Origin: Chiloscyllium plagiosum
Taxonomy: Eukaryota
Length of the DNA: 64,000 bases
Direction of reading: 5' to 3'
NCBI RefSeq assembly: GCF_004010195.1
Contig: NC_057718.1
Coordinates: forward strand, 66,898,179-66,962,178
Each line of letters opens with the position of its first letter. Positions within the stretch are counted from its first letter, which is position 1. The position numbers were made by a program, and so were the translations under genes. The notes below the pieces were generated by a model, which worked only from the letters and a program-made list of their open reading frames with translations, was not told where the DNA came from and ran no database searches. Of the stretch, positions 1 to 64,000 are shown one piece after another.

Positions 1-547
1 TGAACGGAGGAGATTTTAAATTTCCTTTTTTTATTTTATTAAACAGTACAGTTTATAAACAATTAATATTAACAGCCATATAGAGAGAAACAGCAGGTTA
101 CAAGGGAGAGGAGTGACAAAGCCAAACCCCAAACCCCTCCATTCAACCAGTTTTCAGGGACATGAGGACAAACCACAAATTCCGCTTTCAGTCATCACAA
201 AATAAGCAAAAACAGGTACATACAAGAAGTCCAATTAGATAAGAAACAGTGCATACAATATAGACACCCTACCCCCCAGGAGCCCAGCAAGCCTCCCATC
301 CCTCCCACCTTCCAGCCACCAAAAGGCAGCCTGCCCCTACACCCCTTTCAGCTCTCAGTTCATCCTGGGGCAGCCTACCCCCCTTCAGGTTCACAGGACA
401 GCCTACCCACCCTCCAGCCCTCCAGGTAACAGCTTTCAGGACAACCTATGAGCCTCCCAGCTCACAGTAAGGCCTACCAGACCCAGGGACACAAGACAGT
501 GCAGGTGATAAGCCCAACAAGCAACAAGACAATCAATTATCAATAAA

Positions 548-875
548 CAGAGTCCCTTCTGGTACAGAGTTCATTTCTGTAATCAGTCCTCTTCAAAACA
601 GAGTCCATTCCCAGGAACAGGGTCCACTCCAGTATATAAAGTGCATTGTGAGAAATAGAATCCACTTCAAACTGCAGAGTCCATTGCCAAAAACAGAGTC
701 CACTACTGAGGGCAGAGTCCACTCCTGAAGGCAGCAAATGCACACCCCACAGCACTCAGGTGTTCAGTTTCCATCGAGTTTTGGCCCATCCATAGAAGAC
801 CAGGCCCACTCACAGGAACATAGTACATTATGAAGGTGCAGTTAACTCACAGGGGTTTTGTCCACTCCCAAACTC
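548..875. repeat. Degenerate 17-19 bp minisatellite (core CAGAGTCCACT)
   Basis: Core motif starts at 548, 565, 582, 599, 618, 637, 656, 675, 694 and 713, with weaker units near 800, 819, 837 and 856. Confidence 0.7.
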
Positions 876-1323
876 CAGGACACAGCAAATGCTCACCTCC
901 AAGCACGTACACAGAGACCTACCCACAGGAACAGTTCATCTGGAAAGGTGTTTTTTCTGGATGTGGGTTTGCTCACTGAGCTGGAAGGTTCATTTCCAGA
1001 CGTTTCATCACCATAACTAGGTAACATGTTCAATAGGCCTCCAGGCGAAGCACTGCTGATAATTCCTGCTTTCTATTTATATGTTTGGGTTTCTTTGGGT
1101 TGGTGATGTCATTTCCTGTGGTGATGCCATTTCTTGTGGTGATGTCATTACCTGTTTATTTTCTCAGGGAGTGGTAGATGGGGTCTAACTTGATGTGTTT
1201 GTTGATAGAGTTCCAATTGGAATGCCATGCTTCTTGGAATTCTCGTGTGTGTCTCTGTTTGGCTTGTCCTAGGATGGATGTGTTGTCCCAGTCGAAGTGG
1301 TATCCTTCCTTATCTTTATGTAA

Positions 1324-1504
1324 GGAGAAAGTGAGGTCTGCAGATGCTGGAGATCAGAGCTGGAAATGTGTTGCTGGAAAAGCGCAGCAGGTCAGGCAGC
1401 ATCCAGGGAACAGGAGAATCGACGTTTCGGGCATAAGCCCTTCTTCAGGAAGGGCTTATGCCCGAAACGTCGATTCTCCTGTTCCCTGGATGCTGCCTGA
1501 CCTG
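1324..1504. mobile_element. Short fold-back Penelope pLTR-derived insert nested in the Penelope element
   Basis: Near-perfect hairpin centred at about 1446. Flanked by direct repeat cttatctttatgtaa(gga) starting at 1309 and 1505. Confidence 0.85.
1421..1448 (-). ncRNA. Minimal hammerhead ribozyme motif (PLE type)
   Basis: Minus strand reads CTGAAGA-A-GGGC-TTAT-GCCC-GAAA-CG-TC: CUGANGA box, stem II, GAAA box, very short palindromic stem III, UC cleavage site. Confidence 0.7.
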
Positions 1505-2145
1505 CTTATCTTTATGTAAGGATAGTAGTGAGAGAGAGTCATGTTGTTTTGTGGCTAGTTTATGTTCATGTATCCTGGAAGCTAGTTTTCTGCCTGTTTG
1601 TCCAATGCAGTGTTTGTTACATTTCTTGCAAGGTATTTTGTAAATGACATTAGTTTTGCTTGTTGTCTGTATAGGGTCTTTCAAGTTCATTAGCTGCTGT
1701 TTTAGTGTGTTGTTGGTTTTGTGGGCTACCATGATGCCAAGGGGCCTGAGTAGTCTGGCAGTCATTCCTGAGATGTGTTTGATGTAGGGGAGAGTGGCTT
1801 GGGTTTCTGGACATGTTTTGTCTGCTTGTTTGGGTTTGTTGCTGAGAAATCGGTGGACTGTGTTCATTGGGTACCCATTCTTTTTGAATACACAGTATAG
1901 GAACTATGCAGAGCAGAGGAAAATCATCTATATCTAGTATGGTGATGAAACGTCTGGAATTGAACCTTCCAGCTCAGTGAGCAAATCTACATCCAGAACC
2001 TGAGTTACAAATCTTCTCAAAACTTGCAAAGATGTATTTTCTCACAGGGGCTCAGTCCAAACACCAAAAGAGTGAAAACACATTCAAAAAAAAGAAAACT
2101 AGAATGCAATGGCTAAGCCCTGCCACAAAATCAGCACAGTTTTAG

Positions 2146-2424
2146 ATTTTTTTTAGATTTTAGATTCCCTACAGTGTGGAAACAGGCCCTTCAGCCCACA
2201 CCGACCCTCCGAAGAGTAACCCACCCAAACCCATTTCCCTCTGACTAATGCATCTAACACTATGGGCAATTTAGCATGGTCAATTCACCTGACCTGCACA
2301 TCTTTGGACTGTGGGAGGAAACCAGAGCACCCAGAGGAAACCAATGCAGACACAGGGAGGATGTGCAAACTCCACACAGACAGTCGCCCAAGGCTGGAAT
2401 TGAACCTGGGACCCTGGTGCTGTG
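2146..2424 (-). mobile_element. HE1-type tRNA-derived V-SINE, 5' truncated
   Basis: Reverse complement of the SINE body (ggtttcctcccacagtccaaagatgtgcagg), B-box GGTTCAATTCC, ttaga-repeat tail. Confidence 0.85.
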
Positions 2425-2734
2425 GTTCTTTTCTCAATAAAAGAGAAAAGAGTCACACACAAGCTGTAGCAAGCCAGTGAAACAACAGTTCCCTAATGAG
2501 GACTGAGTTACACCTGAAACATATTGACCATGTAAATCAGACAGTTTAGAATTCAGTCCTCAATAAAAAAGGAACACCAGTTAACAAAACTGGCTTTGTA
2601 AACCAGGAAATAGGTTCTCCCAAAACAAAGCAGGAACCAACAGCAGCAGTAACATACTGACTGTGGCCCAGCCAACACAGAGTCAGTCCCCTAGTTTAAG
2701 GGGATTCTAAATCTCCTGTTTATATTTCTTCTTT

Positions 2735-3105
2735 ACTTTTTGTTTTTCCCCACATGATCACATGTTTACATTTTCTCCAGCGGCCATGTTATGTGTGTAC
2801 AGATGTGAGACACAGTGAAAGACACAAGGTGTATAAATCTTTTTTCATTTTCCACCAGCAGCAAAAAAGGAAACACCAAAGTGGCCAGTGACAAGCAGTG
2901 CTCTTCTCAACAAAGGGCAATGCTAAGTGATCATAAAAGTGGAAGGGAGGGCAGGGATTAAATCAAAATAGAGTTGGAGGGGGAAATAAAGCACTCCACT
3001 CCCTGCAGTTCCCACATCTCCCTGAACAGTTCAAGGGTGTTGGTTCCTTTTCCAGGAACACCCGGGCTCGAATGTGACCACAGAAGACAGGCAGGCCCAG
3101 GTTAA
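2735..3105 (-). mobile_element. Tx1/L1-clade LINE 3' end
   Basis: Homologous to 54530-55005 (shared gtgacaagcagtgc, aatcaaaatagagttggag and ccaggaacacccgggctcgaatgt blocks). Confidence 0.6.
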
Positions 3106-4325
3106 CAATCCTAATCAAAAACCTTGTAGTACATGGTCTCAATCACTACAGTTTATTTCCATGCTGTATGACTCTATGATCCATCAATGTTAGGACCTTT
3201 AAAGGAAAACAACATTATACACAGACCGTGTACTGCAGAGGATATAGACATGCAGGATCTCTAATTCCTAGCCATCCTGAGGTATTAGAAGTCTTTTTAA
3301 GATGCACCTCACTGCCCCTAACATTGCTGACCACCACACTGTACATTTGCACATAGAGACCTGGGAAACAATTGTAGGACAATTGGCAATAGTCACCGCA
3401 GGACTTGCTTCCTGTATACTCCTTGTTTATCTCGTTTCTGCAGGCTGTAGCAGGCTGTCAAGATAGACATTAATCCTTGGTCCATTCTTTGTGGCCATGA
3501 GGTTAGACATCGTGCTCGCAAAGTTACATTTGGGACTACACAGAGAGATAAACAACCATATCTAAGATTAAAACAGTGCATTTTATAGAAACATAGCAGG
3601 TAGTGTACAGTGCATTGTCAGCCTTGCCACCATAGCGCCCTCAAAAAGGGTATGTTGTTTGTCACCTCTCCTATTACACCTTATTGTAGTCCCTGGTTCT
3701 GTAGCTATGATGGAGGGTACCTGTATAGCAGTGGATGTTTGATTGGGTGACCCCAGGACATTTGTGCCTGGATGGTTTGCTTATTCATTTGCTTAGCCAT
3801 TTAAGCTTTGCTATATTGATCTTTGCTAGAGGCTGTTGGACATTTTCATTAATCCATGATATGAATATATCTAAGATGTAGTGTGAAGAAGAAAATTGCC
3901 TGCTGTTTCAGTTTGGCAGGCAGCTGTTGCTGGGGAGCTTCCCCAGTGCTGGGACAATATGAGGAGTTGTCTGATGTTGCTGTTTGCCCACTGCCCGCCC
4001 CTTCCATTCTGCCACCCATGGGCTTGTAAAATTCTACCAAATGTTTCAGGGAATTATCTTTCAGTTTCTGGTTTTGCATGAGAGTACTATTTCTGCTGAA
4101 AAATCATAAACAGCATACGATACCTCTGTCATTCCAGGTGTTGCCTGCTCCACTGGGTATTGAAAGCAATTTCTGGTTTTATTTCAGATTTCCAGGAATA
4201 CTTTTCGGAAGAAGAACCATACAAGACTCACAATGTTAACTCCATTTCTCTCTCTACAGCTGCTCAGTTTCTCCAGTATTCTCTGGATTTCTTTCAGTAC
4301 TTTTCTTCTGTTGGAATAATGCTAA

Positions 4326-4527
4326 TGACGTAACTCCATGAAAGCTGTATCCCTTCAAGTCACCTTTTATTTACACATGCATAGTATATGGCACTGACCC
4401 AGCTAGCTCGGAGCTGGATCCTAGAACCCCTGACACTTCTGTTTATATCTGACAGCCAGGACACCCTGCCCAATCAGGGAACTCATTTTGTGAGGTCCAC
4501 CTGTCTGACCTCATTCCAATAACTACA
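4326..4527. repeat. Short interspersed repeat with TG...CA ends (possible small solo LTR), second copy at 59947-60173
   Basis: Shares caagtcac..ttattta, cagggaactcat and ctgacctcatt...ctaca blocks with 59947-60173. No clear TSD. Confidence 0.5.
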
Positions 4528-4613
4528 GTTATTTGTATTTCTTTTTGAATTCTGTTTCTATCCTGTAATTGAAAAACAGTTTAACACTAATGTTTGTTTT
4601 TATTTCTACACAG

Positions 4614-4707
4614 AACCAATCTATAAGGGTGCAATATACGTTTGCTATTTTCAGGGCTCTTAGTCATATGATGTGTCTTGATTATGCTGCTCTTCAATTA
4701 CCTGAAG
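4614..4707 (+). CDS. Divergent HCN-family (HCN-like) channel, exon encoding pore helix and selectivity filter
   Basis: Pyrimidine tract plus CAG acceptor at 4611-4613, donor G|GTAAAA at 4708. Translates NQSIRVQYTFAIFRALSHMMCLDYAALQLPE(G), which aligns with HCN [29 protein letters not shown]. Starts in phase 0, ends in phase 1. Confidence 0.92.
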
Positions 4708-4794
4708 GTAAAAGTCATGTATCTTTAAATGTTTACATTATTAATCAAGACTTAAACAGATTGATTGTTTTTAATCTTTTGTTTTTATTGTAAA

Positions 4795-5565
4795 CATATG
4801 TATTTTGGAAAGGCAATTCAGGGCAGGAATTGTACACTGAATATTAAGGTTCTGGGAAGTGTTGCTGAAAAAAGAGATCTTGGAGAGCAGGTTCATAGTT
4901 CCTTGAAAGTGGACAGGTTAGTGAAGAAGGAGTTTGGTATGCTTGACTTTATTGGTCTGTGCATTGAGTGTAGATTTGGGAGGTCATGTTATAGCTATAA
5001 AAGACATTGGTTAGACCACTGTTGGAATAATGCAGTCAATTCTGGTCTCCCTGCTATAGGAAGGATGTTGTGAAATTTGAAAGAGTTCAGAAAAGATTTA
5101 CAAGAATGTTGCCAAGATTGGGGGGTTTGAGCCATAGGGAGAGTCTGAATAGGCTGGGGTTATTTTCCCTCAGGCATTGGAAGCTGAGGGGGCCTTTTGA
5201 AGTTTATAAAATCATAAAGGGTTTGAATAGGGTGACAGTAAAGGACTTTTCCTCCGTGTAGGAGAGTCCAAACCTAGAGGGCATGGGTTTAAGGTGAGAG
5301 GGAGAAGATTTCAAAGGGGCCTAATGGGCAACCTTTTAAAGCAGAGAGTGGTGCGCCTGTGGGATGAGCTGCCAGAAATAGCGGTGAAGGCTGTTACAAT
5401 TACAACATTTAAAATGCATCTGGATAGGTATATAAATAGGAAGGGTTTAGAGGGATATGGACCAATTGCTGACAAATGGGACTCGATTAATTTAGGATAT
5501 CTGGTCAGCATGGACAAGTTGCATCAAAGGGGCTGTTTCCATGCGGTACAACTCGATGACTCTAT
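4795..5565 (+). mobile_element. CR1 LINE 3' end, decayed
   Basis: Fragments FERVQKRFTRMLP..LNRLGLFSL and QRVVRLWDELP, typical of the CR1 ORF2 C-terminus; frameshifted. Confidence 0.9.
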
Positions 5566-5719
5566 ATAAACTGTCAAAGAAAATTCTTAACGAATCGTGT
5601 CTGGTCCTGGCAGCTGTTAATCTTATCAGATGATGCTTTGTGTGACATTTGTGCGATCATCACACTTGTGTAGCTCGGGAACTCTGCAGTGATATTGCAG
5701 TTAGGGTTAGACCATTCAG

Positions 5720-7695
5720 TTTCATAGATTCATACAGCGTAGTAAAGGTCCTTTGGCCCATTGAGTCTGCACCAACATAACTACCACTAAAGTTCACTAA
5801 TCCCAATTTTCTACAATTGTCCCATATCCTTGAATGCTATGATATTAGAAGTAATCATTCAAATATCTTTTAAAGATTGTAAGATTTCCAGCTTCCACTA
5901 CTTTCCCAGGCAGTGTCTTCCAGATTCTTAGCACCTGCTGAGTGAAAAGCTTTTTCCCAAATTCTTTCTGAATCTCTTTCTCCATACATTAAACTATGCC
6001 CTCTTGCAAGTGACCCCACAACCAACAGCTGCTGTCTATTCACCCTGTTCATACCCCTCATAATCTTATACACTTCAATCATGTCTCACCTCAGTCTTCT
6101 CTACTTTAAAGCAAACAATCCAAGCCTACCTGGTCTCTCCTTATAGCTCAATTTCTCTATCCCAGGCAACATCTGGTGAACCTCCTCTGTACTCCCTCCA
6201 GTGCACAGTGTACTCCAGTTGCGGCCTGATCAACGCTATGTAAAAGTCCAACATTACCTCCTTGCTCTTATACTTGTTATGACACAGGATAAAGCCTCCT
6301 GCTTAATTTAAACCAGCAACACAGAAAAGATTCATCCTATGCAGTAATCTGTGAAAATTCGAGAGGCCAAAAACTATTTAAAGTAAAAATTAACAACTTT
6401 ATTTCTTAAAGTATAACAGAGAATAATTAACTAGCAACTATTTACAACTCCTTCCTCTAACCTCTCTTTTACTTTCCCTTCTAGAAGACTAATCCGATAA
6501 AACCCCTGATTAAGATTTACTGAAAAATTCAAATTTTAGAACCAGCCAGTGGTCGAATCTTCTTGTTATTACTTCCTCTGTCAATTTGCTCTCCAGGTTG
6601 GTGTTGATGTTTTTCTCCTTCTCTAGACAGATACCTCTCAGAGAGTTCTGACTAGCAGCCTACATCTGTTGGTCTTTTGGCATTCTCCCCCAGCTGTTCA
6701 ATGTTTCCCGGTCTGATACCCCCAAAGCATCGGATTGAGTCATTGGCTTTTAATATTGCCATTATATTAAATTCAAACTTGATTGGAGTTTGTTTTTTTT
6801 TTGGTGGGTATAATTTATACTGATTGGTCTAATTCAAATTTGTTTTTGTCTCCAGGCAACCAGCTGCACTAGCTGCTGGATCAAAAGGTTACATTGTATC
6901 TTGTTATCTGTACCTTTCTTAAAGGTACAGTACACTCACATCTTCATAACATATTCTATGCCATGACTGATAAAAGCAAGTGTCCCAAAGGCTCTCAAAA
7001 GTATCCTATTCACATGCTTTGCCAATTTTAGGGATCTGTGAGTAATTACCCCAAGATCCCTCTTGGTCCTCTAAGCTTCCCAGTGTCTTGCCATTAATTT
7101 AATACTCCCTCATCTTGTTTGTTCTTCCAAAATGCATCACCATGCACTTATCAGAGTTATACACCATCTGCCACTGGTCTGCCCATCTAACCAACCCATC
7201 TACATCTTCCTGGAACCTACAACCATCTTCTTCACTACTAGCCACTCTACCAATCTTGGTGTTATCAGCAAATTTGCTTAACATGCCCCCCACATTTTCA
7301 TTTATATCATTTATGTATATAACAAACAATAAGGGTCCCCGTACTGATCCTTGTGGTATATACTGGACACTGGCCTCCAGTCATTCAAACAGCCTTCTAC
7401 CACTACCCTCTGTATCTTATTGCTAAGCTAGTTTCTGATCCATCTCACCAGTTTTCCTCAATTCCATATCCTATAACCTTCTCAATCAGTCTCCTGTGTG
7501 GGACCTTGTCAAAAGCATTGTTAAAGTCCATATAAACTACATCAACTGAACTTCCCTCATCTGCATACTTGATCACATTTCAAAAATTTGCAACAACTTT
7601 GTTAAGCATGACTTCTCTCTGACAAAGCCATGTTGACTATCCTGAATTAAGCCATGTCTTTCCAAGTGGGTATTAATTCACTCCTTTAGAATTTA
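5720..7695 (-). mobile_element. CR1 LINE (RT to 3' end), interrupted by a solo LTR
   Basis: Minus ORFs FVIYINDI..SKFADNTKIG and IEVYKIMRGMNRV. Confidence 0.88.
6275..6951. mobile_element. Solo LTR
   Basis: Termini TGTTATGA...TCATAACA form a perfect 8 bp inverted repeat. 4 bp TSD tact/tatt. The CR1 sequence resumes seamlessly on both sides. Confidence 0.8.
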
Positions 7696-7809
7696 ATAAT
7701 TCAAAACCTGATTTGAATTCCATTGATTAAAAACTGTCCTTAGTTTCTTTCTCAATTGTACAAAAAACCTAGCTACCAGTATTTATGTCAAGATGAATGC
7801 CATGATTAT

Positions 7810-10478
7810 GATGATGAACAGCCAGTTGTCATGTTGCACATAGGTACCAATGATATCGGTAAGAAACAGGATGAGGTCTTACAAGCAGAATTTAGGGAGT
7901 TAGAAGCCAAGTTAAAAAGTTGGGCCTCAGAGGTTTTAATCTCAGGATTGCTGCCAGTGCTATGTGCTAGTCAGAGTAGAAATGATAAAACAGGCAGGAT
8001 GAATGAGTGGCTTGAGAGATGGTGCAAAAGGAAGGGTTTCAGACGTTAGGGACATTGGGATCTGTTCTGGGGGAGGTGGGACTTTACAAATGGGATGGTC
8101 TACACTTGGGCAGAACTGGAATCAATCTCCTCGGGGGTGCTTTTGCGAGCACTGTTGGGGAGGGTTTAAACTATTGTGGCAGGAGGATGGGAACTAAATG
8201 AGGAGGTTAGTGGACAGTAAGGAGACAGTAACTAAAGCCTGTAAGGAACTAGATAATGAAGTCAGCTTGATTAAGGGGAAGAGTAGGCAGGGATCAGATG
8301 ATGAATGCTAAGGGACAGGTGGTCTGAGGTGCATTTGTTTTATGCAAGAAAATGCAGTAGGTAAGGCAGATGACCTTAAGGCTTGGATTAGTACCTGAGA
8401 GTATGATGTTATTGCTGTTACCGAGACTTGGTTGAGGGAAGGGCAAAATTGGCAACTAAATATCCCAGGATATAGATGCTTCAGGCGGAATAAAGGGGAG
8501 GTGGAGGAGTTGCATGACTGGTCAGAGAGGATATCACAGGTATGCTGATGAAGGGCACTATGGAGGACTTGAGCAGTGAGGCAATATGGGCAGAGCTCAG
8601 AAATAGGAAGGGTGCAGGCCTCCCAACAGTGATTGCGAGGTAGAGATACAAATATGTAAATAGACTATGGAAAAACGTAGGAGCAACGTAGGTGGTGGTG
8701 ATAGGAGATTTTAATTTTCCCAACATTGACTGGGATTCACTTAGTTTTAGAGGTCTAGATGGAGCAGAATTTGTAAGGAGCATCCAGGAGGGTTTTACAG
8801 AGTAGTATGTAAATCCTCAAACTCAGGAAGGGGCCACACTGGACCTGGTGTTGGGGAATGAGCCCAGCCTGTTGGTTGAAGTTGTGGTAGGAGATGATTT
8901 TGGAAATTGTGATCACAATTCCATAAGTTTTAGAATACTCATAGTCAAAGACGACAGTGGTCCAAAAGGAAGAGTGCTAAATTGGGGGAAGGCCAACAAT
9001 AGCAAAATTCGGCAGGAGTTGAGGAATATGGATTGGATGCAGTTGTTTGAGAGTAAATCGACATTTGATATGTGGGAAGCTTTTAAAGAGAGGTTGATTA
9101 GCGTGCAGGACAGACATGCCCATATGAAAATGCGGGATAGAAATGGCAAGATTAGGAAACCATAGATGACAGGTGAAATTGTGAGACTAGCTAAGAGGAA
9201 AAAGGAAGTATATATAAGGTCTAGGCGACTGAAGACATACGAAACTTTCGAAGAATATTGGGAAGGTAGGACCAATCTGAAACGAGGAATTAAGATGGCT
9301 AAAATGGATTATGAAATATCTGTAGCAAACAGGGTTAAGGAAAATCCCAAGGCCTTTTATTCACATATATGGAGCAAGAGGACAACTGGAGAAAGGGTTA
9401 GCCCACTCAAGGACAAAGGAGGGAAGTTATTTGTGGACTCAGAGAAAATAGGTGAGATTCTTATTGAGTGCTTTGCATCGTTATTCACCGAGGGACATGA
9501 TGGATGTTGAGGTTAGGGATAGATGTTTGATTACTCTTGGTAAAGTCAGCATAATGAGGGAGGAAGTGTTGGATATTGTAAAAGGCATTAAAGTAGACAT
9601 ATCCCCAGGACTGGATGGGATCTATCCCACGTTACTGAAGGAAGCAAGAGAGGAAATAGCTGGGGCCTTAACAGATATCTTTGCAGCATCCTTGAACATG
9701 TGTGAGGTCCCAGAGGACTGGAGAATTGCTAATTTTTACCCTTTGTTGAAGAAGGGTAGCAAGGATAATTCAGGTAATTATAGACCAGTGAGCCTGACAT
9801 CAGTGGTAGGGAAGCTGCTGGAGAAGATACTGAGGGATAGGATCTATTTACACTTGGAAGAAAATGGACTTATCAGTGATAGGCAGAATGGTTTTGTGCA
9901 GGGAATGTCATGTCTTACCAATTTATCAGAATTCTTTGAGGAAGTGACAAAGTTGATTGATGAGGCGAAGGGCTGAAGATGTCATATACATGGGCTTCAG
10001 TAAGGCGTTTGATAGAGTTCCCCATGGTAGGCTGATGGAGAAAGTGAAGTCGCTTGGGGTGCAGGGTGTACTAGTCAGATGGATAGAGAACTGGCTGGGC
10101 TGCAGGACACAGAGTGTAGTTGTGGAAGGAAGTTTCTCAAAATGGAGAACTGGGATCACTATTGTTTATGATATGCATAAATGATCTGGAGGAAGGTATA
10201 GGTGGTCTGATTATCATGTTTGCAGATGATACTAAGATTGGTGGAATAGCTGGGAGAATGCAGCAGAATGTAGATAGATTGGATAGTTGGGCGGAGACAT
10301 GACAGATGGAGATCAATTCCAACAAATGCAAGGTCATGCATTTTGGAAGATTCAATTCAAGAGCGGACTCTATGGTAATTGGAGAAGCTCTGGGTAAAAT
10401 TGGTGTACAGAGAGATCTGTGTGTTCAGGTCTATTGTTCCCTGAAGGTGGCAACGCAAGTCGATAGAGTGGTCAGGTA
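7810..10478 (+). mobile_element. CR1 LINE with ORF1 esterase end plus ORF2 APE and RT, decayed
   Basis: SGNH-type motifs VMLHIGTNDI and WDGLHL, endonuclease remnants (GDFN and DH motifs), RT NYRPVSLTSVVGKLLEKI, FSKAFDRVPH and FADDTK. Multiple stops and frameshifts. Confidence 0.92.
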
Positions 10479-10671
10479 AAGGCTGAGCCCCATCATCTCT
10501 GATTATATGTAGTCCTTTAAAAGATGGTCACTTAAGCCATTCCTGACCTTACATTGATGCCATCAGGGAAGAATCTTAAAGGCACTCTTTTTGATCTCAG
10601 TTTGATTCTATTTGCCACAGAAAGATTTGGACAACCTCTGCAATCACACTATCAATTCTAATTGGCCGTAT

Positions 10672-11290
10672 CAAAGAACAAAGAAAATTACAGCACAAGA
10701 ACAGGCCATTGGGTCCTCCAAGACGGCGCTAATCCAGATCCTCTATCTAAACCTGTTGCCTATTTTCTAAGGATCTGTATCCCTCTGCTCCCTGCCCATT
10801 CATGTATCTGTCTAGATACATCTTAAATGACACTATCGTGCCCGCCTCTGCTGGCAACATGTTCCAGGCATTCCACAACCCTCTGTGTAAAGAACATTCC
10901 ATGCATATCTCCATTAAACTTTTCCCCTCTCAACTTGAACTTGTGACCCCTCAATTGATCTCCCACTCTGGGAAAAAGCTTCTTGCTATCCACTTTGTCT
11001 ATACCCCTCATGATTTTGTAGATCTCAATCAGGTCCCCCCTCAACCTCCCTCTTTCTAATGAAAATAATGCTGATCTACTCAAACTCTCTTCATAGCTAG
11101 CGCCCTCCATACCAGGCAACATCCGAATGAACCTCCTCTGTACTGTCTCCAAAGCATTCACATCCTTTTGGTAATGTGGCAACCAGAACTGTATGCAGTA
11201 TTCCGAATGCTGCTAACCAAAATCCTATACAATTGTAACATGACCTGCCAACTCTTTTACTCAATATCCTGTCCAATGTAAGCATTCCAA
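10672..11290 (-). mobile_element. CR1 LINE 3' end
   Basis: Minus ORF LETVQRRFIRMLPG..RLRGDLIEIYKIMRG. Confidence 0.9.
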
Positions 11291-14200
11291 AACAAGAAAT
11301 AAAGTTATTCATTTTAAGAACTAATTCAAATTATTAAATCAGTTAAAATAATTTGAAATATGATTAATAACAATTTTTTATAAATGTTTTCAGATGGACA
11401 ACTTGTAATCAAAATTGATGCCATCTAACAATTGGTGAACAGTATGATTGGTGGTTCCATTTCCTAATCTCCAATTTTTCAATCCTTAGCTATCAGCTCC
11501 AGAAGCTTAATGTTCTTCAATGCTGGGTTGCTCTCTCTTATAGAAGGAATGCAAGAATATTCCCTTGCATAAAAAGAATTTATCAACTTGACTCACTTTT
11601 GTCTCAAAATCAAGAACTTGTGGATTCCGACACCATCTCAGTACTGAATTTAGATTGACAATTTAATGCAGTACTAATGAAATGCTGCATTTGAGATAAT
11701 GTAGGATAACCTGAATAAAACCTGATTGACACAGAAATTCACACCTGATCATTGTGTTGCAGGCAGAATGATAAATTTGTACTGCTTGCTACACATGATT
11801 GCTAGCACTACCCGCACTGTTCATTTGTTGTCAGTATCAGGGCCCAAAATCATTAGTTTCTTAAAGGCAATCTGCACTTTTTAAAGGGGAGTACATGTGG
11901 CTCTGGCTCGAAGATGTGTTATGAACTGAATATGATGGGAAACATTGAAGAATGGCCAATCATGCAAAATTGCATGCACTAAAACTTTCGGAAAGTGCTT
12001 TGGTGATCTTAATAAAACATTTTGAAAGGGGACATAATATCCTGAATCTGGAAAGCACTAACAGGCAGTGAGAAGACATTATGTTGGAATGCCTGGAATG
12101 CTGGAACATGAATGCAATGTCGCAAGAAGTTTTGTGCTCCCATAGAAGTTAATAAGATAAATTTTCAAAATGCATATTTCACTTGATTGCACCACTTAAC
12201 TTCTGCTCAATTCATTATACCTCATTACTCACCTACCAGCAATCTCTATCATTCAAGATCAGCTGTATTTCAGTTTATTTTACCATATTCTTTACTTTGA
12301 CTTCTCGGATGAAGCACTATTGTAGGCCTAGCATCCACAACTCTCATCATAACTGTGGCTAACCACCCATGACGGCCACATAATCCAAACATTTTTCAAG
12401 ACATTCAAGAAATCAATTGCTCTAATGTTTAAGAGAGACAGTGCCAAATAGTAAGCAGGTCCAACTAACTGGAGGAGGTCAAGATTCCAGAATGTTTTAC
12501 TATTCATGGAGGATAAATTCCTGGCCTTTCTGGTAAGTTATATCATAAAACAGTGATTGTTGTGGTGCTAATGTAATTAGTAATTAGGGTGTCACTCTGC
12601 AACAATACTTGACTTCTCTTATGTGGTGGGTAGGTGGGTGTTGATGACATATTTCTTCTGCCAGGTGGCATGGTCCCAGTTATGAAATATATTTCCTGCC
12701 TGTAGACCATTTAGATGGCTGTAACTCATTCCCTAAGTTGTCTGCCTTTTATCAGAATCCAATCAAAGTTTGGAAAATGGTCTCCTCATACTGGCGTTCT
12801 CCCTCATTAGGAGAACAGCTGTCATCGTGAACCCATCTTCAGCAATCCTTACTTCTGCCAAATGGTGGCTGGTAGAAGAGAAGGTTTAGCCTGTGAGGGT
12901 GATCAGATTAGGGGACATGCTGGATCGCAGACAGTGAGTTGGATGATGCTACACAAACTTGTACATTGTGCATCCATTAACCATCAGCTCCTGGCTGAAA
13001 GAATGCATTGCCATAAAAGTGGCGTTTGCCCCAATAGTACTCATGGAATTCAAAAGGCTCAAGCATGTGTTGAACTACTTTCTGAAATAAACCTGTTTGA
13101 ACAGAATTTCACATCGATTATTGGCCCCAAACACTCCTTTGCAAACCTGCACCTCATAATTTGACCTGTTTCACAAAAAATCGCTTAGTGCTATTCTGTC
13201 TGCTACAGAAGGGCTTCCTGTACAGATTGCTGTCAACACACTCCATTTCCTCACTCACATGGACCATCTAGGTATGTCATGGTATTTACTTATCATCTAG
13301 AGACTCTGTAGGAGTACTTCCCTTTCCCATTAGGAAATTTGACATGGAGAATGTTGCATACAGCAGTCCCTTGCAATAAAAGGTTAAGGTGGTTCATGAG
13401 GAGTCTATATTAATGTGTACACTGTGCACTATTTGGTAGCAGCTATTTTACTTCCTGAGGGGTTGCTGGTCAAATTTTCTTTTGTGTCTGTCTCACACTC
13501 CTAAACTTACGCACAGGGGATGTACAGATTGGAAGTCCTCCTTTCAAGTTTGCTCCTGGATCAGACCAAGGTGGCTATGACTGAGGTTAAACATTGGATG
13601 GTTGAGGGTGCATTCAACTTGGTTGCCCGCTCCCTATCTGCAGTTACTTGTATGTGTGCATATCCCTGGAGTGGGACCAAATATTGTCCATTGAAAAGCT
13701 TGAAAGCATCTGCAACTGGTGACACATAGCATATGGAATACATTATTACCATTGAAAATGATATTTATGTTTCAGTTTTGGAAGTTAACTTGAAGATTTG
13801 ATTTTTGTTACAATCTTCACTCAGTGAGTAGTTGCCCTTTAAATTAATTAATTTGGTTTAATTTAGTTCATCTACTTTTAAAAAAGAATTAAAAATATAT
13901 CCAGCATTGTGATATATTTTATTCTGAACAATGCAACCAACACCCAGACTGGATTTAACGTTGCGTAATATGCCGACTGGCCTTAAAGCTGACTGCTACA
14001 ACTGTTACATCTGATTTCTTTTCTCTGTAACGCAACACATTTGAACATTTTGCAGTGCTTTAATAGTTGCATAGTGCAAGCCTATCTGCAGAAGAAAATA
14101 TTTGAGATTTTGCGAAGTGACTTGCAACATTCATCTGCATACTCTGGTGTGTAGGCCTCAGGGAACTACTCAAATGCATTCTGCTTCTCTAATCTCTTGT

Positions 14201-16003
14201 GTAAGTCTTTGTTGGGAGACATGCTTTTCATGCTCTCTCTTATCTGTCCTGCGTGAGCATGACATGCAATTATATGACGGCATAATATGGAATTTGTAAA
14301 AAGAAAATTGACAGGCAACAATTTCATGCTATTGTTACCATTATAATTAGTACTGCGGATCATCTTGCCATGCCACTTTATTTTCAATATTCTAGCTGGT
14401 TCCACTACTATTCCTCAGTTTCATAGGTATTGCGCAATCATTGCTCCTCTATGCCTGTCAACAGAATCAGCAGTGGCTGACCCTTGATACAGAGATGACT
14501 GCTAAGGGTCACATGTTCTGCCATGGACCTTCAAGCGACTAAACAAGTTCATTCTTGATCTGTACAGCTTTCTGAACATGAGACAGGACATTCCTGAAAT
14601 AGTGGGGTATGGGAGTGCAAGATTTGCTTTCTTTTTTTGCTGCTCTGCCTCCTCATGCTATCTGGGCAATTAAGGATGGATGATTGTGAGAAATAGAACT
14701 CACTCACAAATCAATCTGAGACAAAGCCTTGGAAATAACAACAATTTATTACAGCCTTGCAAATACCGGATGCTTCTGCAATCAAGCAGAAATGCACGTG
14801 AAAACAGAGCATGTTAGCATTCTTATTCCGTTTGCAAGTTGCGGAATCACGCCTCCCTTTTCCCATCCTATCATAAGCCGATTACCTCACTTGTTTTTTT
14901 CTCTAGTTATTTTCTTATCTGACCATCCTGCTGTCCTTGTATTCTGCATTCTTTGTTCCTTGTTTGTTACAGCTTGTTCTTTTATTCAGTTTCTCTTATC
15001 ATACTATAAGCTTTATTGTGAAATGCCCCTGCTGCTTCTTTTTGTGGTCAGCTACAACCCTTCATAGTTAATTCCTAGCTTAAAACTATTTTCTTTAAAA
15101 GACCCTCTATATTCAGTAAAGTCTTAGCCTTAAGTATGCTGCATGCTACAAGAATTCCACGACCATTTGTATAATGTTCCCCTTCCCCCTCCCCCACCTA
15201 CATTTCTAACCTCCCATACGATAAATGCTGGAACAGCTTTTGGCTACTGGATGCAGTGTCCAGTCCATCAAAGTTGATTTTGTAGTTGCTTTGCACGAAT
15301 TGTTGTGTAGCTGGCCTGAAACTGGGGGAGAGTGCCAACTAAGGGCAATGTGCTTCCCAGCCACTTCATGTTATCTTGTAAGCACTACATTTACAAAGCC
15401 ACGGTTGGTTTGTGAGCAGTTCAGCCTTTGCAGTCAGGATGTCTCCTGTTACTGTTATGGACAAGGCCTGACCCCTCTAAGCATTTTTAAGCAGGTAGCC
15501 CAGACCATAACTTTGGTATTTGCTTTAGATAAGTGTATAGTGGATATTCCCAGATTGAATTAGCCAATCCAACTGCCTAATTTTAAACAAACAGAATTTA
15601 TTTACAAAATTACAGAATGAAACACAAAGAACTGAAAATAGAATACCGGATAACTTATCCTATCCAAAACCCAACAGACTATCCCAACTTAATGATGCCA
15701 TTCCAAATATACTTGCAACAGTTCCAATGAACATATCTCTTGGCATAAAGAGTCAAACTGAAACAAACCAGGGCTTACAGGCTTGAAAACGTGAGAGAGA
15801 ATACCAGGCTGGACTTGCCCCATCAGCGTTTCTTTACACACACTGCTGCTGAACTGAAAGCACTAAACTGAAAAAGACTCATATCAGACACAAAATAGTA
15901 ATTCTGCTTTTTTCTCCACAGATACTGTCAGACCTGCTGAGTTTCTGCAGCATTCTGTGTTTGTAATGTCACAATGTTGGTCTTTTTACAAAGTTACTAT
16001 GTC

Positions 16004-16902
16004 AGGCAGCATCAAAGGAGGAGGAGAATTGACGTTTCGGGCATAAGCCCTTCTTCAAGAATGAGGAGGGTGTGCCAAGCAGGCTAAGATAAAAGGTAGA
16101 GAGGAGGGACTTGGGGGAGGGGCATAGGGAATGCGATAGGTGGAAGGAGGTTAAGGTGAGGGTGATAGGCCGGAGAGGGGGTGGGGGCGGAGAGGTCGGG
16201 AAGAAGATTGCAGGTTAAGAAGGCGATGCTGAGTCTGAGGGTTGGGACTGAGAAAAGGTGGGGGGAGGGGAAATGAAGCTGGAGAAATCTGCATTCATCC
16301 CTTGTGGTTGGAGGGTTCCTAGGCGTAAGATGAGGCGCTCTTCCTTCAGGCGTCGTGTTGCCATAGTCTGGTGATGGAGGAGGCCAAGGACCTGCATGTC
16401 CTTTGCGGAGTGGGAGGGGGAATTGAAGTGTTCAGCCACAGGGCGGTTGGGTTGGTTGGTGCGGGTGTCCCAGAGGTGTTCTCTGAAATGTTCCGCAAGT
16501 AGGCGGCCTGTCTCCCCAATGTATAGGAGGCCACGTCGGGTGCAGCGGATGCAGTAAATGATGTGTGTGGAGGTGCAGGTGAATTTCTGATGGATATTGA
16601 AGGATCCCTTGGGGCCTCACCTCTCCCCTCACTTCCCTCCAAGGCCCCAAGGGATTCTTCAATATCCATCAGAAATTCACCTTAACCTCCTTCCACCTAT
16701 CGCATTCCCAACGCCCCTCCCCCAAGTCCCTCCTCCCTACCTTTTATCTTAGCCTGCTTGGCACACCTTCCTCATTCCTGAAGAAGGGATTAGGCCCGAA
16801 ACGTCGATTCTCCTTCTCCTTTGATGCTGCCTGACCTGCTGCGCTTTTCCAGCAATGCATTTTTAAGCTCTGACCCCCAGCATCTGTAGTCCTCACTTTC
16901 TC
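16004..16902 (-). mobile_element. Penelope-like (Neptune-type) 3' fragment with inverted pLTR
   Basis: GIY-YIG C-terminus (AEHFNSPSHS..RRLKEERLILRLGTLQPQGMN). Arms 16004-16160 and 16680-16835 are inverted. TSD caa(a/g)gttactatgtc at 15989-16003 and 16903-16917. Confidence 0.88.
16778..16805 (+). ncRNA. Minimal hammerhead ribozyme motif (PLE type), sense to the channel pre-mRNA
   Basis: CTGAAGA-A-GGG-attagg-CCC-GAAA-CG-TC; stem II weakened to 3 bp. Confidence 0.55.
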
Positions 16903-17989
16903 CAAGGTTACTATGTCCTTGAGCTCTTTCTCCAGAGATGGGGTAATTGGCCAGGCTCTTTAGATTAGAGTTCTGCTGCTGAACTGAATCAAAACTCTGA
17001 TCTAAATGAAGCCTAGTTTCACAGCTAGCTGGTCACTCCTCTTTGAATATACCTTTTTTTAAAGACACAAAAGCGTTAGGCTGGAGGCATTATCTGTTAG
17101 GAATAGACAAAAAGGGCCCCAATAAACCTTTCAAACCTAGTCATGTTGGAGCCTGGCCAATTACCCCCTCTCTGGAAAAAGAACTCAAGGACATAGTAAC
17201 CTTGTAAAAAGACCAACATTGTGACATTACAAACACAGAATGCCGAAGAAACTCAGCAGGTCTGACAGCATCTGTGGAGAAAAAAGCAGAGTTAATATTT
17301 TGTGTCTGATATAAGTCTTCTTCAGCTTAGTACTTTCACTTCATGCTTGCCTGACATACAAAACCCCCGACCACCTCTTCCCTAATGTTTTGAGCTAAGT
17401 CAACAGTTCAAACATATTTTTCACTTTTGCAGTTAGTGTATCTAATGGCAGGTAACACTTACCTTGAAAATATTTTGTATGTGTGCACATATGATGCTTT
17501 ATTTTGCCTAAAGTTCTGGTGTTTGACTACCTATAATAGTTAGGTGAGAGTAAGAAATTCTAAACTTCTTTTACTGGGCTCTCCCTTACTGGGGGTGAAA
17601 TTTGCCTTTGCTAGTAGTACAATTATAAATTGGCTTCATGTTTTGGGGCACAGTGAGTAAAAATTTCAGTGGTTCTTTTGGGATAACTTGGGGACCTCTT
17701 TTTGAATTGGCAAGAAGAATGCAGTGATTGCCCTTGTGTTGAAAGAACCTTGTATTCAAACTGAGGTTACCCTCCTTTGTGTTGTGTGGAAGTACTACCA
17801 TGCTAAACAGGATGTGTTAAGAACAAAATCAAGGATCTTTGAAGTATTTTGGGCCATCATCATCTGCAGTAGAATTTTGTTTCACAAAGTGCTAATGGTG
17901 CTGCATGTCCCTCACTATATAATGAACATTATATCAGGAATGAACTGTAGTTTGAAGAGAAGTGTAGAAGAGCATGTCCAGAGCAGCAC

Positions 17990-19860
17990 AGTAAAAAGAA
18001 TAAAGAAAAATACAGCACAGGAACATGCCCTTCAGCCCTCCAAGCCTGTGCTGACACATTTGCCCTTCCATACTAAAACTGTTGTCACTTACAGCATCTG
18101 TACCTTTCTATTCCCTTCCTATTCATGTATTTGTCCAGGTGTTTCTTGAATGCTACTGTTGGATCTGCTTCCACCACCTCCTCTGGCAGTGCTTTCCAGG
18201 CATTCATCACCCTTTGTTTGAAAAACTTGCCTCATTCATCTCTTTTAAACTTATCCCCGCCACCTCGAACCTGTGTCCCCGAGCAATTGACCTGACCCCC
18301 ACTATTTCTCGGAGAAAGCCTCATACTTTCCACTCTATCCATACCATTCACAATCTTATCAACTTCCATTGGGTCACCCCGCAATCTCCTGCATTTCAGT
18401 GAAAACAAGCCTTATCCACCCAACCTTCCTTCATAGGTAAAACCCCATAACAGGCAACATCCTGGTATACTTTTCTGTACCTCTCCAAAACATTCGCATC
18501 CTTTTGGCAGCAAGGTGACCAGAACTGTACGCTATTTTCCAAGCGTGACCTCACTAAAGTTCTGTAAAGCTGCAACATAACCTACCTATCCTTATATTCA
18601 ATATCAATGAAGGCAAGAATGCAATAGGCCTTTTTTACTGTCTGCACTGCCACCTTCAGTGATTTGTGGACCTACACACCCAGTTCCCTCTGCATATCAA
18701 TACTGCTAAGGGTCCTGCCATTCACTGTATAATTTCCACATGGACTTGACCTTCCAAAATGCATCACCTCACATTGGTCTGGATTAAACTTCATCTGCCA
18801 TTTTTCTGCCCATGTTTCTAACTGATCTATATCCTGCTGTATCCTTTGACAATCTTCTTCACTATTCACCAATCTTTGTATCATCTGCAGAATTACTAAT
18901 TAGACCAGCTGTTTTCCTCCAAATCATTTATGTAGACTACGAACAGCAGAGTTTCAAGCATTGATCCCTGTGGAACGCACTAATCACAACCCTCCATTCT
19001 GCAACCCCTCACTTCCACTGCCATCCTCTGTCTCCTATGACTAAGCCAATTCTGTATCCATCTTGCCAGCTCACCCTGACACCATGTGACTTCACCTTTT
19101 GTATCAGTCTGCCATGAGGGACCTTGTCAAAGGCTTTACTGAAGTTCATGTAGACAACATCAACCACTTTTCTCTCATCAATCTTCTTCATCACCTCCTC
19201 AAAAAACTTGGTCAGGTTAATGAGGCATGACCTCCCATGCACGATCCATGAGGTCTATCACTAATAAGTCCATTTCCTTCTAAATGCATGTAGATCTTGT
19301 CCCTGAGAATCTTTTCCAATAATTTCCCCACCACTGATGTGAGGCTCACAGGCCTGTAATTTCCTGCATTATCCCTGCTACCCTTAAACAATGGATCAAC
19401 ATAGGCTATACTCCGGTCCTCCGGCTCCTCACCTGTGGCCAAAGCGGATGCAAAGCTGTCTGTCAATGCTCCAGCAATTGGTTCTCTTGCTTCCCTCAAT
19501 ATTCTGGGAAAGATGCATCAGGTCCCTGGACCTATTTACCTTAATACTTTTTAAGATGCTCAACATCTCTTCCTTTTTAACAGCAAATTTCCTCAGAAAT
19601 TCAACGTTTCCCTCCCTGAGATCATCGTACACCAATTCTTTCTCTTTGGTGACTATCAACACAAAGTATTCATTTAGGACTCCCCTCCCCCCCCTCTTCT
19701 AGCTCCACACATAAATTACCTCCTTTGTCTTTGAGTAGGCCAACCTTTTCCATGGCTACCCTCTTGCATTTTATATATGTATAAAAAGCCTTGGGAATCT
19801 CCTTAATTTTATTTGCTAATGACTTTTCATGACCCCTTTTAGCCCTTCTAATTCCTTGTT
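17990..19860 (-). mobile_element. CR1 LINE ORF2, decayed
   Basis: Minus ORFs NYRPVSLTSVVGKLLEKI, FSKAFDKVPH, WQMKFNPDQC and LYRTLVRSRLE. Confidence 0.92.
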
Positions 19861-20963
19861 TACTTTGAAACTTGAGTTATACTTGAAAATAAACAGTCAA
19901 CATGGCAAAGCTAAAGATCTACATATTTGTACGTATTCTAAACATCAAAATCTTTGGATGAAGCCAATTGACACCACAACCCATTGATTAAATAAAACTC
20001 TGTAGTTCTTTCACAGGATGATGGAAAATTAAACAACTAAATAGAGAAAGGAGTTTGATGAATATCCCCCAACCTGAATTCTGGTAAAGTATAAGAAACA
20101 AGGCTAATGCATTTGCAACCATATTTAGCCAGAAATGCTAAATGGATGATCCATTTCTTTCCCCTGTCTCCCCATGGCTTGTAGCCTAGATGGATCTCCC
20201 CATGCTGACCGATGTCTCCTCAGCTTCATGGCCCCACCATCTAGAAAAGGCTTCCCAGCCAAATGACCTACCGGGATCTAGGCTCCTTGGTTTTTATAGC
20301 ATTTGCCTGGGCGCTCCATTTGCCTCCAGGAATACCATCATCCTCCCAAACCCTTGTTTTAGTGCATCTTTGTCAAAAGGCTTCCCCAGTGGCTCACTTA
20401 TATACTTCTTTCCTTTTTACGTGCTTTGCTCACTATTCTTCCAATAACGGGGTACTTCTTTTCTGCTATTCCTGGTGCTAATTTGAACCTATCACCAGGA
20501 AATGCAGAAAAGAAGTTGCCCATAACTGAGGAGCAATGCTTTAAATATTTTGCCCATTCCAAGGCTGAAGGCGCAGGTTTTGCAATTCCTGCAGTGGCAG
20601 GGGAAGGTGCCAGGAGGGGAAGGTTGGTTGTGGGGGGCGTGGACCTGACCAGGTAGTTGCGGAGGGAATGGTCTTTGTGGAAGGCGGATAGGGGTGGGGA
20701 GGGAAATATATCCTTGGTGATGGGGTCCATTTGAAAGTGACGGAAATGTCAGCGGATGATGCGATTTATGCAGAGGTTGTTAGGGGAGAAGGTGAGTACC
20801 TGGGGGTTTCTGTCCTTGTTGCGGTTGGAGGGGTGGAGTTTGAGGCTGGAGCTGTAGTGCAATGGAGGGCATCTTCAAACGCATGGGAGGGGAACTTATT
20901 GTCTTTAAAGAAGGAGGAAATCTGGTGTGTTCTGTGGTGGAACTGGTCCTCCTGGGAGTAGAT

Positions 20964-21270
20964 TACTTACAGTGTGGAAACAGGCTCTTCAGCCCAACTA
21001 GTTCACACCAACCCGCCGAAGCGCACCCACCCAGACCCATTCCACTACATTTACCCCTGCACCTAACACTGCGGACAATTTAGCATGGCCAATTCACCTA
21101 ACCTGCACATTTTTGGACTGTGGGAGGAAACCGGAGCACCCGGAAGAAGCCCACGCAGACACGGGGAGAATGTGCAAACTCCACACAGTCAGTCGCTTGA
21201 GGCGGGAATTAAACCCGGGACTCTGGCGCTGTGAGGCAGCGGTGCTAACCACTATGCCACCGTGCCACCC
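20964..21270 (-). mobile_element. HE1-type SINE, full length, CpG-rich (young)
   Basis: A-box/B-box head at 21200-21268, V-domain core, CR1-derived tail. Confidence 0.9.
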
Positions 21271-21274
21271 ACTA

Positions 21275-21565
21275 TATGGAAGTAGGCCATTCAGCCTATT
21301 GAACCCACACTGATCTCCCCAGAGCATCCCACACAATTTCTGTAATGCCACATCCCCCACAGCTAATCCACCTAGCCTGCACATCCCTGGGCAATTTAGC
21401 CTGGCCAAACCACTAACCAGCACATCTTTGGACAGTGGAAGGAAACCAGAGCACCCAAAGAGAGTGTGCAAACTCCACACAGACAATTGTCTGAGGGTAG
21501 AATTGAAACCGAGTCCCTGCTACTGTGAAGCAGCAGTGCTAACCATTGAGCCACAGTGCCACCCA
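21275..21565 (-). mobile_element. HE1-type SINE, older and diverged
   Basis: Same head and core as its neighbours, with many substitutions. Confidence 0.8.
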
Positions 21566-21616
21566 CATAAATACAAGACTTTAAGCCAGGTAATGCACAA
21601 ATACAATTGTCCATTT

Positions 21617-21929
21617 TATTAGATTAGGTTCCCTACAGGAAACAGGCCCTTTGGCCCAACAAGTCCAACCGACCCTCTGAAGAGTAATCCACCCAGACCC
21701 ATTTCCCTCTGACTAATGCACCTAACACTATGGGCAATTTAGCATGGCCAATTCACCTAACCTGCACATCTTTGGACTGTGGGAAGAAACCGGAGCACCC
21801 AGAGGAAACCCATACAGACACAAAGAGAATGTGCAAACTCCACACAGACAGTCACCCAAGGCTGGAATTGAACCTGGGACCCTGGTGCTGAGAGGCAGCA
21901 GTGCTAACCACTGAGCCACCATGCCACCA
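21617..21929 (-). mobile_element. HE1-type SINE, full length
   Basis: Head tggcatggtggctcagtggttagcac, B-box GGTTCAATTCC, ttagattag tail. Confidence 0.9.
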
Positions 21930-24244
21930 AGTAGATGCAGTGGAGGCGGAGGAATAGGGAATATGGGATAGCATTTTTGCAGGAGGTAGGGTGGGAGGAG
22001 GTGTAATCCAGGTAGCTATGGGAGTCGATGGGTTTGTAAAAAATGTAAATGTTGAGTTGGTCATCGTTGATGAAAATGGAGAGGTCCAAGAAGGGGAGGG
22101 AGGTGTTAGAGATGGTCCAGGTGAATTGAAGGTCGGGGTGGAATGTGTTGGTGAAGTTGATGAACTGTTCAACCTCCTCGAGGGAGCACGAGGTGGCGCC
22201 GATGCAGTCATCAATGTAGCGGAGGAAAAGGTGGGGAGTGGTGCCGGTGTAACCCTGGAAAATGGACTGTTCTATGTAGCTGACAAAGAGACAGACATAG
22301 CTGGGACTCATGCAGGTGCCCATGGCTTCCCCTTTCATGTGGAGGAAGTGGGAGGATTCGAAAGAGAAATTGTTGAGGGTACTCAGCCAAACGAATAAGA
22401 GTAGCAGTGGAAAGGTACTGGTGGGGACATTGGGAGAGGAAGAAAAGGAGGGCTTGGAGGCCCTGGCCATGGCGGATGGAGGCGTAGCGGGACTGGATGT
22501 CCATGGTGAACATGAGGCATTGGGGACCAGGGAAGCAAAAGTCTTGGAGGGCGTGGGTGGTGTCCTGAACATATGCAGGGAGTTCCTGGAATGGGTGGAA
22601 TAGGACAGTATCGAGGTAGGTGGACATGAATTCGGTGGGGCAGGAGCAGGCTGAGATAATGGGTCAGCCAGGGTAGTCATGCGTGTGGATCTTAGGTAGG
22701 AGGTAGAATTGGGCGGTGTGGGGTTCCCGAACTATGAGGTTGGAAGCTGTGGGTGGGAGATCCCCTGAGATGATGAGGTTGTGTATGGTCTGGGAGATGA
22801 TGGTTTGGTAATGGGGGTGAGGTCATGGTCGAGGGGGTGGTAGGAGGAGGTGTCTTCGAGTTGGCACCTCGCTTCAGCTGTGTAGAGATCAGTGTGCCAA
22901 ACTACCACTGTGCCCCCTTTGTCTGCTGGTTTGATAGTGAGGTTAGGGTTGGAGCAGAGGGAATGGAGAGCTGCATGTTGTGAGGGTGAGATGTTGGTAT
23001 GGGAGAGGGAGTAACAGGTTGAGGCGGTCAATGTCTCGGTGGCAGTTGGAAATAAAGAGGTCAAGGGCAGGTAACAGACCAGCACGGAGTGTCCAGATGA
23101 ATGGCGTGTGTTGGAGGTGAATGAAGGGGTCCTCGGAGAGTGGGCGAGCCTCTTGAAGAAAAAAGTAAGCTTGGAGGTAGAAGCGGCGGAAGACGTCACG
23201 ACGTGTATTGAATTCGTTGATGCGTGGACAGAGGGGGATGAGGTAAGGCCTTTGTTGAGGACTGGAATTTCGTCCTCAGTGAGACGGAGGTCTGGGGGAA
23301 TAGTGAAAACTCGGCAGGGCTGGGAGCTAGGACCTGGTATAGGGCTGGAGCTGGGAGTGGGGGTGGAGACTGTAACTGGAGTGGCGTGATAGTAGGGGGA
23401 ATGGGGTGGAGTCATTTGTGGAAGTGGTGTTCCCCTCGAGATTCTGGATGCAGGAATGGTGTCAGTAGGATCCTTGGGGGGTGGGGGGCGCAGGTTGGCA
23501 GTATGCAGGTGAGTGGTGTCAGTGGGGGTGGAAGTGATAACGATGCAGCTGTGGGGGCGGAAGTTGCAGAGTGCATGACATCAGTGATGATGCAGGGGCG
23601 GAAGTGATGAAACGCGTGGAGTGGGTGAAGTCATAGGGGGTGGAAGTGGCTGTGGTGGCAGCAATAGGGGGGCGGAAGTGTGTTTACGGTTGGGCCTTGT
23701 GTTGGTCCTGGCGGTGGCAGATCTGGTGGCGATCGCGGCGGCAGTTGGTTGTCCAGCGGTTTCGGCGGCTGTTGTCTGGCCGGCAATCACGGAGACGGCA
23801 TGAGCAGCTGTGGCTGCAAGCTGCCGGTTGGCAGGGGCAGAAATGATACCATCAATTGCAGCAGTGATAGTGGCTGGCATGGCGTCATGGCTGATGGCAG
23901 CTGAGCAGTTCCAGGGCCAAGGGGGGTAGCTTCTGAAATGTTTGAGGAGTGCTGACTATTGAGGTGGGAATATAAAACTTTGTTGTACTTACAGTTTTTG
24001 ATGTTTGAAATGGTGTAGAAATATTGTTTGCTGAGTGTATGAATTCTTCTAAGGATATAATGCAGTAGTGGTCCCTTGCAGTTCTGGAGAAGGTATTTTT
24101 CTCCCATTGGTCACTCCATGATTGAATTTTCCTTATTGTTTTGGGGGATCTTGATGCCAAATTCACCCACTACCTCCATGTTCTTTGAGTGCTGTATCGT
24201 ACGTAATTCAATGTCTGAGTGTTCTTTGAATTTTCTGTGTTTAG

Positions 24245-24372
24245 GAGTTACAGAAATATGGATTCTAAACCTCAGCATGTTAACTGGATCTATCATGTAT
24301 GCTTTACTGTTGGCTCAAGTCACGGCAATGGTTACGACTGCTGACTCAAGCAGACGAGTTTACAGAGAAAAG
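24245..24372 (+). CDS. HCN-like channel, exon encoding S6 and start of C-linker
   Basis: TTTAG acceptor, AAG|GTACTT donor. The phase 1 start completes the Gly codon from the previous exon. Translates (G)VTEIWILNLSMLTGSIMYALLLAQVTAMVTTADSSRRVYREK, matching HCN [41 protein letters not shown]. Confidence 0.93.
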
Positions 24373-25231
24373 GTACTTTATTTGTTTCAAAATCATCTTG
24401 AAGCATTTTTACATAAGCTTAGTTAATTCAAACTTATGTTAAAAATTTTAGTTCAGGATCGGGATATGTAATAGGTACCTGTTCTACTCTGATTGGAAAG
24501 ATTGTAATGATAGTCATTTCATTCGTGAATTCAGATATTTATGTTTAATATATGTCTTATTCCAGAGCTTCAATTTAATGCAGAAAGAAGGTTTAAGAAA
24601 TTTTTAAAAAATGTCTTACATAGTAAAAATAATTACACTCAAATGTTCAGCTGACATTATTTCTCATACCTACTCCATCTCTATCTCCTCTCTATCTTGT
24701 CCACATTGTGAGACTCTTTGCCCTTTATCAGCTCCATATCTTTCTGCTTCTGCACTACATCTGTCCATTTTCAAGCCTGTGAGAAGATTCTACCCTATAA
24801 TTGTTGGTCAAACATTTGATTCTGCATCTTCCCTATGCAACTAAGATTCTCCTCAGTGTCTATTGAGATCTCTTGTCTCCCTCAATACTCCGCAACTTCC
24901 CATGTCTATACATCTTGAGAATTATTTCGATGTCTCCAGGGTCTTATGGAATCTCTATATTTAGGTTAGAGGCAAATCTTAATTTTGATAATATATATGC
25001 AAACTTATCTAGTTTTGATAGCCACACCGATAATGTAAAACTAAAGTTATGGCAGAGAAATAGATCAGTCAAGCTATTGTGTCTGTGCTGGCTGAAAAAC
25101 AGTTCTCCAGTCTCATCCCCATCTTTCAAGCTCCTGGACCTTGGGTTTCAAGGTTATGGTATTTTATATGTCTATCAAGTTACTGCATCAAAGTAGTCAC
25201 AGTGATGAAGCCTTTGGCCAGAATTTTCCAT

Positions 25232-26770
25232 TTGGTTTATTATTCATTCATGGATTGAATGTTGCTGGATAGGCCAGCATTTGCTGGCCATTCCTAATTT
25301 CCTGGGAGAAGATGATAGTGAGCTGCCTTCTTGAACCACTGGAGTCCATGTGGTGTAAGTTACATACACAGTATTTTTAGGAATGATTTGGAGGTGCCGG
25401 TGTTGGACTGTGGCTTACAAATTTAAAAATCACACAACACCAAGTTATAGTCCAACAGGTTTATTTGGAAGCACTAGCATTCGGATTGCTGCTCCTCCAT
25501 CAAGGTGGATTGTGGAGTATACGATTGTAAGACAGAATTTATAGCAAAAGTTTACAGTGTGATGTAACTGAAATTATATATTGAAAAAGACCTGATTGTT
25601 AAGTCTCTCATCTTTTAGAATGACCATGTTGGTTTCATTTCTTTCATATGTAAATTCTGGAACTTTTTTAAAAAGTTACATTCTCAAGTGAACTTTAACA
25701 ATAGGTGCCATGTTGGCCCAGATAATGCATTGAAGGTGTGAGGTGCCCTGTGTGAGGCTGTCTGTGCCACAATGTTCACATTGATTCTGTCTCTAAAAAA
25801 GAGATTTACAGAACCGTACATGGATTCATGCAATTTTTGAGCAAAATTAAATGTAATTTTGCAAGCACAAATTCACCCCACAAACGTGTGTGTGTGTGTG
25901 TGTGTGTGGTGGGGTCACCTGTAATGTGACATGAACCCAAGGTTCCAGTTGAGGCCATCCCCATGGGTACTGAACTTGGCTATCCGTCTTTGCTCGACCA
26001 CTTTGCATTGTTGCTTGTAATTTCCAGGATTTTGATCCAAATGACAGGGAAGGATCAGAAACATAGTTTCAAATAAGGATGACGTGTGGCCTAGAGGGCA
26101 ACTTGCAGGTGGTAGTATCCCTATGCATCTGCTACCCTTGTCCTACTGGAGAGTAGAAGTTTTAGAGTTTAGAATGAGCTGTTTAAGGAATCTTGGTGAG
26201 TTGTTGCATTGCATCTTATAAATAGAATACACTGCTCTATGTCAATGGTGTATGTAGTGAAGATGGAAGATGTTAGCTGGAGTGGTAATTAAGCAAGTTG
26301 CTTTATTCTGAATGGTGTCAGGTCTTCAGGGTTACTGGAGCTGCACTCATGTAAGCAAGAGGAGTGTATTACCTCATAATTTTGACTTGTACCTAGTAAA
26401 TGGTAGGCACACTTTGAGGAGTCAGGAGGTGAATTATTTGCTGCAGAATTCCTAGCCTCTTACCTACTCTTGAAGCCACTGTGTTTATATGATTCAGCAA
26501 CAGTAATATCTTTAAATGTTAAGAGGTGATAATTGAATTCTCTCTTTTTGGAGATGGTCATTGCTTGTGTACTTTGAAAGTTACATGCCACTTACCAGCA
26601 TAAGCCTGAATGTTGTCTAAGTGCTGCTTTAGCACCTGAGAATCAGGAATGGTGCTGAGTATTGCATAATCATCAGCGCACGTCCCTTTTCTGATTTTGT
26701 GATCGAGACCGGAATGCTGCCCTGAGGAATTCCTGCAGCAATGTTCTGTAGCTGAGATGATTAACCTCCA
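25232..26770 (-). mobile_element. Old non-LTR retrotransposon (CR1/L2 group) 3' region
   Basis: Begins ttattcattc..ggccagcattt..; homologous to 37810-38560 and 52105-52320. Confidence 0.6.
25385..26017 (-). mobile_element. Penelope-like 3' end (third pLTR family), nested in the old LINE
   Basis: Minus strand encodes QCKVVEQRRIAKFSTHGDGLNWNLGFMSHYR* (GIY-YIG C-terminus). Decayed hammerhead-like motif near 25470-25505; (TG)n at 25886-25908. Confidence 0.7.
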
Positions 26771-27515
26771 ACAACTACAACTATTTTTTTCATTTTTGAA
26801 TTAAGTTGTAGTTTTAGATCTGTTAGTGGTCATCTCTTCCATTAGGAGCCAGGATAACGTTTCGAGTGCATTCAAGCAGTTTTAACTCAATACATAGACA
26901 TGTGACTTCTTTCACAAGTTAAACAGCAAATTGCATGAGTTGGATTGCCAGGAGGCTCCTGCTCCCACTGGGACTGCATGGGGAGAAAGTATTGATGACC
27001 TAGCCAAAGGATATCCTGACAGGTCATTATTCAAATCAAACCTGGAGTATCACTGGAGCTGTCATTCCATTCTCCACAGAGTCAATATTCAGGGAGATTT
27101 GACCTTTGAGAAAGACAAGAGAAATGGAAAAGAAGGTGGAGTAGCACTTAATAAGGAATAAAATAAGGAATAAGTTGTGAGAGATGATCTATGCTCGGAT
27201 GATGGCCAACTGGGTGGGGGTAACAAACACCAACAGAAATAAGACATTTGTTGGAGTAGTGTACAAACACTAGCCTCTCTGTAGGAAAGGCTATAAATCA
27301 ACAAATAATAGGAGCATATAAAATGCAAGGAGTAATAATTATGTGTGACTTTAATCTTCATGTTGATTGTGTTAATGGAATTGGAAAGGGTGGTTACAAC
27401 AAAGCATTCCTAGCGTTCAGTAGGGATAGTTTCCTAAAGCAATATGTCTTGGAGTCAGCCGGGGATCAGGCAATCTTGGATCTGGCAATTTGTAAAGAAG
27501 CAGGTTTAATAAATT

Positions 27516-28435
27516 ATAGAGTCATAGACATGTACAGAATGGAAACAGACCCTTTGGTCCAACCCGTCCATACTGACCAGATATCCCAACCCAATCTAGT
27601 CCCACCTGCCAGCACCCGGCTCATATCCCTCCAAACCCTTCATATTCATATAGCCATCCAAATGCCTCTTAAATATTGCAATTGTACCAGCCTCCACCAC
27701 TTCCTCTGGCAGCTCATTCCATACATGTACCACCCTCTATGTGAAAAGGTTGCCCCATAGGTCTCTTTTATATCTTTCCCCTCTCACCCTAAACCTACGT
27801 CCTCTAGTTCTAGACTCCCCGATCCCAGGGAAAAGACTTTGCTATTCATGCCCCTCATAATTTTGTAAACCTCTATAAGATCACCCCTCAGCCTCTGATT
27901 CTCCAGGGAAAATAGTCCCAGCCTGTTCAGCCTCTCCCTATAGTTCAAATCCTCCAACCCTGGCAACATTCTTGTAAATCTCTTCTGAACCCTTTCAAGT
28001 TTCACAACATCTTTCCGATAGGAAGGAGACCAGAATTGCATGCAATATTCCAACAGTGGCCTAATCAATGTTCTGTACAGCCGCAACATGACCTCCCAAC
28101 TCCTGTACTCAATACTCTGACCAATAAAGGAAAGCATACCAAATGCCTTCTTCACTATCCTATCTATCTGCGACTCCACTTTCAAGGAGCTATGAGCCTG
28201 CACTCCAAGGTCTCTTTATTCAGCAACACTCCCTAGGACCTTACTGTTAAGTGTATAAGTCCTGCTAAGATTTGCCTTCTCAAAATGCAGTACCTCGCCT
28301 TTATCTGAATTAAACTCCATCTGCCACTTCTCAGCCCATCGGCCCATCTGATCAAGATCCTGTTGTAATCTGAGATAACCCTCTTCGCTGTCCACTGCAC
28401 CTTCAATTTTGGTGTCATAGGCAAACTTACTAAAA
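27516..28435 (-). mobile_element. CR1 LINE 3' end, nested in an older + strand CR1 (about 27100-28660)
   Basis: Minus ORF LYRTLIRPLLEYCMQFWSP..LERVQKRFTRMLPGL. Flanks carry DFN endonuclease and RT remnants on the + strand. Confidence 0.9.
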
Positions 28436-28661
28436 GTAGTGATCTCAAGATAATCAGGTCAAACTAAAGGCTGATTAGTTGAATGATTATTATTTTAAAA
28501 ACATTAGAATCAATAAGTAAGCAAGTAATAGCACAACATTTGAAAATGCATAATCTAATCAAATAGGTTTCAATAAAGGGAAATTGTGTCTGACTAATTG
28601 AGTAGAGTTTTTTGAAGAGGTCTCAACCAAAATGGATAGAGACAAACCAGTAGTTGAATTG

Positions 28662-30149
28662 TGTAGGTAAAAACAATGACTGCAGATGCTGGAAACCAGA
28701 TTCTGGGTTAGAGTGGTGCTGGAAAAGCGCAGCTGTTCAGGTCGCATCCGAGGAGCAGGAAAATCGACGTTTCAGGCAAATGCCCTTCATCAGAAATAGC
28801 GGCAGAGTGCTTCAGGGTGCAGAGATAAATGAGAGGAGGGTGGGGGTGGGGAAAAAGTAGCATAGAGTACAATAGGTGAATGGGAGTGGGGATGAAGGTG
28901 ATAGTTTAGAGAGGAAGGTGGAGTGGTTAGATGGAAAGGAAGATAGGCCGGAGGACAAATCATGGGAACAGCGCTGGAAGTTTGGAACTGGGGTGAGGTG
29001 GGGAAGGGGAAATGAGGAAACTGGTGAAGTCCACATTGATGCCCTGGGGTTGACGTGTTCCCAGGCGGAAGATGAGGCGTTCTTCCTCCAGGCATCGGGT
29101 GGTGAGGGAGTGACAGTGAAGGAGGCCCAGGACCTCCATATCCTCAGCTGAGTGGGAGAGGGAGTTGAAATGTTGGGCCACAGGGCGGTGTGGTTGATTG
29201 GTGCGGGTGTCCCTAAAGATGTTTCCTAAAGTGCTCTGCTGGGAGGCGTCCAGTCTCCCCAATGTAGAGCGCATCGGGAGCAACGGATACAATAAGTGAT
29301 ATTGGTGGATATGCAGGTAAAACTTTGATGGAAGTGGAAGGCTCCTTTGGCGCCTTGGATGGAGGTGAGGGAGGAGGTGTGGGCGCAGGTTTTGCAATTC
29401 CCGCGGTGGCAGGGGAAGGTGCTAGGAGGGGAGGGTGGGTTGTTGGGGAGCGTGGACCTGACCAGGTAGTCACAGAGGGAATGGTCTTTGCGGAAGGCGG
29501 AAAGGGGTGGGGAGGGAAATATATCTCTGGTGACGGGTCCGTTTGGAGGTGGTGGAAATGTCGTCGGATGATTTGGTTTTGGTTTATGCGAAGGTTGGTA
29601 GGGTGGAAGGTGTGCACAGGGGGGTTCTGCCCTTGTTATGGTTGGAGGGGTGGGGTCTGAGGACGGAGGTGCAGGATGTGGACGAGATGCGTTGGAGGGC
29701 ATCTTTAACCACGTAGGAAGGGAAATTGTAGCCTCTAAAGAAGGAGGCCATCTGGTGTGTGACGTGATGTGTTGGAGGGCATCTTTAACCATGTGGGAAG
29801 GGAAATTGTAGCCTCTAAAGAAGGAGGCCATCTGGCGTGTTCTGTGGTGGAACTGGTCCTCCTGGGAGCAGATATGGTGGAGGCGGAGGAATTGGGAATA
29901 CGGGATGACATTTTTGCAAGAGGTAGGGTGGAAAGAGGTGTAATCCAGGTAGCTGTGGGAGTCGGTGGGTTTGTAAAAAATGTCGGTGTCAAGTCGGTCG
30001 TCATTAATGGAGATGGAGAGGTCCAGGAAGGGGAGGGAGGTGACAGAGGTGGTCCAGGTAAAATTAAAGTCAGGGTGGAATGTGTTGGTGAAGTTGATGA
30101 ATTGCTCAACCTCCTCGCGGGAGCACGAGGTGGCGCCAATGCAGTCACC
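28662..30149 (-). mobile_element. Penelope-like (Neptune-type) element, RT C-half plus GIY-YIG plus pLTR
   Basis: LPFLD, YKPTDSHSYLDY, FPCHRGNCKTCAH, YCIRCSRC and YIGETGR motifs. Perfect 17 bp TSD aaccagtagttgaattg at 28645-28661 and 30150-30166. Internal duplication of about 80 bp at 29690-29840. Confidence 0.93.
28766..28793 (-). ncRNA. Minimal hammerhead ribozyme motif (PLE type)
   Basis: Minus strand CTGATGA-A-GGGC-ATTT-GCCT-GAAA-CG-TC. Confidence 0.7.
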
Positions 30150-30213
30150 AACCAGTAGTTGAATTGCATTTGGACTTCCAAATGGCAAGCTGCAAGAGGG
30201 ATACAAACAGAGA

Positions 30214-32204
30214 GAGAAAATACTGGAAAATCTCAGCAGGTCTGGCAGCATCTGTAAGGAGAGAAAAGAGCTGATGTTTCGAGTCTAACTGACCCTTTGT
30301 TAGGCCAAACATTCTCAGTATATGAGGTAGGCAATGCCCAACTTTGTCCAGCTTTGACAAAGGGTCAGTTAGACTCAAAACATCAGCTCTTTTATAGAAT
30401 ATAGAACATAGAACATTACAGCACAGTATAGTCCTGTCATACTAACCTATTCCATGTACGTCCAAACTGCTATGTCTCCCACAATCTCATTTCTCTGCAT
30501 TTTGTATAATAGCCTACTGTGGGGAACCTTATCGAACGCCTTGCTGAAATCCATATATACCACATCACCCGGTTTGATCTCATCTACCTGTTTGGTCACT
30601 TTGTCAAAAAAGTCAATAAGATTTGTTAGGCACGACCTACCCTTCACAAAACCGTGCTGACTGTCCCTGATCAGATTATTCTTTTCTAGATGGTTATAAA
30701 TCCTATCTCTTATACCCTTTTCCAAAACTTTAACAACAACTGAAGTGAGACTCACTGGTCTGTAATTACCAGTGTTGTCTCTACTACCCTTTTTGAACAA
30801 GGGAACCACATTTGCTATCCCCCAGTCCTCAGGCACTATTCCTGTAGACAATGATGATTTGAAGATCAATGCCAAAGGCTCGGCAATCTCTTCCCTTGCT
30901 TCCCAGAGGATCCTAGGATAGATCCCATCCGGCCCAGGGAACTTGTCTATTTTCACACTCTGCAGTATTTCTAATACCTCTTCCTTGTGAACTTCAATCT
31001 CTTCTAGTCTAGATGCAAGCATCTCTGTATCTCCCTCGCCAACATTTTCATTTTTTATAGTGAACACTGTCAAAAAATATTTATTTAGTGCTTCCCCTAT
31101 CTCCTCTGACTCCACACACAACTTCCCACTATTATCCTTGATTGGCCCTAATTTAACTCTTGTCATTCTTTTATTCCTGACATACCTATGGAAAGCCTTA
31201 GGGTTAACCCTGATCCTATCCGCCAACAACTTCTCATGTCTCCTCCTGGCTCTTCTGAGCTCTCTTTTTAGGTCTTTCCTGACTTCCTTGTAACCCTCAA
31301 GTGCCCTACCTGAGTTTTCACATTTTGTCCTAACATAAGCCTTCTTCTTCTTCTTGACCAGGGATTCCACTTCCTTAGTAAACCACGGCTCACGCGTTAT
31401 ATATCTTCCTCTCTGCCTGACAGGTACATGCTAATCTAGGACACACAGGAGCTTTTCCTTGAATATGCTCCACATTTTTAATGTGCTCATCCCCTGCCAT
31501 TTCCTTCCCCATTCTACGCTTCCTAAATCTTTCCTAATTGCATCGTAATTTCCCTTCCCCCGGCTGTAACTCTTGCTCGGTGGAGTACACCTATCCCTTT
31601 CCATCACTAAAGTAAACCTGACAGAATTGTGATTGCTGTCTCCAAAGTGCTCACCTACTTCCAAATCTAACACCTGGCCAGGCTCGTTACCCAGTACTAA
31701 ATCTAGTAAATTAGTTCATGGAATGCCCTGCCAGTAGCAGTGGTGGACTCTCCCTCTTTATGGGCATTTAAACGGGCGTTGGATAGGCATATGGAGGATA
31801 GTGGGCTAGTGTAGGTTAGGTGGGCTTGGATTGGCGCAACATTGAGGGCCAAAGGGCCTGTACTGCGCTGTATTTTTCTATGTTCTATGTTCTATGTTCT
31901 AAAGTGGCTTTGCCTCTTGTAGACTTATCTACATACTGTGTCAGGAAGCCCTTCTGCACACACTGGACAAAAACTGACCCATCTATAGTACTCGTACTGT
32001 AGTGATCCCAGTCAATATTTGGATAGTTGAAGTCCCCCATGATAACTACCCTGCCTCTCTCACTCCTATCGAGAATCATCTTTGCTATCCTTTCCACTAC
32101 ATATCTTTTCTCTCCTTACAGATGCTGCCAGACCTGCTGAGATTTTCCAGCATTTTCTCTTTTGGTTTCAGATTCCAGCATTTGCAGTAATTTGCTTTTA
32201 TTTT
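30214..32204. mobile_element. Fold-back pLTR-type insert split by a nested CR1
   Basis: Arm 30214-30300 is inverted relative to 30355-30393 plus 32105-32160. 14 bp TSD gatacaaacagaga at 30200-30213 and 32205-32218. Confidence 0.8.
30395..32104 (-). mobile_element. CR1 LINE ORF2 segment (APE end to RT), internally deleted
   Basis: 307 aa minus ORF 30447-31370 with NYRPVSLTS, QHGFVKGRSCLTNL and DFSKAFDKVPH; GDFNYPNIDW upstream. A short opposite-strand CR1 tail with (ctatgtt)n lies at about 31715-31900. Confidence 0.92.
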
Positions 32205-33869
32205 GATACAAACAGAGATATTGGTTAAGTAAGTGGGCAAAAAGAATTGCAAATAGAATGGAATGTGGGTAAATATGAAGTTGTTCATTTTGGAAAGGAG
32301 AACAAAAGTTGCTCACAGCATTTCTGGTTTGGTTTATAAGAGGTTCCATGTTTCAGCTAATGATTGCTGGCTAATTCTCTCTGCATCTCTCTCTCCTGTA
32401 AGAACCTGTGTTTGAATTTACTTTTTGCCAAGAGATGTGTTTATGGGATGTTGCAGGAAATCAGAACAGCTATTGTATAGGGATATCATGTCAGTTGGGT
32501 TTTCAAATAGTTGTTATTCTAAATTCTGTCTTATTATGCCACTAGAGTGCCAACATGGTTTTCTGTGGTGAAAGGAGTGGAGCATCTTTCCCATCACAAG
32601 AAGTTACTGGTCTTCCACTGGGACACCTTTGATTGTCACACATCATCAGAAACATGTGTGCTGAAGATAGTTCTAATGATCCAGGGAAGAAAAGACTTAG
32701 CGTACATGCATTGTAGGAAAGGCTTCTGGGATTTATTTCCAGTACCGACTTTATGTAATGAATTTAGAGTGAGGACATAAGGACTGGGATTACAATGTCT
32801 TGGATACTGTACAACTAATTTATGTAAGTGATGGAAAATATGATGAGGATCGGCACATTGTACGAAGGAAAGGTATTTTCCCAGCCGGATTCTCCATAAT
32901 CTGGCCAAACATTCTCAGTATTTGAGGTGGGCAATACACAAAGGAGATGTTAATGACTTCATTCTTTCAGAGGGATAGGTGGAAAGTGTTTGGATTTGTA
33001 CACCCCATATTATTGGCAGCATAATAACTATGAATACTCAGTGATTGCAATGATATAGTTAAGGAACCTAATGTTCTCCAGGACTAAGGGCTGGGTACAG
33101 AAAAGGGATGACTACTGACATTAGGCAGGATATAGCAGGACTGGAAACCATTATCAAAGTGAGTGTTCTCATTCTGTCTCCTCTTTGCTTGAAATTGTAA
33201 GTTGTGAAAAGATCATAAGGAAGCCATAAAACGATATAGATAGGGAAAGGGAGTAGGTAAAGATCTGGCAAATGGGGTAAAATGTGCGAAGAATGAGATT
33301 GCCCGTTTTGGCAGGAAGAATAAAAAACATTATCTAAATCCAACATGGAGGATGGGAAAAAGTTGTGTTGGTAAGTGCTGCTCCTTTTTTGACATATTTT
33401 CAATGTTGGAGCTGATTTCCTTGAATTCTATGGATCAAGAGATCAAAACAATAGCACTTTAAAAATGAGGAAGACAGACAAAGGGCAGTGACCACATGGG
33501 CAATGATTCAAATGGAGAAAGAAACCTACATTCCTGTCTGACCCAATAGTAACCTGCACAACTGCTGCTTTTGCTGTCTGTTTTCAAGTATCTCTGGACA
33601 TCAGAGATTATTCTAAGAAAAATAATCAAACCAGGAGAGCAGCTAAGTGGCCTTTCATATTGTAACCTTACTGGTTTTATTTTGTAAGTTTCCAATCGTG
33701 AATAGAGTGGGCTTTTTTTATTATCTGATGTTATTGTGATCCGTCTCTTGATTAAACTTTAAAAATATAAAAACATAGTTACTAAGCTGATCTGAAGTAG
33801 TGTTTTTAAGAGCAATAAGACTGTGCTACTTTCTGGGTCTGTTGATTGTTAAGATGCAAAGACAGCCTT

Positions 33870-34870
33870 TTGTAGAGTGATGTGCTCTTCCTTGGATGTG
33901 GGAGATTTGGGAGAGTTTACATGTTACTGATGATTATGTCTGCAGGAAGTGTATTTGGTTATGAATCCTACTGGATTGCATGGATCAGTGGAGTGACAGA
34001 GACAATGAGGAATTTACAGGAGCTAGGGGTGATAAAGTACAGATTTGAGACGGCCCAGAGAATCCCTTGTGAATTCAACCTGTAAGCCTCTCATGGCTTG
34101 TCCCGGAGATCGTACCTCTAGTAGTCTAGAATAAAAAATTCTTTTACGGACAGTTTAGTTTAATTTTAATCATTCCCTTCAATTACTAATAGTATAACTG
34201 TTACAACATAACACTGATACCTATAAACCAAGCTAACTGGATTCTAATAATCCAGGAGAGTAGAACATCAGCCCTTCAAGAGCCCTGGCAGGTTACTCTG
34301 TCATACTATCAAAAACAGACTACCTTTATACACCATTTTACAAAGGTATACTGTCACAAACACAAAAAGTTAAAAAAAGAGCACTGCATGTTCTGAACTA
34401 GACAGATAGTAGCGAAGGACAATAATTCGGGAGAGAAGTTAATTGATACCCAGTTTTGTTTCGAGGTCAGAATCAAACATTGTTATTAATTTCATAAAGG
34501 AACAGCCGTGAATGTTATCACTCAGTGTAACGTTTATACAAATTCACTAATGTTAAGGCAAATGTTCTTACTTGTCTTACCATCCCTGACTGTCTATTTT
34601 CTAGTGTGCAGCAAATATGTTCTATAATTCAAAATTACATTTTAGTCTAAATGTTTAAGGACAAGTTTTAAGGCTATAAACTTTCTCGGGGGTGTGATGT
34701 ACTGCAGTTGCAGGGAGGAAGATAAAGCAAAGATGCAGTCAGGTAGATAGGTTACTTTTTGGGAGGTTAGAAGGAGATGGCAGGTAGTGCGAGAGTCTCC
34801 TGTGGTTATCTCCCTCTGAAACAGCAATGCTGTTTTGGAACATGTAGGGGATGATGGATTCTCAGGGGAA
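33870..34870 (+). mobile_element. CR1 ORF1 N-terminal remnant, interrupted
   Basis: Decayed Cys-rich start (tgtgctcttcc..atgtgggag..DYVCRKC), resuming near 34690. Confidence 0.45.
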
Positions 34871-35294
34871 TATAACCTGAAGACCTACTTTTTAAATTTC
34901 TACCTAACTTCTAGATTTCAATGCAACAGGCCTAACCAGCCAGGCATATGAACTCAAGGCGTGATAAGAAACATGGGACTGGAATATCATAGCAATTACA
35001 GAGTTCGTAAGGTATAGGAGTAGATTAAGCCATTTGGTTCATCGAATCTGCTCTGCCATTCGATCATGGCTGATATTTCCCTCACCCCCATTTTCCTGCC
35101 TTCTCTCCATATCCCTTCAACGCATTGTCAATTAAAAATCTGTTTAACTCCTTCTTAAATTTACTCACTGTCCCAGCATCCGCTGCACTTTGGGGTAACA
35201 AATTCCAGATTCACCACCCATTGGGAGAAGTTTCTTCTCAACTCTGTTTTAAATTTGCTTCCCCTTATCCCAAGACTATGACCACTTGTTCTAT

Positions 35295-36830
35295 GCATGG
35301 CTCAGGGATGGATAGGACTGCTAGTTTAATGTTCCAGGGAGCAGATGCTATAGGAAAGATCGAAAGTGGGGACAAGAGAGGAGAGAGGGAATGGTGTTTT
35401 TGATTAGGGATAACATTACGACTGTATTTAGGGAGGACATTCCTGGGAATACATGTAGGGAAATTATTTGGGTAGAATAGAGAAATAAGAAAGTGATGAT
35501 GGCCTTATTAGGATTGTGCTACAGACCCCCCAGTTGTCAGCGGGAAATTCAGCAACAAATTTGTAAGGAGATCTCAGTTATCTGTAAGAATAATAGAGTG
35601 GTTATGGTAAGGGATTTCAACTTTCCAAACTGTGACTGATTAGGGATAGTCAACATGTCCATAGGGCTTGGATGGAGAGGAATTTGTCAAGTGTGTACAA
35701 GAAAATTTTCTAATTCAGTATGTGGATATACATACTTGGGAAGATGCAAAACTTGCCCTACTCTTGGGAAATAAGGCAGGACAAGTGACTGAGGTGTCAG
35801 TGGGGGAGGACTTTAAGGCCAGCAACCATAATTCTGTTAGTTTTAAAATAGTGATGGAAAAGGACAGACCTGATCTAAAAGGGCTGGAAATGGGAAGCCT
35901 TCAAAAATGAGATAACGAGAGTCCAGAGAAAGTATGTTCCTGTTAGGGTGAAGGGCAAGGCTGGTAGGTGTAGGGAAAGCTGGATGACTAGAGAAATTGA
36001 GACTTTGGTCAAGAATAAGAAGCCAGGTGTAGACAACAGAAATTAAGTGATTCCTGAGAAGAATATAAAAGCAGTAAAACCAAGCTTAAGAGGGAAATCA
36101 GGAGGGCAAAAAGGGGACACCAGATAGCTGTGGCAAATGTAACTAAGAAGAATCCAAAGTGATTTGAAAAATATATTAAAGTCAAAGAGGTAACCAGGGA
36201 GAGAATAGGACCCCTTAAAGAATGACAAGGCCAATTATGTGTGGAGCTGCAGGAGATGGGGAAGATACTAAATGAGAATATTGCATCAGTGTTTACTGTG
36301 GAGAAGGATATGGAAGATAGAGAATGTGGGGAAATAAATAGAGAAATTTGAAAAATGTCCATAAATTAGAGGAGGAGGTTCTGGATGTATTAAAATAAAT
36401 AATGGTGGATAAATCCCCAGAACCTGATCAGGTGTACCCTAGAAATCTGTGGGAAGCTATGGAAGTGATTACTGGGCCTCTTGCTGAGATATTTGTATCA
36501 TTGATAGCAACAGGTGAGGTGCTCGAAGCTGGGAGGTTGGCTAACATGATGCCACTATTTAAGAAAGGTGGTAAGGAAAAGCCAGAAAACTGATGAACCT
36601 GACATCGGTGTTGGGCAGGTTGTTAGAATGAATCCTGAGGGACAGGGTTTACATGTAGTAGGAAAGGCAAAGACTGATTAGGGATAGTCAACATGTCCAT
36701 AGGCTTTGTGCATTAGAAATTGTGTCTCATGAACTTTTGAAGAAGTAACAAAGAGCGTTGATGAGGACAAAGCAGTAGAGGAGATTTATATGGACTTCAG
36801 TAAGGCATTTGACAAGGTTCTTTATGGTAG
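35295..36830 (+). mobile_element. CR1 LINE ORF2 (APE to RT), decayed
   Basis: DGEEFVKCVQENFLIQYV, VDKSPEPDQVYPR and DFSKAFDKV remnants. Confidence 0.88.
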
Positions 36831-37519
36831 CAAGGTTTAGAGTTTAGAAGAGTAAGAAGTGTTTGGATGAAACATCTAAGATTCTAGAGGGTCTTGACAG
36901 GATTGGTATGGAAAGGATGTTACTTCAGATGGGAGAAACCAGAACTAGGGATCAGTATTTAAAAGTAAATGGTTGTCCAATTAAGACAGAGATGATGCGA
37001 AAAAGTTTTTTTCACAGAAGGTCAAGAGTCTAAAGACATTGGAATATATTTTGATTATTGCTGCCTTAAAATATTCAAATAAATCAATTTTTGATGAGCA
37101 TGAGGATGAAAGTCTATCAGGAGTAGGCGAGAATGTAATTGGAGAAACTGTGATCTTGTTGAATGGCTCAAGGAACTGAGTGGCCTTCTGCTCTTAATTT
37201 GTATGTTTGCATGTAAACAAAGCATCAGTCACTTCCCAGATTCATCAATAAATGGGTGACTGTGAAAATCTACAGACAACCTCAAATGATCCACCAACAT
37301 AAAAGTTAAGGGGCACTGTTATCTCCAAGGAATGGGATTGCTCTCAGTCCTTGCAGCTGCGGGGGTTTGCCCAGTAGCTGACAGATACAGGCATCTTGGC
37401 TTATCCTGAGGTACCTTTTTTATTGCCTTTTGGTAGGTGCACTGCCAGCAACTGCCCCCATTCTATAGGACTGCTATAAGCAGAGCAGCTGTTTTCTGAC
37501 TAGCTGCTAGCTAGTCCAC

Positions 37520-37808
37520 ACTGACCCCCCAAGAAAAGTATTCCACCCATACCCATTTCCCTACATTTCCCCTGACTAATGCATCTAACCTACACACCTC
37601 TGAATACTATGGGCAATTTATCATGGCCAATTCACCTAACCTGCACATCTTTGGACTGTGGGAGGAAACCGGAGCACCCAGAGGAAACCCACGCAGACGC
37701 TGGGAGAATGTGCAAACTCCACACAGACAATCGCCCGAGGCTGGGATCGAACCCGAGTTCCTGGCACTGTAAGGCAGCAGTGCTAACCACTGAGCCTCCG
37801 TGCTGCCG
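37520..37808 (-). mobile_element. HE1-type SINE
   Basis: Head cacggaggctcagtggttagcac, B-box GGTTCGATCCC, conserved core. Confidence 0.88.
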
Positions 37809-37809
37809 G

Positions 37810-38560
37810 TTTCTAGTTGCCCTTGAGAAGGTGGTGGTGAACTGTTGCAGTCCACATATTGTAGGTAGACCCACAATGTCATTAGGGATAAATTCTAGAA
37901 TATTGATACCCAGCAACAGTGAAGGAACTGTGATATATTTCGAAATCAGGATGGTGACTGGCTTGGAGGAGAACTTACAGCTGGTGCTGTTCCCAAGTAT
38001 CTGCTGCTTTTGTGCTTCAAGATGGAAGTGATTGTAGGTTTGCCAGGTGTTGTCTAAGGATCTTGGGTAAGTTTCTGCAGTGCATTTTGTAGCTGGTGCA
38101 CACTGTTTCTACTGAATGTTGGTGGTGGAGGGAGTGGATGTTTGTGCATGTGCCATGAATCAAATGGGCTGCTTTGTCCTGGATGATGTCAAAATTCTTA
38201 AATGATGTTGGAGCTGCACATCCAGCCAAGTGGGGAGTATTCCATCACAATCCTGACTTGTGCTTTGTAGATGATGGAGAGGATTTGGGGAGTCAGGGGA
38301 TGAGTTACTCATGGTATCCCTAGCCCCTAATCTATCCTTATAGACATTATGTTTATGTGGCAAGTCCAGTTGAGTTTCTGGTCAGTGGTAACACCAAAGG
38401 TGTTGATAGTGGGGGATTCAATGATGGTAATGCCATTGAATATGCAGGGACAGTGGTTAGATTGTCTGTTATTAGTGAAAACCATTGCCTTGTATTTGTG
38501 TGGCGTGAATGTTACTTGCACTTGTCAGCCCAAGCTCTTGTTGCACTTGAACACGCTCTG
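37810..38560 (-). mobile_element. Old non-LTR retrotransposon (CR1/L2 group) 3' region
   Basis: Minus ORF fragments DIIQDKAAHLI..HSLHHQHSV..YKMHC and GVTTDQKLNWTCHIN; homologous to 25232-26770. Confidence 0.7.
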
Positions 38561-38801
38561 CTTCAGTTTTGTAAAGAAAGTAGAATTATAAAAAATTTGG
38601 AATGCATTATTATAAAACAATGTGCACTATACTTAATGCTGGAACATTACAGTAACTGAACCATTCATTTTTGTGCTTTCAGGCTTCATGGCTGATATGG
38701 GTGATATTGTGAAAGCCCAATTATAAACATCTGCAAACTTACTAAGCAATGGCTTAGATCATTGTGCAATAATTTTCATGTTTTAAAATTCTTTTTGTTA
38801 G

Positions 38802-38948
38802 CTCCATGAGTATAAGGAATTCCTGCGTCACCATGATCTACCTAAGGAACTTCGGTTGAGAGTTTTAAATCAGCTAGCCCACCAATTCAAAGGAAAATGG
38901 TTTGATGAAAAAGTTATCCTAGGGGAACTGTCAGAATCGCTAAAACAG
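38802..38948 (+). CDS. HCN-like channel, C-linker exon
   Basis: TTTTTGTTAG acceptor, CAG|GTAATT donor, 147 nt, phase 0/0. Translates LHEYKEFLRHHDLPKELRLRVLNQLAHQFKGKWFDEKVILGELSESLKQ, collinear with HCN [49 protein letters not shown]. Not in the ORF track. Confidence 0.92.
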
Positions 38949-39379
38949 GTAATTGAATTGTAACTGAGTTGTAAAATTATATTATGTTTAATAGAAAATG
39001 GCTTCCTAAGGCCCGTTCTTTCTGAGTCTCAAATATGCTATCACTCAATAGTGTAGAACTTGAATATTGCTGAAAATGGGATATGTTGCCAAACTTTTCC
39101 ACTTGCATTCATCAGGACATATGCAAGAATATCAAACTTCAAATAATTCCAGAAGTTTATAGTATAGATGAAAAGGGTATTGATAAATTGAATCAAATTA
39201 ACTGAGTCTTTACTGTAGAAAAGTAATGAAGAATTATAGATTCCCTAAGTTTGTGGGTAATTCAAAAAAGTGCAAGATTGAATATATTTCTTTTATTTTT
39301 AGAAAATGGGTCCCTGCATTTGGACTCATTTGTTTCTAGTAAGTCACGTTATGAATTCTACTGGAATTCTCATAGAATT

Positions 39380-39725
39380 CTCAGGGGAAATCTCATAGAA
39401 ATATATAAAATCCTGATGGGATAGAATGTTCCTGATGTTGGGGAAGTGTAGAACTAGGGGTCACAGCCTAAGAATCAGGGGTAAGCCATTCAAGAATTTC
39501 TTACTCAGAGAGTTGTGAACTTGTGGAATTCTCTCCCACAGGAAACTGTTGAGCCAGTTCATTAGATATATTCAAAAGGGATCTGGACATGGCCCTTGCG
39601 GCTAAAGGGATCAAGGAGTATGGAGGGAAAGCGGGAATGGGATCTGAGGTTGCATGATCAGCCATGATCATATTGAATAGTGGTGCAGCCTCCTCCTACT
39701 CCTGCACCTATTTTCTATGTTTCTA
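39380..39725 (+). mobile_element. CR1 LINE 3' end
   Basis: LIEIYKIL..TRGHSL..QRVVNLWNSLP remnants. Confidence 0.8.
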
Positions 39726-40049
39726 ATTGTTGAGACTTATGCACCTATGTTATTCATATATGACATCACTACACATTGTGACCAGAGCAATCTCACTGAA
39801 GTGATATTTCTCAAGTATGAGATAGGGAAAACACTTTTTTTGGCTAGTGGCAGCATCCCAATTGTGGAGTCTACCATTTGCATAAGCACCAGATAATACC
39901 AATATGAAATAGCTTGCTTTATCTCTTGTCAAAACTTTTGAGATACTTAGCTTTTTCTGAGTAACTTGAGGCAGACCAGTCATTCTTCAGGTCTGAAAGT
40001 GGCAGTCTTTGGCCCAGGTGCAAATTTGCAAATTGTGAGAGCCGTTGTC

Positions 40050-40361
40050 TCACGGTGGCCCAGTGGTTAGCACTGCTGCCTCACAGCGCCAGAGACCCGG
40101 GTTCAATTCCCGCCTCAGGCGACTGACTGTGGAGTTTGCACGTTCTCCCCGTGTCTGCGTGGGTTTCCTCCGGGTGCTCCGGTTTCCTCCCACAGTCCAA
40201 AGATGTGCAGGTCAGGTGAATTGGCCAGGCTAAATTGCCCGTTGTGTTAGGTAAGGGGTAAATGTAGGGGTATGGGTGGGTTGCGCTTCGGCAGGGCGGT
40301 GTGGACTTGTTGTGCCGAAGGGCCTGTTTCCACACTGTATGTAATCTAATCTAATCTAATC
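40050..40361 (+). mobile_element. HE1-type SINE, near full length, young
   Basis: A-box TGGCCCAGTGG, B-box GGTTCAATTCC, CpG-rich core, (taatc)4 tail. Confidence 0.92.
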
Positions 40362-40429
40362 GAAATCAGAATGGCTGTAATGCACTTATTTCTAGAAAAG
40401 GTTTGCTTGGTAAGAAAGTGTATCAGGTA

Positions 40430-40790
40430 CTATTAATAGAATCCTGATAAGTCCAACTTATTGTGCATTGACCTATATGAATTCCAATATATATATTGAC
40501 CAGGAAAGGTAGGTTTATGATACAGATAGCTGGTGAATTCAGTTGTGAACTTATCAGTAAACATCAGTGAGTGTGTCAGACTGCTCCATCTCAAATGAGA
40601 ATTTGAGCATAGGTGGAGTGTACTAAAGTACAAAAAAGTCATTCAAACAGCTGCAGATTCTAAGAACGGACTGTATCATTTATGGGCCTTAGTGAGTTTT
40701 CCAATATGTAATGAAGCATTTGTCATCTTCACGAAGACTGCATGAGTTAGTAAGTTCGCAAGTTTAATGAATAGATTCAGAAAATTGTGG
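40430..40790 (-). mobile_element. Penelope-like RT relic
   Basis: Minus ORF contains YHKPTFPGQYIYWNSY, resembling the PLE YRKPT motif. Confidence 0.55.
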
Positions 40791-43700
40791 CTTATCAATA
40801 TTTTCATGATATAGCAACATTGTGAAAAATCTGATGGTTTTATTCAGTGAAACCTCCATAAATAAGCATGCAATGTTGAATTAGCACATAAAAAGGCATT
40901 GCTATCAATATGTAGATTATGTGCAGTTTTTGTGCAGATGGAAAAACCTTCTCTATATCTGGAAAAATCAATAAGAGGCAAAAATGATATATTCTGGAAA
41001 TTTTGAATCTTTAGCTATGTAAAGATTTCTTTTTCACTTTAACACAGTCCATCCCACTCTCAAATTCACTTCTGAGATGTAACAGTCTAACACACTCCAT
41101 TTTTTATTTGAGAAATCTCCTAATGGATTGTCAATTATTGTGTACTTCAAGCTTACCTTCACTGGCCAACAGACATGTTGGGAATTGTATAGCTCCATTT
41201 GCAGTAAGATTGACGTTAACAGCAATCATGTAAGTAAGGCCCGAGCCATTTGCTCAGCTTGCAAGCTTGACATAGAAATGGGCTGCATCAAAGCAAGGGT
41301 AACGTGATCAGATCACTTTTCATTGATCATCGTCCTCAATTCCAAAGAAATGTCAAATTGGACTCAAAATGTTAACTCTTCTTTTCTGTCTTCAGATGTT
41401 GCCAGAAGTGCTCAGTTTCTGTAGTACTGTTTTTATTTCATATCTTTAGCATCCTGCAATATTTTACTTTTGCATAAGATTGTTCTTCATTGTGTGCCAT
41501 GCAAACTTGCAAATAAGCTAAAAGCTGACAACTTCCAAACTCAAAAGGTATATAGTCCACTTCAAGTTACTGCAAAAAGGTTAAATATATCAAAATTTGA
41601 AGAACACTTTAAAAAAGCCATTTTATGCCACTACTATGCAGTGACCACTTCAATGTGATGCTGCCACGAAAGCAAAAACTCATACTGCCTACCACAATAT
41701 CATGCACAAATTTCAGTTGCAGTGCAAAGTAGGCTTTGTGCACCAGTGTGATATGCTGGTCAAACCAAACAGCATGCTCCTTTAGTTGTCCTTCACAAAA
41801 AGAGTAAAGACTGTATTCAATCATCCTAAGCTTATAGACTCAAAATAATTCAGCTAATTAGAGTGGACTTGCCAACCTGTCAGCGCCCTTTTGTCCTATA
41901 GCATAAACTGTTGTCATCCTTTGAGATCTGGCATTGTTATATTTTCTCGGTGATTGCACAAGGAAAAGCTTTGGCTCTTTTGAGGAGACTTACTATATTC
42001 ATGCCATATGGTCCTATTAATACACAAATCATCTAACAAGATCAGGGGAGGATGAGACATGCTACAAATTGCAAATCTGTGGAACGTTCTGGTTGATTTA
42101 TCCTGCTCCACTGTTTGCATTGCAAATACAGCATCTTGGCTTCAGCCTTACCATCAATCTTATAAACTTTCTGTATTTATTTGCTAATTGCTATTAAACA
42201 CATCACAGAAAGTTAAGACTCATAAGTAACTGTTTTCTCTTAATAATGTGATAATTTTTAACACACTACCAAGCAATCTCTTCAACCCAGAAAAGAAGAA
42301 ATTTTAACTTCTGTTTCTAATCTCTGCCTGTGGTAAGTTGGTTTTAAAAGGGTCAATTTTGCATGTTTTCTTACTTTCCTCTCTTTTATCTGTCTTTCTT
42401 AATCTAAATTTTCTTTGCCTTCATTTAATTCTATTCTTTTTCCAGATTTTACACTAATCCACTCTCTGTCACCATTGTTCCTCTGTTGTTTTCAATCTTT
42501 AATCTTACTGGTCCAGAAAGATGTACTGTTGATCATAACACAATAATGTTCCAGAAGTCCCATTGCCCTTGCTGATCAATTTGCGCTCCTAGCCAGTTTA
42601 GACACAAATTATATTTGAACGGAAGGATACAAGAAAATATCTAACCATGTCATGTACTGTTCCCAGATTTGCTCTATATCATTGTTCAATGCTTTGAGTT
42701 TTATATTTGTGTCTGATAAATTCCATATAGTCCATAAAAAGCACATAGAATGAAGGAAAACCAACTGTTTGATAAATATACAAGGAATGTGAGGATAACC
42801 ACAGAAAGAGTAGGAATGATTGGAGACTGAAAAGGTAACAGTTGTTCATTGGTGAAAGACATAGATGTTGGTTTTACTTAATACTTTGTGTATATCTTCC
42901 CAAACGTGAGGATGAAGCAGACAATGTAGTTAAGACAGGTATGAAATATTTTTTTAATAAACATAGTGAGAGAAGAAATTTTGAAGTGATATAGATAAAA
43001 TGTATCCCAGTTTGCTAAGAGAAGAAAAATGGGAAATAACAGAGGTCCTGATCGTCATTTTCCATTCCTGTCTAACTGGAGATATGGCGCCAGAGCAGTG
43101 CTAATGTTGTACTGTTATTAAAAGAGGAAGGAAAGAATACATTGAGTAATTCCTCAACTTTTGTTGGGAAAATTATTGGATAAAGTTCTGAGGGCGAGTG
43201 CAAGTGATCAATTATACCGATATAGATTAATCAGCATTAACTTATGAAGGGAAAGTGGTGTCTGATAACGTGACTGAATTTTTAAAGGAGTTAGGAGAGA
43301 CAATGATTTTTGTGAATATATGAATTTTAGTAAGGCTGTTTACAAGGCCCCATGAGGTAGAGTGGTCAGTAATTGAAAAGTCCAGGTAATCTGAAGGTAA
43401 ATGGCAAATTAAATACAAAATTGTTTCAGTGGCAGTAAGCAAAGTGTTAAGTTAAATGCGTTTTTGTTACTGGAAGGCTATTTCCAATGTGATTCACCAA
43501 CTTTATTCTGTCATCATCTGTACCAATTGTATTGTGGCTATTCCTCATAAGAGAGGACTTTCAACTTAAGTTGATAATAATTCTATGATTTGTCTAGAGC
43601 AAAGATGCTTTGTTATTTTTCTCCTTGATCATACCTTTCCTATCATGGAGAAACAGGTGAAGTGAAAAAAAAGCACCTTATTCAGACACTTACACAATTG

Positions 43701-44129
43701 TCTAAGCTTTCATTGCCCCTTCACAATGATACATGCAGTTGCTACCTCTGTAGCCTCACCAGCATGAAATCAATGATTATTTGGTGGGAGAGGAAAAAGT
43801 GTCAGGCTAGTTTAATAGCAATCTTGGAGAGAGAAAATTGGGGCCTGAATTTTACTAGAAAACAATAGACTTTGTCCTGTTTCATGGAGGGTTTCACTCA
43901 GTGAGGCCTAGTGAGATTTCTCATCCTATTTTCCATAACTCATTACTTATGTACCACATTCCACTGGTACTCTGCTCAGTGTGACCTGTCTCTCACCAAT
44001 GTGGTAGTACTCGCTATTTCCAGGACTTCTTAGGATTCCCTTTGCTGGCACTATATTTAAAACATAGTTGTGTGTCACAGGTCAAGTGCTGACAGTTTGG
44101 AGCTGCCCTTAATGCTTTATGTGAATACT

Positions 44130-44360
44130 CCCAGAGATAGGAAACTATCAACCTGCTTTACCAAAAGAAATCCAGGAGGTCCTGATAAATGGGGCGGTGC
44201 AGAGGTGCACCATCCTATTCTCCGAGGTCTGGAAGAGGAGACCAGACCAACTAGACCCTGTCAATCTTTGAGGTTACCACCCAGGTCAATGCTGTTTCCA
44301 CAATCTGGAGAAAGACCCAGCAGGGAAAAGGTCAAAGATTTTCTGTTTTTGAAGTTAAGT
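44130..44360 (+). mobile_element. PIF/Harbinger-type Myb/SANT-like ORF relic
   Basis: Frameshifted reading EVLINGAVQRCTILFS ... EVTTQVNAVSTIWRKTQQ ... KVKDF fits the trihelix Myb/SANT pattern; similar relic at 61055-61295. Confidence 0.45.
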
Positions 44361-44679
44361 GCTACCATCACGTCTATACTACATCACATTCTCTTCCTCT
44401 CTGCAACTGCACCCACCTCCCACTAAGGCTCAGAGTCTACCAGTCTCACTATTGCTGAGCCCTCCCATTCTACTAAACCTGCAAGGTCTTTGCACGGCCT
44501 ACTCATTCATTCACCACCTTTCCTCTACCTACTGCAGCACCAGCAACTGTGCCAGCATTTTCATCTCTCTCAATAACTTAATTTGTTTCAAGGTGGGTGG
44601 TGGGATGCCTGATATTCAGTTTCTCATCACCTACGAGCTGTAACCATTCCATGCCTCAGCAAAAAAGTGAGGAACACTG

Positions 44680-44955
44680 AGGGTGAGTCCCTGGCATGCA
44701 GACCAGGAGTGAAGCAAGGCCCCATTGCGGACTGAGGCAAGGCCTCGGTGCATGGACTGGAAGTGAGGTTCTGATGCACAGACTGATGGCAAGACTAGGC
44801 CTCAGCACGTGAATGAAAGTGAGGCCCCATTGCAGACTGGAGGCAAGTTCCCACCGCGTGGATTGGAGGCAAGGCCCCAGCAAGCAGACTGGAAGCGAGG
44901 CCCCTCTGTGGTATGGAGGTGATTCCCTGTCGCGGCCTGGAGGCAAGTTCCCAAC
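44680..44955. repeat. Degenerate tandem repeat (gaggcaaggcccc / gactggaggcaag units)
   Basis: Recurrent gactg(g)aggcaag, aggcccc and ggaagtgagg motifs at irregular spacing of about 20-30 bp. Confidence 0.55.
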
Positions 44956-46299
44956 TTTGTCTTGAGATGAAATCTGGCATGAACTGGAGTTGTGAGGCCT
45001 CAGGCAGAAGGACTGTAAATTGTGTACTTTTTATTTCTTAATTTTTCTAGTTTATCCCAAAAATCTGTACTTAAGTATCTGTACCTCAGTATCTTTGTAC
45101 CTAAGATAGCACTGTAAGTGGTGACTTGTAAACTGTTCAGTGCACCTGTATGAATACATGTGACAATAAAGCTAATTCAAATTTAAAGGGCAAAAATACC
45201 TCTGTGCATATCCTTGCCAAGCCCCTTAAAGATCTCATATGTTTCAATAGGTTACCTCTCATTCTTCTAAACTTCAGTAAGTACAGGCCTATTCTATTCA
45301 ACCTCACCTCATCAGAAACATCCATCCATAAATGGGATCAATTTAGTGAACCTTCTCTTTCCCCTTCGATAAGGGGATCAAAGCTGTTCAGAATATTTTA
45401 AGTGTGGCCTAACTAGTGCTTTATATAATTTTAATAAGACTTAGCTATTTTTGTAGTCCATAGTCCATTCCCTATGAAATAAAGGTCAACATTCCATTTG
45501 CCTTCCCTATTACCTGCTGAACTTGTTTGCTAATTTTTTGTAACTTACCAACGAGAACTCCCAAATCCTTCTGTGCTGCAGTTTTTTGTAGTCTTCCTCC
45601 ATTTAAACAGTATTCTTCTTGCTAGAGTGCATAACCTCACAATTCCATACATTATTTTCCATCTGCCACTCACTTTTTGTCCAATCACTTAATCTATCGA
45701 TAACCCTCTCCAAACTCTTTCATTTTTTTGGCTGAGTACAAGTTGTGTTGAATTTTCACTGTGAATTATAACAATATTTCTTGCTGTATCTTACTAAACA
45801 TATCTTATTAACTATTTACCTTATGGCATCCCTAATGCTAAATTCAGTCCGTTTTTACCATTGCCACTCCAGGAAAGACTAGTTACTCAACGGGTAGCCA
45901 CTGAAAGACTTGTATTGCTTTCACCTGCACCATCTTTGAAAGGCCTCAGCGTACCCATAGAACCATTGGCAATCCAACATTGCTGCTTACTGACAGCAGA
46001 ATGCCACAACAGCCATAAATCCACACTGCTCATAGCACATAATTGGCATGGCTCCCTTGCATACACAACTCCATTCTGTCAGCCTCACTGTTTCACTATT
46101 GTGCCACAGTTTATCTGTCCATAGCTGTATTCCATCTAAACATCTTTATGACCCTGCAACTCAGCTCCCAGTGACCATGGTAGAATCACATTTTGTCATT
46201 GCTGAGTAGGGGAATATCACATACAGGCAAACATTGCAACAATGTCAAAAATAAACTTTTATTTATAACCACCAAAAGGGAACACAAACAAACCAATAA

Positions 46300-46470
46300 G
46301 GTCAATAAAATGTGGAGCTGGAAAGACACAGCAGGTCAGACATCATCGGAGAAGCAGGAAAGTTGACACGAAATGTTGGGTTTCTTGCTCCTCCAATGCT
46401 GTCTGACCTGCTGCGCCTTTCCAGCTCCACATTTTATCAACTCTGACTTTCGGCATCTGCAATCCTTACT
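46300..46470. mobile_element. Short fold-back pLTR-derived element
   Basis: ataaaatgtggagctggaaag..cagcaggtcagaca is inverted to tgtctgacctgctg..ctttccagctccacattttat. Confidence 0.75.
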
Positions 46471-46724
46471 ATATCCAAAATCAACAGACATTACAGTTTG
46501 CCCCATTTTCCAACCAAATGCTGATATAATGACCACTGAACAGTCTAAGGCCAGATCTCCAGTTCTTTCTTTTGTTTTGTTTATTATAAGTGCTGTTTTC
46601 ACAGCTGTTTAGAAGCTTTGCTGTAGATGAGATAGAGCTAAGGGCTGTGTACGAATAGAGATTTGGCTGGCTTGAGGAATTGATTCGTCTATGGATTAGT
46701 GGTCAGTTATTGATAACAAGGTCC

Positions 46725-48575
46725 ACAAGATATAGGAGCAGAATTAGGCCATTAGGTCCATCAAGTCTGCTGCACTATTCAATCATGGCTAACATATGTC
46801 ATAATCCCATTCTCCTGCCTTCTCCCAGGAACACTTGGTCCCCTTACTAAACAAGAGCCTATTTCTGTCTTAAATACACTCAATGCCTTGACGTCCACAG
46901 CCTTCTGTGGCAATGAGTTCATCTTTTGGAGGGGGTGGGGTGTGGTTGGTGGTGGCGCTGGTGGTGTGGGGTACAGAAATTCCTCCTCATATCAATTCTA
47001 AAGAGTCATCTCTTCACTCTTGGCCTCTGCCCTCGGGTCCTAGTCTCTCCTATTATGGAAACATTTCCTCCATTTAGACTCTATCCAGGCCTTACAGTAT
47101 TGTGTTAGTTTCATTGTGATCCCTCTTCATTCTTCTAAACTCCATTGAGGACAGATGCAGGGTCCTCATCCAGTCTTCATATGACAAGAGCTTCATCCCC
47201 AGGATCAATCTTGTAAACATCTTCTGGATGTCCTCCATTGTAAGCAAACATTCCTTTGATACAGGGCCCAAAACTATTCACAATATTCCAAATGCAGTCT
47301 AACCAGAATCTTATAAAGCCTCAGCAATACATTCCTGTTCTTGTATTCTAGCCCTCTTGAAATGAATGCTAGCATTGCATTTGCCTTCTTGCCAACTGAA
47401 CCTACATGTTAGCCTGAGGAGTCCTTGCTCAGGAATCTCTTGAATCCCTTTGTGCTTCAGATTTCTGAGGCCTTAATCCATTTAGAAAATAGTCTACACC
47501 TCTATTTCTCCTATCATAGTGCATAACCTCACATTTTCCCACGTCATATTGCATCAGCCACTTCTTTGCCCACTCTCCTAGCCTGTCCAAGTCCTTCTGC
47601 AGCCTCCCTGCTTCCTCAACACTACCTTAACCTATCTTTGTATCATCTGCAAACGTAGCAACAATTCTCTCAGTTCCTTCGACCAGATTGTTAGCAAATA
47701 ATGTGGATAGTTGTGGTCCCAACACAACCTGCAGAACTCCACTAGTCAACAGCTGCCATGCTGATAAAGACATCTTTATTGCCACCCTCTGCCTTCCGCC
47801 AGTCAGACAATCCTATATCAATGCCAGTAATGTTTCCTTAATACCATCGGCTCTTGTGCAACATCTTGTCAAAGGTTTTCTGGAAATCTCAATAGATTAT
47901 GTCCACTGGTTTTCCTTTGTCTAACTTGCACATTACCTCCTTGAAGAATTCTAAGATTTGTCAGACATGACCTCTCCTTGACAAAGGCTTGCTGACTCCT
48001 CCTATTTTACCATGCATTTTTAAGTCCTCTGCAATCTCATCCTGAACCATGGACCCTAAAATCTTAACAAAGACTGAAGACAGGCTAACCAGCCTATAAT
48101 TTCATGTCTTCTACCTCACTCCCTTCTTAAACAGGTGTGTCACACTAGCCATTTTCCAGTTCTCTGGGACCCTCCCTGACACCAGTGAATCCTGAAAGAT
48201 CATCACCAATGTCTCCACAATGCCCTTAGCTATCTTCTTCAGAACTCTGAAACGTAGTCCATCTGGACTGGGTGATTTATACACCTTCAGACCTTTTACC
48301 TTGCCCAGCACCTTCTCCCTAGTGATGGGCACTACACTCACCTCTGCCACTTGAATTTCTGGTATGCTGCTGGTGATGAAAAGTATGTATTCAGTTACTC
48401 TTCCATTTCTTTGTTCCCCATTAATGCTTCATTTGTCTCATTTTCCAATGGTCCAATATTCACATTTGCCTCTCGCTTCTTCCCATTGTTGCTTTCTTAG
48501 TTATCCTCTGCTGGATTTTAGAGGTTTCTGAATCCTCTGGCTTCCCACTAATTTTCGCTACAATGTATAGTCCTT
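46725..48575 (-). mobile_element. CR1 LINE ORF2 to 3' end, decayed
   Basis: Minus ORF ITREKVLGKVKGLKVYKSPSPDGL..VPENWKMASVTHLFKKG. Confidence 0.85.
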
Positions 48576-48734
48576 CTGCCTGCCAACAACAATGTGATTG
48601 GCTCCCAGAAAACTGAATACTCTTGGGAGTGGGGTTGTTGAATGATTTGGCAGAAGCCATTGGACTTCTCAAAACAAAAGCATTGTGTTTTGCTCTGCAG
48701 TAAAAGCACCTCAAGCCTGATGATAGCCAGTTTA

Positions 48735-49510
48735 TGCTGCATTTTGGAAAGGCAAATCAGAGCAGGACTTAGACACATAATTGTAAGGTCCTGGGGAGTG
48801 TTGCTGAACAAAGAGACCTTTGAGTGCAGGTTCATTGTTCCTTGAAAGTGGATTCACAGGTAGATAGGATAGTGAAGAAGGTGTTTGGTATGCTTTCCTT
48901 TATTGTAGCATTGAGTGTAGGAGTTTCAATGTCATGTTGCGGCTATATAGGACATTGCTTAGGCCACTTATTAAATTGTGTACAATTCTGGTCTCCCCCC
49001 TATAGGAAGGATGTTGTGAAACTTGAAAGGGTTCAGAAAAAATTTACAAGGATGTTGCCAGGGTTGGAGGGTTTGAGCAACAGGGAGAGGCTGAATAGGC
49101 TGTGGCTGTTTTCCCTGCAGCGTTGGAGGCTGAGGGGTGACCTTATAGAGGTTTATAAAATCATGAGGGACATGGATGGAGTGAATAGACAAGATCTTTT
49201 CCCTGGGGTGGGGGAGTCCAGAACTAGAGGGCATAGGTTTAGGGTGAGAGGAGAAAAATTTAAAAAGGACCTGAGTGGCAACCTTTTCATGCAGAGGGTA
49301 GTGCATGTATGGAATCAGCTGCCAGAGGACGCTGGTACAATTGCAGCATTTAAAAGGCATCTGGATGGTTATATGAATAAGAAGGGTTTGGAGGGATATG
49401 GGCCAAGTGCTGGCAAATGGGACTAGATTAGGTTAGGATATCCAGTCAGCATGGATGAGTTGGACTGAAGGGTCAATTTCAATGCTGTATATCTCTATGA
49501 CTCCATGACT
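48735..49510 (+). mobile_element. CR1 LINE 3' end
   Basis: ORF 48824-49426 CVQFWSPPYRKDVVKLERVQKKFTRMLPGL..TRGHRF..VVHVWNQLP; ctatgact tail. Confidence 0.93.
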
Positions 49511-51380
49511 CTTATTTCGTTTTTCCACTTGCTGTAAGCTGTGACTTTTAATTGATAAGCCAAGAATCCATACGCCTGTGAACCTGTTACCCTGTGCATC
49601 CTACAAAAGAAGTGAAAGTATCTGGAGAAGAAAGACTGAAGCAGTGTTCTGTGTTTGTATGTATGTATGTTTTTGTGTATGTCTGTGTGTTTGTTTTAGT
49701 TATATGTTGACACTTTATACTTGTTTATCTATAGCTGGAATGTATTTATTTGTAATAAATAGGCATTCTTATTAAGTACAGAAACCTGTTCCATGCATTC
49801 ATTCGGCCTGTATCTAAGAGACAAAAAGAGAATTCAACATACTTCTTACGATCTTTCACATTTATGACGATTCTGGGAATATCAGAGCTTGATTTGGAGC
49901 ATGCTATCCCAGTAAGGCGTAACACCAGGACCAGATGAGATGCAACCAAAGCTTCTGCTGTGCTGTTCTGTTTAAATATACCAGGAAAAACAAGATTCAC
50001 AATATCAAATCCTGGGGAAACTCTACTACAAGTCTTCTTTCAAATAAATAGTCATTCATGTTAAATACAGAAACCTGTACTTTATATGTGGAAAGTGAAG
50101 AGTACTAGCAATTATCTTTCAATCTTCCCTGGATTCATGGGTGGTGCTAGAAGATTGTAAACAATCATACCCTTGTTCAAACTTTTGTTAGGATCAACTC
50201 AGATATTACAGGCCAGTTTATTTAATGTCAGTGTCATAGAGTCATGGAGATGCATTTCAAGGCATCCAGCACTTCCTCTTCTGTAATATGGACATTTTGC
50301 AAAGTGTCACACAACTTCTAGAAACTATTATTTGGGATAGAATTCATGGAATATATGGATTGATCTGGAAAAGTCATCATGGATTTGTGAAATGAAAATT
50401 GTGTCCAACTAACTCACTGAAGTTTTTTGAATAGGTAACAGAGAGGGTTGATGAATGGAGGCCATTCATGTGGTATACTTGTACTTCTAAAATGTTGATA
50501 CAAAATTGCCTGACTCTTCTGACTCTGACTGCGTCCATGCTGATTCTTCTTAATCAATTCATATTTTTCCATGTAACTATGAATTCCATCCCAAATAATA
50601 CTCAAGTTAAACTGACTGGTCTGTAATTTCTGAGTTGAGTGTAGGATAGGAAGTGGAGTATAATAATTAATGGGTATTTTACATTCAGGAAGAAAACTTG
50701 TTTCCCTCAGAGTTGATATTGGGAGTCTTGCTTTTCCTGTTATATTAACATAGAACATTACAGCACAGGAATGAATCCTCCGGCCCATGATGTTAAGCCG
50801 AGCATTTCATCAAATTAAACTAATCCATTCCGCTTGCCTTTGCTCCACATCCCTCCGTTCCTTGCTTATCTAAAGGTGCTTATCTAAAAGTCCCTTAAAT
50901 GCTTTTATCATATCAGCATCCACCACCACCCCTGGCAGCACGTTCCAGACTCCTGCCACTCTCTGTGTAAAAAGCTTGCCTGTCACATCTCCTTGGAACT
51001 TCCCCCCTCTCACCTTAAATGCATACCCCCTAGTATTAGACATTTCAACTCTGGGAAAATATTCTGACCTTCAACCCTATCAATGCATCTTATAATTTTA
51101 TAGACTTCAATCAAGTCTCCCCTCAGCCTTTGCTGCTCCACAGAAAACAACCTGAGTTTCTGTAGCCTCTCTTTATAGTTCATACCCTCTAATCCAGGCA
51201 GCATTCTGGTAAATCTCTTCTGCACCCTCTCCAAAGCCTCCACATTCTTCTTGTAATGTGATGACCAGAAGTATGGGGTCTAATCAAAGTCTAATAAAGC
51301 TGCAGCATAACATTCTAACACTTGTAATCAGTACCCCGACCAATAAAAGTAAGCATGCTATATGCCTTCTTTACCACCCT

Positions 51381-51600
51381 GGGGAGAAAGTGAGGTCTGC
51401 GGATGCTGGAGATCAGAGCTGAAAATGTGTTGCTGGAAAAGCGCAGCAGGTCAGGCAGCATCCAGGGAACAGGAGAATCGACGTTTCGGGCATAAGCCCG
51501 TCTTCAGGAAAATGAAGAAGGGCTTATGCCTGAAACATCGATTCTCCTGTTCCCTGGATGCTGCCTGACCTGCTGCGCTTTTCCAGCAACACATTTTCAG
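51381..51600. mobile_element. Short fold-back Penelope pLTR-derived insert
   Basis: Hairpin centred near 51510. Perfect 15 bp TSD cttctttaccaccct at 51366-51380 and 51601-51615. Confidence 0.88.
51480..51507 (-). ncRNA. Minimal hammerhead ribozyme motif (PLE type)
   Basis: Minus strand CTGAAGA-C-GGGC-TTAT-GCCC-GAAA-CG-TC. Confidence 0.65.
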
Positions 51601-52008
51601 CTTCTTTACCACCCTATCTATTTGATTTAGGTCTTGGTGGGTGTGGTTGAGTATGAATCCATGGATTAGACGCTTCATTATGAAGGAAGATTGATAGATT
51701 TGAGACTGTTTTCCTTGGATAGGAGAAGGCTCTAGGGGAGTTTACAGAACTTTTCAAAATCATGATTGTAAATGTCTCACAAATTAGAAGGCACACTTTA
51801 AAAGTGTTTTTCAAAAGAACATATGTGAGGTAAATAAGAAAGAACCTTTTTCACACAGTGAGCAGTTGGCATATGGAATGCATTACCTGGAAGTGTGATG
51901 GAGGTATATTCATTTGAGGCATTGAAGAAGGCATTGGGTGATTACATAAATAGATATATTGTACAACTAAACGTGGAAAAGGCAGGAGATTGGCACTTTC
52001 TTTATTCA

Positions 52009-52103
52009 GGTGAAAGTGAGGTCTGCAGATGCTGGAGATCAGAGCTGAAAATGTGTCAGGCAGCATCCAGGGAACAGGAGAATCGACGTTTCGGGCATAA
52101 GCC
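52009..52103 (-). mobile_element. Truncated pLTR-only insert
   Basis: Same terminus gaaagtgaggtctgcagatgctgg. 13 bp TSD ctttctttattca at 51996-52008 and 52104-52116. Confidence 0.8.
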
Positions 52104-53069
52104 CTTTCTTTATTCATTCAAGGGATGTGGACATCATTGGCTATTCCAGCATTTATTGCCCATCCCTAAAGCCATGGAAAACACGATGGTGAGCTGCCCT
52201 CTTTTACCTCTCCAATCCTTAGAACACGCACAATGCTGTGGGAAAGAGAGTTTCAAGATTTTCAATGAAGGAACAGTAATATGTTTCCAAAACAGCATGT
52301 TATTTGACTTGTTCAGAAAGCTGATGCAGGCATGATGGGCTAAATGACCTCCTTCTGGTCAATAACAATTTTACAATGCTGTGACCACTTCAGGGCATGG
52401 GGAATCATTTAAGCCTAACTGTAAGGGGAGCATTTGTAACTACTTAGAGAGGTTGGGATCTTATCTTATTTTGTGTGTTAGACCCTGCATCCAGGGATGT
52501 GATAGTGTATTACAGAACAAATCTTCCGGTTTGCCTCCAATGTAGGAAAAATCAGCCAGTCCTTTTATGAAATCTCCAATTCTTTGTAATCTACTGACTG
52601 TCAAGGACTCAATGGCGGCAGCTAATGCATTTCTAGCAGAATCAATTTTGCACTTCCTCCTTCATTACGATACAATGCTTTAGAAGCAACCATTCACTGT
52701 ATGGTTCTCTGCTTGCCATAACACTCCTGTAGTACTATAGTGACCTGAATTATTTTTCTTCATTGATAACTGCAGGATGATGTTCATATGTGTATGCTGA
52801 GCGTGCCTAATATCAATTGATAATTCAAAGAAAGCTCTGTTGTTTATCAATCCCTTCCCAATCCAAGGAATACATTAGGTAGATTGACTGTCTACTATAA
52901 TAAGTGTTCTTCCAGTCCTGCTTTCTGTATTTAACCCTCTAACTTGTGAATGATGTTGCCCTTGATGACTGTTCCTCAGCTTTACTGTAGAACTTCTCTG
53001 AGTTTCAAGTAATTGTGGGAATTTGGGGACGTGGGATGGTGGTGCCATTTGGAGAGAGATTAATTCCTT

Positions 53070-53513
53070 CTTAGTTCATCCTGCAAGTGTCGCTAGTCCA
53101 CACAGTATGGCAAAGTTATTTATGCCTAAATTGTATTCCATAACTACCATCTTTATTATTCCCTGCCATAGCCACATCTCAGACTGAACGTAACTAAGTT
53201 GTCCTAATTGGACCTGAGATGAGTTTCCAAACCCACATTTTCTCCATCATCACACATACTTGCTTCTTTCTTGTAAATATTGACTATGTTCCTTAGTTCA
53301 TCCTGCAAGTGTCTCTAGTCCACAGAGTATGGCAAAGTTATTCATGCCTAAATTGTATTCCATAACTACCATCTTTATTATTCCCTGCCATAGCCACATC
53401 TCAGGCTGAACGTAACTAAGTTGTCCTAATTGGACCTGAGATGAGTTTCCAAACCCACATTTTCTCCATCATCACACATACTTGCTTCTTTCTTGTAAAT
53501 ATTGACTATGTTC
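53070..53513. repeat. Tandem duplication, 2 x 222 bp
   Basis: 53070-53291 is repeated at 53292-53513; four substitutions seen by eye. Confidence 0.93.
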
Positions 53514-53519
53514 CTCCCT

Positions 53520-54180
53520 CATGCCTTAAAAATATTTAATGACTCTGCTTCTATTCCTTCCTGGGAAGAGATTTCTTCAGAATTATGACATTTGGAAAAA
53601 TATCCTGATGTTCTTAAAGGAAGACACCTTATTTTTAAACATTGTCTCCTACGTCTAATTTGCCCACAAAAGGAAGCATCCTTTTAGCATCAACCCTATT
53701 AAATCTCCCCAGGGTTTATATGCTTCAACAAGACTACCTCCCATTCTTCTAAACTCCAATGGATACAGGCACCAACCTGTCCAACCTTTCTTCATAGGAT
53801 AACTCCCTCATCCCAGGAATCAATTGAGTGAAACAGTTCTGAACTGCATCTAAAGCAGCTATGTCCTTTCTTAAATAAGCAGATCATAATTGTGCACTGC
53901 AGTGTAGATGTGGTCTCATCAATATCTGTTACAACTGTAGCAAAACATCCCTTCTCTTTGTTCCATTCCCCTTGCAATAAATGCCAATATTTCATTTGCC
54001 TTCCTAATCATTTGCTGTACTTGGATACAACTTTTATAATCATTCATGTACATGGACACATAGGACTCTCTGAATCCTGTGATCTCTCGCTACTGAAATG
54101 ATTGACATGACGAATAAAAAAGCAGCCCAAGTAGGCAAGTTTATCTTTCCCACTTTGTATTCCATTCTCCAAATTATTTT
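53520..54180 (-). mobile_element. Old CR1 LINE 3' end
   Basis: Decayed reverse-complement CR1 C-terminal motifs. Confidence 0.7.
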
Positions 54181-54529
54181 ACCAACTTAATTTAAAATTT
54201 TAAAATTGTCATCCTTATGTTCAAAATTGTTCCATCTCTTAATTTACTTCATCTTTACAAACCTCAAGATCTTTGAGCTCCCCCATTTCTGGATTGTTAC
54301 ACATTCCCAATTTCCTGTGTGCTCATATCTTCAGGTTTAGGTGTTTAGCTTTTAGGTGTAAACTCTGGAATTCTTACCTTAAACTACAACACCTCTCCAC
54401 CTTATCTCCTATAATCTGCTACTTTGAACCACCTTCAACATTTAACACCTGCCCTAATATATCTATGTGGTCCTGTGAGAGTAGTTGTCAGTCATTGTTT
54501 CTGTAAAGTATTTTCAGACCTTCTATTTT

Positions 54530-55005
54530 TTTTCTTCTGTTTTTTTAATAAACCCCCACATTACTGCCAAACAGTGACAGTGCTTATTTTTCCCCAGCAG
54601 CTACATCATGTATGTGCAGGTGTAGGACACAGTGAAAAAAACGAGTGCAGTAAAACTTTATTCATATTCCACCACTAGGAAGAAAAGAAACACATGAATG
54701 GCCAGTGACAAGCAGTGCCCTTCTTGTCGAAGGGCAATGCCTAAGTGATCAAAAATGTGAAGGGGAGGACAGAATTCAAATCAAAATAGAATTGGAGATG
54801 GAAATAAAACACTCCACATCCTGCAATGCCTGCCTCCCCCTGAAAAGCTTGAGGGTTTTGGTAGACACTGCGTGCTCCTTCTCCAGGGACACCTGGGCCC
54901 GAATGTAACCGCGAAAGAGGGGCAGACAATCAGCCATAACAACCATCTCCACAGCCCGCTGCCTGGATCTGATAATGACCAGCTTGGCCAGGCCCAGGAG
55001 CAGTT
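54530..55005 (-). mobile_element. Tx1/L1-clade LINE 3' end
   Basis: Minus strand reads LLLGLAKLVIIRSRQRAVEMVVMADCLPLFRGYIRAQVSLEKEHAVS, like the Tx1 ORF2 C-terminus, then a 3' UTR and A-rich tail. Confidence 0.7.
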
Positions 55006-55225
55006 TTCAAACCTTCTATTATGTTAACATCATTATATGAATGAAATTTATTGTTAATTAGAAGTGACTTCATACACTACCAAGTTATATAGACACATCA
55101 TTTTCAAGCCAACAATGGATTGACAATAAAAACAGCTATCCCAGTGCCACCTCCATCCTGAGACCAAACAAAAAAAAACATTGTTTGACAGGAGATTACA
55201 TAATTGTTTTTATTGTGTGCTCTAG

Positions 55226-55463
55226 GAAGTAATCCATCATAACTGCAGCAGTCTAGTAGCCAACGCTCCCTTTTTCAAGGATTGTGATCAGAACTTCATG
55301 ATTGCATTGCTCAGTAAACTGAAATTTCACATTGCTCAAAGTGGTGAGGTCCTCTTCCATGAAGGTGCAGTTGGGAACTATATGTTATTTATTGAGAGAG
55401 GTACAATGCTTATGGAGAGACATAACATTTCAAAGAAGTTGACTGACGGAGCATTCTTGGGAG
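55226..55463 (+). CDS. HCN-like channel, exon encoding end of C-linker and N-terminal half of CNBD
   Basis: CTCTAG acceptor, G|GTAGGT donor, 238 nt, phase 0/1. Translates EVIHHNCSSLVANAPFFKDCDQNFMIALLSKLKFHIAQSGEVLFHEGAVGNYMLFIERGTMLMERHNISKKLTDGAFLG, matching HCN [59 protein letters not shown]...KLTDGSYFG. Confidence 0.94.
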
Positions 55464-57199
55464 GTAGGTGAGAAAAAGTATTTTTTTACTATACTGGAAG
55501 CGTGTGACTTCATTTGTAATGATTGAAAATTAATTGCAAGCAAAGTAAACCTAATTACTTAGCTCTGGTATATATTAAGTCTTTGTCTGATTTCTTGATT
55601 CTATATGATCATTCGTAGTGGATGTTTAATGAATTTGCTGTGAAGTGTAGAAGGGGGAATGTGCATATATTATCTCAAACATTTTACTTTTCCAAAATTA
55701 ATATGATTAGAATGACCCACATTATTCACGTAGTATGCTTCATGTTGGTATATATTTTTATTTTATCATAAATGATAATGAAAAATTCTAATTCATAAAC
55801 TTATTTCAAAATTTCTTCCTAAATTCACCAATATTCAGCTGGAAGTGATTATCATAAGTTAAATAACTGACAACCTTAAAAGCACTGATATGCAACTAAC
55901 AAAGGTAGAGGAAAATCATCTACGAGCTTCTAAATTACTATTTTTGTGAATAAATTTACTTTTGCTGCCATAACTTTTATAGAACTTCATCTGAAATCGT
56001 ATTTTATCAATATTGCTTTTTCTATTATTATAATTAAAATAGTAATTTGTTTATTTTAAAGTCATCGTGTAACATTTTATCCCAGCTCATGTAGTTTTTT
56101 GTAAAATTTAGTATTTGGTGTGTAAGTTTCATAGCAGATACCGATATACCTTTAAGGGAATCACTTGTGATGTCATCACCATATCATGGCATGGGATCTA
56201 ATGGTACTACGTTCCCAGTCAGAGCTTTGGGATAGTGCATTGGTAGTGTGCCTACCTCTGAGCTAGGAGGTCGTTTCAGAGGTGTGTCTGCAAGCAGATT
56301 GGTTAGAAAATATCTATGAAGTTCTCATTCTCTGTCTTACTGAGCTGTGTCCTTGTGCAGCATAACACGTTGAGGGAAGTTTACTATAATACATCTGAAT
56401 TGCTTACTTGAACCCAGACACCCAAGTATCTGTGATTGTAGTGTACTTACAAAGATAGCAGGTGCTGTATAAAAGTTAATTGAATTCTTCAGTACTCCAT
56501 AAACAGTATCTCATTCATAAGTTAAAGGAGCTAATACAAGTAGCCCATAATGATAATTGAGAGACTACGTAATGTCTTGCCACATCATCATGGCAACATA
56601 ATAATAAGCACCAGTAACTGGTTTTAAAGAATCTCACTGAAGATTACACAGGCTTGGAATGTAAAGCATTCAAACGACAAACACCAAGCCTACGTATGTA
56701 CATATCTCCAACTTAATATCTTAACAGAAGTTAAGGTACAGCCATTAAAATACTACTTATTAAGTTTAAAGAGAAATTGACAGCTAAAAGACTTTCTGCA
56801 GGCTCAAAACCAACATTGGCAGTAAAAATATATTTTTTGTTTAACTCCAGAGCCCTCCTGTTTGAAATGTGATTTTATACTCTGAAGAAACCTATTTGTG
56901 TGCAGTGGTCAGTTGGTTCTGCTATTTTGTTTCCTTAAATTTGGTGCCAAAGCTGGTGTTATGTCATTACTCCTTAATTGGTGCAAACTCCTGCTAGTGG
57001 CTGAATCTCCTTTATCTTTTAAAGGCATGGGTTCATACTCAGCAAGACCTCTTAAAGGATTACAATACTGAAACTTAAATAAAATAGAAATAAAAGAAAG
57101 ATAAAACAAAAGGAAAGAAAAATGAACCAAGTTAAAGAAAGGAATGTGTCCTGCCTTCTACTTAATAAATAAAAGTCATAGATCTTCAATAAGAGAAAG

Positions 57200-57737
57200 C
57201 CACTTTTGGAATATTATGTACAATTCTGATCTTCCTCCTTTCGGAAGGATGTTGTGAAATTTGAAAGGGTTCAGAAAAAAATTACAAGGATGTTGCCAGG
57301 GTTGTAACAGGGAGAGGCTGAATAGGCTGGGGCTGTTTTCCCTGGAGCGTCAGAGGCTGAGGGGTGACCTTAGAGAGACTTATAAAATCATGAGGGGCAT
57401 GGATGGAGTGAATAGACAAGGTGTTTTCCTTGGGGTGGGGGAGTACAGAACTAGAGGGCATTAGTTTAGGGTTAGAGAGCAAAGGTTTAAAACAGACGTA
57501 AAATGCATTGTTTTCTCACAAAGAGTGGTGCATGTACGGAATAAGCTGCCAGAGGAAATGGTGGAGGCTAGTACAATTGCAACATTTAAAAGGCATCTGG
57601 ATGGGTATATGAATAGGAAGGGTTTGGAGGGATATGAGCCAAGTGCTGGCAAATGAGACTAGATTAGGTTAGGATATCTGGTTGGCATGGATGAGTTGGA
57701 CCGAAGGGTCTGTCTCTGTGCTGTACGTCTCTATGAC
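57200..57737 (+). mobile_element. CR1 LINE 3' end
   Basis: RERLNRLGLFSLERQRLRGDL..YKIMRG..TRGH. Confidence 0.9.
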
Positions 57738-58269
57738 ACTTAGAAATGGAAGGCAAATACTTGATTATGAGTTGGCAGCAAGTGGCAACTTTACTGAGTT
57801 CCAGCAACTTAAGCAACATACAAAACTTTACTTCGCGGATCAGCCATAAGATATTCTGAGAGAAGATCTCAGAAAATGTTATTTTCTATTGACAAGGAAG
57901 TGTTCTGCAAAATAAATGTATCCAAATAATAAAAAAAAGTCCAGAGAAAACCTGGAAAGTACTTGAGGTCCAGCTCAAGATGTGAATCAACATTCAGTTT
58001 AAAAGACGCCTGTTCATGTTATACAGATAGAACCCCAAATGTTTATTGATGACTTTCTTGCCAGATGCCACAGCAAAGGGCATAATTTCTGCTTATTTGG
58101 AGGCTAGAGACAACATGGAAAGCAAGGTAGCAAGAAAAGAGTAGGTTTGAAGAGCTGAGCGAATGTTGCAAACATCTGATGGTAGAGTTGTTCACTCAAA
58201 TTGGATATTTTTGCACCACCATTGATGATAAATCACACTGAAATGTTCACAATCTCACTAAGCAATACT

Positions 58270-58480
58270 AGAGTTATACAGCATGGAAATAGACCCTTTG
58301 GCCCAACTCAGCTGTGCTGACCAGATATCCTAAACTGATCTAAACCCATTTTCCTGCATTTGGCCCACTTTCCTCTAAGCCCTTCCTATTCATGTACCCA
58401 TCCAGATACCTTTTAAATGTTGTAATTGTACCTGTCTCCACCACCTCTGCTGGCAGGTCATTCCATACACACACCATCTT
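58270..58480 (-). mobile_element. CR1 LINE extreme 3' end
   Basis: Reverse complement of the tail seen at 49290-49510. Confidence 0.8.
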
Positions 58481-61054
58481 CTGCATGACCAAAAACTACT
58501 GCTTGTTATGGGCATACACATGCTGTACCTCGCTCTCAGGAAAAGATTCCTCCATGCAAATCCAGTGACACCCTCTTCTTTAACAACTTGTGTATGTTTG
58601 CAAACTGGTTTCACTTTAAATATGAATTACATTTTGTACCTCAAGCTCGGCATGACATTGTGAACCAATGAGCAGTTGTACAGTTAATGCGTAATTTGGA
58701 AGTTATGTGTCAGTGATGGGGCATGAGTTGGTGAGACTGCTGGGGTCCCTTTGTCTGTAACGGTAGCGGATGAGCTGGTTGGGCATGTTTCTGCAATCCT
58801 GAGTCTAATTATGTATCTCTATTTGAATCAGCCATAGTAAATTGAATTTGGTTTGCCAAGGTTATAGTTTTTTCAAGGTTAAATCATACTTCTCCATGTG
58901 GAGAAGTTTCCAATTTGTACAGTTGAAATCTTTTTGATTCATTGGTTGCAAAATTAGTTTGTTGGCTTGTGCCCTAAATTTACACATAGATGCCAATATC
59001 TGCATGTTGTTCAATGGATTCCTCATTTCCTGGGTATCTCTGGCAGAATGTTTTTATTTTGCTCATATTTTGACCAAATGTTTTTTAAAGTACTCGCTGC
59101 AATTTCAAATATAAATGGGTCTATTGCAAGCTGCTTGACTATTTGCTGGCCTTCTCCGAATGTATCAGTAACATCTTTTCATGGATTGTCGCTGCATCCA
59201 AACTGTGAGCAGGTAAATCTTTAATCTTGAAATCCATTCATCTCATATTATGGGTGCATCTCGCTGAGGAAAGAAATTCTGCAATGGTAGGTAAAGTTAA
59301 ACTTTTCTCAACCGATTTTCTGTTTTTTGTTGCCAATTTTGTTGTGCACTTTCAGTTTGTTGTATATTGTATATATTCCAAGTAAGGTAGAGAAGCGGCT
59401 ACTTGCTAAGTGAGAAACAGAATTGACAGAAGAATGAAAGATGATCTTCTTGAAATGTGTTGATCTTGGCAGGTGAATATCCAGTTGAGGTTTCCACTTT
59501 TCAGAGAGATTAAAATCAGGAGGCATAGTTTAAGAATAAGTTTGCTCCCTTTCAAGACAGAGATGAAGAGCATTTTTTCAAGATCATTCTTCGATCTCAA
59601 AGGTAGTGGAGACTGAGTTCTTAATTGTATCCAAAACTGAGTCAAATAAAATTTTGCTAGAAAGAGGAACAAACAAACAAATAAGACCAGAACCAGAACA
59701 GCCATTATCTTATCGAATAGTGTAGCAAATTTGAAGGGCCAAATAATTTATCCCTGCTCAAATCCAATATCCCTAACAGGTTTATTTCTGGTGCTTTTAA
59801 AAATCTCTGCAATCATAAAATGTCATCCTTATCCCATCTGAGCTTTTATTAATTTGTAGCTCTAAGATTTGCTTTAGCACTAAATCCATATCTAGTTTCA
59901 ATCAATAAAGTATAGTCAGCATAGATTAATTATCAGCCTAACATAATGAAATAACTTCACAGAGGCTGGTATCCCATCACCAAGTCACTATTTACTTATA
60001 CTTGAAGAGTCCTTCATACTGATCCAGCTCCCTCAGAGCCATCTGTCAGAGTGAACAGAACCTCTGATACTCCTGTACATATCTGGCCTTCCTGAATGGA
60101 CCAGAATAACAGCCCCACTCAGGGAACTCATATTCTATGATGTCCCCCAGCTGACCTCATTAAAATCGCTACACAAAATTTTAACATAAAACAAATAAGC
60201 ACCACAACCAGAATGGCAAAGCTGGTGTGAATCTACATATGCATGGAACACATCCAAATCTAATTCATTACTACCTTTTTGATTGTTCCACTGCCTGTGA
60301 TTTAACACACGTTATCCAAAATCCAGTTTGGGTTCGGGTTGCTATATATATGTAGTTGTTGATAATACTCTACAAGCAATGTTGTCAGACAGATGGTCCA
60401 GATTGTTCGGTTGTTCAGCAGAATGATTCCTCTTCATGTGCCAAAACCCATTACTTCTCATTCATACTTTGTGTGTTATCAGGTGTATTCAATTTGTTTC
60501 ACCTTCTTACTTTCATCATGCCACTGTTTCTGATTTGGAAAGATGTTTACTTACATTTTACTATACGATAATATCACATCATTTTTACTGCTGGTAAATA
60601 CTGTTATTCCTCATTTTTCATGTCAGCTCTATATAGGGCAGGCAGATAATTACATCAATCATGGTGCATCTCAGATTTGTTGCCAGTACTGAAATAGCAG
60701 CATGCTTCAGGCTACACTCTTCCTTACAGCTTAGCATAATGGACTGAATCTTAGTTTTTTGGCTAAGTTCAAGTTACATTGATTTTTTGAAAGGTTTGCA
60801 TCATGAGGCCTGTCAAATTTGATCACTATATCACCAAAATCCCTGCATTAATTATCTATCTCATCTCTATGGCATTGGTCACATCTGATTCTGGCACTAT
60901 CTTACCACATATTGTTCCTGAAACAATTTGCCATTCAACAGATATCAGCTGAAGACCAGCTTCATGTATGTTTGGCCAGCTTTAAAAGCTTCTTGTAGAC
61001 TTGGTTGAGCACTGGCATTCCAAATCTGTCCTGCTCAAGGTCAAAGTTTGAAGA

Positions 61055-61295
61055 TTATGGAAAAAAGGGAAGATGGCATTGCTAATCTCTGACAGGGACT
61101 TGGATCCTGGTGGACAGCATGATATAAAGGAAAGGAGTCCTCTTCCCGGAAATCTGGAAGAGGAGACTGTGCCACCAGGCCCTGCCAGGCTGGTCTAAGG
61201 TCACCATATGGATTGTGCTCTGGCCAGAGTGCACAGAAATATCCATAATACCATAAGAAATCAATGATCTTCTCTGCATCACCAGTGTGAGTGCC
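61055..61295 (+). mobile_element. PIF/Harbinger-type Myb/SANT-like ORF relic
   Basis: Broken reading SDRDL..LVDSMI*RKGVLFP..W..V....KINDLL followed by a gtgagt donor-like site. Confidence 0.45.
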
Positions 61296-61819
61296 AGACT
61301 CTTCCCTCTGTTGTCTCACACCCACTCTATCTCTGCTGCTGCACCTACCTCCCATCAAGGCTCATGCTCTCTCACTCTGGCCACAATCAACACCTTCACT
61401 CACTTACTCTCACACCCCACAACAAAGTAGGTAATTAATGCAGGGAGTTTGGTAAGATGTAGCAAGAAGACTTGCTAGGTCCCACAGTGATAAGCCCTCT
61501 AGAAACATTTTATTGAGGGCAATTTGGTGGCATAAGTGACAATGACTTGCTTGTGAACTTTTGTATAAGTCTAAGTGCTTTAACCATAGATCTGGTTTTC
61601 TATCTTGCAATGGTAGAGAAGCTTAAGTGTCCGTTGATCCTAAGAGCAATCCTCACTGACAGTAGTATGACAGTTTCCCCCGTCATTTTCTGTGTCATCA
61701 TCGCCACCATTCTCATCCTGCCATGAGCAAGTTTTCCAGTGGTGTGGACATTGCCTACAGGATGGACAAAAAACTTTTCAATATCAACTGGTTGAAATCC
61801 AAGAAGAAAAGGCACACAA

Positions 61820-62010
61820 AATAAAGCAAAGAACTGTGGATGCTGGAGATCTGAAACAACAAAAACAGAAACTGCTGGAGAAACTCATCTGGTTAGGCTG
61901 TGTTGGTGGACAGAAAACACAGCTAATGTTTTGAGTTCTATGAACTTCTTCAGAAGTTCTGATGCTTCCAAATCTGCAGAGTTTCTCCAGCAATTTCTGT
62001 TTTTTGTTTG
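61820..62010. mobile_element. Older fold-back pLTR-type element
   Basis: aaacagaaactgctggagaaactc is inverted to gagtttctccagcaatttctgttt. Confidence 0.6.
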
Positions 62011-62079
62011 TTACTGTCAGACAAGTAGATAAATATCCAGTTTTTGTTTGTTACAGTAAAACAAGTAGATAAATACACG

Positions 62080-62632
62080 AGAGAAAGTGAGGGCTGCAGA
62101 TGCTGGAGATCAGAGCTGAAAATGTGTTGCTGGAAAAGCGCAGCAGGTCAGGCAGCATCCAAGGAACAGGAGAATCGACGTTTCGGGCATAAGTCCTTCT
62201 TCAGGAATGAGGAAAGTGTGTCCAGCAGGCTAAGATAAAAGGTAGGGAGGAGGGACTTGGGGGAGGGGCTTTGGAAATGCGATAGGTGGAGGGAGGTCAA
62301 GGTGAGGGTGATAGGCCGGAGTGGGGTGGGGGCGGAGAGGTCAGGAAGATGATTGCAGGTTAGGAAGGCGGTGCTGAGTTCGAGGGATTTGACTGAGAAA
62401 AGGTGGGGGGAGGGGAAATGAGGAAACTGGAGAAATCCGAGTTCATCCCTTGTGGTTGGAGGGTTCCCAGGCAGAAGGTGAGGCGCTCTTCCTCCAACCG
62501 TCGTGTTGCCATGGTCTGGCGATGGAGGAGTCCAAGGACCTGCATGTCCTTGGTGGAGTGGGAGGGGGAGTTAAAGTGTTGGGCTACAGGGTGGTTGGGT
62601 TGGATGAACTCGGATTTCTCCAGTTCCCTCAT
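62080..62632 (-). mobile_element. Penelope-like (Neptune-type) 3' end with pLTR
   Basis: PVAQHFNSPSHS..RRLEEERLTFCLGTLQPQGMN. Hammerhead motif at 62177-62204 (minus strand). 62602-62632 is a short inversion of 62418-62448. Confidence 0.88.
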
Positions 62633-64000
62633 TAAGACAGGAGTAATGGATAAACCAGGAAACTACAGGTTGGTCAGTCTAACCTCAGTGATGAAGAAAC
62701 TATTGGTGGCAATTCCATGGGACAGAAATAATCTGCATTTGAAGAGGTAGGGATTAATGAAGAATAGTCAGCATGGTTTTGTTAAGAGGAGGTCATGACT
62801 GGCCAAGGAGAAAGTGAGGACTACAGATGCTGGAGATCAGAGTCAAAAAGTGTGGTGCTGGTAAAGCACAGCAGGTCAGGCAGCATCCGAGGAGCAGGAG
62901 AGTCAATGTTTCAGGCATAACCCCTTCATCAGGCATGACTGGCCAACTTGATTGAATTTTTTGAAGAGGTGACCAGGTGTCAATACATGATGTCAATACA
63001 TTTGCTGTAGTCTACTTGAACTTCAGCAAAGCATTTGATAAGGGACTGCATGAGAGACTGATAGCAAAGGTAACAGTCCATGGGATCAAGGAAATTTGGC
63101 TAATTGGATCTACAATTTGCTGAATGTCAGAAAGCAGAGGATGATGTTTGAGGGATGTTTTTATGACTGGAAGGCTGTGTCCAGTGGGGTCCCACAGGGG
63201 TCAGTGTTGCAGCCTTTGCTGTTTCTGTTTATATAAATGATTTATACTTGAGTGTAAGAGAGTTGATCAGTAAGACTGTAGATGAAAAAAAATGTTGGGG
63301 TGGTAAATAGTGAGGAGTATAGCCTTAGATTATGGAAAGATACAGAATGGCTGATAAAACAGGCTGATCAGTGGCAACTGGAATTCAAGCCAACTAGATA
63401 TAAGGTGATGCACTTGGACAAGGTATATGAATAGGAAGGGTTTGGAAGGAGATGGGCCGGGTGCTGGCAGGTGGGACTAGATTGGGTTGGGATATCTGGT
63501 CGGCATGGATGGGTGACTCTATAAGACAAACAAAGTAAGGAAATACATGATGGATGGCAGGATCCTGGGAAGGAATGAAGATTAGGGAGAATTTTGCATG
63601 CATGTGCATTGGGCCCTTGAGATATCAGGACAGGTGGATAAAGTAGTTAAGAAGTTTAAGCCGTGGCATAGAGGTTATGTTGGAATTGTATAAAATGTTA
63701 ATTGGGCCACAACTAGAGTATTGAGTGCTGTCTGGAATTCACATTATAGGAGAGATGGGAATAGCACTGGAGAGGCTGCAGAGAAGATTTACCTGGATGT
63801 TACCTGGGCTAAAGAATTTCAGTTATGCAGAGAGACTGGACAGACTAGGGTTGTTTTTCTTGGAACAGAGGAGATTGAGAGGGACTGTGATTGAGATTAA
63901 TAAGATTATAAGGGGCATAGATAGGGTAGGCAGGAAGAATGTTTTCCCCTTGATGGAGGGTTCATTGACGAGGGGACATATATTTAAGGCAAAGGGTGGA
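62633..64000 (+). mobile_element. CR1 LINE RT region, decayed, with nested inserts
   Basis: NYRLVSLTSV, QHGFVKRRS, FSKAFDK, SGVPQGSVL and LERLQRRFTWMLPGL remnants. Confidence 0.88.
62807..62933 (-). mobile_element. pLTR-only insert that ends just past the hammerhead CUGAUGA box
   Basis: 13 bp TSD catgactggccaa at 62794-62806 and 62934-62946. Minus strand starts cCTGATGAaggggttatgcctGAAAcatt. Confidence 0.85.

What the first reader, a model, noticed from the sequence alone, without database searches (positions are those of the whole stretch)
4674..4688. HCN-family channel whose selectivity filter reads CLDYA instead of CIGYG
Seen: the pore-helix exon encodes ...FRALSHMMCLDYAALQLP. Both glycines of GYG are replaced (G to D, G to A) and the following loop has one extra residue, while the helix itself (QY..A.F.A.SHM.C) is conserved. 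Established: CIGYG is essentially invariant in HCN1-4 and invertebrate Ih channels. Engineered AYA/AAA filters give non-conducting, dominant-negative subunits. Zebrafish HCNL1 is an HCN relative with a non-conducting pore that passes protons through its voltage sensor. Inference: this shark gene is either (a) an HCNL-type proton channel, (b) a natural silent or dominant-negative subunit, or (c) a pore re-tuned by a ring of aspartates, as acidic filter residues do in CNG and NaK channels. I do not know of a described DYA filter.
Basis: partly seen in the sequence, partly recalled or inferred. Interest (0 to 1): 0.9.

Follow-up and report, generated by a model that had tools for sequence, protein, structure and literature searches.

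The report
Shark HCN-like channel with aspartate filter
A shark gene related to the heart and brain pacemaker channels carries an aspartate where these channels always have the first pore glycine; the change is fixed in sharks and skates, so this is probably a working channel with an untested way of passing ions.

Summary
TGT CTT GAT TAT GCT (4674-4688, + strand) encodes CLDYA in a 94-nt exon. It is one of four intact AG/GT-bounded exons in the window (pore helix and filter, S6, C-linker, first half of the cyclic-nucleotide-binding domain; 202 codons, no stop). It is not a one-off. All five elasmobranch orthologues with this region have Asp at the first filter glycine: CLDYG in two, CLDYA in this shark and two skates. 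No other row of a 132-row family census has Asp there.

On the trees the gene is neither HCN1-4 nor in the branch holding the Met-bearing HCNL-type rows. It belongs to a sister branch also found in gar, sturgeon and electric eel (TLNYG/TLSYG), coelacanth (SLGYG) and a frog (TIGYA). I found no paper describing this branch.

The orthologues keep a fully charged S4 without the HCNL methionine. They have lost the S2 charge-transfer phenylalanine (Thr/Ala) and the arginine matching HCN1 R273. S6 is 33/34 identical between shark and skate.

My best guess (about 0.4) is that the central pore is still used but re-tuned by an Asp ring. The rivals are conduction through the voltage sensor and a silent subunit. 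No reads could be laid, and expression is unknown.

The parts
4614..4707 (+). Exon encoding the end of the turret, the pore helix, the filter (CLDYA) and the start of the post-filter loop. It is 94 nt long, starts in phase 0 and ends with 1 spare base.
   Evidence: ag/gt splice sites. tblastn with P0003, P0005 and P0004. The exon start agrees with the junctions seen in the orthologue isoforms P0006 and P0009.
4674..4688 (+). The five filter codons TGT CTT GAT TAT GCT, reading Cys-Leu-Asp-Tyr-Ala. They align with C358-I359-G360-Y361-G362 of human HCN1.
   Evidence: Numbering comes from the alignment of orthologue P0003 to a human HCN1 chain.
24245..24372 (+). Exon encoding the rest of the post-filter loop and all of S6, up to the conserved D-S-S-R-R junction. 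It is 128 nt long.
   Evidence: AG/GT splice sites. A 27-residue stretch of S6 is identical in all five orthologues. The three residues at the inner-gate end differ in this species (T-T-A against A-N-S in the other four).
38802..38948 (+). C-linker exon, 147 nt, phase 0 at both ends.
   Evidence: It is 94% identical to P0003 over 49 residues.
55226..55463 (+). Exon encoding the end of the C-linker and the first half of the cyclic-nucleotide-binding domain. It is 238 nt long and ends with 1 spare base; the donor gt is at 55464-55465.
   Evidence: My script printed 55462 because of an off-by-one error; the slice shows the GT one base later. Pfam cNMP_binding gives a weak partial hit on this exon alone (E 0.0017).

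Best explanation
Shown: the window holds four consecutive intact exons (pore helix and filter, S6, C-linker, first half of the cyclic-nucleotide-binding domain) of an elasmobranch gene. The gene belongs to a third, unnamed branch of vertebrate HCN-like channels. This branch is separate from HCN1-4 and is sister to the branch that contains the HCNL-type rows with a hydrophobic gap in S4. Asp at the first filter glycine is fixed in the elasmobranch orthologues. The second glycine switches between Gly and Ala.

Inferred mechanism (about 0.4): the protein is a subunit of a tetrameric channel with a working HCN-type voltage sensor that responds to hyperpolarisation. Its central pore is still in use but is no longer a K+-type filter. 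The two inner ion sites of HCN channels are made by the Cys and Ile/Leu backbone carbonyls, and these residues are kept. Directly above them, four Asp side chains would form an acidic ring. I expect a non-selective cation pore that binds, or passes, divalent ions such as Ca2+. I do not expect a pacemaker K+/Na+ pore. The changes in the voltage sensor (loss of the S2 phenylalanine and of one lower S4 arginine) would then tune voltage dependence rather than open a second pathway.
For: Gene integrity: four exons with AG/GT splice sites, 202 codons, no stop.

Orthology and constraint:
- The 202 residues are 90.6%, 87.6%, 80.2% and 78.2% identical to P0003, P0005, P0004 (Amblyraja) and P0009. They are about 40% identical to HCN1-4 rows.
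- Asp is present in 5 of 5 orthologues. In the census of 132 rows, Asp occurs in the 6 group rows only.
- Shark P0003 against skate P0004 by segment: S6 33/34, S4 31/36, S5 29/36, C-linker 68/80, pore helix with filter 20/28.
- By contrast, the dead HCNL1 pore string is reported as not conserved even among cyprinids (PMC7306766, passages).

Pore residues, by alignment to human HCN1:
- C358 is kept, I359 is Leu, and Y386 and T394 are kept.
- In HCN1 the C358 and I359 carbonyls form the two K+ sites, and Y386, T394 and Q398 line the gate (PMC11189445, passages).

Ancestry: coelacanth and amphibian-type members of the same branch keep G-Y-G (SLGYG, SVGYG, TLGYG). The ancestral pore of the branch was therefore probably conducting.

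Sensor (orthologues only):
- The S4 positions matching R267 and R270, the main gating charges in the HCN1 simulations, are kept. So is the S272 breakpoint serine (PMC6904216, passages).
- The acidic residues of S2 and S3 are kept.

Phylogeny: HCN-like group 100/99, this branch 100/100, elasmobranch clade 100/100 (ultrafast bootstrap / SH-aLRT) with a stem of 0.92 changes per column. The quick tree of 51 rows agrees.
Against: No current has been measured, and no structure of this filter exists.

Published work quoted in PMC7306766 reports that Gly-to-Ser at the first filter glycine makes Kv and human HCN4 (CISYG) pores non-conducting and dominant negative. It also reports that GYG-to-AAA kills HCN pores. 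On that basis Asp would be expected to do the same unless other changes compensate.

An L-residue at this position should disturb the backbone geometry of a K+-type filter (recalled, not tested here).

The pore helix and filter segment is only averagely conserved (20/28). High S6 conservation could reflect assembly or gating coupling rather than permeation.

Loss of the S2 phenylalanine and of the R273 equivalent could instead point to a voltage-sensor pathway.

The voltage-sensor exons and the last exon of this species lie outside the window. All sensor statements therefore rest on orthologues.

Expression is unknown, and dN/dS was not computed because no orthologue DNA was available.
Confidence: 0.4

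Rival explanations
1. HCNL-like solution reached by a different route. The central pore is plugged by the Asp substitution. Ions, most likely protons, pass through each voltage-sensing domain on hyperpolarisation. The leak would be opened by loss of the hydrophobic plug residue in S2 (Phe to Thr/Ala), not by a methionine gap in S4.
For: The gene lies in the HCN-like group, next to the branch with Met, Leu or Tyr at S4 position 3. The S2 position matching human HCN1 F186, the charge-transfer centre (PMC6904216), is Thr or Ala in 8 of 8 elasmobranch rows (5 genes). It is Phe or Tyr in 31 of 31 other rows. The R273-equivalent arginine is Ser or Asn in 4 of 4 genes that include S4. First-glycine substitutions are reported to give non-conducting pores (PMC7306766).
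Against: The defining HCNL feature, Met at the third S4 arginine, is absent: Lys in 4 of 4 genes. S4 positions 1-4, 6 and 7 are all basic, so no S4 gap can reach the constriction. The neutral position 8 lies below the charges that cross the centre in HCN1 simulations. A Phe-to-Cys mutant at this site in a sea urchin HCN still gates, so loss of Phe need not cause a leak. The pore and S6 are strongly conserved, unlike the HCNL1 pore.
Confidence: 0.25
2. Silent or modulatory subunit. The protein does not conduct on its own. It co-assembles with HCN1-4 (or with the other HCN-like paralogue) and reduces or re-tunes their current, like engineered AYA subunits or the electrically silent Kv subunits.
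For: Filter substitutions at these glycines are reported to give non-conducting, dominant-negative HCN subunits (PMC7306766). The overall HCN architecture is kept from the HCN domain to the cyclic-nucleotide-binding domain (P0003 against human HCN1, E 1.5e-129 over residues 49-548). Strong conservation of S6 and the C-linker would suit a subunit that must fit into a tetramer.
Against: The protein is only about 40% identical to HCN1-4. It has been separated from them since before the split of cartilaginous and bony vertebrates. The Pfam Ion_trans and Ion_trans_N models no longer detect the orthologue P0003 at E <= 0.01, so the membrane and N-terminal assembly surfaces have diverged. Nothing here tests co-assembly. 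A pure suppressor gene kept for this long would be unusual.
Confidence: 0.2
3. Artefact or dying gene: an assembly error at the filter codons, or a pseudogene drifting after loss of function.
For: I could not lay reads on the exon. No RNA holder was listed (see Tried and rejected). The 5' exons and the last exon are outside the window. The window species has three private changes at the inner end of S6.
Against: The same Asp-Tyr occurs in four other elasmobranch orthologues, two of them with the identical CLDYA. The four exons are intact with canonical splice sites. The sequence is 78-91% identical to orthologues over 202 residues. Twenty runs from eight studies and three organism labels hold half or more of the sampled words of 4500-4800.
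Confidence: 0.03

Closest known systems
Classic HCN1-4 pacemaker channels (solved structures of human HCN1, HCN3, HCN4)
   Same: The architecture is the same from the HCN domain through S1-S6 and the C-linker to the cyclic-nucleotide-binding domain (orthologue P0003 against human HCN1, E 1.5e-129). S4 has regularly spaced basic residues with Ser at the fifth position. The breakpoint serine is kept. So are the pore-helix pattern, the Cys and Ile/Leu that make the two inner ion sites, Y386, T394, the D-S-S-R-R junction, and the phosphate-binding Arg of the nucleotide pocket.
   Different: The filter reads CLDYA/CLDYG instead of CIGYG, with one extra residue after it. The S2 Phe 186 equivalent is Thr/Ala, R273 is Ser/Asn, G391 is Ala, and Q398 is Ala (Thr here). 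The residue after the phosphate-binding Arg is Glu instead of Thr. The gene forms a separate clade on both trees and is about 40% identical. The pore region is split by an extra intron. The comparison with the HCN1-4 exon layout is recalled, not tested.
HCNL1 and HCNL2, the HCN-like proton channels of fishes (Wobig et al. 2020, PMC7306766)
   Same: Both are HCN relatives outside HCN1-4 with a non-canonical filter. Both belong to one strongly supported group (100/99). Both share the extra residue after the filter in the rows I aligned. First-glycine replacement (Ser in HCNL2) is a recurring theme.
   Different: The gene lies on the sister branch. It has Lys, not Met, at the third S4 position. 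Its filter and S6 are conserved, whereas the HCNL1 filter string drifts. The nucleotide-pocket Arg is kept in the orthologues, whereas it is lost in HCNL1 (legend of SI Fig. S1). The S2 Phe is lost here but present in the zebrafish HCNL1 sequence printed in the SI (seen by eye). No bona fide HCNL1/2 sequence was in my trees. Table S1 of the paper, which lists their 49 genes, is a picture and could not be read.
Orthologous branch in bony vertebrates (predicted proteins only): gar P0010, electric eel P0011, sturgeon P0160, coelacanth P0061, tailed frog P0024
   Same: They belong to the same clade (100/100). They share the extra loop residue, a fully basic upper S4 (Lys at position 3) and the F-R-A-L-type pore helix.
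   Different: At the first filter glycine they have Asn (TLNYG), Ser (TLSYG) or Gly (SLGYG, TIGYA, SVGYG), never Asp. They keep the S2 Phe and the R273-equivalent basic residue. Pfam Ion_trans and Ion_trans_N detect P0010 and P0061 but not the elasmobranch orthologue P0003.
Acidic-ring pores of CNG and NaK channels (motifs recalled, not aligned here)
   Same: These also have a short filter with inner carbonyl sites, topped by a ring of four carboxylates. In those channels this gives non-selective cation conduction with divalent binding.
   Different: In CNG and NaK the acidic residue follows the first glycine, at the Tyr position. Here it replaces the glycine, and the Tyr is kept. CNG chains match P0003 only at E about 1e-31, against 1e-129 for HCN1.

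Membership tests
Classic HCN1-4 | Filter motif C-I-G-Y-G | tested here: not met
   The window reads C-L-D-Y-A. CIGYG occurs in 108 of 113 non-orthologue rows of the list.
Classic HCN1-4 | Falls inside the HCN1-4 clade on a family tree | tested here: not met
   The HCN1-4 rows form their own clade (100/100). The elasmobranch orthologues lie in a different clade of 17 rows (100/99). The quick tree of 51 rows gives the same result. The window's own 202 residues were not placed on a tree; they are 90.6% identical to P0003.
Classic HCN1-4 | HCN-type S4 (regularly spaced basic residues, Ser at the fifth position, breakpoint Ser) and S2 charge-transfer Phe | tested here: inconclusive
   The S4 pattern is met in the orthologues apart from one neutral lower position. 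The S2 Phe is not met: Thr/Ala in 8 of 8 rows. The exons for S1-S5 of this species are outside the window.
HCNL1/HCNL2 (Wobig et al. 2020) | Methionine interrupting the S4 arginines at the third position | tested here: not met
   This position is Lys in 4 of 4 orthologous genes that include S4 (P0003, P0004, P0005, P0006). The feature is defined in PMC7306766. It cannot be tested in the window itself.
HCNL1/HCNL2 (Wobig et al. 2020) | Canonical CIGYG absent from the pore | tested here: met
HCNL1/HCNL2 (Wobig et al. 2020) | Clade membership with zebrafish HCNL1/2 | tested here: inconclusive
   The gene is sister to the branch that contains a Met-bearing row (P0182) and rows with Leu or Tyr at that site. 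No verified HCNL1/2 sequence was in the trees. I compared the zebrafish HCNL1 sequence in the SI only by eye.
Cyclic-nucleotide-binding-domain channel superfamily | C-terminal cNMP-binding domain after a six-helix channel core | tested here: met
   Pfam cNMP_binding hits P0003 at E 8.1e-14 and the window exon 55226-55462 at E 0.0017. The core aligns to human HCN1 at E 1.5e-129. Pfam Ion_trans and Ion_trans_N gave no hit for P0003 at E <= 0.01.
Cyclic-nucleotide-gated function (ligand binding) | Phosphate-binding Arg followed by Thr, Ser or Ala in the binding cassette | tested here: inconclusive
   In the orthologue P0003 the Arg is kept but the next residue is Glu, where human HCN1 has T550. 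The exon that carries it is not in the window. The effect on binding is inferred, not tested.
CNG / NaK-type acidic-ring pore | Acidic residue at the position after the first filter glycine | not tested
   The motifs are recalled. By position, the Asp here replaces the glycine and the Tyr is kept, so this is a functional analogy only.

The most novel reading that the evidence does not exclude
Elasmobranchs carry a hyperpolarisation-sensing channel whose way of passing ions differs from both HCN1-4 and HCNL1. One possibility is a central pore topped by a ring of four aspartates that passes or binds Ca2+ and other cations. The other is a voltage-sensor leak opened by natural loss of the S2 charge-transfer phenylalanine rather than by a gap in S4. 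It would be the founding functional member of a third HCN-like lineage that also exists in ray-finned fishes, the coelacanth and amphibians.
Probability: 0.45. Interest if true: 0.8.

Novelty: new variant of a known kind. Interest (0 to 1): 0.65.

Why it matters
HCN channels are the textbook case of a weakly K+-selective pore gated by hyperpolarisation. HCNL1 showed that a relative can abandon the pore and conduct protons through its voltage sensor. This gene is a natural, long-conserved experiment on the two most studied elements of voltage-gated channels: the first filter glycine and the charge-transfer phenylalanine. Expressing it would show whether an Asp at that glycine can support conduction, and with what selectivity. 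It would also show whether loss of the hydrophobic plug alone opens a gating pore. The wider branch (Gly in the coelacanth and a frog, Asn/Ser in ray-finned fishes, Asp in sharks and skates) offers a graded natural series for the same question. It also shows that HCN-like genes are not confined to fishes, since a frog carries members of both branches. Physiologically, the channel could matter for elasmobranch sperm, sensory or excitable cells. No expression data were obtained here.

Tried and rejected
- Reads: the look-up of sequencing runs listed 20 holders in 8 studies and no RNA holder. This blank says nothing about expression.
No read-level check of the codons, of variants in related species or of splicing was possible.
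- A 31-residue query was too short for the search for homologous proteins. I used the 74-residue stop-to-stop frame instead.
- A third protein search restricted to the pore-to-C-linker part of P0003 found 6 proteins at E <= 1e-20 among 203 candidates, with no further species.
- The last coding exon was sought in 55463-64000 and not found. No exon for residues before the pore helix was found in 1-4613.
- Earlier notes of this scan gave nothing by place, words or sequence.
- Literature: searches for 'HCNL2' (2 papers), 'HCNL' (93, mostly unrelated) and 'HCN-like' plus 'shark' (1, unrelated to this gene) gave nothing relevant. A search for the motif strings returned 541 papers, and the 20 listed were all noise. 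None of these searches gave a description of this branch or of an Asp filter. The library holds open-access PMC papers and bioRxiv preprints only.
- Table S1 of PMC7306766, which lists the 49 HCNL genes, is a picture and could not be read.
- dN/dS was not computed because no orthologue DNA is held by any tool I had.
- Structure and complex prediction were not run. They return scores, not coordinates, and would not separate the three mechanisms.
- Pseudogene and assembly error were rejected for the reasons given under rival explanations.

Full report
**The observation**

The + strand of 4600-4710 shows a polypyrimidine tract and an ag acceptor at 4612-4613. A 94-nt open stretch follows (4614-4707), then a gt donor at 4708-4709. 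The exon translates to 31 residues. Codons 4674-4688 (TGT CTT GAT TAT GCT) read Cys-Leu-Asp-Tyr-Ala.

A phmmer search of these 31 residues against all PDB chain sequences returned 15 chains, all human or rabbit HCN1, HCN3 or HCN4 (best E 3.7e-4).

**The gene in the window**

The closest database protein is P0002 (XP_038664330.1), with a longer isoform P0003 (XP_038664312.1, 563 aa). tblastn with P0003 and two further relatives finds four exons on the + strand:
- 4614-4707: pore helix and filter.
- 24245-24372: rest of the loop and S6.
- 38802-38948: C-linker.
- 55226-55463: end of the C-linker and first half of the cyclic-nucleotide-binding domain.

All four have AG acceptors and GT donors. 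My script printed 55462 for the last exon by an off-by-one error; the slice shows the GT one base further on. The phases fit, and the 202 codons hold no stop.

The exon start at 4614 coincides with junctions used in the orthologue isoforms P0006 and P0009. The exons for the N-terminus to S5 lie upstream of the window. The last coding exon lies downstream, with no match in 55463-64000.

The 15-20 kb introns hold decayed retroelements. There is no tandem array near the exons.

**Is the filter conserved?**

Two word-indexed searches of the 5.8-billion-protein collection and one exhaustive HMMER search of the 1.84-billion-protein set of 50%-identity cluster representatives gave the same small set of close relatives:
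- P0003.
- P0005, with isoforms P0007, P0008 and P0269-271.
- P0004, named Amblyraja in the output.
- P0009.
- P0006, named Scyliorhinus in the output; it is partial and lacks the pore.

The organism names of P0003, P0005 and P0009 were cut off in the outputs.

Over the window's 202 residues, identity is 90.6% to P0003, 87.6% to P0005, 80.2% to P0004 and 78.2% to P0009. It is 48.5% to the gar protein P0010 and about 40% to HCN1-4 rows.

The filter reads CLDYG in P0003 and P0005, and CLDYA in P0004, P0009 and the window. Asp-Tyr is therefore fixed in 5 of 5 orthologues, while the last position switches between Gly and Ala. The window protein is closest to P0003, which has Gly, and the skates have Ala. 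The switch therefore needs at least two changes.

In a census of 132 family rows, Asp at this position occurs only in the six rows of this group. Of the 113 non-orthologue rows in the list, 108 read CIGYG.

**Where the gene belongs**

I built two trees: a quick IQ-TREE of 51 rows and a careful one of 35 rows (LG+C20 by PMSF, 553 kept columns). They agree (support given as ultrafast bootstrap / SH-aLRT):
- HCN1-4 form one clade (100/100).
- A second clade of 17 rows (100/99) splits into two branches.
- One branch (100/99) holds rows whose third S4 position is Met (P0182), Leu (P0159) or Tyr (P0145 and P0185). P0145 shares its cluster with Callorhinchus proteins. A frog protein (P0201, Ascaphus) is also on this branch.
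- The other branch (100/100) holds three groups. The first is the elasmobranch group (100/100, stem 0.92 changes per column). The second is a ray-finned group: gar, alligator gar, electric eel and sturgeon, with TLNYG or TLSYG. The third is a lobe-finned group: coelacanth SLGYG, tailed frog TIGYA, and rows from very large chromosomes with SVGYG, SISYG and TLGYG.

The three groups mirror the three main jawed-vertebrate lineages. They therefore look like orthologues of one old gene that amniotes lack in these searches. Every aligned row of the 17-row clade has the extra residue after the filter. That feature is a mark of the whole HCN-like group, not of this gene.

**Comparison with the published HCNL family**

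Wobig et al. 2020 (PMC7306766; passages read, supplement) define HCNL1 and HCNL2 as follows:
- Both have a Met at the third of the regularly spaced S4 arginines.
- HCNL1 has a non-conserved, dead pore string (WPFLE, WISTK).
- HCNL2 has AISYG, QISYG or ALSYG.
- The paper reports 49 genes, 'all from fish'.

The orthologues of the window gene have Lys at that S4 position in 4 of 4 genes that include S4. So do the gar, eel, coelacanth and frog members. The gene therefore fails the defining HCNL test and lies on the sister branch.

Two caveats apply. No verified HCNL1/2 sequence was in my trees. The paper's Table S1 is a picture that I could not read. I assign the other branch to HCNL1/2 because of the Met-bearing row and a by-eye comparison with the zebrafish HCNL1 sequence printed in the supplement.

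My searches for 'HCNL2', 'HCNL', 'HCN-like' with 'shark', and the motif strings found no description of this branch or of an Asp filter.

**Anatomy relevant to mechanism**

I aligned P0003 to a human HCN1 chain (E 1.5e-129 over residues 49-548) to obtain numbering.

In the pore:
- C358 is kept and I359 is Leu.
- G360 is Asp.
- Y361 is kept.
- G362 is Gly or Ala.
- Y386 and T394 are kept.
- G391 is Ala.
- Q398 is Ala in four orthologues and Thr in the window.

According to passages of PMC11189445, the carbonyls of C358 and I359 form the two K+ sites of HCN1, and Y386, T394 and Q398 line the gate. The residues that bind ions in HCN1 therefore survive. The Asp sits directly above them.

Segment identities between shark P0003 and skate P0004 are S6 33/34, S4 31/36, C-linker 68/80, S5 29/36, pore helix with filter 20/28, S3 17/25 and S2 17/27. 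A 27-residue run of S6 is identical in all five orthologues. By contrast, S6 is only 13/34 identical between gar and electric eel.

In the voltage sensor (orthologues only):
- S4 positions 1-4, 6, 7 and 9 are basic and position 5 is Ser, as in HCN1-4.
- The S272 breakpoint serine is kept.
- The acidic residues of S2 and S3 are kept.

Two clade-specific losses stand out:
- The residue matching R273 is Ser or Asn.
- The S2 residue matching F186 is Thr or Ala in 8 of 8 rows (5 genes), against Phe or Tyr in 31 of 31 other rows. Passages of PMC6904216 call F186 the charge-transfer centre.

The same paper attributes most gating charge to R267 and the next S4 charge, which it prints as K270 and which I take to be R270. 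Both are kept here.

Pfam Ion_trans and Ion_trans_N no longer detect P0003 at E <= 0.01, although they detect the gar, coelacanth and chimaera relatives. This fits the long stem. In the binding cassette the phosphate-contacting Arg is kept, but the next residue is Glu where HCN1 has Thr. That exon is outside the window.

**Interpretation**

The pattern is a burst of change on the stem (filter Gly to Asp, S2 Phe lost, one S4 Arg lost, gate residues altered), followed by strong conservation between sharks and skates. This suggests a change of function rather than decay.

I favour continued use of the central pore with altered selectivity (about 0.4), for three reasons:
- The ion-site residues and S6 are conserved.
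- Members of the same branch keep G-Y-G, so the ancestral pore was probably conducting.
- The truly dead HCNL1 pore drifts.

The main argument against is experimental. First-glycine substitutions in Kv channels and in HCN4 are reported as non-conducting and dominant negative (quoted in PMC7306766).

I give a voltage-sensor pathway opened by loss of the hydrophobic plug about 0.25. I give a silent or modulatory subunit about 0.2, and an artefact or pseudogene about 0.03.

**What is missing**

I obtained no read-level confirmation and no expression data. I computed no codon-level selection test. The sensor exons of this species are not in the window. No functional data exist.

**Verdict**

The gene is a new variant within the HCN / HCN-like family and a good target for expression studies.

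Noticed in passing
window 24345-24353 (end of the S6 exon): The three residues at the inner-gate end of S6 read Thr-Thr-Ala in this species. They read Ala-Asn-Ser in the four other orthologues, directly after a 27-residue run that is identical in all five. The first of the three aligns with the human HCN1 gate residue Q398.
   Followed up: partly
orthologues P0003, P0004, P0005, P0006, P0009 (S2 helix; exon outside the window): The S2 charge-transfer phenylalanine (human HCN1 F186) is Thr or Ala in 8 of 8 elasmobranch rows. It is Phe or Tyr in 31 of 31 other HCN and HCN-like rows.
   Followed up: yes
proteins P0158 and P0144 (lobe-finned group, chromosomes of 2.1 and 1.3 Gb): By my hand count on the MAFFT alignment, the third S4 position is His in P0158 and Asp in P0144. 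Their filters read SISYG and SVGYG. A His at an S4 arginine site is a classic route to proton transport (recalled). The register should be checked.
   Followed up: no
proteins P0145 (cluster holds Callorhinchus proteins) and P0185: The cartilaginous-fish members of the other HCN-like branch have Tyr at S4 position 3 and Thr/Asn at position 8. Position 8 is the same lower S4 position that is neutral in the window's group. Their filter reads GNSYG.
   Followed up: no
proteins P0024 and P0201 (Ascaphus truei): A frog carries members of both HCN-like branches. The family was described in 2020 as found only in fishes.
   Followed up: partly
window 30447-31430 (-) and 9452-9976 (+); also 16215-16616 (-): The introns hold decayed retroelement frames. 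There are reverse-transcriptase fragments (Pfam RVT_1, E 3.8e-15 and 2.5e-07) and a weak sub-threshold GIY-YIG match (E 8.4e-4).
   Followed up: partly
window 53070-53515 and 29677-29840: There is a 222-bp unit present twice in tandem (98% matches), about 1.7 kb upstream of the last exon in the window. There is also an 80-bp unit present 2.1 times.
   Followed up: no
orthologue P0003, residues about 505-520 (exon outside the window): In the cyclic-nucleotide-binding cassette the phosphate-contacting Arg is kept. The next residue is Glu where human HCN1 has T550. This may weaken nucleotide binding (inference).
   Followed up: no

What the first reader, a model, noticed from the sequence alone, without database searches (positions are those of the whole stretch)
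4614..55463. Intact four-exon reading frame of a non-canonical HCN-like gene hidden in 51 kb of repeats
Seen: exons of 94, 128, 147 and 238 nt with canonical splice sites and compatible phases give 202 codons with no stop, across introns of 19,537, 14,429 and 16,277 nt. The peptide is collinear with HCN1 but differs at many positions where HCN1-4 are nearly identical to each other. Inference: this is not HCN1-4 but a separate, apparently functional lineage. If it is orthologous to teleost HCNL channels, that family would date back to the jawed-vertebrate ancestor. The diagnostic S4 segment (an Arg-to-Met gap in zebrafish HCNL1) lies upstream of this window, so the assignment cannot be made here.
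Basis: partly seen in the sequence, partly recalled or inferred. Interest (0 to 1): 0.85.

Follow-up and report, generated by a model that had tools for sequence, protein, structure and literature searches.

The report
Shark HCN-like channel, HCNL sister lineage
These are four real exons of an intact shark gene for a pacemaker-type (HCN family) ion channel that lacks the usual potassium filter and belongs to an old sister branch of the fish proton channels HCNL1/2, which places this odd channel group in the first jawed vertebrates.

Summary
Exons at 4614-4707, 24245-24372, 38802-38948 and 55226-55463 (+) all have AG/GT borders and give 202 codons with no stop.

They are exons 6-9 of a 10-exon, 552-codon, stop-free gene spanning 301 kb of a 3.56-Gb shark genome.

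Two IQ-TREE trees place the gene outside HCN1-4, in a jawed-vertebrate-wide "clade B" (100/100). Named members are skate, gars, teleosts, coelacanth and a salamander. Clade B is sister (100/99) to "clade A", which holds zebrafish HCNL1.

It is not the HCNL1/2 orthologue:
- An AU test rejects that grouping (p 4e-5).
- The same genome has its own clade-A gene on another contig.
- The upstream S4 exon has Lys, not Met, at the diagnostic third position.

A and B share a phase-1 intron between filter and S6. Three canonical paralogues in this genome lack it.

Unusual features:
- The filter reads CLDYA instead of CIGYG.
- The S2 charge-transfer Phe is Ser.
- S4 position 8 is Asn.
- The pore and S6 are strongly conserved among sharks and skates.

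Expression could not be tested.

An earlier scan note (e1-7393634) describes a different filter-less HCN-like gene elsewhere. No earlier window resembles this protein.

The parts
4614..4707 (+). Coding exon 6 of 10 (94 nt, ends in phase 1): end of the S5-pore linker, the pore helix and the selectivity-filter position, reading ...FRALSHMMCLDYAALQLPE
   Evidence: AG/GT borders and frame. tblastn to shark and skate relatives. Best-scoring splice choice. Filter aligned to hHCN1 C358-G362.
24245..24372 (+). Coding exon 7 (128 nt): S6 and the start of the C-linker (..EIWILNLSMLTGSIMYALLLAQVTAMV..DSSRRVYREK)
   Evidence: A 27-residue S6 stretch is identical in all 5 cartilaginous-fish sequences compared.
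38802..38948 (+). Coding exon 8 (147 nt, 49 codons): C-linker
   Evidence: Identity is 82-94% to three relatives.
55226..55463 (+). Coding exon 9 (238 nt): end of the C-linker and first part of the cyclic-nucleotide-binding domain, up to ..DGAFLG
   Evidence: Weak Pfam cNMP_binding match below the curated cut-off (E 0.0017, 18.7 bits against 27.5). 90% identity to P0002-P0004.
4708..24244 (+). Intron 6 (19,537 nt, phase 1). It lies between the filter and S6, is shared with the clade-A gene of the same genome, and is absent from canonical HCN paralogues. It carries retroelement remains.
   Evidence: RVT_1 fragment at 9452-9973 (+). YIDD-bearing open frame at 21907-23580 (-).
24373..38801 (+). 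Intron 7 (14,429 nt), with a reverse-transcriptase fragment at 30450-31430 (-)
38949..55225 (+). Intron 8 (16,277 nt), with a 222-nt unit repeated twice at 53070-53515
1..4613 (+). 3' end of intron 5 (15,656 nt in all). The S5 exon lies upstream of the window.
   Evidence: No further exon match in the window.
55464..64000 (+). First 8.5 kb of intron 9 (144,205 nt in all). The last coding exon lies 136 kb beyond the window end.

Best explanation
The window holds exons 6-9 (pore helix to first half of the cyclic-nucleotide-binding domain) of an intact 10-exon shark gene. The gene encodes a 552-residue HCN-family channel subunit. It belongs to a jawed-vertebrate-wide paralogue group that I call clade B. 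Named members are skate, gars, teleosts, coelacanth and a salamander. Clade B is the sister of the group containing the zebrafish proton channel HCNL1 (clade A). The two together are separate from HCN1-4. This placement is shown. How the protein works is inferred. It keeps a full HCN-type voltage sensor: S4 is basic at positions 1-4, 6, 7 and 9, with the usual Ser at position 5. It also keeps the S6 gate region, the C-linker, and a cyclic-nucleotide-binding domain with its phosphate-binding Arg. I therefore expect a tetrameric, voltage-gated, probably hyperpolarisation-activated channel. Its central pore cannot be the canonical K+/Na+ pacemaker pore, because the filter reads C-L-D-Y-A instead of C-I-G-Y-G. 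The filter and S6 are among the best-conserved parts of the protein across sharks and skates, and bony-fish clade-B members conserve Asn at the same filter position. My preferred mechanism (about 0.4) is therefore a retained but re-tuned central pore with a ring of four acidic side chains, giving non-K+-selective conduction that may be permeable to or blocked by divalent ions. The main alternatives are conduction through the voltage sensor and a silent modulatory subunit.
For: Gene and frame:
- 8 of 8 canonical splice dinucleotides and 202 stop-free codons in the window.
- All 9 introns are GT-AG, with an ATG start, a stop codon and 552 codons, after locating the other 6 exons on the same contig.

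Family:
- The orthologue P0075 matches human HCN1 structures at E 1.5e-129 over residues 49-548.

Placement:
- FastTree of 142 rows and two careful IQ-TREE runs agree. The runs used 60 rows x 487 columns and 53 rows x 489 columns with named HCN1-4.
- Supports: canonical clade 100/99-100, clade A 100/99, clade B 100/100, A+B 100/99-100.
- Inside each of A and B the cartilaginous, ray-finned and lobe-finned/amphibian groups separate as in the species tree.
- The AU test rejects cartilaginous-B plus A as one clade (delta lnL 47.6, p 4.35e-5).

Independent character:
- The window gene and the clade-A gene on C12 both have a 94-nt pore exon ending in a phase-1 intron at the same aligned codon.
- 3 of 3 canonical paralogues examined in this genome read pore helix, CIGYG and S6 in one open exon.

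Constraint:
- S6 is 27 of 27 identical and HMMCLDY 7 of 7 identical in 5 cartilaginous-fish sequences.
- Identity to a skate is 75-83% across every core region from S1 through the first part of the cyclic-nucleotide-binding domain, against 46% in the N-terminus.
- HMMTLNYGS is identical in 6 of 6 gar and teleost clade-B rows.

Cyclic-nucleotide-binding domain: the Arg equivalent to hHCN1 R549 is kept, in ..DEKREVTV...
Against: - No expression or splicing evidence was obtained (see Tried and rejected).
- dN/dS was not computed, because no orthologue DNA was available.
- In canonical HCN channels, changes to the GYG motif give non-conducting, dominant-negative subunits. This is stated in Wobig 2020 (passages read). 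By that analogy a Gly-to-Asp filter argues against my preferred conducting-pore mechanism.
- The residue after the phosphate-binding Arg is Glu instead of Thr, so cyclic-nucleotide binding is uncertain.
- A and B are both long-branched (stems 0.5), so their union could in principle be long-branch attraction. The shared intron argues against that, but it was checked in one genome only.
- The tree rows were hand-picked from the 248 and 355 proteins held, and isoforms and fragments were dropped.
Confidence: 0.8

Rival explanations
1. Voltage-sensor (gating-pore) conductor. The central pore is plugged, as in zebrafish HCNL1, and ions or protons pass through the voltage-sensing domain. The path would be opened in a different way from HCNL1: by loss of the S2 hydrophobic plug rather than by an S4 Arg-to-Met gap.
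For: - The S2 residue aligned with hHCN1 F186, the charge-transfer centre or hydrophobic plug (PMC6904216, passages read), is Ser in the window species and Ala, Thr, Ala in the 3 other cartilaginous clade-B rows.
- That residue is Phe in 13 of 13 canonical rows and 11 of 11 other clade-B rows, and Phe or Tyr in 8 of 8 clade-A rows.
- S4 position 8 (hHCN1 R273) is Asn or Ser in 5 of 5 cartilaginous clade-B sequences.
- The filter lacks the first Gly.
- The sister clade contains a proven voltage-sensor proton channel (PMC7306766).
Against: - The diagnostic third S4 position is Lys.
- R273 seems to lie inside the charge-transfer centre in both states. This is inferred from PMC6904216, where only R267 and R270 cross it. 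A neutral residue there would then not sit in the constriction.
- The filter and S6 are strongly conserved, unlike the variable, partly deleted pore of HCNL1.
Confidence: 0.25
2. Silent or modulatory subunit. The protein conducts nothing by itself. It co-assembles with canonical HCN subunits, or with the clade-A protein, and tunes or suppresses their current.
For: GYG changes in canonical HCN give non-conducting, dominant-negative subunits (Wobig 2020, passage read). S6, C-linker and the assembly-relevant regions are well conserved.
Against: There is no evidence of co-expression or co-assembly. A conserved non-Gly residue at the same filter position in two old lineages (Asp in cartilaginous fish, Asn in gars and teleosts) suggests the altered filter itself is used.
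Confidence: 0.2
3. It is the direct orthologue of teleost HCNL1/2.
For: It shares the loss of CIGYG, and it groups with HCNL1 against HCN1-4.
Against: - The AU test rejects it (p 4.35e-5).
- A separate clade-A gene exists in the same genome and in Callorhinchus.
- S4 position 3 is Lys.
- The cyclic-nucleotide-binding Arg is kept here, whereas Wobig 2020 says it is not conserved in HCNL1 (supplement legend read).
Confidence: 0.04
4. Decaying pseudogene, or a fast-evolving copy of a canonical HCN gene that is misplaced by long-branch attraction.
For: The branches are long. No RNA evidence was obtained.
Against: - 10 exons with 552 codons and no stop, and 9 of 9 canonical introns, across 301 kb.
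- Intact orthologues in at least 4 other cartilaginous-fish records.
- Conservation differs by domain.
- The intron shared with clade A is absent from 3 of 3 canonical paralogues.
Confidence: 0.03

Closest known systems
Zebrafish HCNL1 (QKM75727, P0222), the hyperpolarisation-activated proton channel of Wobig et al. 2020 (PMC7306766)
   Same: An HCN-derived six-helix subunit with C-linker and cyclic-nucleotide-binding domain. The CIGYG filter is lost. It belongs to the same A+B super-clade (100/99). In this shark, the A and B genes share a phase-1 intron between filter and S6.
   Different: It is the sister paralogue, not the orthologue. S4 position 3 is Lys, not Met. The pore and S6 are strongly conserved rather than degenerate. 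The cyclic-nucleotide-binding Arg is kept. The S2 plug Phe is lost here but kept in HCNL1.
Canonical HCN1-4 pacemaker channels (human HCN1 structures 5U6O and 6UQG)
   Same: The overall architecture aligns end to end (E 1.5e-129 for the orthologue). The S4 Ser at position 5, the S6 end ..DSSRR.Y.EK, and exon borders such as the 147-nt C-linker exon are kept.
   Different: Only 43-44% identity over the 202 residues. The filter is CLDYA. F186 is replaced by Ser, R273 by Asn and T550 by Glu. There is an extra intron. It lies outside the HCN1-4 clade.
Predicted 'HCN1-like / 2-like / 4-like' proteins of other cartilaginous fishes: XP_032880942 (Amblyraja), and XP_055495961, XP_038664312 and UPI00398E46DC (organisms not shown in the calls)
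   Same: These are orthologues, 78-91% identical over the window's 202 residues. They have the same filter and the same S4 pattern.
   Different: They are automatic gene predictions named after canonical HCNs. In my searches none was described as a separate lineage.
Gar and teleost clade-B proteins (Lepisosteus XP_015208558, Electrophorus XP_026879744, Alosa XP_041952030, Engraulis XP_063079225)
   Same: Same orthology group (clade B, 100/100). They carry a non-Gly residue at the first filter Gly.
   Different: The filter is TLNYG rather than CLDYA/G. The S2 Phe is kept. S4 position 8 is basic in gars, Electrophorus and one unnamed row. Alosa and Engraulis instead have a neutral residue at S4 position 4.

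Membership tests
HCN family (metazoan hyperpolarisation-activated CNBD channels) | Six-helix voltage-gated architecture with a long S4 of basic residues at every third position, interrupted by Ser, followed by a C-linker and a cyclic-nucleotide-binding domain | tested here: met
   The full gene model gives S4 = SRLVRLIKLTRIMSLLRLLRFSNLMRY. The orthologue aligns to human HCN1 residues 98-592 at E 1.5e-129. It nests within metazoan HCNs in the trees.
Canonical vertebrate HCN1-4 | CIGYG selectivity filter | tested here: not met
   The window reads CLDYA at the aligned positions. 13 of 13 canonical rows read CIGYG.
Canonical vertebrate HCN1-4 | Placement inside the HCN1-4 clade | tested here: not met
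   The canonical clade, with named HCN1, 2, 3 and 4 and a lamprey row, has 100/99 support and excludes the window gene.
HCNL1/HCNL2 (Wobig et al. 2020) | Methionine interrupting the S4 arginine series at the third position (M169 in zebrafish HCNL1) | tested here: not met
   The S4 exon of this gene (locus L013, upstream of the window) has Lys at that position, as do the 4 other cartilaginous clade-B sequences. The definition was read in PMC7306766.
HCNL1/HCNL2 (Wobig et al. 2020) | Canonical CIGYG motif absent | tested here: met
   CLDYA. The paper's motifs are WPFLE or WISTK for HCNL1 and A/Q-I/L-SYG for HCNL2.
HCNL1/HCNL2 (Wobig et al. 2020) | Phylogenetic membership of the clade containing zebrafish HCNL1 | tested here: not met
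   It is the sister clade. The AU test rejects joining it (p 4.35e-5). Zebrafish HCNL2 itself could not be identified, because Table S1 of the paper is a picture.
HCNL1/HCNL2 (Wobig et al. 2020) | Proton-selective current through the voltage sensor, insensitive to cyclic nucleotides | not testable with these tools
   This needs electrophysiology.
HCN-like super-clade (clades A+B as defined here) | Monophyly against HCN1-4, and a shared phase-1 intron between filter and S6 | tested here: met
   Support is 100/100 and 100/99. The intron is present in the window gene and in the C12 clade-A gene, which has the same 94-nt exon and phase. It is absent in 3 of 3 canonical paralogues of the same genome. 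The intron was checked in this genome only.

The most novel reading that the evidence does not exclude
Cartilaginous fishes carry a second, independently built 'voltage-sensor pore' channel. In this reading the clade-B protein keeps all the outer S4 charges but has lost the S2 hydrophobic plug (Phe to Ser, Ala or Thr) and the K+ filter. When hyperpolarisation brings the S4 serine to the constriction, a water- or proton-conducting path would open through the sensor. Alternatively, the Asp ring in the conserved filter would make the central pore a hyperpolarisation-activated, divalent-permeable pore. Either way it would be a naturally occurring HCN-type channel with a conduction mode not yet described, in marine animals. 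That would undercut the idea that HCN-like channels arose as a freshwater adaptation.
Probability: 0.25. Interest if true: 0.8.

Novelty: new variant of a known kind. Interest (0 to 1): 0.55.

Why it matters
HCN-like channels were described in 2020 as a fish subfamily of two members, HCNL1 and HCNL2. They were interpreted as an adaptation of sperm to low-sodium fresh water (PMC7306766, abstract and passages read).

The evidence here changes that picture:
- The HCN-like branch is older and wider. It has two paralogues, A and B, that both predate the split of cartilaginous and bony vertebrates.
- Both survive in marine sharks and in amphibians. Named examples are Ascaphus in A and Ambystoma in B.
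- The window's gene represents the paralogue I did not find described in four full-text searches.

Clade B offers natural variants at three textbook positions of voltage-gated channels: the first filter glycine, the S2 charge-transfer phenylalanine and an inner S4 arginine. Each can be tested by simple reversion mutants.

None of this is shown functionally. The predicted proteins are already in public databases under misleading 'HCN1-like' names, so the value lies in classification and hypothesis, not in a new kind of molecule.

Tried and rejected
- RNA evidence: no RNA holder was listed for exon 9. The 6 runs holding it, from 2 studies, are of unrecorded kind. The single read-laying run returned nothing, so the splice junctions remain untested.
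- Table S1 of Wobig 2020 (species list, HCNL2 accessions) is a picture in the supplement and could not be read. I therefore cannot say whether the authors' 49 'fish' orthologues included gar, elephant-shark or clade-B sequences, or which of my rows is HCNL2.
- An 'hcn5' search gave no relevant paper among the 15 of 22 hits listed. A 2026 preprint on ion-channel evolution mentions HCN only as a family under selection.
- A 15-residue match, in another frame, at window 4604-4648 to the protein's own S1-S2 loop (E 0.11) is 29 of 45 nt identical to that exon. By my own estimate that is chance level, so I rejected it as an exon relic.
- Scan notes: nothing near this place, and no look-alike window by sequence.
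- Pfam on single exons gives only a weak, sub-threshold cNMP_binding match on exon 9. Short exons are uninformative for this test.
- The idea that S4 position 8 (Asn) acts as an HCNL-like gap is down-weighted. Only R267 and R270 are reported to cross the charge-transfer centre.

Full report
**Observation**

Each is bordered by AG and GT. Joined, they read 202 codons without a stop, while the other two frames are full of stops. tblastn of four related proteins against the window finds exactly these four pieces (E 1e-13 to 5e-41) and nothing else below E 0.1. In an alignment with 13 canonical HCN sequences, 140 of the 202 columns are invariant among the canonical ones. The window peptide differs at 73 of those 140.

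**The whole gene**

- The window is G000:C9:66898179-66962178 of a 3.56-Gb genome.
- Searching that genome with the closest full-length relative (P0009) found six more exon matches on the same contig and strand.
- After fetching them, choosing for each junction the splice pair that best matches the orthologue P0075 gives canonical GT-AG sites at all 9 introns.
- The result is a 10-exon coding sequence of 552 codons, with an ATG, a stop codon and no internal stop. It spans C9:66,796,854-67,098,052, about 301 kb.
- The window carries exons 6-9. The last intron is 144,205 nt.

**Relatives**

- Exon 9 alone retrieves proteins predicted in other cartilaginous fishes and named 'HCN1-like', '2-like' or '4-like'.
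- Over the 202 residues, identity is 90.6% and 87.6% to two shark records, 78-80% to skates (one named Amblyraja), 48.5% to gar, 49.8% to Latimeria, and 43-44% to canonical HCNs.
- The orthologue P0075 aligns to human HCN1 structures over residues 98-592 at E 1.5e-129. I used that alignment to count human HCN1 residue numbers.

**Phylogeny**

I collected sequences from two word-based searches and one exhaustive HMMER search.

- A FastTree of 142 rows and two careful IQ-TREE runs under LG+C20+F+G4 agree.
- The first careful run used 60 hand-picked rows x 487 columns.
- The second used 53 rows x 489 columns, with the full 10-exon product and named HCN1, 2, 3 and 4.
- The canonical HCN1-4 clade, including a lamprey row and whale-shark HCN2 and HCN4, has 100/99 support and excludes the window gene.
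- The window gene lies with the shark and skate records (100/100) inside a 16-17-row clade B (100/100). Clade B also holds Lepisosteus, Atractosteus, Electrophorus, Alosa, Engraulis, Latimeria, Ambystoma and 5 rows without organism names.
- Its sister (A+B 100/99-100) is an 8-row clade A (100/99). Clade A holds zebrafish HCNL1 (QKM75727, 'hyperpolarization-activated channel selective for protons'), Acipenser, Callorhinchus, Ascaphus and 4 unnamed rows.
- Within both A and B, the cartilaginous, ray-finned and lobe-finned/amphibian groups separate as in the species tree. The A/B duplication therefore predates the jawed-vertebrate radiation.
- Forcing the cartilaginous clade-B rows together with clade A costs 47.6 log-likelihood units, and the AU test rejects it (p 4.35e-5).
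- I dropped 17 isoforms and fragments, and I chose subsets by hand.

**A second gene and a shared intron**

- The same shark genome has a separate clade-A gene on contig C12 (48.74-48.85 Mb). It was found with the Callorhinchus protein.
- Its exons read S4 = SKFLRFLYFGRIVSLVQLLQVSSLMRR and pore ..HTLGNSYGT...
- In that gene the pore exon can be 94 nt long. It ends in a phase-1 intron at the codon aligned with the one split in the window gene, whose exon is also 94 nt and phase 1.
- In three canonical HCN paralogues of this genome (contigs C1, C40, C31), the pore helix, CIGYG, S6 and ..LDSSRRQYQEK lie in one uninterrupted open exon.
- This intron is a character independent of the tree. It unites A and B against HCN1-4 and argues against long-branch attraction. 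I checked it in this genome only.

**The diagnostic S4 segment**

Wobig et al. define HCNL1/2 by a Met at the third of up to eight or nine regularly spaced S4 positions, M169 in zebrafish (PMC7306766, passages read). The S4 exon of the window's gene lies 29 kb upstream of the window. It reads SRLVRLIKLTRIMSLLRLLRFSNLMRY. The positions are:

| S4 position | 1 | 2 | 3 | 4 | 5 | 6 | 7 | 8 | 9 |
|---|---|---|---|---|---|---|---|---|---|
| Window gene | R | R | K | R | S | R | R | N | R |

- There is no gap at position 3, so this defining feature is not met.
- Clade A does carry a hydrophobic residue there. It is Met in Danio and one unnamed row, Leu in Acipenser, and Tyr in Callorhinchus, one unnamed row and this shark's C12 gene.
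- The HCNL-type sensor therefore also goes back to the jawed-vertebrate ancestor, but in the other paralogue.

**What is unusual in the protein**

1. The filter reads C-L-D-Y-A, against C358-I-G-Y-G362 in human HCN1. HMMCLDY is identical in 5 of 5 cartilaginous sequences. The next residue is Gly in two sharks, and Ala in the window species and two skates.
2. The S2 residue aligned with F186 is the charge-transfer centre or hydrophobic plug (PMC6904216, passages read). It is Ser here and Ala, Thr, Ala in the three other cartilaginous rows. It is Phe in 13 of 13 canonical rows and 11 of 11 other clade-B rows, and Phe or Tyr in 8 of 8 clade-A rows.
3. S4 position 8 (R273) is Asn or Ser in 5 of 5 cartilaginous sequences.
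4. In the cyclic-nucleotide-binding domain, the Arg aligned with R549 is kept but the next residue is Glu instead of Thr.

- The pore module is not decaying. A 27-residue S6 stretch is identical in all five cartilaginous sequences.
- Identity between the window species and a skate is 75-83% across every core region from S1 through the first part of the cyclic-nucleotide-binding domain. It is 46% in the N-terminus.
- Gar and teleost clade-B proteins keep HMMTLNYGS unchanged in 6 of 6 rows.
- Latimeria, Ambystoma and one unnamed row keep GYG, and one unnamed row has GYA.

**Mechanism (inferred, not shown)**

The intact sensor, S6 gate region, C-linker and cyclic-nucleotide-binding domain point to a tetrameric voltage-gated channel of the HCN type. 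The filter excludes a canonical K+/Na+ pacemaker pore. I weigh three readings.

- **A retained, re-tuned central pore with an acidic ring (about 0.4).** It is favoured by the strong conservation of the filter and S6, and by the parallel Asn in ray-finned fishes.
- **Conduction through the voltage sensor (about 0.25).** It is favoured by the lost Phe plug and by the sister clade's biology. Against it are the Lys at position 3 and the conserved pore. In addition, only R267 and R270 are reported to cross the charge-transfer centre, so position 8 probably never sits in the constriction.
- **A silent modulatory subunit (about 0.2).** This is by analogy with dominant-negative GYG mutants cited by Wobig et al..

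A resemblance of L-D/N in this filter to the T-x-D/E-x-W filters of CatSper and bacterial sodium and calcium channels is recalled from memory. It is only a lead.

**What is known**

- The library searches for HCNL1, HCNL2/HCNL3/HCN-like, hcn5, and HCN phylogeny with cartilaginous fish returned the 2020 discovery paper, a zinc-block paper, a herring paper that assigns HCNL2 to herring sperm (passages read), and reviews.
- None describes a third lineage or non-fish members. Wobig et al. report '49 ortholog genes, all from fish'.
- Their Table S1 is a picture and could not be read, so overlap with my rows is unknown.
- In the profile search, the 13 proteins scoring above the canonical plateau (about 624 bits) were all from cartilaginous fish, ray-finned fish, coelacanth or amphibians, or from unnamed records. 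No listed amniote protein scored in that range.
- That search scored only 8,000 candidates and listed 120 of 800 hits, so this is weak evidence for loss in amniotes.

**Not obtained**

Expression and splicing evidence are missing. No RNA holder was listed, and the one read-laying run returned nothing. dN/dS, synteny and function are also missing.

**Verdict**

This is a real, intact gene and a correct call that it is not HCN1-4. It is a member of an ancient sister lineage of HCNL1/2 rather than their orthologue. Its filter and voltage sensor carry distinctive changes that are worth testing.

Noticed in passing
G000:C12:48742031-48846673 (loci L015, L023, L024, L027-L032): The same shark genome carries a clade-A (HCNL-type) gene. 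Its S4 has Tyr at position 3, Gln at positions 6 and 7, and Ser at position 8 (SKFLRFLYFGRIVSLVQLLQVSSLMRR). This is far fewer charges than the two other cartilaginous clade-A sequences (Callorhinchus and one unnamed row). Its pore reads GNSYG. No stop was seen inside the exon matches aligned.
   Followed up: partly
window 21907-23580 (-), 30450-31430 (-), 9452-9973 (+): The introns hold decayed retroelement pieces. There are two Pfam RVT_1 matches (E 3.8e-15 and 2.5e-7). There is also a long, stop-interrupted frame with ..FLRYIDDCIGA.. and ..LQFTWTISNTSLPFLDLSI.. but no Pfam hit. It lies in a G-rich, strongly skewed stretch (22-24 kb: GC 0.54, skew +0.48). Earlier scan notes report Penelope-like elements filling introns in this genome. 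I did not classify these copies.
   Followed up: partly
window 4604-4648 (+), frame +2 relative to exon 6: The acceptor region of exon 6, read in another frame, gives FYTEPIYKGAIYVCY. This resembles the protein's own S1-S2 loop FFTEPIYTGGIWISY (tblastn E 0.11), with 29 of 45 nt identical to that exon. By my estimate this is within chance for a 64-kb window.
   Followed up: yes
window 53070-53515 and 29677-29840: Two short tandem duplications sit inside introns: a 222-nt unit x 2.0 at 98% identity, and an 80-nt unit x 2.1 at 92%.
   Followed up: no
Proteins P0032 (Alosa) and P0129 (Engraulis): The clupeiform clade-B proteins sit on a very long shared branch (1.0-1.1). They have a neutral residue (Asn or Ile) at S4 position 4, and the cyclic-nucleotide-binding Arg is replaced by His (..KHY.., ..KHN..). 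This may be a separate route to an S4 gap. The herring paper assigns 'HCNL2' to herring sperm, but I could not tell which gene that is.
   Followed up: no
G000:C1:90078098-90079249, C15:1922011-1923180, C6:99871401-99872414, C6:117922771-117923772: Four single open frames of 426-505 residues match the channel core (transmembrane region to cyclic-nucleotide-binding domain) at 25-26% identity without stops. They are probably the large exons of other CNBD-family channel genes. They were not examined.
   Followed up: no
Proteins P0103, P0121, P0146, P0156 (unnamed representatives): A well-supported group of unnamed HCN-like proteins branches just outside the (canonical HCN + A+B) clade in both careful trees. 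One member (P0146) has a GIGYG filter. Their organisms are unknown.
   Followed up: no
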